Source of the DNA: Alphaproteobacteria bacterium
Lineage (GTDB): Bacteria > Pseudomonadota > Alphaproteobacteria > MPNO01 > UBA830
DNA: 64,000 nucleotides
Reading direction: 5' to 3'
Assembly (NCBI GenBank): GCA_964291215.2
Contig: OZ219791.1
Location: 1,024,001-1,088,000 of the forward strand
Part shown: positions 1-64,000 of the stretch, in pieces
Layout of the letters: the number at the start of each line of letters is the position of its first letter
Position numbering within the stretch: position 1 is the stretch's first letter
Position numbers and translations under genes: made by a program
The notes under the pieces: model-generated
What the model was told of the DNA's origin: nothing
Database searches by the model: none
Seen by the model: only the letters and a program-made list of their open reading frames with translations

Positions 1-1443
1 TGCAGGACCTGCTTGCGCTTGTCGCCATGGTGGCGTCGACGAAGCTGTTGAAGGGTTTGCGCAGCTTGCGCTTGTTGTGGATGATGACGGCGATTGCGAG
101 GGTGATCGCGTTGTTTGCGGGCGCGTTGCCCTTGACCATCAGTCCGCGCGACGGGTCTCGACGATCAGCCTCGCGGGTGGTGTGGAGCGCATCGAGGGTG
201 AGCAGACGGCCGGCAACCGGTGCCGTCTCGAGCGCGGCGTGGACGGCAGCGATCTCCCCGTCGTGACAGTTGAGGACCGAATACCGGCCAGCGAGACCGT
301 CTCGTAATGATCCTCGCCGGTGCGCTTGCCGTCGACCGCGTTGCCGACCTGCGGCTGCGCGCCGCATCCTCGATCCATCCCGGGTCGGTGTTCTGCAGCA
401 CCCGGTGCACGGTCGATCTGGAGACCGGCTTGTTCCTGTTCTTCCACGCTGCTCCAGCTCCTTCTGCGTCGTAGTGCGCCACCGCGCCGGTTCGCAAGCC
501 GCGCCATCACGCACAGCACCGAGGCGATGCCCCTGCGCGCGTCGGAAAGCGCCCCGAAGTGCTAAATCGAGCGCAACTCCTGCGCCGACCAGCGTCGCCC
601 GCAACTCCCACGCCGCAGGAAGCGGCGAACGATCCCGCGTCACGACGCAGCGGAAACACGTAAGGATCCTTCGCCTCCCCGGTCGGCGCCCGCTGGCGCG
701 CGCATGGCTCCTGCCAACGCACTCCCGGTTCGCCGCCTTGTACATGGTGCCGCTGAACTTCGTCGGCAAGACAAACTTCTCCGCAACAAGCAACGGCAGC
801 CTTCCGGTCGCCGCCGCACCATCCGCGACAACGCAAACGAGGCCCGGAAACGACCACCAGGAACAACAAACCTCGTGTTGTTCCCGGCAACCGCCTGAAC
901 TGTTCCTCGCGGCGCCAGCCAATCCAACGGTCCCGCGGTGCGCAGCAGGACCATTCTGTTGTCGCGATCGGCGGCGGACAACCGTGTCAGAGTGGCCGTT
1001 CTTGAAGTTGGTGGCACCGTCTCAAGGTCGGAACCGACATATTGACAACGAAATCCGCCCCCGAATGGACTTCCAGATCTGCCTACAACGCCCCTCGTCG
1101 GACGAAACCGGAAAAAAGAAGAGCCCTGCGGTGCGTAGCCGAGGGCGCCCGTCTGCCAGCCCGCAGCGCCAATCCACCGCCCGCGCCAGGTGAACACGCA
1201 GACCTCGACCGGCAAACTGCTTGAAACCAGGATACCGTCAACCGCACGATTCCAGCGACATCAGGCCGCGCAAGGCGCACAACCACATCCCGGAGCGCAA
1301 AACCCTCCGGAGTCGTCTCAAAAAAATCCGCTGCCGCCACGACAACGGATACTGCGCCGCTTCACAAAAAGTCAGCGAAAATGCGAATCATCCTGAACAA
1401 GCAAAACCGCCCCTTCCAACAAACCTGGCGTGGGATCGTCGTG
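1..1443 (-). mobile_element. ISAs1-family element remnant with N-terminal DUF4338 (DruA-like) region; runs off window start
   Basis: Terminal CACGACGATCCCACGC at 1443 (rc). Fragmented frames read LGFKQFAGRGLR, RDRWIGW, NNTRF, KFSGTMYKAANRECVGRS (DUF4338), then DGK...TLDALHT...VKGN (ISAs1 DDE). Near-identical to 30198-33740. Confidence 0.85.
947..1125 (-). mobile_element. Short insertion starting GGCTCT (possible ISL3-type end) inside the ISAs1 remnant
   Basis: Absent from the 30198 copy. Flanked by a degenerate duplication (gctacgcaccgcag / gctgcgcaccgcgg). Confidence 0.4.
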
Positions 1444-1551
1444 CACTAGTTATCATTAGTGTTGACAGGTCAACACTATAGGGTTAGCGTTAGCGCCTAA
1501 ATTAATGAAAAGCGCCGGATTTGGTTCAATACGACAGGGAGTTACTCCTAA

Positions 1552-2502
1552 ATGAAATATAAATTCAAACTGTTGGTCAGCGTCTTTGCCCTGACCCTTA
1601 TGGCAACGGAAGCGTTGGCGGCGGACTGGACACCGCCCGGTTCGATTAAAATGCTGATTGCCTTTCGGGCCGGTGGCGGCGCCGATACGCAAGCGCGCCT
1701 TATCGCCGAAGCCCTTGAAAGTAAGATGGGCTGGAAGTTCATCCCTGAGCAAGTCACCGGCAAGGGCGGCGTCAACATGCTCAACGCCCTTTCCAAGCAG
1801 CCCAATGACGGAACCGCCATCGGCATGGCCGTCACGGAATCCCTCGGCTACAACTTGGCGACGTCTAAATCCCTGCTCAAAGCGTCCAGTTTTACCGGCC
1901 TCTCGACCACGGCCGGTTTCCAGTTGGGCATCATCGGCCGGACCAAGGATGGCTGGAAAACCATGCGCGACGTGATCGCGTCGGCGAAGGCGGGAAAGAA
2001 AATCCGGCTTGGCACGATGAGCCCCCGGCTGGCCGATCTGACGTTTCTGCTGGAGAAGGCCAACGGCGTTAAATTCAATATCGTGTCCTACCGGGGCGGA
2101 ATAGCGGTCTTGAACGCCATCAACGCGGGTGATGTGGATGTCGGCTATGTTGCCGGTCCGCAGGCCAAAGGCGTCAAGGCCGGGGATTTGGTCGAGCTGG
2201 CATCGGCCCTCTCCAAACCGTTGAACGCCACGCCGAGTGCGCCGACGCTCAGCGACTTGGGCGTTAATTTCAACGCGGACGGCCAGTTCGTCTTTGTCGG
2301 CCCCGGCGGAATGCCGGCCGCGGTGCAGGACGCCTTGGGTAAAGCCATCGCCGGGGTTGTGACCGACCCGGATCAACAGGTCGCGAAGATCATCAAGCGG
2401 GTCTTCGGCGGGGCAATTACGATTACGGGCAAGGAGCTGGACGCCCACTTGCAGCAAGGATACGCCGACGCCGGCAAACTTGCGAAGGCCGTCAACCAGT
2501 AG
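1552..2502 (+). CDS. tctC: Tripartite tricarboxylate transporter substrate-binding protein (TctC/Bug)
   Basis: Signal peptide; AFRAGGGADTQAR and VSYRGG motifs typical of Bug proteins; upstream of tctB/tctA-like genes. Confidence 0.9.
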   Translation: MKYKFKLLVSVFALTLMATEALAADWTPPGSIKMLIAFRAGGGADTQARLIAEALESKMGWKFIPEQVTGKGGVNMLNALSKQPNDGTAIGMAVTESLGYNLATSKSLLKASSFTGLSTTAGFQLGIIGRTKDGWKTMRDVIASAKAGKKIRLGTMSPRLADLTFLLEKANGVKFNIVSYRGGIAVLNAINAGDVDVGYVAGPQAKGVKAGDLVELASALSKPLNATPSAPTLSDLGVNFNADGQFVFVGPGGMPAAVQDALGKAIAGVVTDPDQQVAKIIKRVFGGAITITGKELDAHLQQGYADAGKLAKAVNQ

Positions 2503-2513
2503 AACGCTGTGAT

Positions 2514-2706
2514 CACGATGATCCCACGCTGCTAATTCGGCGACGACTGGCGAGATTTTTTCAGTTTGCGTCGCGCTGCAATCTTGCCGCCAAGGCTCGA
2601 TAGGACCTTCTCGGCACGAAAATTGCGATCAAGGGGGCGATCTGTGATGACGCGAGCCCCAACGCATTCCGATTTCGCGTCTCCGAATTAGCATGGGATC
2701 ATTGTG
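2514..2706. mobile_element. ~190-bp MITE with ISAs1-type ends, copy 1
   Basis: TIR cacgatgatccca / tgggatcattgtg; 9-bp TSD cgctgtgat at 2505-2513 and 2707-2715. Confidence 0.9.
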
Positions 2707-2770
2707 CGCTGTGATCGAGGGTCCGGACGGCATCCGGACCCTAGAACCCTCAAACATCGGAGCATCGCTG

Positions 2771-3337
2771 GTGGATAACCGCTCCAACAGCAACGCCGTC
2801 TTGGGCGGGCTTTGCGTTTTGGCGGCTGCGCTGGTTGCTTTCGTCTGGGTTCCTCTGGACGTTGATTCAGGAGTAATTGAACAAGTCCGCCGGCGTGTTC
2901 AGATCGGCGACAGCCTCGCACCTGTCACTGCGGCCGTCTTTATCGCCCTTGGCGGTTTGGTGCTGCTGTTCGTGGAACGCCGCGCTCCGGACCAGCCCGC
3001 ATTCACCCTGCGAAATCTTCGTTTCGTTGCGCTTTCGGCGGCCATAATCGTAGTCGGATTTCTGATCATGCGGTTTGCCGGCCCGCTCACCGTCGATGTC
3101 GTTAGTCTGCTGACCGGCGGCGAACTGCAATACCGGCTTCTCCGGGATTCGGCGCCTTGGAAGTTCATCGGGTATTTTATCGGCGGTATATTCGTCGTCG
3201 CCGGTTTAATGGCTCAGGCGGAGGGCGGAATAACCCGGAAAAACCTCGGCATAGCCACCGCCGTCGTCATCGCCCTGGTTCTAATCGTCGACGTTCCGTT
3301 CGATGATCTGCTGTTGCCGCCAAACGGTGACGTCTGA
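2771..3337 (+). CDS. TctB-like small membrane subunit
   Basis: About 5 hydrophobic helices, between tctC and tctA. GTG start chosen because the ORF-track ATG lies in the MITE. Confidence 0.7.
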   Translation: MDNRSNSNAVLGGLCVLAAALVAFVWVPLDVDSGVIEQVRRRVQIGDSLAPVTAAVFIALGGLVLLFVERRAPDQPAFTLRNLRFVALSAAIIVVGFLIMRFAGPLTVDVVSLLTGGELQYRLLRDSAPWKFIGYFIGGIFVVAGLMAQAEGGITRKNLGIATAVVIALVLIVDVPFDDLLLPPNGDV

Positions 3338-4932
3338 TGAGTGTTGGCGACTACATTCTTGAGGGAATCCTGGCATTCTTTCTGGGATCCGAGCTGTTTT
3401 CCATATTCGGCATACCTGTCTCCATCAACATCGCCATGGTGATCGCCGGATTTCTGCTCGGCATCATGGTGGGGGCAACGCCGGGATTGGCGGGACCGGT
3501 CGCTATGGCGATCTCTTTGCCGCTTCTGCTCTCAAGCTTCGGGTACCACGCGTCGGCATTGTTGCCGGTACTGGGATTTCTGATCGGGATCATGAAAGGG
3601 GCGACTGTCGGGGGTGCTGTGCCGGCAATTTTGTTCAATACGCCGGGCACGCCGGATGCCTACATGACCACCCTGGATGGTTTTCCGATGGCGCAGAACG
3701 GGCAGGCCAAGAAGGCGCTGCGCATTGCCCATTTCTCCTCGGCATCCGGCGATACATTCTCGGATCTGGTCCTGTTTGTCTGTGCGCCTTTTTTGGCCAT
3801 CATCATCGAGGCTCATTTGGACCTCCCGGAGAAAACAGCCCTTCTAATCCTCTCCCTCAGTTTTATCGCTGCCGTGATCGGGGGATCACCGGCAAAGGGT
3901 TTGATTTCCACCGGGCTTGGTCTTCTTGCCGTCTTCATCGGGACCGGAGAAGATTTTTATCCCCGCTTATCCTTGGGTACGGATCAACTTGCACGCGGGT
4001 TTCCAATCACCACCGCCGTGCTGGGCGTGCTCATCCTAGGCGCGATCTTCGAAGGGATCGAGGAACTTCTAAAGGAAAACCGGGAAACCGGATTGTTCTC
4101 CGCAGTCCCGGAAAGCGGTGATCAAGTCTTGCGCTGGGCTGATATCCACCGGCTGATGCCCTATATTTCGCGCTCCGCCCTGATCGGGACGGTCATCGGC
4201 GCCTTGCCCGGCATCGGCTCGACCCTGGCGGCGACGCTCGGCTACACCTTCGGCAAATCGCGGCATCAGAAACGTAAGGGTACGGACGATCTGGACTTCG
4301 GTGGAGGCGCCCCTCAAGGCATCGCCGCCACGGAAGCCGCCAACTCCTCCGTGTCGGGCGCGAACCTGATCCCCGTACTGTCCCTCGGCATTCCCGGAAA
4401 TGCGGCTGCTGTTTTTTTGATTTTGGCCGCCGAGAGCATCGGCGGTTTTGTGCCTGGTCCCGCCGTGTTCAAATTTACCACGGATACGGTCAACCCGGAG
4501 CTGGTGATCGCCTTTGGTCTGTTCACGGCCATGGCGTTTGCAAATGTATTGAACTGGACTATCGGCGGGCTCTTCATGCGCTCGATGGGGGTCATGATCC
4601 GCATCCCCAAGCAATTGTTGCTACCGTCCGTCTTGCTGCTTACGCTGACGGCGATCTACATCCAGGAAACCCGGTTGGAAGCAATATGGTTCGCGCTCGG
4701 GTTCGGGGTCTTGGGCTACGCCATGCGGAAACTCGAGATTTCGCCCCTCCCCTTTGTCATCGCCTTTATTCTCGGCGAGAAGCTGGAGCTAGGTGCCCGC
4801 CGGGCCTTTAGCGCAAGCGGAAACGACCCCTTCTTTCTGTTCAGTACGCCGATTGCCACGTTCTTGATGATCCTGGCAATAGGTGTCCTTGTGTATACCG
4901 CCCGGAAGCGGCGCCTTGAGGCTTCGGCATGA
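3337..4932 (+). CDS. tctA: Tripartite tricarboxylate transporter permease TctA
   Basis: GATPGL, ILFNTPGTP, GALPGIG, EAANS and LGIPGN motifs; 531 aa. Confidence 0.92.
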   Translation: MSVGDYILEGILAFFLGSELFSIFGIPVSINIAMVIAGFLLGIMVGATPGLAGPVAMAISLPLLLSSFGYHASALLPVLGFLIGIMKGATVGGAVPAILFNTPGTPDAYMTTLDGFPMAQNGQAKKALRIAHFSSASGDTFSDLVLFVCAPFLAIIIEAHLDLPEKTALLILSLSFIAAVIGGSPAKGLISTGLGLLAVFIGTGEDFYPRLSLGTDQLARGFPITTAVLGVLILGAIFEGIEELLKENRETGLFSAVPESGDQVLRWADIHRLMPYISRSALIGTVIGALPGIGSTLAATLGYTFGKSRHQKRKGTDDLDFGGGAPQGIAATEAANSSVSGANLIPVLSLGIPGNAAAVFLILAAESIGGFVPGPAVFKFTTDTVNPELVIAFGLFTAMAFANVLNWTIGGLFMRSMGVMIRIPKQLLLPSVLLLTLTAIYIQETRLEAIWFALGFGVLGYAMRKLEISPLPFVIAFILGEKLELGARRAFSASGNDPFFLFSTPIATFLMILAIGVLVYTARKRRLEASA

Positions 4933-5993
4933 CGTCCCGGAAACTCCGCATGTGGGCTTCCGGCTGTTCCCATGTTTCATATGACAAAGCAAACGGCCGC
5001 GAGAGTCTGGGCAATGCCATCCGCCAGGTGGAGCGGGATATCGACTGGGATTTCGGAATCAATGTCGGCGATTTTTCAGCCGCTTTCGGCTTGCCGACGG
5101 ACGAGGAGGGAGAAGAAATCGTTCGGCAGTTTCGCACCCTCAGCAAACATCCGCGGGAAGCAATCTACTCCCTGTGCGGCAACCACGACCGTAACGCTCC
5201 GGACCAAGAGGAAGCCGTTTGGTTCCGCAAATATATAGATCCCGTCGGCGAAAACACCGAGACTTCGGGAGTCGATGCCGCCCGCATGCCCTACCCCGTC
5301 ACCGGCACGTTCGAGCGATACCACTTCGATGTCGGCAACATCCGGATTCTGATGATGAGCGACGTCAACGAAATGACCCAGGAGAAGGGGCGCGGAGAAC
5401 TCGGCGGCAACCCCGGCGGCAGCGTTACCCAAGATACCTTCGACTGGTGGGTGGACCAAATCGAATCCAATCACCAGGACAAAATCATTATTGCCGCGCA
5501 TCATTACCTTCTCCACGAAACCACCGTCGCGACGGGTGACTGGGAAGGCATGAAAAAGAACGCCGACGAAGAGTGGACCGCCGACTATCACGGCTATTAC
5601 GCCGAGGGCACGCCCCGGGAAGCGAGCTACCTCTGCTGGGTCGGCGGCAAATTTCGCTCCGGAGTCTTCGAGACGTGGCTTGAGGACAATCCCGGCAAAC
5701 TGGATTTCTGGCTGGGAGGGCATACCCATACCAACCCCGATGACACCCACGGCAACAAAAGCCATATCGAAACCCGGTACGGCGACACCACCTTTGTCAA
5801 CGTGGCGGCATTAACTCGCTGGTTCGTCAAGGATCATGCCATGCCGCATTCCCGAATTTTCACCTTCGAGGATGGCTCGGACCGGGCCTCGATCGAATGC
5901 TATATGCACACGGACGAATACAAACCGCAGGGATTCTACGAGGAGAAAAAAATTGAGATCAGTCTGACCAAACCGTTCTTGTACGATGGTTGA
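4929..5993 (+). CDS. Calcineurin-like metallophosphoesterase
   Basis: GDFS, GNHD, HH and GHTH motifs; start overlaps the tctA stop. Confidence 0.8.
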   Translation: MTSRKLRMWASGCSHVSYDKANGRESLGNAIRQVERDIDWDFGINVGDFSAAFGLPTDEEGEEIVRQFRTLSKHPREAIYSLCGNHDRNAPDQEEAVWFRKYIDPVGENTETSGVDAARMPYPVTGTFERYHFDVGNIRILMMSDVNEMTQEKGRGELGGNPGGSVTQDTFDWWVDQIESNHQDKIIIAAHHYLLHETTVATGDWEGMKKNADEEWTADYHGYYAEGTPREASYLCWVGGKFRSGVFETWLEDNPGKLDFWLGGHTHTNPDDTHGNKSHIETRYGDTTFVNVAALTRWFVKDHAMPHSRIFTFEDGSDRASIECYMHTDEYKPQGFYEEKKIEISLTKPFLYDG

Positions 5994-6035
5994 TGCTGGA
6001 ACCGCTCGCCCCCAAGCGGAGCATGGAAGCAAATG

Positions 6036-6298
6036 GTATCTGCTCACCCCTCCGTAGAGGCGGGTTTGGTGTGTTTGTGTTGTGCATTTTGATCATGTCA
6101 GCGGCGTTTCCGGCGAGTGCGATCTGGATGGCGACGAGTGGGTTGTAGCCGAGTGCGGTCATGGAGGTGAGATAGCTTGAGATTCGGCACCAGGCCTCGG
6201 CGTGGAGTCGGGTTCGGAAGCATCCAGACCCCTTGACCTTTGCCATCCGGATTTTCTGCTTGCCGGGGTTGTTGTCGATCATGAAGCGCAGGACGTGT
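6036..6298 (-). mobile_element. IS66-family (ISBst12-like) right-end remnant
   Basis: IR gtatctgctcacccc; frame LRFM...QKIRMAKVK.SGCFRT...ISSYL.S...LGYNPL. Confidence 0.85.
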
Positions 6299-6359
6299 TG
6301 TCGGTTGGATAAAGCGGCGGGATTTCGGCGATTCGCCGCGCTTTTCAGGATCGTGTTTC

Positions 6360-7841
6360 GTAACTGCTCACCCCCTGGTTCCGGCTTGATGTCGGGGTAG
6401 AGTAACGAACGGGTTTTCGTGGAGATTTGACACTGCAGGCCGATTCGTTTAGTGGTGGTAATCGAGAACGACGGGGACCGCCAGTGGGCTACTTTGGATC
6501 GAAGGCGACGAGCGGGCTGTGCCAGCTGCTTCCGGGGCTCCAGCCCCCGCATGATCTGTATGTGGAAACGCATCTCGGAAGCGGCGCGCTGATGAAGCGC
6601 AAGGCCGGGTGATGACGACGGGCGGCGCGCGAGGAGTTCGAAGCGGCCAAGACCGCAACGCTGCGTGCGGCCGGCAAGGTGGCGGAAGAGGCCGTGATCC
6701 GCGTCTTCGTCATCCTCATCGTCGTCCTTCTGGAGAAGACCACGCACGAGCCGGAACTCCGGTCTGCCGCCGTCACAGACGGACAAGAGCGTGCCGGGAG
6801 CAAGGGCCCGAAGCCGAACCGGCAGATGGGCGACAACCTGCGCAAGACCATCGTCGAGGAGACGGTCGCGGCCTGCGACGCCTGCGGCGCTGACATCGAC
6901 GGCCCCGTCGATCGGGAGCGCCGCACGACATCGTGTTCGAGGTCGTCGAGCGCCGCGCCGAGATCAAGGAATGCCCGAAGTGCAAGGGCCGGTTCCCCGA
7001 CAACATCCCGTGCAGTACGGCATCGGCATTCAGGCCCTCGTCATCAACCTGCTGGTCGCCCAGATGCTGTCCCTGCGCCGTGCCGTTGCGTTCGTGCAGG
7101 CGATCTCCGGCATCAAGCTCTCCGAGGCCTCGGCTATGCTTTCACGATGCGTCATGGGAGGAGGCCGCCGTGGCGCACCTCCTGCAACGCCCGATGTCGA
7201 TGATTTCGGATCAACAGTAAGTGGCTCCATGTCGTGGGACCCTGACGTGCAAGTTCCCGCACCGCAAGCGCGGGCAAGAGATCGGCCCGTGCTACAAGGG
7301 CGTCCTGGGCCTCGTACATGGCAGTGTAGCTACCAGCGGCAGCCACCTGCTGCGCGAACTGACCTTTGTCGTCGAGGCTACCGCGCGACTGATGAAGAGC
7401 CTGCTCCGCGAGGTCTGCCACAAGGTCAACAAGAGCGCATCCAAAACCCTGAACGACGTCGGGCGCAAGCGCTACCGCACCATCAGGGCGCCAGGGAACT
7501 GCCCGACATCCCGACGAAAGGAAAACGTGGACGCAAGTTCGATGCGCACAACCTGCACGAACGTCTCGTGAAACACGAAAACCTGCGCTTCACAGACGAC
7601 CCCGACGTCAGCTTCACCAACAATGCCGGAGAACAGAAGATCAGGATGGCAAAGGTCAAGGTGTCCGGATGCTTCCGCTCCACGCAAAAGCATGGTGCCG
7701 GGGCTCAAGCTACCTCACCTCCATGGCCGCACTCGGCTACAATCATCACGTCGCCACCCAGATCGCCCTCGACGGAAAAGCCGCAGACATCATCAACGAG
7801 CACTATGGCCAATCAGAACCCAACAAGGGGTGAGTAGATAC
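6360..7841 (+). mobile_element. IS66-family (ISBst12-like) element, deletion-riddled, with Dam-like passenger remnant
   Basis: IRs gtaactgctcacccc / ggggtgagtagatac; perfect 8-bp TSD cgtgtttc; fragments CDACG, ECPKC, HLLREL, FTNNAGEQKIRMAKVK. Confidence 0.92.
6484..6612 (+). pseudogene. Internally deleted Dam/D12-class DNA adenine methyltransferase
   Basis: GYFGSKA...PPHDLYVETHLGSGA resembles motif X plus SAM-binding motif I of Dam-family MTases; its TGA overlaps the transposase ATG. Confidence 0.7.
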
Positions 7842-8230
7842 CGTGTTTCTTTACTGTTGTCAGGTCCTGTTGTCGCGGTTTCAGTGTTTGTCTGTTTGTT
7901 TCTGTGGATGCCGCCCGTTTTCTTCCCTGTTGTCATTTCGGTCCGGTTCCGGTTTTTCTGCCGGCATGTGATCCGGGCTCCTGAGGGTTGTCGGGAGGGT
8001 TCTGGTGTTTCGCGGGATCGTCTGCCTTCCCTGTCGCCCGGGTCCTGTTGTCCGGGCCCGGGCGCCCTCGCGACGCCAGCACGAACAGATCAGCCTCGCC
8101 GCAAGGAGCCTTTCCAACGTCAGGACCATCGTCCTCGCAGGACCACGACGAGGCCGGAGAACGTCAGGTCGAAACCCTGCGCACAAGGCTGAAGGTTCCC
8201 CCTTGCCTTTGAGTACCCCCTTGGGTGGCC
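7842..8230 (-). mobile_element. IS5-like transposase C-terminal remnant (host of the 6360 IS66)
   Basis: Weak similarity (GTFSLVRR...MVLTLERLL) to IS5 C-termini. Confidence 0.4.
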
Positions 8231-8731
8231 CCTTGTGGGGTCAGGGTGGTTCGGTAGCGCTTGCGCACGGCCAGGCGGTCAGCCTCGTTCAGGGTCCTGG
8301 ATGCGCTCTTGTTAACCCTGTGGCAGGCAGGATGATCCCACGCTGCTAATCCGGCGACGACTGGCGAGATTTTCTCAGTTTGCGTCACGCTGCAATCGTG
8401 CCACCAAGGCTTGATGGAGCCTTCAAGGAGGCGATCTGTGATGATCCGAGCCCCAACGCATTCGGATTTCGCGTCTCCGAATTAGCATGGGATCGTCGTG
8501 GTGGCAGGTCTCGCGCAGCAGTTTCTTCATCAGGCGTGCTCAGCGGTAGCCTCGGCGATGAAGGTCAGTTCCCTGAGCAGGCGGGACCCGCACAGCTGGC
8601 GGGTGCATGGATCGCAGGCCAGCCATGCGGCCCAGCAGTCGTGGGCCAGCGTGCCGGTGTAGCTGATGCCGATCTCCTCGATCGCCTGCCTGCCGCGCCT
8701 GCGATGCAGGAACCTGCACGTCAGGGATCTG
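8231..8731 (-). mobile_element. IS66 transposase internal remnant
   Basis: HRRRGRQAIEEIGI.YTGTLAHDCWA...LCGSRLLRELTFI...KRYRT; interrupted by a MITE and cut by an intron. Confidence 0.85.
8328..8500. mobile_element. MITE copy 2 (20-bp internal deletion)
   Basis: Same sequence as copy 1; gtggcagg on both flanks. Confidence 0.88.
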
Positions 8732-9149
8732 GTGTGCCAGGCGAACTGGCAGAAGGCAGGGGGTGGAAGTCCCCCGGAACGAAGGAGTAACCAAACCGCG
8801 TTTCTCCGCGAGCCGTGCGTCGGTTCCCGCGAGGGGGCAGGCGAAGCGTCGGTAGCGGGGCTGATGGGCACCGAAAAGACGATGATCCGGGGTGCCGAGG
8901 TTTTCGGATCGGTCGAAGGCAACATCGCAGGCATCGATTTGGTGAGATGCCGGCGCGCCTCGCGGTGTCAGAGAACCCGTCCGTACGTCTTCTGTCGGGA
9001 CCCTGGGAGATCTTCAAGCTGTCCCGCCTGTCGGGACCGCGCAGGGAAAGGAGAAAGCCGAAGCCTGTGATGAACGGTTTGAAGAAGGGGCCCTGTGAAG
9101 GCGGCGAACAAGGGAGCTTCTGCGGAGTTGCCGGAGGAAAGGGCCTCGA
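8732..9149 (+). mobile_element. Group II intron 5' part (ribozyme), truncated
   Basis: Starts GTGTG; near-identical to the 5' part of 39289-40872; fused to ISAs1 DNA at gcctcga. Confidence 0.8.
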
Positions 9150-9255
9150 GCTCGTCCCGGGACAACGACCGCGCAAACTGCGCAGCTGCGAGGCAGCCTT
9201 TCATGTTCGCAAGCTCGGCGAGGACATGGATCTCGTCCTCGTGAACGATCGTGCG
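9143..9255 (-). mobile_element. ISAs1-DUF4338 element internal fragment
   Basis: HVLAELANMKGCLAAAQFARSLSRDELEA, matching 20986-21070. Confidence 0.75.
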
Positions 9256-9332
9256 CGCCGGCATGTCCGGTGCGCTCCGCGCCATGACCGTTCATCGGGC
9301 AGAAAGTTCACATCTGGAGCTCGGCTCCTCTC

Positions 9333-9377
9333 TTGAGAAGAATACAAAAAAACGTTACCTTGGCGGTAACGATTACC
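9333..9377 (+). promoter_or_regulatory. Putative sigma70 promoter with overlapping antitoxin operator
   Basis: TTGAGA(9333)-17bp-TACCTT(9356), overlapped by palindrome CGTTACC-N5-GGTAACG (9353-9371) and GGTAA-N3-TTACC. Confidence 0.55.
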
Positions 9378-9388
9378 GTTGATCTATC

Positions 9389-9724
9389 ATGGAAATCACC
9401 TTCCGGACTCGCAAGCTCGAAAAGGCGTTCAACTCGGCGGATGCCCTGAGGAAAACCTATGGAGCGAGGATGGCGAGGGTCATGATGACGCGGATGGCTG
9501 TGCTCAGGGCGGCGCGCAGTCTGGTGCTGGTGCCGACTACACCACCGGACAGGCGGCATCAACTTAGCGGAGATCGGCACGAGCAATTTGCTGTGGATCT
9601 CGTCCATCCTTATCGGCTCGTGTTTGAGGCCAACCACGAGCCGGTTCCACGCAGTGAAGATGGCGGGATAGACACAGAGCGGGTGGCGGCGATCACAATT
9701 CTCGATGTGGTTGACTATCATTGA
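9389..9724 (+). CDS. higB: HigB/RelE-family toxin (plasmid-maintenance killer type)
   Basis: MEITFRTRKLEK, RRHQLSGDR...FAVDL.HPYRLVF, C-terminal VVDYH; toxin-first order. Confidence 0.85.
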   Translation: MEITFRTRKLEKAFNSADALRKTYGARMARVMMTRMAVLRAARSLVLVPTTPPDRRHQLSGDRHEQFAVDLVHPYRLVFEANHEPVPRSEDGGIDTERVAAITILDVVDYH

Positions 9725-9738
9725 CCGAGGAGGGGCAG

Positions 9739-10824
9739 ATGGCGACAGCGACCAACCAATACAGCCCGGACTATGCGGTTCCGCCCGGATGGATTCTCGA
9801 GGAGCGCCTTGATGTCGAGGGGATTTCGCAGGCAGAATTCGCGCGTCGATGCGGTCGTTCTCCAAAGCTGATCAGCGAGATCATCTCGGGTCAGGCTCCG
9901 CTGGAACCGGAAACCGCGCTGCAATTTGAAAAGGTACTTGGCGTCGATGCCGGCGTCTGGCTCGGGATCGAGGCCGACTACCGGCTTCACCGGGCTCGGG
10001 AGGCCGAAGCCGGTGACGCCGCGGCTTCAGCAGAATGGGTCAAGGCTTTCCCCGTCCGGGACCTGGTAAAGCGAGGCTGCTTCCAGCGTCCGGAATCCGA
10101 TGTCGACGCCGTAGCGAAGTTGCTTGCGTTCTTCCGTGTGGGTTCAGTCGATGCCTGGACTGCTCGCTACGGCCTCGCCAATATTGCCTATCGCCACTCC
10201 CGGACCTTCAGGAGCGACGAGGCTGCACTGGCTACTTGGCTCCGACTCGGTGAGATCGAAGCCGAACTGCAGGAGTGCGCGGACTACGGCGAAAGCCGCT
10301 TCAGGCGCGCGGTTCGGACTATCCGCGGCCTGACGCGTGAAGAGATCGTTGAGGCGTTGCCGCAGACTGCAAGGCTATGCAATGAGGCAGGCGTTGCGCT
10401 GGCGCTGGTGAAGCCTTTGCCAAAAACGGCGCTCAGCGGTGCGGCCTGGTGGCTGTCCCCCAGGAAGGCCGTCATCCAACTGACTGCCCGGCACAAGACC
10501 GATGACCATCTGTGGTTCAGCTTCTTCCATGAAGCGGCGCATCTTCTGCTTCACAGCAAGAAAGGAGTTTTTGTCGACGAATCCAACGAAAACGGATCCG
10601 GGCTTGAAACGGAGGCCAATGATTGGGCATCCAATACGCTGATTCCCCAGCGCGCGTGGCAACAGTTTGTCGGGACTTCACCCTGCAGCGCGCATGCCGT
10701 AAGGGCATTCGCCGAGGAACAGGGCATAGCTCCCGGCATTGTCGTCGGCATGCTCCAGCACAAAGGGCTCCTTCCCTGGACGCATCTGAACGCTCTCAAA
10801 GTCCGGTTGGCCTGGAAGTCGTAG
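9739..10824 (+). CDS. higA: HigA-type HTH antitoxin fused to ImmA/IrrE (M78) Zn metallopeptidase
   Basis: AVPPGWILEE...SQAEFARR HTH; WFSFFHEAAH (HExxH) plus downstream E.EAN. Confidence 0.88.
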   Translation: MATATNQYSPDYAVPPGWILEERLDVEGISQAEFARRCGRSPKLISEIISGQAPLEPETALQFEKVLGVDAGVWLGIEADYRLHRAREAEAGDAAASAEWVKAFPVRDLVKRGCFQRPESDVDAVAKLLAFFRVGSVDAWTARYGLANIAYRHSRTFRSDEAALATWLRLGEIEAELQECADYGESRFRRAVRTIRGLTREEIVEALPQTARLCNEAGVALALVKPLPKTALSGAAWWLSPRKAVIQLTARHKTDDHLWFSFFHEAAHLLLHSKKGVFVDESNENGSGLETEANDWASNTLIPQRAWQQFVGTSPCSAHAVRAFAEEQGIAPGIVVGMLQHKGLLPWTHLNALKVRLAWKS

Positions 10825-10879
10825 CTGTGAGCGTCTCGGCACCGCCGCTTCGCTCCGGAAACCGCAGGCCCGGACTCGA

Positions 10880-11089
10880 TCAGCACACACGAGGCGGCAA
10901 AACCGTCTTGGCCGGGTCGACCACCGCGGTTGCGGTCAGTGCGTGCCTGAAAAGGGCCTGCTGAACGTCGAGGTTCATCAAGTCGTGCGCCACGTTGATG
11001 CAGCGCAGCCCGGGACGCATGGACTCGCACTCCGTCAACACCACGAAATCCGCCGTGTCCCGGGTCACCGCCCCGTATCGGTTTCACCT
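10880..11089 (-). pseudogene. 3' remnant of a probable DUF5615/PIN-like protein
   Basis: VTRD.ADF...PGL.CIN pattern; 5' end replaced by an IS end at 11090. Confidence 0.4.
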
Positions 11090-11436
11090 GTAAGCGTTCG
11101 TTCGTGCGGTGAGGTGTTGTTGTTTTCGTCCGTTTGACGGGCTTTTGTCAGGGAGTTCCAGCGTCACCCGGAGCGGTTTCGTGCACCGGGATGCGCGGTG
11201 AGGGGCACTGGCGCCATGCCGTGTTTTCCGCATTGGTTGCGGTTTTGTCCCGGCGCTGCGGAGGAGGAGCTGAGCGCCATCCTGTGCCGGTTGCAGGGGT
11301 CTGAGGGTCCGCTCCTTGCGGAGCGGGCCAGATGTCCTTCTTCGGCTTCTGTCATGTCGGTCGTAGCGGCCGCACCCCCCCTGGTTGTTCCGACGCGGAT
11401 CCGGCCCGCGGCCCGGCAGACGCCGCGGCGCGGGAC
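11090..11436 (-). mobile_element. IS66-type right end carrying the 3' end of a DUF4338 gene
   Basis: Terminal GTAAGCG; near-identical to 60291-60336 plus 63321-63615, and contains the empty site ttcgtccg of the 60337 IS66. Confidence 0.75.
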
Positions 11437-13134
11437 CTAGATCGAAGTTCCAAAAAATTCCGGTTGAAATTCACGTCAACTCATTGATGCAGCGTGGTTT
11501 ATCGGATTTTTCGTGCGTCAGAGTGTACCCATGTAATATTATGTTGGATGCTTGACATCCATGGATCTACCGCCTATAGCCATGTATATCGAATCCATCC
11601 CCAACCGCTCGTCCCCGCCCGCCATCCTGCTCCGCGAGTCCTGTCGCGAAGCCGGAACGGTCAAGAAGCGCACCCTCGCCAACCTTTCCAAGCCCGCTCT
11701 CATCGAGGGATTGCGCATTCTGCTCAAGGGAGGAACCGCAGGTCTCGACGACGCCTCGTCCGCTCTCTTCCCCATGTCGCCGCGGTGCTGGGAACCCTGA
11801 AGAAACTGGACCGGCGGATCGACCCGAAGCCTTCTCCCGAGCGCGATCAGGTTCTCGCCATGATCGTGGCACGCATCCTTGAGCCCGCCTCGAAGCTGGC
11901 CAGGGGGCTGGCGACAGCGGTCAGCGCCTTGGGTGAGATGCGGAGTTGGACGAGAATGCCCTCTACGGCTCCTGGAACGTCAGGAGAGGATCCCCTGGCG
12001 GCACCTCGAAGAGGGCTGCCTGGTGCTCCTGACTTCCGTGTGGATGGAGGGGAGGGCAGCCCCTTGGCCCAACGGGGTCATTCCCGGGATGGCAAGAAGG
12101 GCAAGCTGCAGATCGAGTTTGGCCTTCTGTGCGACCGGGACGGGTGTCGGTGCGGGTGTTCCCCGGCAACACCCGGCCACGGTGTCCTCACAGATCGCCA
12201 CGCTGCGGGAGCGGTTCTCCTTTGCGAAGGTGGTGGGGGACCGAGGCCCGCGAGGAGGTCAAGCCTGCGGGCCAGCGCCTTGAGGGGCATCCGTTCACTG
12301 GTGGAGGCGGGTGACGATGTCGCTCTTCGACGAGAGAGACCTGGTGGAGATCACCAGCGATGTGTATCCCGGCGAACGCCTCTGCCACAACCCGTTGCTG
12401 GCCGAGGACCGGGCCCGCGGGACCTGCTCGAGGCCACCGAGGCTCGCACCGATTGCCGCAGCGACGCGACAAGCGCCGGGAAGATCGGGGAGCGGAAGGT
12501 CATCGGCAGGATGGCGAAGCACTTCACGTGGTCCATCGACGATGACGGTGTCTTCACCTATGGGCGCGATGAGGCTGCGATCGCTGCCGAGGCTCCTCTA
12601 CGTGGTCCGCCTGCCGCAGAGCGAGCTCGACGGTCCCGGCACGGTGCACGCCTGCAAGCGGCTGAACTCCGTGGAACGAGCCTTCCGCAGCCTCAAGGAC
12701 CTCAAGGCCCCCGTCCCGTCTACCCGAGCCCCGGGCCCACGTCTTCCTGTGCATGCTCGCCTACTACATGGCACATGCGCCAAAAACTGAAGCCCCTGCT
12801 GTTCGACGACGAGGATGCCGGAGGCGGCCGTCCGTCGTGGCGCCGGCAGAGGTCTCGGCGAGCGCCCGGGCCAAGGCGGCAACCAGGAGAACGCCCGGGG
12901 TGGCACAGCTTCCGTACCCTCATCGATGATCTCGCGACCATCACCCGCAACACCGTGGCGCCCCGCCTTGCGGGCGCCGAACCCTTCCAGGTCACCACAC
13001 GGCCCACGCCGCTCCAGAGAAGGGCATTTCAAGCTCCTGGGCGTGAAGCCATAGTGTACCGAGACCGCTGAAATGTATCGAATGTCATTTCTATCAGATA
13101 CTTAGGTCTGATCGTCTCTGGAACTTCGGATTAG
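11437..13134 (+). mobile_element. IS1634-family element, degraded
   Basis: IRs ctagatcgaagttcc / ggaacttcggattag; MYIESIPNRSSPPAILLRES, GHSRDGKKGKLQIEFGLLCD, VERAFRSLK, HVFLCMLA. Confidence 0.88.
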
Positions 13135-13253
13135 CTAATCGGAGCCCGCACATCCGGTCATCGGCAGCGAGCGAGGGAAGGTGGCAAGAGAAGATGCCTG
13201 ATCCGAACGCCGTCAGGAAAAACGATTCGTGATCAGTAAGGGTGAGTAGATAC
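13135..13253 (+). mobile_element. Orphan IS66-type right end
   Basis: Ends gggtgagtagatac, as at 7841. Confidence 0.6.
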
Positions 13254-13467
13254 CTCGCTACTTGAGTTTGGCTGCGCAAGGACGGCGCATTGTGCATCAT
13301 CAGCCAGAGACATATGAACTTCTCCCGATACAAGCTGGCGTGCCCAAGCGCGCAAAGATGTTCTCCTCGCAGTACCGGGCAAGCGCGCCGTCCGACTTTG
13401 GATGGCAAGTCTTCTGCGCTATATTCGGCCCTGATGCCCTTACCGAATTTTTCTGGCACCTGGTCCC

Positions 13468-14745
13468 ATGTCGTATAGCCGAATTCTGCTGCAAATGTTC
13501 CTTGGTTGCGCGCTTGCGACACTCGCTGTGGTTTCCGGGTCGGCCCAGACGAGCCACCGTATTGCTGCCGTTGTCAATGACGACATGATTTCCGCCTATG
13601 ACCTCGATGCCCGCACTGGTCTCGTCATCTTCTTCGCGCGCATCGAAGACAGCTCCGATGTCCGCAGGCGCATCAGGGGTTCGGTTCTGCGCTCGCTGAT
13701 CGACGAGCGCCTGAAACTCCAGGAGGCTCGGCGGAGCGACATTTTCGTGAGCCAGGAGGAACTCGATCAGGAGTTGGCGGATTTTGCGCGGCGACAGAAT
13801 TTCTCGCGGGGTGCGCTGGAGAGAGTTCTCAAGGATCGGGGCATATCAGTGAACACGCTGCTGGCACAGTTAAGGGCCGAAATCGCATGGGCCAGGTTCG
13901 TCGGGCGCCGCTTTGCTCCGCGTGTCCAGATCGGCAACGAGGAAGTCCAGGACGAACTCGATCAACTCAAGGCTCGACAGGGCCAGACCGAGTATCGTCT
14001 GGCCGAAATCGTCCTCGCGGTCGACCGGCCTCGCGACGAGACGAGAATTCGCGAGGGAGCGGCCCGGCTTGGCGCCCAGATCCGGCGCGGTGCGCGGTTT
14101 CCTGCGCTTGCGCGGCAGTTCTCGCAGAGCGCTACCGCCGCTGTGGGTGGCGACCTTGGCTGGGTTAACCGGTCGGCGCTCGACGAAGAACTGCGCGTCA
14201 TCGTTCCGCGGATGGAGAGGGGCACGGTCTCGGATCCGATCAGGACCGCTGACGGCTACCGTATTGTTCGCCTGGTCGACAGAAGGAAGGTCGCCCAATC
14301 GGACGAGGATGACGTCGTCGTTTCGTTGCGCCGCCTGCTTCTGCCGTTGTCGGACGAACCCGGCGACGATGCCGCGCGCAAGCTGGCGGCACGGGCGCGG
14401 AACGTTTTCGAAGGCACGAACGGCTGCGACGATTTCGCCGGCCGGGCACAGGCGGCGGGGGCCCCTACGCCGTCCGGCGTCGCAAAGCTGACGTTGCGGG
14501 AACTGGCGGCCCCCATCCGCAGGATCGTCCGCGGCCTCAAAGTCGGCGCGGCGAGCGCGCCGCTGCCGGTACGCGAGGGTGTAGTCATTCTCGTGGTCTG
14601 CGCGCGCGAGACGACAGGACCAGACCGCGGCCTGCCCGATCGCGAAGCGGTTGCCGACCGCCTGCTTGAGCGGCGCCTCGCGCTTCTGGCCCGGCGGCAC
14701 CTGCGCGACGCCAGATTGTCGGCGGTCATCGACGTGCGCGGATGA
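13468..14745 (+). CDS. surA: Periplasmic chaperone/PPIase SurA
   Basis: Signal peptide, IAAVVND, LIDERLKLQEA, parvulin F..LARQFS...GGDLGW; upstream of pdxA. Confidence 0.9.
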   Translation: MSYSRILLQMFLGCALATLAVVSGSAQTSHRIAAVVNDDMISAYDLDARTGLVIFFARIEDSSDVRRRIRGSVLRSLIDERLKLQEARRSDIFVSQEELDQELADFARRQNFSRGALERVLKDRGISVNTLLAQLRAEIAWARFVGRRFAPRVQIGNEEVQDELDQLKARQGQTEYRLAEIVLAVDRPRDETRIREGAARLGAQIRRGARFPALARQFSQSATAAVGGDLGWVNRSALDEELRVIVPRMERGTVSDPIRTADGYRIVRLVDRRKVAQSDEDDVVVSLRRLLLPLSDEPGDDAARKLAARARNVFEGTNGCDDFAGRAQAAGAPTPSGVAKLTLRELAAPIRRIVRGLKVGAASAPLPVREGVVILVVCARETTGPDRGLPDREAVADRLLERRLALLARRHLRDARLSAVIDVRG

Positions 14746-14749
14746 TCCG

Positions 14750-15808
14750 GTGCCGGCCGATCTTCCACTGGCCGTCACCATGGGGGACCCGGCGGGAATC
14801 GGCGGCGAGATAGCGCTGAAGGCGTGGCGGGACCGGCGAGCCGACTTGCCATGCTTCTTCATGCTCGACGATGCGCGGCGTCTTCACCGCCTGGCCCGAC
14901 GGACCGGTCTCGATTGCCCCGTCGAGACGATCGGCTCGGCAGCCGAATCGGGCGGCGTCTTCGGCGACGCGCTGCCGGTCCTGCAGCTCAGCGGGGAGGT
15001 GAACTGCGAACCCGGTGGGGACAGCACATCCTGTGGCGCCCTGACGATCGAAGCAATCGACCGGGCCGTCGACGAGGTGATGGCGGGTCGCGCGGCAGGC
15101 ATGGTGACCAATCCAGTCACCAAGAGCAGTCTTTACGCGGCTGGTTTCCGATCTCCGGGCCACACCGAATATCTCGGAGAACGCGCCGGCCTCGATGGGC
15201 CGCCGGTGATGCTTCTCGCCGGACCCCGTCTGAGGGTCGTGCCGGTGACCGTCCACCTCGCGCTGTCGCAGGCAATCGAGGCGCTGACGGCGGAGGCGAT
15301 CGTCCATGCGCTTCGAACGACATGGCAGGCGATGAGTGAGGATTTCGGGATTGCGGATCCGCGAATCGCGGTTGCCGGTCTCAACCCCCATGCCGGCGAA
15401 GGCGGTCATCTGGGCCGTGAGGAAGCCGAGGTGATCGGGCCCGCGATCGCCAGCCTGCGCGCCGAAGGCGCCCGCGTCTTGGGCCCGCTGGCGAGCGATT
15501 CGATGTTCCACGAGGCGGCGCGGGATAGTTATGACGTCGCGGTGTGCATGTATCACGACCAAGCGCTGATCCCGCTCAAAACTCTGGATTTCGATGAAGG
15601 GGTGAACATCACGCTTGGGCTCCCGTTCGTGCGCACCTCCCCCGATCATGGCACCGCCTACAACATCGCCGGCACCGGAACCGCGAACCCGTCGAGCCTC
15701 GTGGCCGCGATACGGGCCGCTGCCGAAATCGCAGGATGCCGCCGCCGGCTTTCCCGACCGCGTGCGGGATCCGGGGCGGCAACCCGATGCCCTTCGGCGG
15801 CGTCCTGA
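14750..15808 (+). CDS. pdxA: 4-hydroxythreonine-4-phosphate dehydrogenase
   Basis: TMGDPAGIG, GHTEYL, GLNPHAGE, MYHDQ, RTSPDHGTA. Confidence 0.95.
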   Translation: MPADLPLAVTMGDPAGIGGEIALKAWRDRRADLPCFFMLDDARRLHRLARRTGLDCPVETIGSAAESGGVFGDALPVLQLSGEVNCEPGGDSTSCGALTIEAIDRAVDEVMAGRAAGMVTNPVTKSSLYAAGFRSPGHTEYLGERAGLDGPPVMLLAGPRLRVVPVTVHLALSQAIEALTAEAIVHALRTTWQAMSEDFGIADPRIAVAGLNPHAGEGGHLGREEAEVIGPAIASLRAEGARVLGPLASDSMFHEAARDSYDVAVCMYHDQALIPLKTLDFDEGVNITLGLPFVRTSPDHGTAYNIAGTGTANPSSLVAAIRAAAEIAGCRRRLSRPRAGSGAATRCPSAAS

Positions 15809-15861
15809 CTGGCAGGCCAGCGGCGCGCGATGCCGCTGGTCTGCCCTGACGGAACACGCCG

Positions 15862-16722
15862 TTGGCCGAGTTCCCGGCGATCATCGCCCTTCCGCCGCTA
15901 CGCGAAACCATCGCCGCGCACGGGCTCTCGGCGCGGAAGTCCCTTGGCCAGAATTTTCTCCTCGATCTTAATGTTGCCCGCCGCATTGCGCGCGCTGCGG
16001 GGCCCTTCGACGGGGTTTCGGTACTTGAGATCGGTCCGGGTCCGGGCGGGCTCACGCGGGCCCTGCTTGCTGAAGGCGTAGGACATGTCATCGCCGTCGA
16101 GAAAGACCGGCGCTGCATTGCCGCGCTCGCCGAGCTTGTTGCTGTGGCGGACGGCCGGCTCAAGATTGTCGAGGCCGACGCGCTCGCCGTTGATCCCGCG
16201 CAATGGGCCGGGGATTCGGGACGGCTGCGCGTTGTTGCCAATCTGCCCTACAACATTGCTACCGCTCTGCTTGTCCATTGGCTCGACATTGTCGGCATCT
16301 TCGACCGTCTGGTCCTGATGTTCCAGAAGGAGGTTGCCGACCGGATGGCCGCCGGGCCCGGGAGCCGGCGCTACGGGCGCCTTTCGGTCGCTGTGCAGTG
16401 GCGGTGTGATGTGCAGCGCCTGTTTGACCTGCCTCCGCAGGTCTTCGTGCCGCAGCCCGCGGTCCGCTCCTCGGTCGTGATGCTGACGCCGAGAAGCGCC
16501 GCGCTCGGCGCCGCTGATCCCGGGCTGTTCGGAGAGGTCGCCTCGGCAGCCTTCGGACAACGGCGGAAGATGTTGAGGTCCGCCCTCGGCGGCCTCTTTG
16601 CGTGTCCGGATGCGGCCCTGGAACGTTGCAGAATAGTTCGGGATGCCAGAGCTGAGAATCTCGAGGTGGAGGCGTTCAGCGCCCTGGCGCGGGTGCTCGA
16701 GGAGGAAAGGGCGGCGCGGTGA
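15862..16722 (+). CDS. rsmA: 16S rRNA dimethyladenosine transferase
   Basis: KSLGQNFL, EIGPGPG, ANLPYNI, FQKEVA, FGQRRKML. Confidence 0.95.
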   Translation: MAEFPAIIALPPLRETIAAHGLSARKSLGQNFLLDLNVARRIARAAGPFDGVSVLEIGPGPGGLTRALLAEGVGHVIAVEKDRRCIAALAELVAVADGRLKIVEADALAVDPAQWAGDSGRLRVVANLPYNIATALLVHWLDIVGIFDRLVLMFQKEVADRMAAGPGSRRYGRLSVAVQWRCDVQRLFDLPPQVFVPQPAVRSSVVMLTPRSAALGAADPGLFGEVASAAFGQRRKMLRSALGGLFACPDAALERCRIVRDARAENLEVEAFSALARVLEEERAAR

Positions 16723-16795
16723 TCCGAGTGGGAAGCGGTTTGACCTCGGTAATGGCCGCTGTCAGGTTCCGCCGCATGGAAAACGGGAAACGACC

Positions 16796-17854
16796 ATGAG
16801 CATTCTGCTGCTGAAACCCTCCGACCTCCAGGGACTCGTCGGGATGAAAGAAGCGATAGATGCGATCGAGCAGGGCTATCGCGAATCGACGGAGTTTCCG
16901 GTGATCAACGCGCCGCGGCGGCGGGTCCATTCGCCGGCCGGCGTACGCGTCTCGAACTTTCCCGGCGGCGTTCACGGACTTGGCGTCATGGGAGCGCAGG
17001 TACGCGCCGAGCTCGTCGTGCAAGAAGGGGCGAACCAGCGATATGCTCATCGCGAACGCCCGGTACACATCCTCCACGACTCGTCGACCGGGCGGATGCT
17101 TGCCATTCTATTTGGCGAGATCGACGAGAAGACCATTGGGCCGACGAGCCTGATGGCATTCCGCACGGCTGCGACCAGCGGCCTCGGATTCCGCCATCTT
17201 GTGCGCGAGGATGTGGAAACCGTAGGGCTCTTCGGAACCGCGGGTCAGGCGGCGAACCAGCTTTGGGCGCTGAAGACCGAGCGCGCAGGCATCCGGTCGG
17301 TAAAGGTCTACGGGCGCGATGCCGGCAGGCGGAACAAATTCGCCGAGACCTGGAGCGAGAAATTTGGCCTCAGCATCACCCCCATCGACGATCCTGACGA
17401 GGTCATCAAGGATGTTGACGTGGTGCTGTGCGCCACCAATACCAATGTCGAGCTGTTCGACGGCAACCGTCTCGTCGCGGGCCAGCACGTGACCGGAATT
17501 ATAGGTGGCAACAAGCAGCTCGTCCAGGGCGGATTCCTGCCCCGGCCGCGGCGCGAGATAGATGACAACACGGCAGTCCGGGCCGACATCATCGTGACCA
17601 ATCTCAAGGAGTCCATGGTTTCCGAGGAGCAGGGCGACCTCTACGGGCCGATCCACGCCGGCCTCATCGGAATCGACGACGTGTTCGAACTCGGCGATCT
17701 CGCGACCGGACGGCATCCGGGCCGGACTTCGGCGGATCAGATCACCTTTCACAAGAACAACAACGGGACCGGGTCGTCCGAGATGGCAATCGCCATGACA
17801 GCCTACCGGGCGGCCCTTGAACACGGGCGCGGCATCGAGATCGATCTCGACTGA
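16796..17854 (+). CDS. Ornithine cyclodeaminase/mu-crystallin family protein
   Basis: RTAATSG, Rossmann GLFGTAGQA, DVVLCAT, ELGDL..G..PGR...QIT. Confidence 0.85.
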   Translation: MSILLLKPSDLQGLVGMKEAIDAIEQGYRESTEFPVINAPRRRVHSPAGVRVSNFPGGVHGLGVMGAQVRAELVVQEGANQRYAHRERPVHILHDSSTGRMLAILFGEIDEKTIGPTSLMAFRTAATSGLGFRHLVREDVETVGLFGTAGQAANQLWALKTERAGIRSVKVYGRDAGRRNKFAETWSEKFGLSITPIDDPDEVIKDVDVVLCATNTNVELFDGNRLVAGQHVTGIIGGNKQLVQGGFLPRPRREIDDNTAVRADIIVTNLKESMVSEEQGDLYGPIHAGLIGIDDVFELGDLATGRHPGRTSADQITFHKNNNGTGSSEMAIAMTAYRAALEHGRGIEIDLD

Positions 17855-17960
17855 TTGTTCCGTTCGGAAACCTCCCGGGATGTCCTCGGTCCGGCCGGCC
17901 GCGGCGCCGGCACGGATGAAGCCAGGCCCGGCGCGCGGGTGCTGATCCAAGGGGCTCGAC

Positions 17961-18701
17961 ATGACGATCGATCTCGATATCACTTGGGCTGAGGCAGCCA
18001 TCATTGCCGCGACGGCCTTCGTCGCTGGCGTGATGCGAGGGTTTTCCGGTTTCGGGTCGGCCCTGACCATCGTTCCGGTCACTGCTGCCGTGGTCGGGCC
18101 TCTGGTTGCGGTGCCGGCGGTGGTGGTGATGCACATCGCGACCAGCGGCCAGCTGCTTCCAAGTGCCCTTCGCGCTGCCGATTGGGGCCGTGTCTGGCCG
18201 TTGTCGATATCCGGCGTAATTGGGGTCCCTGCGGGCGCGTGGCTCCTGGTATCGCAGGATCCGGAACACCTGCGGCGCGGCATATCGCTGCTGATTATCG
18301 TGTTTGCGCTCCTGATGCTGCGGGGCTGGCGTTACCGGGGCCGGATCACCTACTGGGTCACGACCGCGGTAGGTGGCTTCGGAGGCGTGGTTTCTGGCGC
18401 GGCCATGATCGGCGGGCCGCCGGTGATTATGTTTCTGCTCGCGGGCCCCCACCAAGCGGCGCAGAACCGCGGTACCATCATCCTGTATTTTCAGTTTACC
18501 CAACTCGCCGCCTTCGCCATATACTGGTACGAGGGCCTTCTGCTGTGGGTGGTCCTGTGGGTCGCCCTGCTCACCGCCCCGACGCTGATGGTCGGCATGT
18601 GGTTCGGCCAGTGGCTGTTCAGCCGGGCTTCGGAGGCCGTGTTCAGGCGCGTCGCGCTGTTTTTCCTCCTGGCGGTCGGCGTGACCACGTTCTTCGCTTA
18701 G
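17961..18701 (+). CDS. Sulfite exporter TauE/SafE family membrane protein
   Basis: GVMRGFSGFG and GGPP motifs; about 8 TM helices. Confidence 0.88.
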   Translation: MTIDLDITWAEAAIIAATAFVAGVMRGFSGFGSALTIVPVTAAVVGPLVAVPAVVVMHIATSGQLLPSALRAADWGRVWPLSISGVIGVPAGAWLLVSQDPEHLRRGISLLIIVFALLMLRGWRYRGRITYWVTTAVGGFGGVVSGAAMIGGPPVIMFLLAGPHQAAQNRGTIILYFQFTQLAAFAIYWYEGLLLWVVLWVALLTAPTLMVGMWFGQWLFSRASEAVFRRVALFFLLAVGVTTFFA

Positions 18702-19151
18702 CCGGCGGCTGATCGTGGAAACCGGCGGTCGGGTCCGCCTGCCGGAGTGGTTTCACCGGGAGATCGAGTGCGATCATGTGGTGCTGATCCCGCGGTAGCG
18801 TTGAATCTCGGTGACCGGGGTGGTCCGGACGGCAGGTTTGCAACTGTCGGGACAGTTTCATGATGCGAATCAGCTGTTCGTAAAGGCAACGGGGATCGCT
18901 GGCGCCAGCGCAATGGCGACAAGGCTCCCGGTTTCTTCCAAATGGGCAGAGGAGTCTCACGCTAAATTCTGTTTGTTTTTTTCAAGGCAGTACCTAGGTG
19001 TTGCGGGGGCGCGGGTTGGTGCGAGGAGATTTTTTACAGTTTTCGCTGGCTTTCCTGCACTGGAGTTGTCATAGTGCGGGGATGTCGGTTCACAAGCACA
19101 TCGCGTCCTGTCCGATACACGTCGCAGCTCCGGAAGGGTTTCGCCTGTCCG

Positions 19152-20446
19152 AGCATCCATGTTTCTTGGCAAGGTTTTTGCGGGTGTCTGTGGTGATGTT
19201 TTCTGTGGTTGTCCACAAGCGGTGTGGGATTTGCTCTGCGAGCGAGGCGACATGAAGCTTGTGGTCCCGGCGGCGGGTTGTCGTCCATTGGTCACGTGAA
19301 CGCGGCTACCTTGCCGTCCCCGGGCATGGTAACGTGACCGTCGTCAAGACAGTCCCGATCGCGGCGCTGCCTCTCGGCAGGGGTGAGGGCCATGAGGGTG
19401 GTCTCCTTCGCTCACTCACCGTGCCGGTGCTTCAGGCGCCCAGCAACGCTGCTGTCGCAGCAAGGTGTTCGCCAGAGCTTGCGCATCACGGCGACAATCG
19501 CGACCTTGCTTGCCGGCAGTCTTGAGGCGCACCAGGTCCGCGTTGAAGCGTGCCGGTTGCGGCCATGAACAGGAGATCGCGTGGCCTTCGGCGCCCGCCA
19601 CGGATGTGCCGAGCACCGTGGTCGTTGGCGCCACCCAGATCAAGGCTGCCGACGCTGCCGAGTTCGGGCATCCAGCAAAGAAAAGCCGCGGCGGTCACCG
19701 GATCGAGGTCAGGATGGCGTACCTCTGCTCGGGATCACCGGCGATCACCGCTTTGATCGCCGCGCCGGCAATGCGGTCATCGAGATCGGCCGCCGAGGCC
19801 CTTGTGACGGTCTCGCCATCCACCTCATCTGCCACCTGCTTGGCGTCGACAAGCGCGGCACCAAGAGATCCTCCAGGCTCTTGAGGAAGGCATCCTGAGG
19901 GGCCACAGGCTCGAGATCGCCCAGCCGATCTTGGCGTCGACGCGGTTGGCCCTTCGCCTCGGCGAAGCCCGCAACGGGTTGACGAGAATAACCTCGAAGC
20001 CCCGGTCATGAAGACACTGGTGAACCTTGCGGTGATAGCGGCCTGTCGCCCACCACCCGGCTCACCCCGAGGCCGCGAAGCCACTTGCCCGCCAGCTCGT
20101 GGCGTCGTTCGCAAAACAATGCGCCAGATGTCCAGACTGGCTGACCCCTGCTACTACCTTGACCATCGTCCCTTGTTCCTCGCCTTACGATGATACGGGT
20201 TCAAACCCAGGCATCCCCACAGCGAGGGACGTCAAGGGAGGTTGGCCGACCAAACTCGGTCGCGGCTCTGTCAAGGTCGAAACGGCAACCTCCGCGGAGA
20301 TCGTTTGATCCCCTGTGCGTGTTCGCTCAGGGGAGCGGAATCTCTCTGCAACCATAAACCGGACGCTCTCCCACAGATCCACATTTTCCCGCCCCAACTG
20401 CTGTGGATGATTTCATCATCAAGGGGACAAAACCTAGTCATATAAG
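19152..20446 (-). mobile_element. IS110-family element copy A (degraded)
   Basis: No TIR; CT core at both ends; removal restores the host frame (LSEVEVRE); highly similar to copy B. Confidence 0.88.
20170..20345 (-). ncRNA. Predicted IS110 bridge RNA (copy A)
   Basis: Non-coding left end with a 5' hairpin and two loops; guide tttcgacct (20274-20282) matches target cctcaacct allowing G-U/G-T wobbles. Confidence 0.65.
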
Positions 20447-21621
20447 GTTGAGGTTCGCGAAGCCTGAGGAGATACCGCTGCGTTGATGGACGACTATCTC
20501 GGGTTTCGCCGTCTGGCGGGGCTGCGCCATGTTGCGTCCTTCAGGGGGCAGTGGTCTGGCCGGGGCCTTCAAGTGCCGCGACCGGTGGCTGGAAGCCGGA
20601 GCAGCAGGGCTTGATCTGACAACACGCGACTGCTTGCGGCGCCGGGAACGTTTCCGAACCTTGCCTCCTTCTTTCTTGCGACGCGGCGGCTGGCCGACAA
20701 TTGGGCCTACGGCCACCAGGTGGCGGAGACGTTCTGCGATCCGGCGCGTTTTGCGGGCACAAGGCGGCGGGCTGGCGTGCCAGGGGGTTTGCCCGCGCCA
20801 ACGGGCGCTGCACCGACCCCCATGGCAAGGAGATTTTCGTTGTGCGGCGCGACGGCTACTGTCGCAGGCGCTGCGGTGGCGCCGCCTGCCTCCTCGCTCC
20901 CCGGGGTTCCGAGGTGATGCGTTCGCTGCACGACGAGTTGGCGGTGATCGAGGACTTCCGCCGCGCAGGAAGCACACGGTGTGCTCACGTTCTCGCCGAG
21001 CTTGCGAACATGAAGGGCTGCCTCGCAGCTGCGCAGTTCGCACAGTCGCTGTCCCGGGACGAGCTCAAGGCCATCGGCGGAACCCGAGGACGGAGCTGCG
21101 CGAGCCGCCCTCCGGGGCGACCCTCCACCGGGTCATCCGGTCGATCGATCCCGAGGCGCTCGAGGATGTGCTCGGCCGCGGGCTCGCCCGGGCGCTTGCC
21201 GCCGACGGCAAGCGCATCCGCGGCGCCAACCGCAACGGCCACCACGAGACCGTGGCCCTCACGCCTCCGGCGCACCCTTCGCGCTGTTGAACTTCGACGA
21301 CGGCGAGCTGGCGGCCACCTCCTCGAGCGCACCGATGTCCGCGGCAAGGTGATCACCCGCACGATGTCGGCGACGCTGATCACCCGGTGCTGCGGCGCAG
21401 ACCACGTCTTCCCGGTCAAGGGCGCCCGAAACCTTCGACGGCATCGACCGGGAGACGGATGGTCGCTTCAAGGAGGCAAGGCCCGCCTCGAGCAGCGCGT
21501 GCCGCTCGAGGATCTGATCAACTACTCCGGCAGATCGCCCGCATCAAGCGCTACCGCGAGCCGCCGGGAAAGAGCGCCAGCGGCGCAGCGAGCGGCAACG
21601 ACTGCACCGGTACATCATCAC

Positions 21622-23013
21622 CTTATATGACTAGGTTTTGTCCCCTTGATGATGAAATCATCCACAGCAGTTGGGGGCGGGAAAATGTGGATCTGTGGGA
21701 GAGCTATGGTTGCAGAGAGATTCCGCTCCCCTGAGCGAACACGCACAGGGGAGCGGGGATCAAACGATCTCCGCGGAGGTTGCCGTTTTGACCTTGACAG
21801 GGCCGCGACCGAGTGTGGTCGGCCAACCTCCCTTGACGTCCCTCGCTGGATGCTTGGGTTTGAACCCGTATCATCGTAAGGCGAGGAGCAAGGGACGATG
21901 GTCAAGATAGTAGCAGGGGTCAGCAAGGCCAGTCTGGACATCTGGCGCATTGTTTTGCGAACGACGCCACGAGCTGGCGGGCAAGTGGCTTCGCGGCCTC
22001 GGGGTGAGCCGGGTGGTGGGCGACAGGCCGCTATCACCGCAAGGTTCACCAGTGTCTTCATGACCGGGGCTTCGAGGTTATTCTCGTCAACCCGTTGCGG
22101 GCTTCGCCGAGGCGATGGGCCATCTGGCGAAGACCGACCGCGTCGACGCCAAGATCGGCTGGGCGATCTTGAGCCTGTGGCTCCGCCTTCCTCAAAAGCC
22201 TGTAGGATCTCCTGGTGCCGCGCTTGTCGACGCCAAGCAGGTGGCAGATGAGGTGGATGGCGAGACCGTCACAAGGGCCTCGGCGGCCGATCTCGATGAT
22301 CGCATTGCCGGCGCGGCGATCAAAGCGGTGATCGCCGGTGATCCCGAGCAGAGGTACGCCATCCTGACCTCGATCCGGTGACCGCCGCGGCCCTTCTTTG
22401 CTGGATGCCCGAACTCGGCAGCGTCGGCAGCCTTGATCGGGGTGGCGCCGATGGCCAGCGACAGCGGCCAGCACCACGGTGCTCGGCACATCCGTGGCGG
22501 GCGCCGAAGGCCACGCGATCTCCTGTTCATGGCCGCAACCGGCACGCTTCGACGCGGACCTGGTGCGCCTCAAGACTGCCGGCAAGGCCCACAAAGTCGC
22601 GATTGTCGCCGTGATGCGCAAGCTCTGGCGAACACCTTGCTGCGACAGCAGCGTTGCCTGAAGCACCGGTGAGTGAGCGAAGGAGACACGGCCCTCACCC
22701 CTGCCGAGAGCGCGATCGGGACTGTCTCGACAGTCTCCCTCTACGACACGACTTGGGGAGAATGTCTGCAGATCATCGTCGAGGTCGACATCAAGGAGAT
22801 CGAACCGCCTTGGGACACCTGGAACCCGGACGGTCACGTGCCCGGGGACGGCAAGGTAGCCGCGTTCACGTGACCAATGGACGGCAACCCGCCGCCGGGA
22901 CCACAAGCTTCATGTCGCCTCGCTCGCAGAGCAAACCCCACACCGCTTGTGGACAACCACAGAAAACATCACCACAGACACCCGCAAAAACCTTGCCAAG
23001 AAACATGGATGCT
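21622..23013 (+). mobile_element. IS110-family element copy B (degraded)
   Basis: CT core; MVKIVAG(-)VSK, KTDRVDA, G.APMASDSG...RHIRGGR, KVAIVAVMRKL; removal restores YIITSLDAQ of the host ISAs1. Confidence 0.9.
21721..21890 (+). ncRNA. Predicted IS110 bridge RNA (copy B)
   Basis: Hairpin 21721-21758; loop closed by ggaggttg/caacctcc; loop closed by cctcgc/gcgagg holding ggatgct (donor match), a gggtttgaaccc hairpin and gtaag. Confidence 0.7.
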
Positions 23014-23486
23014 CGCTCGATGCGCAACACGCGTCGCCAGAGGAACTGCTGCGGCCGCGGGCCGTGGAAAACGTGAACCACCGAGACTGCGTCTTCGGTG
23101 AGGACGCCTGGCTGACCCGCAAACCGCGCCAGCCTCGACAACATCGCGCTCGCGGTGATCTTCCCGACGCGAGAGCCTCGCCGAAACACGGCGGCGGCTC
23201 GACCGCCGGGAAGCCGTCGCAGCCCTGAGCACCAATGGTGTCCGGCCGATTCCCGGACGCCGCCCACATCCCGAAAACAACCCGCCCACGCGCCGATAAC
23301 GCCGCCGGCGACGACCGCGGACGGCCCCGAAGCCGGAAAACCCGGCACGCTGTGAAACCTCCAGACAGCAGAAGACAGCAAAATTGAATGCAGCATGAGA
23401 AACGCCTGTCCAAATGGGTAAACGGCGTTGATCGCGGACGGATGAGGCTCCACAATGCTTGGTATTCAATGTGCCGGGAGCAGAAA

Positions 23487-24482
23487 ATGTACATCGACAT
23501 CTACACTCATATCTTTCCGGCCGAATTCTACCAGCGAATGGGCCAGATCGCGCCCAGACTCGATAACATCGGCAAGCGGATGCAGTCGGTGACCGAGGTC
23601 CACGATCTCGACGCTCGTTTCCGTGCCATGGATCCGTTCGGCGACTACCGCCAGATCGTCTCGCTCCCCAACCCGCCAATCGAGGATATCACCACGCCCG
23701 GCCAGGGCATCGAGCTCGCCCGCATCGGCAACGACGCCATGGCTGAGCTTGTGGAACGGAATTACGACCGCTTCCCCGGCTTCGTTGCCGCGTTGGCGAT
23801 GCATGCCATGGACGAGACGATGGAGGAACTCCACCGCGCCATTCGCGACCTTGGCGCCGTCGGTGTCCAGATATTCACCAACATCGCCGGGCGGCCGCTC
23901 GACCATGACGACTTCGAGCCGGTGTTTGCGGCGATGGCCGAATACGACCTGCCGATCTGGATGCATCCGGCACGGTCGGCCACGATGACCGATTATGCAG
24001 CCGAGGAGAAGTCGCGCTACGAGATCTGGTGGGCGCTCGGCTGGCCCTACGAGACCTCGGCGGCGATGATCCGCCTCGTGCTGTGGGGCCTATTCGACCG
24101 CTATCCGGACATCAAGATCATCACCCACCACCTCGGCGGTATGATCCCGTATTTCGAGGGGCGCGTCGGGCCCGGGCTGGATGTCCTCGGTGCGCGGACC
24201 TCGGACGAGGACTATTCGCAGGTCCTGCCGTCGCTCAAGAGGCCGCATGCGGAGTATTTCCGGTTGTTCTACGGCGATACCGCGATGTTCGGATCGCACT
24301 TGGCATTCCAGGCCGGCATGGAGTTCTTCGGTCCCGAACGGGTGGTCTTTTCGACCGACGCACCGTTTGCGCCGGTGCGCGAGACCTTTGAGTCGCTCAA
24401 GGTTATGGAGTTCGACGACGAGGTCAGCAGGAATCTCTACAGTGAGAATGCCGAGCGCCTGATGAAGCGCAGTTTCGCCTGA
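23487..24482 (+). CDS. Amidohydrolase_2 family protein (ACMSD/decarboxylase-like)
   Basis: IDIYTH, IWMHP, HHLGG, FSTDAPF motifs. Confidence 0.88.
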   Translation: MYIDIYTHIFPAEFYQRMGQIAPRLDNIGKRMQSVTEVHDLDARFRAMDPFGDYRQIVSLPNPPIEDITTPGQGIELARIGNDAMAELVERNYDRFPGFVAALAMHAMDETMEELHRAIRDLGAVGVQIFTNIAGRPLDHDDFEPVFAAMAEYDLPIWMHPARSATMTDYAAEEKSRYEIWWALGWPYETSAAMIRLVLWGLFDRYPDIKIITHHLGGMIPYFEGRVGPGLDVLGARTSDEDYSQVLPSLKRPHAEYFRLFYGDTAMFGSHLAFQAGMEFFGPERVVFSTDAPFAPVRETFESLKVMEFDDEVSRNLYSENAERLMKRSFA

Positions 24483-24555
24483 CCCCGACCGCTTTCCGAA
24501 TTTCCGTTCCCGGAAGCCGCGGCGCGAAGACCGCGCCGCAGCACGCCTGGAGAGC

Positions 24556-27500
24556 CTATTCCGCGGCCTGGGGCACGGCCTTGGCTTTCCGCATCCGCCT
24601 CTGTTCAACGATTCCCACGGTCATCGACATCATCGGTGGCACTATCGCCATGGTGAGAACCGCCGAGAGTGCCAGTCCGCCAAGGACCACGGATCCGAGA
24701 CCGCGGTAGAGTTCGGAGCCGGCTCCCGGGAACAACACCAGTGGCAGCATGCCGACGACCGAAGTCAGGGTTGACATAAAGATCGGACGGATCCGGTTGG
24801 CCGTCGCTGTTTCGATGGCCGAGATCACGCTGTGGCCGTCGACCCGTATGTGGTACAATGTCTGGTGAACGAGCAGTATGGCGTTGTTGACCACAATGCC
24901 GACCAGAATGACGAATCCCAGCATGGTCAGCATGTCGAGGGGCTGGTTGACGTAGATGTTGAGCAGCGCGAGTCCGCCCAGCCCGCCCGCGGCGGCAACC
25001 GGGACGGAAAGCATCACAACCCAAGGGTACAGGAAGCTCTCGAACAGTACCGCCATCACCAGATAGACGATCACCAGAGCGAGTAGCAGGTCCATCACTA
25101 TGTGATTCCAAGTCGTCAGCAGCTTGTCGGCGCTGCCTGACATGCGAACCCGTACCCCCTCGGGCAGGCCGCCGACGCGATCCGGCGTGAGCACCTTTTC
25201 CTCGATCAGGTTCATCGCTTCCTGAAGCGGCATCGTGCGTTCCGGACTAACTCGGATGGTCATGGTCCGCGCCCGGTCAATCCTCTGGATCTCGGTCGGT
25301 CCCGTGGTCACGGCAACGTCTGCCAGGTTGCCGACGGACACTATTCGGCCGTCCGATGCGACCACCGGCAGTGCGCGGATCGCCTGGGTGGACTCCCTGT
25401 CGATGTCGGGACCCTTGAGAGTGAGGTCAATTCGCTTACCGTCGACGGTGATCTTGGCGACGCGGACTCCATCGTTGAAGGCGTCGACCGAATCGCCGAG
25501 TTCCCGGGCCGACAGGCCGTTGTCCGAGAGCCGCACGCGGTCCGGGGTGATCCTGACCTCCGGTTCACCAAGCGTCAGCGCTGGACGCGGGCGCACGCGA
25601 TGCCCCTTGTTCGGGGGCATGGCGCTGCGGGTCGCGAAGAAGATGTCGCGACCGGCACTGTAGACGGTCTCGAGATCCGGTCCGGCGATCTCGATGTCTA
25701 TGGAGCGGCCCGAACCTATCGATCGGCCGAATAACGAGGGTTGGAACACGAAAGCCATCACGCCCGGCTCGCGCCGCGCGGGAGTTTGCAGGATTGGTAT
25801 CAGCTCATGCGCCTTGCGTGGGTCCACATGGGTGGCAGCGATGAACATGCGGCCGAGACGGGCAACGTAGAAGAAGCGGTCGATCTTGCGGTCTTCGGGC
25901 GGATTGGCCTTTGCTTCGGCGCCGCGTGACCAGTATTTCCTTGTGGCATCCGAGACGTTCTCGGCGATCGCGTGATTGGTGTCGATGTTGTAGCCGGCAG
26001 GGGGAAGGATGAAACCGATCGCGAAATTGCGGTTGCCGGTCGGCAGGTAGTCGAGCTTGGGCATGATCGCGATGGTGATGATGGACGCACCGGCAACGAT
26101 GGCGGCGACGAGCACGAGCGCGACGGGCTTGTTCTGGGTCACGAAGCGCGCGTAACGAGCCCAGAACCTGACGAACCACTTCCCGAAACCGTCGATGACG
26201 GGAAGCCGCACCCGGAAGTCCTCGTGGTCTATTCGGGCGCCGAACAGGCTCTTGGACAGGGCTGGGATAAGGGTGACGGCGACGAGCAGAGACAGCATCA
26301 CCGAGACCGAAATCGCGACCGCTATGTCGCGGAACAACTGGCCCACCTCAAGATCCATGATTAGAATGGGAATGAATACCATGACCGTGGTCAGCGCCGA
26401 GACGAGGACGGCCGGCCACACCTGCTGCGCTCCGTCATAGGCCGCCTCGGCGGCCGACCGGCCCTGCTGGCGCATCCGGAAGATGTTCTCGAGAACCACG
26501 ATCGCAGCATCGACAACCATCCCGACCGCGAATGCTATTCCGGCAAGGCTGATCACGTTGAGCGACCGGCCGAGGACGGCCATGGCGACGAAGGAGCCAA
26601 TGACCGATACCGGGATCGCCATTGCAACCACCACTGTCGGCCGCCACGAACGCAGGAAGATCATCAGTATGATGATCGCCAGGATGCCCCCGACATAGAT
26701 GTTCTGGATGACGAGATCGATCGAGGAGTTGATGTAGTCGGTCTCGTCGTAGACCTGCTCGACGTTCAGTTGCTGCCTCTTCAGCGGTCCGTCCGCCAGT
26801 TCGGCCACGACTTGGCGGACCTCGGCCATCGTCTTGATGACGTTGGCGCCCTGCTCGCGCGTGACGTTGAAACCGAGCGCCGGCTCGCCAAGCTGGCGCA
26901 GGCGCGCCTGCGCCAGCTTGTAGCCGAGCGAAACCGTGCCGATGTCGCGCAACTCGACGCGGCCGATGCCGCGGCGGTTTGAATCGGACCGCAGGACCAC
27001 GGACTCGACCATCTGCGTGGTGGTAAGCTCGCCGTCGGTCCTGACCACGTAGCGCCGCTTGCCTTCCTCGACATCGCCGCCGGTGATCGACGCGTTCGCA
27101 GCCCGGAGGCGGCGCAGGACATCGCTCACCGTCATGCCGTAGCGCGCGAGCGCGTGGGGGGTGACGGTGACGCTCATCTCGCGGTCGGTGTCGCCGAAGA
27201 TGTTGACGCCGGCCACGCCCTCGACCCGTTCGAGCCGTTCCTGGACAACGTTGATCAGGAAGTCGCCGTAGGACGTCATGTCCCGGGTGTTGTCGTCCGC
27301 CCGCGTGAGCACGAACCAGGCGATGGCGTTGTCCTCGGTTCCCGAGGTGGACAGCACCGGTTCGTCAGCCTCGGCCGGATAGCCCGATATACGGTCGAGG
27401 CGATTGGCGACGAGCAGCAGGGCGCGCTCGAAATTCACTCCCGGGGAAAACTCTAGGGTGATCGTGGCGCGACTGCGCTGCGCACGCGAGATCATCTTGT

Positions 27501-27732
27501 TCACGCCCTCGATGCCCTTGAGTTCGTCCTCTTGCGGATTGACGATCTCGCGCTCGATTTCGGCCGGCGCCGCACCGCGCCAGTTGGTCTTGACGATGAT
27601 TACCGGCTGGCGAACATCCGGTGCCATCTGGATGGGAATTCTTTGCAGGGCGACATAGCCGAACAGGATGATCATCAACACCAGCGCAACGACGGCGATC
27701 GGGCGTTGAATCGAAAGGCGGATGATGTTCAT
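24556..27732 (-). CDS. RND efflux permease (AcrB/AcrD/AcrF family)
   Basis: 1058 aa; GMVVDAAIVVLENI, GIVVNNAILL, RIRPIFMSTLTS. Confidence 0.95.
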   Translation of the reverse strand: MNIIRLSIQRPIAVVALVLMIILFGYVALQRIPIQMAPDVRQPVIIVKTNWRGAAPAEIEREIVNPQEDELKGIEGVNKMISRAQRSRATITLEFSPGVNFERALLLVANRLDRISGYPAEADEPVLSTSGTEDNAIAWFVLTRADDNTRDMTSYGDFLINVVQERLERVEGVAGVNIFGDTDREMSVTVTPHALARYGMTVSDVLRRLRAANASITGGDVEEGKRRYVVRTDGELTTTQMVESVVLRSDSNRRGIGRVELRDIGTVSLGYKLAQARLRQLGEPALGFNVTREQGANVIKTMAEVRQVVAELADGPLKRQQLNVEQVYDETDYINSSIDLVIQNIYVGGILAIIILMIFLRSWRPTVVVAMAIPVSVIGSFVAMAVLGRSLNVISLAGIAFAVGMVVDAAIVVLENIFRMRQQGRSAAEAAYDGAQQVWPAVLVSALTTVMVFIPILIMDLEVGQLFRDIAVAISVSVMLSLLVAVTLIPALSKSLFGARIDHEDFRVRLPVIDGFGKWFVRFWARYARFVTQNKPVALVLVAAIVAGASIITIAIMPKLDYLPTGNRNFAIGFILPPAGYNIDTNHAIAENVSDATRKYWSRGAEAKANPPEDRKIDRFFYVARLGRMFIAATHVDPRKAHELIPILQTPARREPGVMAFVFQPSLFGRSIGSGRSIDIEIAGPDLETVYSAGRDIFFATRSAMPPNKGHRVRPRPALTLGEPEVRITPDRVRLSDNGLSARELGDSVDAFNDGVRVAKITVDGKRIDLTLKGPDIDRESTQAIRALPVVASDGRIVSVGNLADVAVTTGPTEIQRIDRARTMTIRVSPERTMPLQEAMNLIEEKVLTPDRVGGLPEGVRVRMSGSADKLLTTWNHIVMDLLLALVIVYLVMAVLFESFLYPWVVMLSVPVAAAGGLGGLALLNIYVNQPLDMLTMLGFVILVGIVVNNAILLVHQTLYHIRVDGHSVISAIETATANRIRPIFMSTLTSVVGMLPLVLFPGAGSELYRGLGSVVLGGLALSAVLTMAIVPPMMSMTVGIVEQRRMRKAKAVPQAAE

Positions 27733-29495
27733 GGTCGCCCGGTCTCCGTCGGGGCAAGCCTGTTGGCGATGACGTTCACATCAGCGCCCGGAGGCAGGGC
27801 TTCGTTTCCATAGGTAATGACCTTGTCGCCCGCCTTAAGGCCCGAGAGCACGATGAAGCGGTTGCCGATGGCGTCGCCAAGCCTGATCTGCCTCGGAAAC
27901 GCCTTGCCGCGCTGCGCGATATAGACGCTTCGGTTGTCGCCGCGATGGACGATTGCGTCCTTGTGGACCGTGGTAACCTCCCTGATCTCGCCGATCGGAA
28001 CCATCACGGTGACGCTCTGGTTCACGGCAAACCGCGCCGAGGCGTCGGCGAACTTCGGGATGAAACGGACCGGTCGGGTTCGCGTACGTGGATTCTCGTT
28101 GGGGATCACGGCGCGGACCGCGCCGCGCAGCCAGGTTCCGTTGTCAAGCTGAAGGCGGACCCGGACGCCCTTCCTCAGCGCGGCGACCCGATCGGACGGC
28201 ACTTCGGCTTCGACTTCGATCTCCTTGTCGTTGATCAACCTGACCACCGGCGTCCCGGTGCCGACATAGGCGCCGATCTCGACGTGCCGTTCGATGACGG
28301 TTCCGTCGTAGGGTGCGCGTATTTCGGTGTTGTCGAGATCGATCTCGATGCGCTTGAGATCGGCCCGCGCTTCACGCTCGAGCGAGCGCCGTTCCTCGAC
28401 CACCGCGCGGCGCGTCCGCACATCGCTCTCAAGGTCCTCGAAGCGTGCGCGCGAGAACGACGATGATTTCCTGAGCCCCTTCATGCGTTCGAATTCCCGC
28501 TTCTTCTTGGCGAGTTCCGCCTCGGCCGTCTTGACCATATTGCGCCTAGTGGTAAGCGCGGCGGCGAACTTGTCGCGGAGCGCGGTCAAGGATTCCCGAT
28601 GCAGGGTCGCGATGACGTCGCCCCTGCTCACGCGGTCGCCGACTTCAACATCCATCTTCTGCACGGCACCGCTGACGAGGGCCGCGACACTGCCGGCGCG
28701 GCGCGCGACCAGACGCCCGATCACGGGATCTGTCTGCGACTGCGATTCAACGATCACCTCATCGACGCGGACAGGACGCGGCGGATGTCCGCCCGATCGC
28801 GGCGCGGCTCCGGTCCTGCCGGCGGATCGGGCCGGCCCGCTGGCGGCGGGTTTCGGGGCGGGGGCTGCGGTGGTCTTCGGGCATCCCTGTCCGGTGAAGA
28901 AACTGCGGATTTCAGCTCCGTCGAGGGTTCCGGACTTGTTGCAGTCTATGTCGTTGAAGTTTGCGGCAAGCGGCCCGCCGGCCTCGCTGCGATCGATGAC
29001 GCCGTTTCCGTTCGTGTCGCGCTCCTTGGCGCGGCCGCCGAGCGGCGGGGGCTGTGCGACGGCGGGTTTCGGGGCGGGGGCTGCGGTGGTCTTCGGGCAC
29101 TCCTGTCCGATGAAGAAACCGCGGATTTCAGCTCCGTCGAGGGTTCCGGACTTGTTGCAGTCCATGTCGTCGAAGTTTGCGGCAAGCGGCCCGCCGGCCT
29201 CGCTGCGGTCGATGACACCGTTTCCGTTCGTGTCACGCTCCTTGGCGCGGTGGGAAAGCGCCGTGTCCTGGGCGGCCGCCAAACCTGCAGCGGCAACCAG
29301 CAGGATTGCGGCGCAGAAAACGACCGGTCCCGGGCCGGCCGTGCGGCCCGCGGGCCTCGCGACAGGGTTTGTGGTCGGGGTCGCGCCGCTGCGCTGTCCA
29401 TCGGGCCGGCGATCTTGGATTGTCGCCGAAGCGTGGTTCGCGGGTGCGCTGTCCGGATGCCGCGCCGACTTGGATGCCTGCAATGTTTCGCTCAT
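27729..29495 (-). CDS. RND periplasmic adaptor with N-terminal duplicated EF-hand module
   Basis: VEVGDRV..GD, EIRAPYDG, TRTRPVR motifs; four EF-hand loops after a hydrophobic signal-like segment; start uncertain. Confidence 0.85.
   Translation of the reverse strand: MSETLQASKSARHPDSAPANHASATIQDRRPDGQRSGATPTTNPVARPAGRTAGPGPVVFCAAILLVAAAGLAAAQDTALSHRAKERDTNGNGVIDRSEAGGPLAANFDDMDCNKSGTLDGAEIRGFFIGQECPKTTAAPAPKPAVAQPPPLGGRAKERDTNGNGVIDRSEAGGPLAANFNDIDCNKSGTLDGAEIRSFFTGQGCPKTTAAPAPKPAASGPARSAGRTGAAPRSGGHPPRPVRVDEVIVESQSQTDPVIGRLVARRAGSVAALVSGAVQKMDVEVGDRVSRGDVIATLHRESLTALRDKFAAALTTRRNMVKTAEAELAKKKREFERMKGLRKSSSFSRARFEDLESDVRTRRAVVEERRSLEREARADLKRIEIDLDNTEIRAPYDGTVIERHVEIGAYVGTGTPVVRLINDKEIEVEAEVPSDRVAALRKGVRVRLQLDNGTWLRGAVRAVIPNENPRTRTRPVRFIPKFADASARFAVNQSVTVMVPIGEIREVTTVHKDAIVHRGDNRSVYIAQRGKAFPRQIRLGDAIGNRFIVLSGLKAGDKVITYGNEALPPGADVNVIANRLAPTETGRP
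28845..29250 (-). repeat. Intragenic near-identical duplication, 216-bp period
   Basis: 28845-29034 vs 29061-29250. Confidence 0.9.
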
Positions 29496-29832
29496 CTGCG
29501 ATATTCCCGTCACTGGAGCGTCGGACCTGTCTTGTCGCGCGAACGGATTCCCAGTATGCATTATGGTCCCGAACAACAGGAGCCTCTTTCCGGCAACGCC
29601 ACCGACATCGTTTGCCACGGATGAGGCGAAACCGCCGTTCTTCGGGCTCCGCCAAGTTTGTGGTCATCCGCTGCCGAAACCGTCATCTCACCAGCTTAGA
29701 GCATATTATATGGTGGAGTTCCCGTATACGGACAATTCCTCATGTTAAATTTTGTTACATTCGGGATCTGGAGAACATTACTGAGCCCCCGAAGATCGAT
29801 ACACGACAGCGAAGTTCCGGCGTCGTCGGATC

Positions 29833-30197
29833 GTAACCGATCAAACCCGGACGTTCGGTAGATTTGCTGGTTGGCGATGACACCGGCTGCGTTTCGCGTG
29901 CGCGAGGGCAGGCGGGATAGTGGACAGGATCTGTCAGGGGAGGCGGCGCATGGGCTGTTGGCGCCAGATTTTAGCGTGTGGAGATCGGCGTCGTCGGAGA
30001 GGCGACGGTCGTTCAGGCCGCGATCCGTTGCGCCGGCGCCGCTTTGTCCTTGCCGACATCCGACGTAATGGGATCGGCGGCAAAGCGGTCCTTCCACAGC
30101 CGCGGCGTCAGTTGCGCCATGTCCTTTGCGGGATGGCTCGCCACCCGCTGGGGCACATCGACCAGCCAGGTCCAAGGATCCACATCGTGGAGGCAGC
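29833..30197 (-). mobile_element. Canonical IS66 right end with TnpC C-terminus
   Basis: Terminal GTAACC; HDVDPWTWLVDV.QRV..HPA...LTPRLWK. Confidence 0.8.
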
Positions 30198-30596
30198 CAC
30201 GGTGATCCCACGCCAGGTTTGTTGGAAGGGTCGGTTTTGCTTGTTCCAGATGATTCGCATTTTTGTCGGCTTTTTGTGAAGCGGCGCAGTATCCGTTGTC
30301 GTGGAGGCAGCGGATTTTTTGAGACGACTCCGGAGGGTTTTGCGCTCCGGGATGTGGTTGTGCGCCTTGCGCGGCCTGATGTCGCTGGAATCGTGCGGTT
30401 GACCGTCATCCTTGGTTTCAAGCAGTTTGCCGGTCGAGGTCTGCGTGTTCACCTGGCGCGGGCGGTGGATTGGCGCTGCGGGCTGGCAGACGGGCGCCCT
30501 CAGCTGCGCACCCGTTGGATTGGCTGGCGCCGCGAGGAACAGTTCAGGCGGTTGCCGGGAACAACACGAGGTTTGTTGTTCCTAGTGGTCGCCGGG

Positions 30597-30786
30597 CACG
30601 ACGACCCCACGCTGCTAATCCAGCGGCGACCGGCGAGATTTTTCGGTCTGCGTCGCGCTGCAATCGTGCCGCCAAGGCTCAATGAGACCTTCTCGGCGCG
30701 AAAAATTGTGATCAAGAGGCGATCTGTGATGACGCGAGCCCCAATGCACTCGGATTTCGCGTCTCGGAATCAGCATGGGATCGCCG
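30597..30786. mobile_element. MITE copy 3
   Basis: Same sequence as other copies; right TIR fused to the TSD through tcgcc. Confidence 0.88.
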
Positions 30787-30936
30787 GGTGTTTCCGGGCC
30801 TCGTTTGCGTTGTCGCGGATGGTGCGGCGGCGACCGGGAGGCTGCCGTTGCTTGTTGCGGAGAAGTTTGTCTCGCCGACGAAGTTCAGCGGCACCATGTA
30901 CAAGGCGGCGAACCGGGAGTGCGTTGGCAGGAGCTA

Positions 30937-54034: not shown

Positions 54035-54934
54035 ATGGCAAGCACCGATCGGATGAAGGGATACGGGCGAGCGGGAACGCTGCGGCGCGGTGCGAGGCTG
54101 GTGTTCGCGATGGGCGTGCTGGCCGTCTCGGTTTGCGTCACCGCCACGGTGGCGGCAACGCAGGCCGTCGATCTCGAACTCGTCATTTCAACCGACGTCT
54201 CGCGAAGCATAGACCAGGAGGAGGCCATGCTGCAGCGGCGGGGAATTGCCGCTGCGTTTCGAAACTCGGAGGTCATCCGCGCAATCACCTCGGGTTTCCT
54301 TGGCAGGATTGGCGTGGCCTACATCGATTATTCGAGCCGCGCCTTCAATCGGATCGTCATCGACTGGACGCTCATTGATGACCGCGGGAGCGCCGAGGCA
54401 TTCGCCTCCCGCCTGCTCGAGGCGCCGCTGACGTTCGGCCGCCGGACATCGATCAGTGACGCCATCGAACTGGCGCGGGAGATGATCGAGTCGAACGCCC
54501 TCGATGGAACGCGGCGCGTGATAGACGTCTCCGGCGACGGGCCGAACAATCATGGACGTCTCGTCGACGCGGTCCGCGACGCCACCGTATCCCGGTGGAT
54601 CACCATCAACGGGCTTCCCATCATCAACCGGCGCGGCATATACAGCAGCAGGTTCCACTTGCCGGACCTGGATAAGTATTATCGGGGCTGCGTTATCGGC
54701 GGGCCCGGTGCGTTCCTCGTGGTCGCGAGCAGTTTCGAGGATTTTGCACGTGCGATACGGCGGAAGCTGGTCCTCGAGATCGCGGGAACTGCGCCGGTCA
54801 TCGATGGCGCGTCTTCCGCCCGTCTCGTCCGGGTGTCGTCGACCGGGCGTCCGCATCGGTCATCGGGCGGATATGTCTATCCTGGGGGTTGCGACATCGG
54901 TGAGCGCATGCGGAGATTCTGGGACGATCCGTAA
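54035..54934 (+). CDS. DUF1194 (VWA-like) exported protein
   Basis: VDLELV...DVSRSID.EE..LQR.G, RRVIDVSGDGPNN.G, VIGGPGAF, RRKLVLEIA. Confidence 0.88.
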   Translation: MASTDRMKGYGRAGTLRRGARLVFAMGVLAVSVCVTATVAATQAVDLELVISTDVSRSIDQEEAMLQRRGIAAAFRNSEVIRAITSGFLGRIGVAYIDYSSRAFNRIVIDWTLIDDRGSAEAFASRLLEAPLTFGRRTSISDAIELAREMIESNALDGTRRVIDVSGDGPNNHGRLVDAVRDATVSRWITINGLPIINRRGIYSSRFHLPDLDKYYRGCVIGGPGAFLVVASSFEDFARAIRRKLVLEIAGTAPVIDGASSARLVRVSSTGRPHRSSGGYVYPGGCDIGERMRRFWDDP

Positions 54935-54993
54935 GCGCGAATCAATGTCCGCGACCGGGGTGCCATGCCGACGCGGCGCCTTTGGGATGGATG

Positions 54994-56811
54994 TCATTCG
55001 CTCTTGGCCAGCCGGATTGCCGCCGGGTTTCGATCGTCATAGAGGCGCTCCACGAGGCTGGCGCGCAGGGTCGTGACGGTTCGAACGTTGAGGCTCCCCT
55101 TGGGCGTAATTTCTCCGGCGCCGACCGAGGGCGGTTCGGCGAGCACGATGGCGCGGGCGATGCGCTTCGACGAGCCCGTCGCCTGTGTAGCGAGCGCCTC
55201 CAGCGCGGTCCGGAGTTCGGCGGCAAAGGCCTCGTCCAGCACTGCTCCGTCGGGGTCCGTCGAAGCGCCGGCGCAGCGGCCCGTTGCCGGAAAGACCAGC
55301 AGGCCGATTTCCTCACGGCCTTCGCCCACAACGACGATGTCCTGAACCAGGCCCGAAAGCGCCGCCACCGCTTCGATGCGCAGAATGCTCGCCCGGACCC
55401 AGGCGCCGGTGGTTAGCTTGAAGTCTTCTGTAAGCCGGCCGTCGAAAAACAGGCCCCGCGTGTCGTCGTCCGGGTCGACAAGACGGATCGCATCCCCGGT
55501 GACGAAGAATCCCTCCTCGTCGAAACTCGCGGCAGTCCGGTCGGGATCCTCGAAATACCCGTCTATCACGTTGGGACCTCTGACCCTCAGCTCGTGGCGG
55601 TCGCCGCCGAGGGGGATCAGCTTCGCCGTCACCTCGGGAACCGGCACCCCGATCATTCCGGACGTGGCGCCCCTCTGGTGATAGAGTACCGCGCAGGGTG
55701 CGGTCTCGGTCATGCCCCAACCCGAGATCATCAGAGGCACCTCTCCGCGTTCCGCGATCGCCATCTCTTGGATCGCCGACCAGACGTCTGCGGGAAGCGA
55801 CGCGCCGGCGTAGAAGAACATGTCAAGATCGCGGAAATAGGCGCGGCGCAGTTCCGCATCCGCCCGCATCGCCCGGACGGTGAGGGCGTGAGCGATGGGC
55901 AGGTCGATGGCCAGCGTTCCCGGGTGCATGCGGAGATTCTCGAGCGAACGCTCGAACAGCCGACCGGCCGGTTTGCCGTCGTCGAGATAGAGGCTGCCGC
56001 CGTTCGCCAGCATCATGTTGAAATCGGAATTGCCGGCGAACACGTGGTTCCAGGGCGGCCAGCTGAGGAGCTTGTGGGGCTTGTATCCGAGCAGGGGCAG
56101 GCAGGCGAGGTATTGCGCCTGGTTGACGGTCAGCATCCGCTGGGTCTGGGGCACGCCCTTGGGGTCGGAGGTGGAGCCGGAGGTGAAGAGGATCTTGGCG
56201 ATCGTGTCGGGGCCAACCCGGCCGAAGGTGTCGTCGACATCCGCCGCCGGATCGCCCTTCAGGAGACTGGAAAACGCGGCGGTATCGCCGCCGCCTGCGC
56301 GGCTCGTGAATTTCTGCACACCGTCGAAGATGTCGAGCGCGAGGGCCGGCCCGTAGGCCTCCGCGTCGGCAGCATAGACCATCGCGGGGCGTACCTTGCC
56401 GGCGCAGTAACACAACCTGGGCCGGGCCTCGGACAGGAGCGAGTATTGCTCGGCCAACGGCACCAGCGGGGCGCCGACGGTCTGCGCTGCGAGCGCCAGG
56501 ATCGCATGATCGATCGACGGCCCCGACAGCACGACGACAGGGCGGCCATATCCGATCCCCCGGGCAAGAAGGCCTTCGGCGGCGGAGCGGACCAGCTGGG
56601 CCATCTCGGAATAGGCGACCTCTCGCCAACCGTCGCCGCTCCTCTCCGCGATGAAGACGCGGTCCGGCGCCTCGTCGGCCCAGCGATTTAACCAGTCGAC
56701 CGTCGTGCGCGCGACCGCGCCGAGTTCACGGTCTGACCGCAGGAGCACCGTCCCGTCGGAGCGCTCCTCACGGACGACTTGATGGGGCGCATGGCCTGCT
56801 GATAACCCCAC
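54994..56811 (-). CDS. fcs: Feruloyl-CoA synthase-like acyl-CoA ligase
   Basis: FTSGSTSDPKGV, PWNH, GWGMTET, FDGRLTEDFKL.TG.WV, GEIT.KGS.N. Confidence 0.85.
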   Translation of the reverse strand: MGLSAGHAPHQVVREERSDGTVLLRSDRELGAVARTTVDWLNRWADEAPDRVFIAERSGDGWREVAYSEMAQLVRSAAEGLLARGIGYGRPVVVLSGPSIDHAILALAAQTVGAPLVPLAEQYSLLSEARPRLCYCAGKVRPAMVYAADAEAYGPALALDIFDGVQKFTSRAGGGDTAAFSSLLKGDPAADVDDTFGRVGPDTIAKILFTSGSTSDPKGVPQTQRMLTVNQAQYLACLPLLGYKPHKLLSWPPWNHVFAGNSDFNMMLANGGSLYLDDGKPAGRLFERSLENLRMHPGTLAIDLPIAHALTVRAMRADAELRRAYFRDLDMFFYAGASLPADVWSAIQEMAIAERGEVPLMISGWGMTETAPCAVLYHQRGATSGMIGVPVPEVTAKLIPLGGDRHELRVRGPNVIDGYFEDPDRTAASFDEEGFFVTGDAIRLVDPDDDTRGLFFDGRLTEDFKLTTGAWVRASILRIEAVAALSGLVQDIVVVGEGREEIGLLVFPATGRCAGASTDPDGAVLDEAFAAELRTALEALATQATGSSKRIARAIVLAEPPSVGAGEITPKGSLNVRTVTTLRASLVERLYDDRNPAAIRLAKSE

Positions 56812-57128
56812 CTTCTGCCCTCCAAATCCGCGACAACCGGCATTCTCCGGACCGCAGTGGCGGCTGCCGGAACTCTACAGGTCCGACAAGGTTCCGCCGC
56901 AGCCCCGACCGCAACCCTCGCGGGCGCTTGCCGTCAAGGGCGGCACCCGCTCCCGTGTCGGGGGTGAGAACAGCCGTTGGCAGACCTCGCACCGGCGACC
57001 GGGCGCGTCGCCGGAACGGCTCGCTGGTAGACCGGCTCCATGGTCCGATTTCAGTGTCAGGCACTTGATGAGGGCCGGACACTATCCTATTTCACACCTG
57101 AACACCAGAAAAGGGCGGATACTGAACG

Positions 57129-57854
57129 ATGGCGTGGCTGCGGCGACTGACTGAGGATGTCCGGGTGATCATGGAGAAGGATCCGGCTGCGCGTTCGCGC
57201 CTCGAGGTGATCTTCTGCTATCCGGGGTTTCATGCGCTGCTGCTCCATCATTTGGCCCATTTCTGCTGGAGCGTACGGCTGTTCCTTTTCGGTCGTTTTC
57301 TTTCAACTGTCAGCAGGTTCCTTACCGGCATCGAGATTCATCCCGCGGCCAGGCTCGGGCGCCGTCTGTTCATAGATCACGGCATGGGCTGCGTGATCGG
57401 CGAGACCGCAGAGATCGGCGACGATGTCACGCTCTATCACGGCGTTACTCTCGGTGGCGTGACGCTGGAGAAGGCCAAGCGCCACCCGACAATCGGCAAC
57501 GGCGTCGTCGTCGGCTCCGGGGCGCAGGTTCTCGGGCCGATCATGGTCGGCAACGGCGCGCTAATCGGCGCCAATGCGGTGGTGCTGGCGGATGTTGCAG
57601 CGGGGGTGACGATGGTCGGCATACCCGCCCGGCAGGTGCAGGCGCGGGACCGGACCGGCTCCGATCCCCGGTTCGCCGCCTATGGCGTGCCCCGCGGCGA
57701 CCTGCCCGATCCTGTTGCGAGAATGGTCGAGGGCATGATGGGCGAGATCCAGGCCCTCAGGGCGCGGATCGACGATTTGGAACGCGGACGGGAAACGGCA
57801 TCGTCACCATCTTCGTCTAGGGATCTAGGCACGGGAGACACGGCCGGACCGTGA
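57129..57854 (+). CDS. cysE: Serine O-acetyltransferase
   Basis: [33 protein letters not shown]. Confidence 0.95.
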
Positions 57855-57903
57855 TTCGGTCTTCGGACCGGGATGTGCGGCAAGGCAAGGCGGGGGACCG
57901 AGC

Positions 57904-58911
57904 ATGGATACACGAGACGGCTTTACGGGGAGTGTCGGCAATACGCCGTTGATCAGGTTGAGGCGGGCGTCGGAGAGCACCGGCTGCGAGATCTACGGCA
58001 AAGCCGAATTCCTGAACCCGGGAGGGTCGGTCAAGGACCGCGCCGCGCTCTACATGATTCTGGACGCCGAGGAGCGGGGCCTCCTGAAACCCGGCGGTGT
58101 TATCGTGGAAGGCACTGCGGGCAATACCGGGATCGGGCTTGCGCTTGTCGCCAATGCGCGCGGCTACCGCACGGTCATCGTCATTCCCGAGACCCAGAGC
58201 CGCGAGAAGATGGACATGCTGCGCCTGTGCGGCGCGGAACTCATGCCGGTCCCGGCAAAGCCCTACCGTGATCCCGACAACTATGTCCGGGTGTCCGAGC
58301 GCGTTGCGGCGGACTACGCGGAAAAGGAACCCAACGGCGCGATCTGGGCCAACCAGTGGGACAATCCGGCGAACTGGCAGGGCCACTACCGGTCCACCGG
58401 CCCGGAGATCTGGCGCCAGACCGACGGCCGAGTCGACGGTTTCATCTGCGCCATCGGCACCGGCGGCACGCTGGCCGGCATTTCGACGTATCTCAAGGAG
58501 CAGAACCCGGAGGTGGCGATCGGCCTCGCCGATCCCGAGGGCGCCGCTATGTATAGCTACTTCAGCACCGGGGAGCTGGCGAGTGAAGGCTCGTCGATCA
58601 CCGAGGGCATCGGCCAGGGGCGGGTGACCGCGAATGTCGCCCAGGCCAAGGTTGACTGGCCCTATCGCATACTGGACAACGAGGCGCTTCCCGTCATATT
58701 TGATCTGCTGCGCGAGGAAGGGCTCTGCCTCGGCGGATCGTCGGGCATCAACGTCGCCGGCGCCATTTGCCTCGCGCGCGATCTGGGCCCCGGCCACACC
58801 ATCGTCACGATCCTGTGCGACGGCGGCCAGCGCTACCAGTCGAAACTGTTCAATCCGGAATTCCTGGAAGAGAAAGGACTGCCGGCTCCCGGCTGGCTGC
58901 AGGACGTATGA
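57904..58911 (+). CDS. cysK: Cysteine synthase
   Basis: GNTPL, NPGGSVKDR, GTAGNTG, GTGGT, EGIG. Confidence 0.92.
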   Translation: MDTRDGFTGSVGNTPLIRLRRASESTGCEIYGKAEFLNPGGSVKDRAALYMILDAEERGLLKPGGVIVEGTAGNTGIGLALVANARGYRTVIVIPETQSREKMDMLRLCGAELMPVPAKPYRDPDNYVRVSERVAADYAEKEPNGAIWANQWDNPANWQGHYRSTGPEIWRQTDGRVDGFICAIGTGGTLAGISTYLKEQNPEVAIGLADPEGAAMYSYFSTGELASEGSSITEGIGQGRVTANVAQAKVDWPYRILDNEALPVIFDLLREEGLCLGGSSGINVAGAICLARDLGPGHTIVTILCDGGQRYQSKLFNPEFLEEKGLPAPGWLQDV

Positions 58912-59507
58912 TGTTCACCCTGCATTCGCGCCAGCCGTCCCCGTTCGGGCGCAAAATCCTCTTCGCCGCCCGGCATCTCGGCCTCGACGGTACGATGGAG
59001 GTCCGCGAGGCCGACGATGAGAACCTCGTCCAGGGCCGCAACCCGCTCGGCAAGGTGCCGATACTCGAGCTTGAGGATGGGCGGACGCTGTTCGACAGCC
59101 GCGTGATTCTCCAGTTCCTCGACGAGGCCGCGGGCGGCAGCCTCATCATCCCGGTAGAGAGCGCCGCGAAGTTCGAGGCGCTGCGCCAGGCGGCGCTGGC
59201 CGACGGCATTCTCGAGGCCGCGCTGCTGATCGTCTATGAAGGCCGGTACCGTCCCGACCTCGATCCATACAAGCCGTGGCTCGACTTCCAGCGCGGCAAG
59301 ATCGACCGTGCGCTCGCGGCGAGCGAGGTTGCGCCGCCCGGACTCCGGCCGCCAATGATCGGCGCCATCGGGCTTGCCTGCGCACTCGAATATCTCGATT
59401 TCCGCAAGCCCTGCGTGTGGCGCGAGGACTATCCCGGGCTCGTCGGCTGGCTCGCGGAATTCAACGCCGAATATCCCGGATTTGCCGAATCGCGGCCAGG
59501 CGCGTGA
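58908..59507 (+). CDS. Glutathione S-transferase family protein
   Basis: SPFGRK, NPLGKVP.L, FDSRVI, CALEYLDFR. Confidence 0.9.
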   Translation: MMFTLHSRQPSPFGRKILFAARHLGLDGTMEVREADDENLVQGRNPLGKVPILELEDGRTLFDSRVILQFLDEAAGGSLIIPVESAAKFEALRQAALADGILEAALLIVYEGRYRPDLDPYKPWLDFQRGKIDRALAASEVAPPGLRPPMIGAIGLACALEYLDFRKPCVWREDYPGLVGWLAEFNAEYPGFAESRPGA

Positions 59508-59547
59508 ATCCGGCGGGACTCTCCGGGTCGTGGCCGGCCGGCTGGCA

Positions 59548-60096
59548 TCACCGCGGCTCGGGCGCGAGAGCGAACTCCGCGAGCGGCAGGTAGCTCGGGC
59601 CGGATCGCCCGAGCTTGCTTTCGTACAGGATGAAGCGCTCCGCTTCGAAAGGGGCTTCCCCGAACGCGCCGTTGGCCTCGAGCCAGGAACGAACATGGTC
59701 GGCGCGCGCCTGCCTCAACCGGCCGACAGTGACATGCGGCATGAACTTGCGCCGTTCCGGATCGAGCCCGCTTGCGGTCACCGCGCGCTCGATCCTGGCC
59801 TGGAGCGTGGCGAGCTCTTCGGTTTTCTCGACCCCGATCCAGACCGCGCGTGTCTTCTTCCCGGAACTGAAATGCCCGGCGCCGCGCAGCGTCACGGTCA
59901 GCGGCGGCATCCGGATCGCGCCGAGCGCGTCCGCCACATCCGCGATCTGGTCTTCCAGGACTTCGCTGATGAAACGCAGGGTGATGTGGAAATTCTCGGG
60001 CGGCACCCAGCGCACGCCGTCGATGCCGCCGGCCAGCGAGGCGAGGCGAAGCCGGTTGCTTTCGGGCAGTCCAAGAGCGACGAACAGGCGGACCAT
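59548..60096 (-). CDS. thpR: RNA 2',3'-cyclic phosphodiesterase
   Basis: RLFVAL, HITL and PHVT 2H motifs. Confidence 0.92.
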   Translation of the reverse strand: MVRLFVALGLPESNRLRLASLAGGIDGVRWVPPENFHITLRFISEVLEDQIADVADALGAIRMPPLTVTLRGAGHFSSGKKTRAVWIGVEKTEELATLQARIERAVTASGLDPERRKFMPHVTVGRLRQARADHVRSWLEANGAFGEAPFEAERFILYESKLGRSGPSYLPLAEFALAPEPR

Positions 60097-60205
60097 CCCG
60101 CGACCTCCTGAAACCTTGCGGCTGCTGGCGGTGGGTGGCAGGCAGCCGGAGCGAGGGATTTTCTGCGGTTGGAAGATTCCGATCAAGAGGCGGGGGGAGT
60201 TCGCG

Positions 60206-60290
60206 CACAGTGATCTCACGCTTGTTGATGTGATGTGATCGGAGTCTTGATCGCGGCGCGGGTCGACGCGTTCGAGTCTGCGATTGTATC
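60206..60290 (-). mobile_element. ISAs1-DUF4338 element right end
   Basis: Reverse complement of about 33660-33740. Confidence 0.8.
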
Positions 60291-60569
60291 TAGATGAGCG
60301 TTTGTTCGTGCGGTGAGGTGTTGTTGTTTTCGTCCGGTATCTACTCACCCCTAGTTGGGTTCTGATTGGTCGTAGTGCTCGTTGATGATGTCTGCGGCTT
60401 TTCCGTCGAGGGCGATCTGGGTGGCGACGAGTGGGTTGTAGCCGAGTGCGGCCATGGAGGTGAGGTAGCTTGGCACCATGCTTTTGCGTGGAGCGGAAGC
60501 ATCCGGGCACCTTGACCTTTGCCATCCTGATCTTCTGTTCTCCGGCATTGTTGGTGAAGCTGACGTCGG

Positions 60570-62040
60570 GTGCGCCAGGCAAACTGGTGGAATGTGGCCG
60601 GGTGCAAGTCCCGAGAGAGGCTAATTTCTCCGTGAACCATGCGTCGCCAGGCGAAGCGTTGGGGAGCGGCAGGCCAGGCTATTGAGCCACGAGATGCTTT
60701 GAAACCGGAGTGCCGAGGTCGTGGCCGAAGGCAACGAGCCGCGTTGGTGAGGGGGGCTCCGCGGGGTCCGAGAACCAGGGCCGAAGCAGGGACCTGGGAG
60801 GTCTTGCCCCTCTGTCGTGGAGGGGCCGCAGAGGAAATTCCGTAAACCGATGATGAACGAGAAGTCAGATTCGGCCATAGTACCGCTGAAGGCGGCGAAC
60901 AAGGGTTCTTCGGAGCCTGCGGAGTTGTTGGAGGGAAGGGCAATGCGGTTGGCCCGCGCCGCGCGCAGAAGCGGGGGTCACAGGCGGCAGGTAGCGAAGA
61001 GGAACCCGGAAGAGCGTCTTTACTCCACCACGTGATGTTCTGCGTTCCATTCCTTGAGGAAGGACGCGGCGGCGGGGCGTTGTGTGGCAAGCGTACGCGG
61101 AGGGTGTGGAACTGCTGCACGCCCGTGTGCACAGGGGTGCGTACCGGGCGCCTCCAGGGTTTACATACCCAAGGAGGATGGAGGGCAACTTGCCTCGGAC
61201 AAGATTCTTCAGCGGGCGGTGTGATTCTGGTGCCGCGAGACGGAGTTCCTCGGTTCCGGCCGGGGCGCATCATGCGCCGTCACGGTGGAACGGCGGAAGG
61301 TCAACTGGATCGTTGACGCCCCTTCGACAATCGCGACCATCTGGTCGCGATGCTCGGGAAACGGATCGGGGGGTCTGATCATCAAGTGACGCCGGCGTCA
61401 TGGAAGGGACCGACTGGCAAGGTAACGCCGCAAGGGGCGGCGCCATGCCTTGCGAACCTGCACTACGTACGACTGGTTCCAGAACCACTGGCGCAAGCGG
61501 GACACGATCATTATGCGGACGACTTCGTGTGCGGCTTTCAGCATCTGGGCGGCGCTGAGACCTTGGGGAGAGACTGGCCCACTTGAACTGCACCCGGAAA
61601 ATCATCGAGTTCGGTCGGTTTGCCAGAGCGAACCGCCGGAAGCGTGGGCAAGACGTTCGACTTCCTCGGCATGACGCACTTCTGCGAACAGACGAGGAAA
61701 GGCAGGTTCAGGGTCGGTCGCAAACGGGCACCCTGCGGCGGATCAAGGAGGCCTTGCGCAGGCGGTGGCACGATAACCGGCACGAAACGGCCCAGTGGAG
61801 AGTTATCAACGGCTGCTACTACGCCGTTCCAGGAAGCAGCCTGCAGAAGTTCATAACCAATGCAAACAGCTGCGTGCCCTTCGGCGACGCTCCCAAAAGG
61901 ACTTCACCGGGGACATAGACACCCTCACCGCTGCCCACTGAGCCAGCATCCGTGGCCAAACCAGCGCCTTGTCGTCAGGGGAGGAGCGAACAGCGCACGT
62001 CCGGTTCTGTGCGGGGGGTAACCCGGTTCCCTACCGCGAT
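60570..62040 (+). mobile_element. Group II intron (second lineage), degraded RT
   Basis: 5' GTGCG; 3' ccctaccgcgat; YADDFVCGF, FGRFA, FDFLGMTH, HPWP; excision restores LRFIDNPDVSFTNN on the minus strand. Confidence 0.9.
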
Positions 62041-62993
62041 GGTTGTCTATGAAGCGCAGGTTTTCGTGTTTCACGAGACGTTCGTGCAGGTTGTGCGCGT
62101 TTGCGTCCACGTTTTCCTTTCGGCGGGATGTCGGGCAGTTCCCTGGCGCCCTGATGGTGCGGTAGCGCCCGGCGTCGTTCAGGGTTTTGGATGCGCTCTT
62201 GTTGACCTTGTGGCAGGGAGTAGGCTCTTCATCAGTCGCGCGGTAGCCTCGACGACAAAGGTCAGTTCGCGCAGCAGGTGGCTACACTGGTCATAGCCCA
62301 TGTACGAGGTCCAGGACGCCCTTGTAGCACGGGCCGATCTCTTGCCCGCGCTTGCGGTGCGGGAACTTGCACGTCCCGACGACATGGAGCCACTTGCTGT
62401 TGATCCGAAATCGTCGACATCGGGCGTTGCAGGAGGTACGCCACGGCGGCCTCCTCCCATGACGCATCGTGAAAGCATAGCTGAGGCCTCGGAGAGCTTG
62501 ATATCGCCTGCACGAACGCGACGGCACGGCGCAGGGACAGCATCTGGGTGACCAGCAGGTTGATAACGAGGGCCTGGATGCCGTACTGCACGGGATGTTA
62601 TCGGGGAACCGGCCCTTGCACTTCGGGCATTCCTTGATCTCGGCGCGGCGCTCGACGACCTCGAACACAATGTCGTGCGGCGCTCCCGATCGACGGGGCC
62701 GTCGATGTCAGCGCCGCAGGCGTCGCAGGCCGCGACCGTTTTCTCGACGATGATCTTGCGCAGGTTGTCGCCCATCTGCCGGTTCGGCTTCGGGCCCTTG
62801 CTCCCGGCACGCTCTTGTCCGTCTGTGACGGCGGCAGACCGGAGTTCCGGCTCGTGCGTGGACTTTTCCAGAAGGACGACGATGAGGATGTCGAGCAGGA
62901 TGACGAAGACGCGGATCACGGCCTCTTTCGGCACCTTGCCGGCAGCGCCGCGGTCCTGGCCGCTTCGAACTCCTCGCGCGCCGCCCGTCGCCA

Positions 62994-63188
62994 TCACCCG
63001 GCCTCGACGGTCATGATCGTCGCGAGCATCGCTTGGCGCTCGCCCGGCGGCATCTTCCGGTACTCCGCCTTGCGCTTCATCAGCGCGCCGCCTCCGAGAT
63101 GCGTTTCCACATACAGATCATGCGGGGGCTGGAGCCCCGGAAGCAGCTGGCACAGCCCGCTCGTCGCCTTCGATCCAAAGTAGCCTAC
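62994..63188 (-). pseudogene. Internally deleted Dam-like methyltransferase (second copy, longer C-terminus)
   Basis: GYFGSKA...YVETHLGGGALMKRK joined to EYRKMPPGERQAMLATIMTVEAG. Confidence 0.7.
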
Positions 63189-64000
63189 TGGCGGTCCCCG
63201 TCGTTCTCGATTACCACCACTAAACGAATCGGCCTGCAGTGTCAAATCTCCACGAAAACCCGTTCATTACTCTACCCCGACATCAAGCCGGAACCAGGGG
63301 GTGAGCAGTTACTTCGTCCGTTTGACGGGCTTTTGTCAGGGAGTTCAAGCGTCACCCGGAGCGGTTTCGTGCACCGGGATGCGCGGTGAGGGGCACTGGC
63401 GCCATGCCGTGTTTTCCGCATCGGTTGCTGTTTTGTCCCGGCGCTGCGGAGTAGGGGCTGAGCGCCATCCTGTGCCGGTTGCAGGGGTCTGAGGGTCCGC
63501 TCCTTGCGGAGCGGGCCAGATGTCCTTCTTCGGCTTCTGTCATGTCGGTCGTAGCGGCCGCTGGTTGTTCCGACGCGGCCGCGGCCCGGCAGATGCTGCC
63601 GCGGCGCGGGACCTCGACCAGAGTCTCGCAGGGCACGGGCGTGGTGTTGCAGCGCGCGGTCCATGCGGGAGTCGAGAAGCAGCGGCTCGCCGTTCCGATC
63701 ATCGACCGCGTAGCGCATTTGCGCGCCGACCAGGCGCGTGTATCCGAGGTAGTGTCAGCGGGCGGAGCTCGTCGAGGGTCTTCGGGGCGGCGGTGTGATC
63801 AGCTTCGGGGCTGGCGGCGGCAGAAGGCGCGGGCGATGGGGTCCGCTCCGTGATCGTCGCAGCACTGCGCGACCATGAAGTCGCGCCCTCGACCTCACGG
63901 CGGCGCTGCGAATCTCCGCCGCCTCTCCGGGCTCACGGCAACCAGGGCGACAGATCGCCGGGCCGCCGTTCTCCGCACAGGCACCAGCGCAGAACGTCGA

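Follow-up and report, generated by a model that had tools for sequence, protein, structure and literature searches.

Why are the mobile elements in this stretch of DNA broken by many short deletions, when the genes beside them are uninterrupted? Does this reflect a deletion-biased mutational process filtered by selection, or a system that inactivates repeated DNA, as a sequence-only reading had suggested? We examined the window (the whole 64,000-nucleotide stretch analysed here) together with the genome that holds it (G000), a 93%-identical relative (G001), a second species of the genus (G002) and two further genus genomes (G003 and G004), five related genomes in all. Logan contigs from three sequencing runs (X1, X2 and X3) were used as a check on assembly. 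Mobile genes from eight or more families are indeed densely marked by short deletions, with 166 deletions and 254 substitutions in the 8.94 kb of copies alignable to a family reference; IS66, ISAs1, IS110, IS1634, ISNCY, ISAzo13, the group II intron RT, MITEs and unassigned families are all hit. The features of the window are:

1..1444, minus strand: eroded ISAs1-family copy, family F15 (ISAs1 identity taken from its intact relative L293), with a 291-bp microhomology deletion collapsed at 120-127.
945-1131: 187-bp MITE inserted in this F15 copy.
2514..2706, unstranded: MITE F35, a family of about 107 full copies in which 5-7 bp deletions are almost absent.
6352..7849, plus strand: IS66-family copy (IS66a, about 150 copies) with a perfect 8-bp TSD, cgtgtttc.
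8333..8501, unstranded: MITE F35 copy with a 21-bp deletion, within an older IS66-like host fragment.
8725..9228, plus strand: 5' part of a group II intron joined to an ISAs1 fragment at gcctcga (9143); Rfam RF02005 match at 8766-8977.
11577..13114, plus strand: eroded IS1634-family copy that sits in an unassigned repeat family, with 14 deletions over the 610 bp scored (12385-12996).
13382..18948, plus strand: intact single-copy host block (surA, pdxA, rsmA, cyclodeaminase, TauE).
18937..23418, plus strand: ISAs1-family element F25 with a perfect 10-bp TSD, tccaaatggg, and two IS110 copies nested inside; 38 deletions over 1,626 scored bp.
19075..20447, minus strand: IS110-family copy F10, 30 deletions per 1,362 bp.
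21621..23015, plus strand: IS110-family copy F10, 26 deletions per 1,389 bp.
23409..29545, unstranded: intact single-copy host block (amidohydrolase, RND efflux pair).
30198..33742, plus strand: ISAs1-family copy F15 that retains 291 bp between aacgcgcc repeats.
30597-30786: MITE interrupting this F15 copy, its right end joined to the flank at 30781.
30937-32535: ISNCY element interrupting the same copy, TSD gagcta.
36993..37185, unstranded: MITE F35 copy.
37860..42570, unstranded: nest of eroded elements, including an IS66 end, ISAzo13 fragments (38390-38931), a group II intron with RT remnants (RF02005 at 39323-39516) and a diverged IS66-like copy (40922-42209).
47009-47204 (within 47009..48846): MITE F35 copy.
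47686-48528 (within 47009..48846), minus strand: eroded ISAzo13 copy.
60329..63320, minus strand: IS66a copy with a perfect TSD, ttcgtccg (60329/63313).
60605-60776, plus strand: RF02005 match of a group II intron inside this IS66a copy, near its right end.
63313..64000, unstranded: unassigned repeat family F22/F16, the target of the IS66a-intron unit insertion.

In the IS66a copy at 6352..7849, whose empty site is present in runs X1-X3, 1,475 aligned bp hold 32 deletions and 21 substitutions, and 24 of these deletions are 5-7 bp long. This size class accounts for 105 of the 166 window deletions. Genome-wide, we catalogued 13,682 deletions in 1,123 repeat copies, 10,238 of them (75%) of 5-7 bp. 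The size spectrum rises 43-fold in a single step, from 49 deletions of 4 bp to 2122 of 5 bp, peaks with 5279 of 6 bp and declines through 2837 of 7 bp to 391 of 8 bp; the aligner returned simulated deletion sizes exactly. Only 283 insertions of 5-7 bp occur in the same set. Polarity is likewise one-sided against intact ISAs1 elements, with 361 deletion vs 27 insertion events relative to L293 and 407 vs 18 relative to L306. We found no account of such a 5-7 bp deletion signature in the literature. The size peak and the sharing of deletions between copies had both been overlooked in the sequence-only reading.

Do the junctions sit mostly on short direct repeats, as had been claimed? The examples cited are all in the sequence: the 291 bp between aacgcgcc repeats (33105/33396), the 12-bp catcct case (6712 vs 62885), the 7-bp gggga case (20308 vs 21748), and the MITE-flank and intron/ISAs1 junctions listed above. 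They come from a microhomology-rich minority. The general claim fails: among 146 window deletions of at least 5 bp, 89 show 0-1 bp of microhomology and 33 show at least 3 bp. Over 696 distinct 5-7 bp sites the corresponding shares are 58% and 23%; at least 3 bp is expected by chance at 5-8%, so that microhomology is enriched about threefold, yet at a minority of sites. 'Microhomology deletion' is the wrong name for this erosion. Ordinary microhomology slippage or alternative end-joining under relaxed selection would explain that enrichment and some long deletions flanked by 8-10 bp repeats, including the 291-bp one and a 74-bp one, and remains a minor component. As the main source it is very improbable, since slippage predicts neither the step between 4 and 5 bp nor the drop at 8 bp and should leave tandem insertions, which make up 2 of 156 distinct insertions of 4-9 bp; moreover, G001 lacks the peak, and in G002 microhomology is near chance (at least 3 bp at 7 of 138 distinct 5-7 bp sites). 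Neither Ku nor an ATP-dependent ligase turned up in G000 or in any of the other four genomes of the genus, and Ku-LigD NHEJ was rejected for that reason.

Is the signature restricted to repeats? In 1.128 Mb of single-copy DNA, 5-7 bp blocks are missing 173 times from G000 vs 14 times from G001, and indels of 1-4 bp are symmetric (350 vs 302). The deletion process is genome-wide, recent and independent of repeats. Of the five genomes, G000 and G002 alone show the signature; G001 lacks the peak, as do the repeats of G003 and G004 and the young families. G002 shows the same size peak in a sample of about 300 kb from chosen loci, where the pairwise count is pseudo-replicated, and an AT at one end of 21 of 26 clean sites, where 6% would be expected. 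Single-copy events of G000 show the end motif only weakly.

How do host genes escape? In 666 intact genes, the only surviving losses are in-frame 6-bp ones (22 vs 0). The two host blocks of the window (11.7 kb) serve as internal control: relative to G001 they show zero 5-7 bp loss, with four 1-bp indels and one 3-bp indel only, and an X1 contig covers 13382..18948 with 0 differences. Host genes are likely kept intact by selection, which would purge frameshifting losses. The proposal of deletion-biased mutation filtered by selection thus stands, as a lineage-specific process acting genome-wide. The perfection of TSDs, also claimed, holds for four in the window (cgtgtttc at 6352/7842, tccaaatggg at 18937/23409, ttcgtccg and gagcta at 30931/32536) and fails genome-wide, where 84 of 119 scored IS66 copies have perfect TSDs, 6 have 1-2 mismatches and 29 are unmatched; TSDs are short, young and unique, hence their perfect look.

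An assembly or consensus artefact had been left open. Within repeats, Logan contigs do not extend far enough to phase single copies, and the runs hold 55-73% of the sampled words of a repeat-rich stretch. Nevertheless, X1 contigs cross single-copy deletions with no gap, strain X3 retains two 7-bp ancestral blocks that are also present in G001, and both alleles occur in the runs at repeat sites. With the respect for reading frame and the lack of the peak in young families and in the repeats of G003 and G004, this rules out an artefact, outright so at single-copy sites, and we consider its probability negligible.

When do the deletions arise? Private deletions are biased to the leading strand (28 vs 5, p 7e-5; background 50.7%), an assignment backed by KOPS, and therefore new deletions likely arise at replication. 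They begin with a purine-pyrimidine step (AT, GT, GC) on that strand. Shared deletions show no strand bias (1744 vs 1614) and none to the transposase sense strand; singletons adjoining common sites divide 8 vs 11, and the single-copy bias, taken by itself, falls short of significance (27 vs 18 and 8 vs 5). We tentatively propose that the nascent leading strand may be nicked on the 5' side of a purine, with ribonucleotide excision or repriming as the best candidate sources, that the nick may be widened to a gap of 5-7 nt and sealed unfilled, and that the template loop would escape MutS. Mismatch repair removes loops up to about 4 nt, which would account for the sharp lower edge of the spectrum.

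Could a defective repair gene be responsible? An inventory of ku/ligD, mutSL and other repair genes, which the earlier reading had advised, yielded no broken one among about 45 checked in G000. Intact genes include polA with all motifs, rnhA, rnhB, mutS, mutL, dnaQ, uvrD, recA, recFOR, ruvABC, recG, radA, recJ, xseA, topA and dnaG; NucS, Argonaute and endonuclease V were not found. A mismatch-repair-deficient mutator was rejected on the intact mutS and mutL and on the symmetry of 1-4 bp indels with G001. TopA cuts are expected to show a cytosine at -4, which is not enriched at the deletions. Residues R35 and R168 of TopA are conserved, and the sole G000-specific change at a genus-invariant site of its catalytic core is R to K. 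The E. coli topoisomerase I mutators R35P and R168C, in the accessible part of their description, show about a 100-fold excess of short deletions at a normal substitution rate, and resemble the present case in their hotspots, their independence of repeats and their intact mismatch repair (PMC6954433). Nearly all R35P deletions there are 1-4 bp long, with one of 6 and one of 7 among 48 clones, and R168C yields duplications (PMC6954433). The conserved residues and the 5-7 bp peak argue against a TopA mutator. Deletions of 2-5 bp by Top1 at ribonucleotides (signature ID4) share the narrow size window, the nick-and-religate logic and a sequence-defined end; according to the part of the source available, they need a type IB topoisomerase and short tandem repeats and are linked to transcription and RNase H2 loss (PMC13492167). 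This route was rejected: G000 has no TopIB match (PF01028), its RNase HII (rnhB) is intact, and the bias is to the leading strand rather than the transposase sense strand.

Alternatively, an element-encoded DruA-like domain (DUF4338), fused to ISAs1 and other transposases, might modify or nick purines on new DNA, with repair deleting 5-7 bases. This would alter only the initiating step, and elements would drive their own extinction. PF14236 matches are most numerous in the two genomes with the signature (70 in G002 and 41 in G000; G004 8, G001 4, G003 0), and intact fused proteins exist in G000. However, across these five related genomes the number of matches is confounded with how many IS each carries overall, open-frame copies occur in G001 and G004 as well, and the activity is a prediction from the domain; we regard this origin as improbable.

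Why, then, are repeats so much more heavily eroded? Density reaches 7-19 deletions per kb in long repeat families, against about 0.3 per kb in dead single-copy genes (25 IS-interrupted genes), although the signature is identical in both, because deletions are copied between copies. None of the 105 window deletions of 5-7 bp is private to its own copy; all are common to other copies, in patchwork with SNP tracts. Repeat copies genome-wide carry such patchwork haplotypes: SNP-SNP r2 falls from 0.335 below 15 bp to 0.03 beyond 250 bp, and four-gamete pairs exceed 0.8 in the five largest families. The copies thus undergo non-allelic gene conversion, in which short tracts are swapped and nearly every deletion comes to be shared. 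Each has about 3 private substitutions vs 11-32 deletions; relative to intact relatives there are 18-19 deletions and 12-29 nonsynonymous changes per kb.

Does conversion favour the shorter allele? Deleted alleles of 5-7 bp have a mean frequency of 0.31 (162 of 561 sites above 0.5), compared with 0.12 for 1-4 bp deletions, 0.075 for those of at least 15 bp and 0.077 for SNP minor alleles (p 3e-22). In a toy model a bias of 0.2-0.4 is required for this pair of values, and neutral runs fail. Exchange therefore probably favours the deleted allele, which would raise its frequency and reach even the intron catalytic domain and, where homology on the flanks is short, would spare MITEs and element ends. 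A formerly much stronger mutator would also yield old, frequent deletions without biased conversion.

This is the substance of a second reading, in which the same mutator was stronger in past episodes, eroded elements were re-amplified in trans, conversion was unbiased and frequency reflects age. Intact helper transposases exist (intact elements are ISAs1 L293 and L306, IS1634 L294 and IS66 F31); neither strain X3 nor G001 has the IS110 copy with 26 deletions, so that eroded copies or their content move; and a G002 copy with 11 deletions and 2 substitutions relative to an intact IS630 copy fits a burst. Deletion load drops toward element ends (1.6, 4.4, 7.6 and 13.9 per kb), which fits re-amplification, but substitutions are not lower there, and intron ends, where homology continues, show no drop. 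Among sister-copy triplets, shared blocks were regained 75 times and lost 51 times, which at face value opposes a deletion bias; we set this count aside as skewed by majority state (SNPs 105 vs 33). A sweep test around deleted alleles, without power, gave a diversity ratio of 0.85-0.97, equal to the SNP control, so neither test showed drive. On the other side, 14 and 18 of 34 intron copies (40-50%) carry deletions in domains V and VI respectively, which homing requires in cis, with passive carriage in IS66 as a loophole; none of 735 aligned G001 orthologs exceeds about 6 deletions per kb; and no intact IS110, IS630 (F6, F11, F14) or IS256 (F3) exists among the full-length copies scored. We judge past episodes with unbiased conversion unlikely.

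We favour, at a probability of roughly 55%, a genome-wide 5-7 base mutator combined with conversion between mobile copies that likely favours the shorter allele, by which older families were broken in every full-length copy. A bolder version, unlikely as a whole, is that a replication-coupled process, perhaps begun by the transposon-encoded DruA-like domain, cuts ruler-measured blocks, that biased conversion turns them into a drive sterilising IS and intron families, and that this arose independently in the two IS-rich species of the genus; if true, it would act as a brake by which transposon blooms limit themselves, no gene dedicated to defence being involved. This natural bacterial indel signature has no match among the mutators found: its deletions are of fixed length, need no repeat and are biased to the leading strand, in a genome whose standard repair genes are intact. 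With thousands of dated events in G000 and a sharper motif in G002, the enzyme should be findable. The case is also a countable example of how an IS bloom can end with no defence system involved. As the first bacterial one in which deletion-biased gene conversion can be tested, it touches on the old question of where the deletion bias of bacterial genomes originates. Cordaux (2009) reportedly described gene conversion among degraded IS in Wolbachia. There, non-functional IS copies stay similar through conversion, and short fixed-length deletions are not described in the part of the source available (PMC3205602). In Drosophila and primates, non-allelic conversion favours the deleted allele by about 3.4:1, so that paralogs shrink together, and the available part of that report mentions no size peak (PMC3280953); here, the bias would act in bacterial IS and intron families, is deduced from allele frequencies and would be fed by a fixed-length mutator. 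In transformation, homologous recombination removes sequence more readily than it adds it, as measured for kilobase islands in the part of that study available (PMC5850275).

Finally, could a dedicated defence recognise repeats and make the 5-7 bp deletions, as a bacterial analogue of RIP? Fungal RIP introduces C-to-T changes into duplicated DNA only. The excess in long families over single-copy genes fits such targeting, and all long old families are hit whatever their transposition chemistry. It is largely refuted, and we hold it very improbable, since single-copy DNA carries the identical signature, deletions are shared rather than made anew in each copy, with no strand bias among the shared ones, Argonaute, NucS and Ku were not found, MITEs at 46-103 copies are almost spared, and the 12 near-identical copies of the young intact IS66 family F31 have no 5-7 bp deletion. 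In RIP only duplicated DNA is affected; here, deletions appear throughout the genome and spare young repeats. The outcome nonetheless resembles repeat inactivation, with multi-copy mobile DNA inactivated and host genes spared, in a genome of which 28% consists of repeats at five or more copies.

Sequence present in at least five copies makes up 27–29% of each of the two contigs of the source genome (G000; alphaproteobacterial, 6.15 Mb, 64% GC) in self-comparison. The window occupies C2:1,024,001-1,088,000. Its repeat families comprise IS66, IS256, three IS630, IS110, ISAs1, IS1634, ISAzo13 and ISNCY elements, group II introns and MITEs. We built references for 20 families, each retaining any block that some 5% of copies still possess. 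A total of 1,123 copies or fragments were aligned to them (932,002 bp; fragments shorter than 250 bp or more than 10% divergent were dropped). The aligned copies hold 13,682 deletions against 22,428 substitutions, and the deletions peak at 5–7 bp (1 bp, 991; 2 bp, 247; 3 bp, 151; 4 bp, 49; 5 bp, 2122; 6 bp, 5279; 7 bp, 2837; 8 bp, 391; 9 bp, 119; 10 bp, 63; 11–14 bp, 1026). Since the sizes of simulated 1–14 bp deletions are recovered exactly by alignment, the peak is not an effect of the aligner. The window shows the same peak, with 105 of its 166 deletions at 5–7 bp.

Are these events truly losses? Long open frames in the family references were abandoned as a guide to polarity, since in family F15 the frame of 663 codons is an antisense shadow; intact genomic copies were used instead. 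Tabulated against intact ISAs1 relatives, as the sequence-only reading had advised, loss prevails by 361 events to 27 and by 407 to 18. The few apparent insertions are non-tandem 5–7-mers, that is, blocks lost from nearly all copies. Thirteen old families were scored, and none of their full-length copies passing the filters is free of frameshifting indels.

The sequence-only reading had described mobile genes broken by short deletions between intact target site duplications (TSDs). Its observation is real and striking, and all five junctions were confirmed, as were the four TSDs (ttcgtccg lies at 60329/63313), but its rule that junctions mostly sit on short direct repeats is wrong. Among 696 distinct 5–7 bp sites, microhomology amounts to 0–1 bp at 58% and to at least 3 bp at 23% (chance, 5–8%); it is enriched but minor. 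The same holds for window deletions of at least 5 bp, 89 of 146 of which have 0–1 bp. End-joining through Ku/LigD, also suggested there, is dismissed, as neither Ku nor an ATP-dependent ligase was found in the source genome. The size peak, the sharing between copies and the single-copy signal could not be visible to that reading.

Is the process confined to repeats? We aligned 1.128 Mb of single-copy DNA, with 77,549 substitutions, to the nearest relative compared (G001; ~93% identity over shared DNA). Blocks of 5, 6 and 7 bp are missing 29, 103 and 41 times from the source genome versus 4, 6 and 4 times from the relative (173 vs 14), whereas indels of 1–4 bp are symmetric (350 vs 302). The 666 intact orthologs of the two genomes show 22 in-frame losses of 6 bp and no gain of 6 bp; these in-frame losses in genes reflect selection, not an error pattern. 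Deletion-biased mutation filtered by selection, one of the processes put forward earlier, is thus borne out, as is the integrity of the adjacent host genes, where 11.7 kb aligned to the relative contains five indels of 1–3 bp only. The suspicion of an assembly artefact falls away: contigs of one sequencing run (X1) cross single-copy deletions without a gap, and a separate strain (X3, 0.7% diverged) retains two 7-bp blocks. That strain also lacks one IS110 copy that has 26 deletions in the source genome; together with the retained blocks, this indicates that the deletion process is recent.

A dedicated system that targets repeats, which had been considered possible, is very unlikely: single-copy DNA is deleted too, intact ISAs1 and IS1634 copies persist, and no 5–7 bp deletion occurs across 12 copies of a young IS66 family whose 463-aa transposase is intact. 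This family (F31; locus L296, G000:C2:295600-298100) has 12 near-full copies more than 99% alike, and its ends begin GTAACTGC, as in the eroded family IS66a; it is a possible helper in trans.

Why, then, is the load so heavy in repeats? Long families carry 7–19 deletions per kb, whereas 25 IS-interrupted single-copy genes, some merely truncated beside a repeat, have seven 5–7 bp deletions in 22.7 kb. The comparison of repeats with single-copy DNA proposed earlier finds the signature in both and the greater load in repeats. Duplicates of 2–4 copies have 115 deletions of 5–7 bp over 155 kb, alongside 5,888 substitutions. Repeat copies are young, as judged from private substitutions (~3 per copy) and from perfect TSDs in 84 of 90 matched IS66 pairs. 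Each could be expected to have gained well under one deletion in place. Since IS66a copies carry 12–42 deletions each, and all 105 of the 5–7 bp deletions of the window are shared with other copies, the deletions were imported. Their presence and absence form a mosaic over a star-like tree, and SNPs form short patchwork haplotypes with linkage decaying within ~60 bp. In ~25 of 119 IS66 copies the flanks are unrelated, which points to crossing-over between copies. Despite 28% repeats and unmatched flanks in about a quarter of IS66 copies, GC skew and KOPS polarity are clear, and most exchanges between copies are therefore non-crossover or preserve replichore orientation.

We propose a genome-wide 5–7 bp deletion mutator combined with gene conversion among repeats that favors the deleted allele. 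The main rival replaces biased conversion by a mutator stronger in the past and neutral copying. Deleted alleles reach a mean frequency of 0.31 for 5–7 bp deletions; SNP minor alleles average 0.077 and deletions of 1–4 bp 0.12. A toy model fails to match this pair of values unless conversion favors the deleted allele. Against a bias, sister-copy triplets show 75 regains versus 51 losses of blocks, in a skewed test, and no sweep signal appears in flanking diversity at deleted alleles, in a test powerless by its own control. Against intact relatives, two families show 18–19 deletions per kb with 12–29 nonsynonymous changes per kb, and a third 9 with 38; the deletion:substitution ratio is several times that in private or single-copy dead DNA, the private class (changes in one copy only) comprising 124 deletions of 5–7 bp against 2,997 substitutions. 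IS elements carry fewer deletions near their ends, and MITEs carry few; intron ends, beyond which homology continues into the host element, show no such drop. Deletions disrupt domain V in 14 of 34 intron copies.

How do new deletions arise? Deleted blocks of the source genome have one weakly defined end: they start with AT, GT or GC, preceded by C or G, and tend to end in A. Position matrices around deletions contain no distant recognition motif or restriction-type motif at a fixed distance. With replichores assigned from GC skew and KOPS, and a start rule fixed in advance from shared sites, private deletions place the rule on the leading strand in 28 cases and on the lagging strand in 5 (38 vs 14 when the filters are relaxed). 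Among single-copy events the lean has the same direction without being significant (27 vs 18; 8 vs 5). Neither doubletons (28 vs 26) nor shared events (1744 vs 1614) show a lean, so shared deletions were not born at their present location. A bias for the transposase sense strand is absent (82 vs 93, or 89 vs 86 with the F15 sense strand corrected). New events are thus probably tied to replication. The footprint of lagging-strand RNA primers was rejected, the observed orientation being the opposite.

MutS-dependent repair removes loops of up to about 4 nt. Deletion might start where the nascent leading strand is nicked 5' of a purine; the nick would be widened to a 5–7 nt gap and ligated without fill-in, and the resulting loop would evade MutS. 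RNase HII is reported to nick 5' of misincorporated ribonucleotides 200–2,200 times per replication (PMC13492167), so that starts would be numerous enough. Loops of 19 nt are reported to escape repair (PMC2082072).

Which gene is responsible? None of ~45 replication and repair genes examined is broken, and the repair inventory proposed earlier (including mutS, mutL, polA and addA) thus yields no culprit. A polA defect is rejected, the gene being full length with all motifs; each genome compared has one single 5'-3' nuclease domain. Loss of xseA, recJ, mutS, mutL, dnaQ, uvrD/addA, recA, dnaG or UDG is likewise rejected, all being present and open, as in the genus. A TopA mutation does not fit, the rule of a C at −4 failing here too. 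Searches of the source genome for TopIB, NucS, endonuclease V and Argonaute found none of them. In tblastn, 32 E. coli references give intact matches apart from sbcD and family 1 ung, which have none, and sbcC, exoX, ligB and topB, which have weak or paralogous matches only. Of G001 genes, 225 lack a match in the source genome; as the comparison covered 1.68 of ~5 Mb of G001, it may have overlooked a gene loss. An intact uracil-DNA glycosylase superfamily gene at 49097-49690 (-), also in G001, is one of five UDG matches of the source genome.

DruA-domain transposases are a lead as to cause, suggested by match counts that are highest in the two affected genomes and confounded with IS load (G002, 70; source genome, 41; G004, 8; G001, 4; G003, 0). 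Two intact ISAs1 transposases of the source genome (L293:224-1981 and L306:189-2198) have an N-terminal DruA-like domain (PF14236), and a remnant of such a transposase lies at 38001-38435.

G002–G004 are remoter members of the genus (PolA identity 66–74%). Paralogous repeats of G002 show the same peak (4 bp, 5; 5 bp, 170; 6 bp, 130; 7 bp, 32; 8 bp, 3; 110 pairwise, pseudo-replicated matches), with microhomology of at least 3 bp at 7 of 138 distinct 5–7 bp sites. The block end is sharp there, a terminal AT marking 21 of 26 clean sites on one side (expected, 6%), and one IS630 copy differs from an intact copy by 11 deletions of 5–9 bp and 2 substitutions. Repeats of G003 and G004 show no 5–7 bp peak over 243 and 267 substitutions. 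A 6.2-Mb genome of another family (G030) serves as an IS-rich control: most of its ~130 IS66 matches are identical with open frames, and no erosion is visible at the three loci compared.

The process may be likened to a combination of the E. coli topA mutator (PMC6954433) with non-allelic conversion biased toward deletions (PMC3280953). The former resembles it as a deletion mutator and differs in size and sequence; the latter would correspond to the copying step. NHEJ, ID4 and RIP fail on defining genes or scope. Among the matches listed in searches of open-access literature, none describes the signature or uses the terms '5–7 bp deletions' or '6-bp deletions'.

Several arrangements accompany the repeats. 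Among families F11, F14, F10, F3 and F39, IS630 copies insert at CTAG, often within the ends of other elements, and many IS256 copies share one site at the end of F39, giving nested arrays. Two group II intron families (window 60337-62040; F127/F55) use the same site ~243 bp from the IS66a right end; a group II intron is carried inside an IS66a element between intact TSDs. Three RadC-like genes (G000:C1 463468-464016, 818031-818582; C2 25184-25735) lie in a low-copy duplicated island whose copies differ by several 5–6 bp indels, and three extra ssb homologues lie outside it. Other features of the window are:

27729-29618 (-), RND periplasmic adaptor adjoining an RND permease; its N-terminal EF-hand region has weak lanmodulin likeness (NCBIfam E 8e-9, below cut-off), and 28844-29275 is a 216-bp tandem duplication
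34760-37072 (-), 770-aa protein with 27-bp predicted RTX-type calcium-binding repeats, its frame still open despite multiple genomic copies of the repeat
36993-37185, MITE at the 5' end of the RTX-type gene
9721-10824 (+), fusion of a HigA-type antitoxin with a longer domain; a second, ~90% identical copy occurs in the genome and the sequencing runs

Follow-up and report, generated by a model that had tools for sequence, protein, structure and literature searches.

Decayed IS110-group elements with readable bridge-RNA guides in an alphaproteobacterial transposon: a likely natural record of guide re-aiming

Two IS110 copies within one host transposon

The window (the whole 64,000-nt stretch of DNA that was analysed) contains a decayed transposon, presumably ISAs1-like (ISAs1 family), which is interrupted by two IS110 elements, here called copies A and B. 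An empty genome copy of this transposon (L179) aligns as three pieces around A and B, and Pfam analysis of L179 revealed a DruA-like (PF14236) N-terminal part together with a DDE_Tnp_1_assoc/DDE_Tnp_1 transposase. The features of the locus are as follows.

18946..23408, + strand: host transposon, decayed, ~2.07 kb when empty, interrupted twice by IS110 (Pfam on L179)
20446->19152, - strand: copy A, 1295 bp from CT core to CT core, in host site S1 (cctcaac CT cggac)
21622->23013, + strand: copy B, 1392 bp from CT core to CT core, in host site S2 (tcatcac CT cgctc)
19167..19172, - strand: putative -35 box TTGCCA of the predicted circle-junction promoter of copy A (relatives' junctions)
20442-20437, - strand: putative -10 box TATGAC of the same promoter (relatives' junctions)
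22993..22998, + strand: putative -35 box TTGCCA of the predicted circle-junction promoter of copy B (TTG offset in relatives)
21626..21631, + strand: predicted -10 box TATGAC of copy B, 17 nt from the -35 box after the ends join

Copies A and B are independent insertions at different sites within one host transposon. Both begin with CTtatatg and end with catggatgCT, and neither has a long terminal inverted repeat or a target-site duplication beyond the CT core, in agreement with an initial annotation made from the sequence; the left end, given there as ~275 bp, measures 276 bp in copy B (from 21622 up to the start codon, at 21898). The donor is flanked by a 3-bp CAT/ATG inverted pair that can be read directly in the sequence. 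Insertion at the CT core was scarless, with this short sub-terminal inverted repeat (STIR) only, and the empty sites hold a single CT. The two reconstituted targets proposed earlier are real, since uninterrupted host copies carry the 14-mer of A in 4/21 and that of B in 18/36 empty sites. Contigs from public sequencing runs bypass both elements; for copy B, contigs from two of these runs, X1 and X3, contain the joint 21621->23012 with a 2-nt overlap.

A circle-junction promoter had been suggested on the basis of TTGCCA, which indeed stops 15 nt short of the end of the core. A TTG at the same fixed 17-nt spacing occurs in 32/32 distinct junctions of relatives (TTGAC in 16), which favours the -35 half of the predicted promoter, whereas the conservation of the -10 half in these junctions is circular because the -10 motif had also served as the left-end anchor. 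The public runs listed as containing the sequence included no RNA data set, and among the joints listed from the run contigs there was no end-to-end circle joint; neither result has a bearing on activity.

Remnants of the bridge RNA and the recombinase

The left end of each copy contains an eroded bridge-RNA gene, in which the target loop precedes the donor loop.

20164..20334, - strand: eroded bridge-RNA gene of copy A (covariance model R1, 69.1 bits, E 8e-15)
20282-20274, - strand: left target guide and core of A, tttcgac ct, pairing 7/7 with three wobbles
20255..20261, - strand: right target guide of A, reading CT cggtc, with one mismatch (+4) to its own flank
20210..20217, - strand: left donor guide of A, gggatgcc, first base damaged (sequence comparison)
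20184..20188, - strand: right donor guide of A, gtaag, with one G:T wobble to CT tat
21734..21900, + strand: eroded bridge-RNA gene of copy B (R1, 69.7 bits, E 6e-15; alignment to L028)
21786-21794, + strand: left target guide and core of B, ttttgac ct, with two mismatches to its own flank
21807..21813, + strand: right target guide of B, reading CT cggtc, with one mismatch (+3) to its own flank
21847..21854, + strand: left donor guide of B, tggatgct, identical to the donor left arm and core
21876..21880, + strand: right donor guide of B, gtaag (sequence)

The target guides tttcgacct (A) and ttttgacct (B), the right guide and gtaag were all found where the initial annotation had placed them. 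It had also put ggatgct in the donor loop of both copies; this is correct for copy B, but copy A reads gggatgcc after a local deletion. Full pairing of A with wobbles was borne out for the left guide and not for the right one, which has a true mismatch over 5 nt, and the two mismatches ascribed to B became three on recounting (two left, one right). The proposed check against a covariance model was carried out with R1, built from 33 relatives. Both copies match it, at 69-70 bits as compared with 158 bits for C1-1320149, the sole scaffold-intact copy, which showed no right end within 15 kb. In copy B, strands of invariant stems have been lost through 6-, 5- and 8-nt deletions. Given these eroded scaffolds and low scores, the bridge RNAs of A and B are, as judged from their sequences, relics and not a working new RNA.

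The consensus fold of the family has compensatory changes in 11/37 pairs. Its covariation is 0.255, against 0.145 in shuffled and at most 0.098 in slid alignments, with the structure derived from the same alignment. Folds of single sequences were uninformative (z -1.4 for the first 276 nt of A, -1.1 for B and -3.0 for the intact L028), and an Rfam scan of 19000-23200 found no bridge family and a single chance-level match (E 0.6).

The remaining coding features are decayed as well.

19416..20166, - strand: recombinase pseudogene of A, 199/948 nt missing relative to L028; codons D9, E51, D93 and S232 affected
21898..22672, + strand: recombinase pseudogene of B, 177/948 nt missing relative to L028; codons D9 and E51 affected
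33740-33901, - strand: 170-nt recombinase-gene fragment, the 'third copy' of the initial annotation
22688..22810 (limits approximate), + strand: remnant of a 96-aa passenger ORF, intact in L028

L028 is an intact homologue from outside this genome (G000), 92-94% identical to the five copies tested. It matches PF01548 (4e-24) and PF02371 (2e-17), of which the window copies keep fragments only (PF02371 at 22433-22672 in B). The family has a DEDD RuvC-like domain and a Tnp domain with a catalytic Ser, and D9/E51/D93/D96/S232 are invariant among 44 aligned relatives. P0119, the nearest intact protein in the initial search for homologues, aligns to residues 7-299 of IS621 with an E of 2.6e-28, as a distant homologue. 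A and B are pseudogene members of the IS110 group, of the IS621 type, and the IS621-type bridge architecture with CT core and readable target and donor guides, as first described, was upheld.

The suggestion that the three copies would suffice to rebuild the recombinase does not hold. From both A and B, 156/948 ORF bases are missing, including the first Asp codon and the Glu codon, the third copy is a short fragment that does not span the Asp codon, and invariant bridge-RNA stems are missing too. Three short stretches of the ORF are absent from all 207 genome matches, and the first Asp (D9) codon is kept in 2/57 full-length copies and one half copy. Every copy examined in the genome is a pseudogene, and at none of four thresholds did a majority sequence of the 57 copies contain an open recombinase frame. 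An intact helper of the A/B family was not found in the genome, no trace of the family RNA was seen at its two intact IS110 frames (429-431 aa), and a DNA search of 60 related genomes yielded just short, weak matches in 6. Reconstruction is not needed, as an intact, naturally reprogrammed family (L019-L117) exists, in which 37 variants of the left guide and 31 of the right occur.

The left end of L028 (317 bp) is shorter than its right end, where ~700 bp lie 3' of the recombinase ORF owing to the passenger ORF; in more distant relatives this downstream stretch is 90-230 bp. A left end longer than the right is a typical but not a defining IS110 trait, and the RNA still lies upstream. The passenger ORF is mostly deleted in copy A (start at 19393) and is 71-100% identical among close relatives with long right ends. 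It had no Pfam match on the decayed genome copies, falling in unnamed clusters only (atlas 0.94-0.96) with one weak PHROG match (E 0.025). Assignment to the IS1111 group was considered and rejected, as the RNA is upstream of the ORF and there is only a 3-bp inverted pair, whereas that group, according to the available text of PMC11208160, carries its guide RNA at the right end and has sub-terminal inverted repeats of 7-17 bp.

Guide repertoire, landing sites and re-aiming

The genome contains about 60-65 copies of the family, with at least 11 left and at least 10 right guide variants (63 matches, of which one was spurious and 62 were used; C1-1320149 was read separately). The guides vary far more than the rest of the element and aim mostly at sites inside other multi-copy transposons. 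Covariation of guide and target among homologues, as the earlier reading had implied, is present in the 81 loci of relatives, with the left guide covarying on the bottom strand and the right guide on the top strand. In permutation tests on guides, which ignore the relatedness of copies, the left guide of relatives matched its own flank at 3.88/7 positions versus 2.04 when shuffled (37 guides, p 5e-5) and the right guide at 4.08/5 versus 1.45 (31 guides, p 5e-5), and the control of right guide against left flank gave p 0.44. Within the genome, the same tests gave 4.15 versus 3.30 on the left (10 guides, p 0.0015; p 0.007 with wobbles allowed) and 4.04 versus 2.81 on the right (9 guides, p 5e-5). 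In relatives, pairing of the right guide extends over 5 nt or more, with 75-88% Watson-Crick pairs per position. Donor guides match the joined ends, the left one in B and the right one by covariation: the donor TGT carries the matching donor guide in 4/4 copies (TAT donors, 3/33), a test limited by the near invariance of the donor. That the guides match by chance, or that faulty assembly produced the mosaic copies, is highly improbable. The 7+3-nt match of B is weak enough to invite the former, being equalled at 4,965 of 239,512 sampled genomic CT sites (2%; for A, 17/239,512), but chance does not account for covariation at p 5e-5 with a flat control. The latter is opposed by three public runs (one study, of which one run may be the source sample of the genome) that hold 50-56% of the sampled 31-mers of B, in contigs containing deleted and undeleted forms alike.

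The imperfect guides of A and B, both at acCTcg sites, had been explained by a single bridge RNA with relaxed acCTcg specificity. This motif fits 15/36 copies with intact junctions and 6/15 distinct sites; 21/36 copies are off motif, and the guides differ from copy to copy and follow their sites. The guides form a repertoire within the genome, each following a site class. Discrimination by single bases was seen at sites S3, S4, S6 and S7. In occupancy tests that count host copies as independent, CGGT was present in all 19 filled S3 sites versus 8/21 empty ones (p 2e-5), and S6 was occupied 13/14 times and S7, different at +5, 1/24 times. This points to a specificity that is tight out to +5, and low mismatch tolerance has been reported for IS621 in the available text of PMC11208160. 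Relaxed specificity is thus a very improbable explanation. Saturation of matched sites is not the rule everywhere: at S2, 18 perfect sites are empty versus 3-4 filled.

The mismatches may be traceable to other copies of the family. Some guide in the genome fits the right half-site 4/4 in 56/58 copies, compared with 38/58 for the copy's own guide, and the left half-site in 33/39 copies, compared with 23/39. C1-2036510 pairs with the site of A at 12/12 positions, and C2+3343628 fits the site of B at 10/12 Watson-Crick positions, where B's own guide fits at 8. A and B are broken copies of one IS110-group element that probably moved under RNA guidance while intact, their mismatches probably arising from guidance by, or exchange with, sister copies. 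By analogy with IS621, the ends would first join at CT to form a circle, from which the promoter (-35, 17 nt, -10) would transcribe the bridge RNA. Covariation shows that the 7+5-nt guides of the target loop follow the landing site and that the donor loop follows the element's joined ends, and the guides have diversified into the variants counted above. As nearly the same donor is found in all copies, the RNA of one copy may have delivered the circle of a sister to its own target; alternatively, later recombination among copies may have swapped guides. Either event would leave a copy beside a target fitted by the guide of another copy. A bridge RNA acts in trans for IS621 (available text of PMC11208160). 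Four-gamete failures climb from 27% to 53% with distance, and most copies retain their lineage state despite these SNP mosaics, with which trans-guidance, gene conversion and stepwise guide mutation are all compatible.

Stepwise retargeting, in which a mismatch-tolerant or half-match landing is followed by guide point mutations that let descendants fill the site, with B as the first step, is a possibility to which we give some weight. The three S2 copies are 0.5-1.1% apart and have 3 (B), 2 (C2+261248) and 1 (C2+3343628) mismatches to S2, and they have in common a rare marker base between both guides, which a single conversion tract would replace. L094 and L096 have the same target and guides one base apart, with L094 matching. 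Several relatives (among them L071, L075, L078 and L084) match well on one arm alone, consistent with half-match insertion, which the available text of bioRxiv 10.64898/2026.08.31.748434 reports for IS621. However, three copies cannot set the direction of change, and 11/19 S3 residents, which bear a non-matching right guide, are left unexplained, given S3 variants that were never filled. Stepwise retargeting is compatible with guidance or exchange between sisters, and may apply to B alone.

Passive amplification, by which few IS110 insertions occurred and the host transposon moved with the element as passenger, would account for the flanks that most copies have in common with other copies, and at S4 the similarity among the three filled hosts exceeds the chance level (p 0.049, host copies counted as independent). 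Elsewhere, distances among filled hosts are not smaller than those between filled and empty hosts (p 0.71, 0.79, 0.65 and 0.38 for S1, S2, S3 and S6) and the IS110 copies of S1 and S3 are interleaved on the SNP tree, which makes this explanation distinctly unlikely.

The predicted guide RNA of A and B is of a kind known since 2024, to which the family adds one IS621-type bridge RNA. As in the available text on IS621 (Durrant et al. 2024, PMC11208160; Hiraizumi et al. 2026, PMC13626964; structure 8wt6), there is a DEDD plus Tnp recombinase of ~315 aa, a left-end RNA gene whose target loop precedes its donor loop, a left guide that reads as the top strand and a complementary right guide, a CT core without target-site duplication, a 2-3-bp STIR, an end-joining promoter (predicted here) and targets inside a repeat. 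The A/B family differs in that its right guide pairs over 5 nt or more (4 in IS621, with longer ones noted in PMC11208160), its right end is long, its targets are other transposons and not REP, and many guides coexist in one genome in which all copies examined are dead. ISEc21/ISMch6 seekRNA elements (Siddiquee et al. 2024, available text of PMC11187229) likewise have an upstream guide RNA and a junction promoter (predicted here), insert into the transposase gene of another IS and have been redirected naturally through guide base changes. That redirection was one case, between transposases 72% identical, whereas in this genome redirection appears many times among copies 0.5-10% apart, at several sites and host families. 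ISPpu9/MITEPpu9 (available text of PMC12288879) likewise belongs to the IS110 family and lies in repeats, and it has additional RNA modules that may be mobile in trans; here the copies are decayed full-length elements and not mini-elements, and movement in trans is hypothetical. A search of main texts, chiefly those free to read, found no paper on within-genome guide repertoires; the supplements of PMC11208160 may already include the A/B family.

The A/B family is likely a natural record of guide re-aiming. The genome offers a compact natural data set on guide evolution, with one scaffold, one donor and both matched and unfilled sites, and the data point to guidance between sister copies. If this is true, the site of a copy is not necessarily predicted by its own guide, a point relevant to bridge-RNA mining.

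Recurrent short deletions

Repeats across the genome (2,500 sampled 600-nt tiles) carry deletions of 5-8 bp that recur at the same positions in separate lineages, more so with higher copy number. Deletions of 5, 6 and 7 nt are several-fold commoner than those of 2-4 nt. Segments kept in both lineages II and III of the family differ at 15/201 sites, about the divergence of the lineages, so the deletions came late, after the lineages had split. If A and B moved while intact, as we favour, these deletions would subsequently have killed the recombinase and the RNA scaffold.

The reverse order, with lesions fixed first and broken copies moved by the enzyme of an intact helper, is unlikely. It would explain why a deletion of 6 nt affects the target-loop stem in 57/57 full-length copies and why the first Asp codon is missing in 55/57. 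In another genome, one 7-nt ORF deletion recurs in 6/6 aligned copies at different sites (L038, L039, L042, L043, L048 and L059), and non-autonomous IS110 modules are described in the available text of PMC12288879. Against it, the retained segments are lineage-specific and non-nested, two copies only 8 SNPs apart differ by 25+5 gaps, so that deletions outpace divergence, and neither an intact family helper nor a sign of the family RNA at the two intact IS110 frames was found in the genome.

The 5-8-bp deletions could mark a host mechanism against repeats. It is a doubtful idea that a repeat-induced deletion process (5-8 bp, peak 6), similar in function to fungal RIP, acting on multi-copy DNA at recurring positions, copy-number-dependent and moving no neighbouring SNPs between lineages, froze a burst of bridge-RNA retargeting in which about 60 sister copies with at least ten guides targeted themselves and one another to other transposons. 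If so, the genome would document natural guide reprogramming and, at the same time, give the first indication of a repeat-induced deletion pathway in bacteria. Microhomology at the deletions is slightly above chance with L028 as reference (mean 1.16 vs 0.76), and no excess was found with L019 (0.82 vs 0.78). Genome searches did not find Ku or Piwi, and a MutS frame is open. The coordinates of the 4-20-nt deletions are not shared by decayed copies elsewhere (16 loci, few events), which argues against universal hotspots. No paper on copy-number-dependent 5-8-bp deletions was found in the mostly open main texts searched. Deletion spectra of bacterial pseudogenes follow a power law with an excess at multiples of 3 (available text of PMC6054270). 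The present deletions resemble these in the deletion bias of decaying DNA and some excess at 6 nt, but differ in the excess of 5-7 nt over 2-4 nt, the identical coordinates across lineages and the scaling with copy number.

Copies A and B, their host element and intact relatives

The window corresponds to C2:1024001-1088000 of its source genome (G000; 6.15 Mb, 64% GC). That genome contains 65 left and 70 right ends of the IS110 family, and 57 copies of 1.1-1.75 kb retain both. Judging from sequence, the family appears to work like IS621 and to belong to the IS110 group, showing its testable features, as a pseudogene member. Its value lies in its guide repertoire and deletion pattern rather than in copies A and B, which arose by separate insertion events into one host element and lie in opposite orientation.

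18946-23408: host element of 2.07 kb, interrupted by A and B
20446->19152, minus strand: IS110 copy A, starting CTtatatg and ending catggatgCT
21622->23013, plus strand: IS110 copy B, starting CTtatatg and ending catggatgCT
L028:2478-2768: 96-aa passenger ORF of an intact relative element; the window keeps remnants of it at 22688-22810 and close to 19393

The ends read in the initial annotation were borne out for both copies. An empty genome copy of the host, which we take to be an ISAs1-like element, matches PF14236, PF13808 and PF01609. The target of A is exact in 4 of 21 empty sites (uninterrupted hosts) and that of B in 18 of 36, and public-run contigs skip both copies, B with a 2-nt overlap. 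Thus, the targets that had been reconstituted are real, and insertion at CT is scarless. The DruA-like PF14236 domain lies inside two different transposon families, of DDE_Tnp_1_assoc and Tnp_DNA_bind type (window 18946-23408, L179, L186). Elsewhere in the window, 35048-36193 is a tandem array of 27-nt units, and repeats 8725-9149 and 39282-39676 presumably resemble group II intron 5' regions. The flank of locus L017 holds what we take to be a reverse-transcriptase-like frame adjoining another IS110 copy.

The search for relatives started from an intact homologue of 315 aa, encoded by a genome of the same genus, and proceeded through closer intact proteins to 159 loci; the 91 closer ones (L019-L107, L116, L117) were parsed, 81 of which yielded a target loop. 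The intact 1,968-bp element L028 is 92-94% identical to five G000 copies tested. The recombinase of one relative, P0119, aligns to that of IS621 over residues 7-299, and five catalytic positions are invariant across 44 aligned proteins. The right end is long because a 96-aa ORF, conserved in close relatives, follows the recombinase; its atlas matches were unnamed clusters alone. This ORF has an N-terminal EKQRRYRERR-type motif, and L019 carries a second copy at 341-625, 1.2 kb 5' of the recombinase. Two other IS110-family matches, L196 (C1:480856, +) and L197 (C1:884303, -), lie in frames that stay open over 429 and 431 aa, respectively, and gave no match to the RNA model of the A/B family.

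The 57 copies each carry 26-50 deletions of 4-25 nt relative to L028, and the first Asp codon is kept in 2. L028 ORF positions 902-903, 1190-1191 and 1254-1260 are absent from all 207 genome matches. Rebuilding the recombinase from the three window copies, as had been suggested, is impossible, with 156 of 948 ORF bases absent from both A and B and the third copy a 170-nt fragment; it is also unnecessary because L028 is intact. In segments kept by both SNP lineages II and III, 15 of 201 sites differ between the two; one pair of copies separated by only 8 SNPs differs by 25+5 gaps. The deletions are younger than the II/III split, and the element therefore likely moved while still intact.

Bridge RNA and guide repertoire

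An alignment of 33 relatives gave a target loop whose long stem encloses an inner hairpin; the donor loop comes after it. Compensatory changes occur in 11 of 37 pairs, and covariation was 0.255, vs 0.145 shuffled and at most 0.098 in slid controls, for a structure derived from this same alignment. A and B, which have lost stem strands invariant or nearly so across these relatives, score 69-70 bits against an RNA model built from the same relatives, and the single scaffold-intact G000 copy 158. This copy (L194; C1:1320149, minus; 157.6 bits) retains the first Asp and is without its 3' half; its left guide fits its own flank in a register one base off. The left donor guide ggatgct, previously ascribed to both copies, is damaged in A (gggatgcc). 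In 32 of 32 distinct junctions, TTG stands 17 nt before the -10 position, a -35/-10 spacing for which the IS621 junction promoter calls (PMC11208160).

Guide-target covariation among homologues, the absence of which had been named as a refuting result, was found. In relatives, 3.88 of 7 left-arm bases were matched vs 2.04 shuffled (37 guides) and 4.08 of 5 right-arm bases vs 1.45 (31 guides), both at p 5e-5, with a cross-arm control at p 0.44. In 25 distinct guide pairs (element divergence <10%, identical-guide pairs excluded, pairs non-independent), the own target fits 213 of 266 differing bases and the partner's 20. Guides also track sites inside G000 (left p 0.0015, right p 5e-5).

The 62 G000 target loops hold 10 left and 9 right guide variants, and the scaffold-intact copy adds one further of each. 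Mean heterozygosity is 0.24 in guide columns vs 0.048 elsewhere (top other 12-column window, 0.21), and all four bases occur in 3 of 12 guide columns vs 1 of 1,124 others. Most target sites lie within other multi-copy elements. The relaxed acCTcg specificity proposed initially fits only 15 of 36 intact-junction copies and is not supported. The literature searches, supplements aside, turned up no account of within-genome guide repertoires; for ISEc21, insertion into another IS and one natural redirection case are already described (PMC11187229). Intact relatives also have several guides per genome (L046-L053, L067-L079, L094-L096), and L094 and L096 share a target with right guides one base apart.

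Probable guidance by sister copies

The match of A to its target is far beyond chance, being equalled by 17 of 239,512 sampled CT sites; that of B is weak (2% of sampled sites). A had been read as pairing fully with wobbles, which holds except for one true mismatch when the right guide is taken as 5 nt, as in relatives; for B, three mismatches were counted instead of two. Both sites are fitted better by guides of sister copies. Overall, some G000 guide fits 56 of 58 right half-sites and 33 of 39 left half-sites, the own guide 38 and 23, respectively. At target site S3, 11 of 19 residents have a non-matching right guide, yet CGGT is present at 19 of 19 filled sites, while 13 empty sites deviate from it and none of such sites is filled. 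S6 is filled in 13 of 14 cases and S7, differing by one base at +5, in 1 of 24. Six sites had sufficient copies for a kinship comparison of hosts: at four of them filled hosts are no closer kin than empty ones, S10 is borderline (p 0.13), and at S4 filled hosts are the closer kin (p 0.049). Thus, the site is usually chosen by a matched guide, though not in every case the resident's own.

The donor is almost identical across all copies, and PMC11208160 describes the IS621 bridge RNA as active in trans; that RNAs of sister copies guided one another's insertions is then the simplest reading of the A and B mismatches. A live rival is that B was retargeted through stepwise guide changes: three copies at its site (S2), 0.5-1.1% apart, mismatch the target at 3, 2 and 1 positions, and half-match IS621 insertion is reported (bioRxiv 10.64898/2026.08.31.748434). 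Recombination between IS110 copies occurs as well, and a donor loop alone can support excision (PMC13626964). In one other genome, eight copies (L038-L043, L048, L059) with a single guide occupy different, mostly matched sites. Six of them were aligned, and all six have one 7-nt ORF deletion in common; they are a candidate case of movement in trans.

Recurrent deletions of 5-8 nt

Distinct IS110 deletions peak at 5-8 nt (21, 39, 28 and 10 events), with few of 2-4 nt; this size distribution is shared by five families of host repeats. Genome-wide, deletion sizes peak at 6 with an echo at 12. Identical coordinates recur in lineages ~6% apart, and diagnostic SNPs 4-9 nt away retain their own lineage state. 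In deleted units, the second base counted from either 5' end is enriched for pyrimidines (IS110, 0.76 vs 0.49; hosts, 0.63 vs 0.50). Deleted and undeleted states both occur in public-run contigs. In 2,500 sampled 600-nt tiles, 921 of them with a repeat, the number of 5-8-nt gaps for every 100 SNPs is 2.9 where there are 2 copies and climbs with copy number through 4.7 and 8.9 to 19.4 at >=16; low-copy repeats may simply be functional genes under selection. These 921 tiles, repeated elsewhere in the genome, are 37% of those sampled.

A MutS frame is open in G000; Ku and Piwi were looked for there and not found. MutS misses loops of at least 5 nt, and this escape could be a candidate route by which deletions spread between copies while SNPs are corrected. 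A bacterial pseudogene survey (PMC6054270) describes a power law with a 3n excess, whereas the G000 spectrum peaks at 5-8 nt. The literature searches, supplements aside, listed no report of such a copy-number-linked pattern. Deletions also fall on target sites, which could be coincidental given their density: one of 6-7 nt lies on the IS110 target at 12-13 of 21 empty sites of A (S1) and 10 of 36 of B (S2), and the left junction is lost at 14 of 19 filled S3 sites, about half through an 8-nt deletion and the rest with other sequence.
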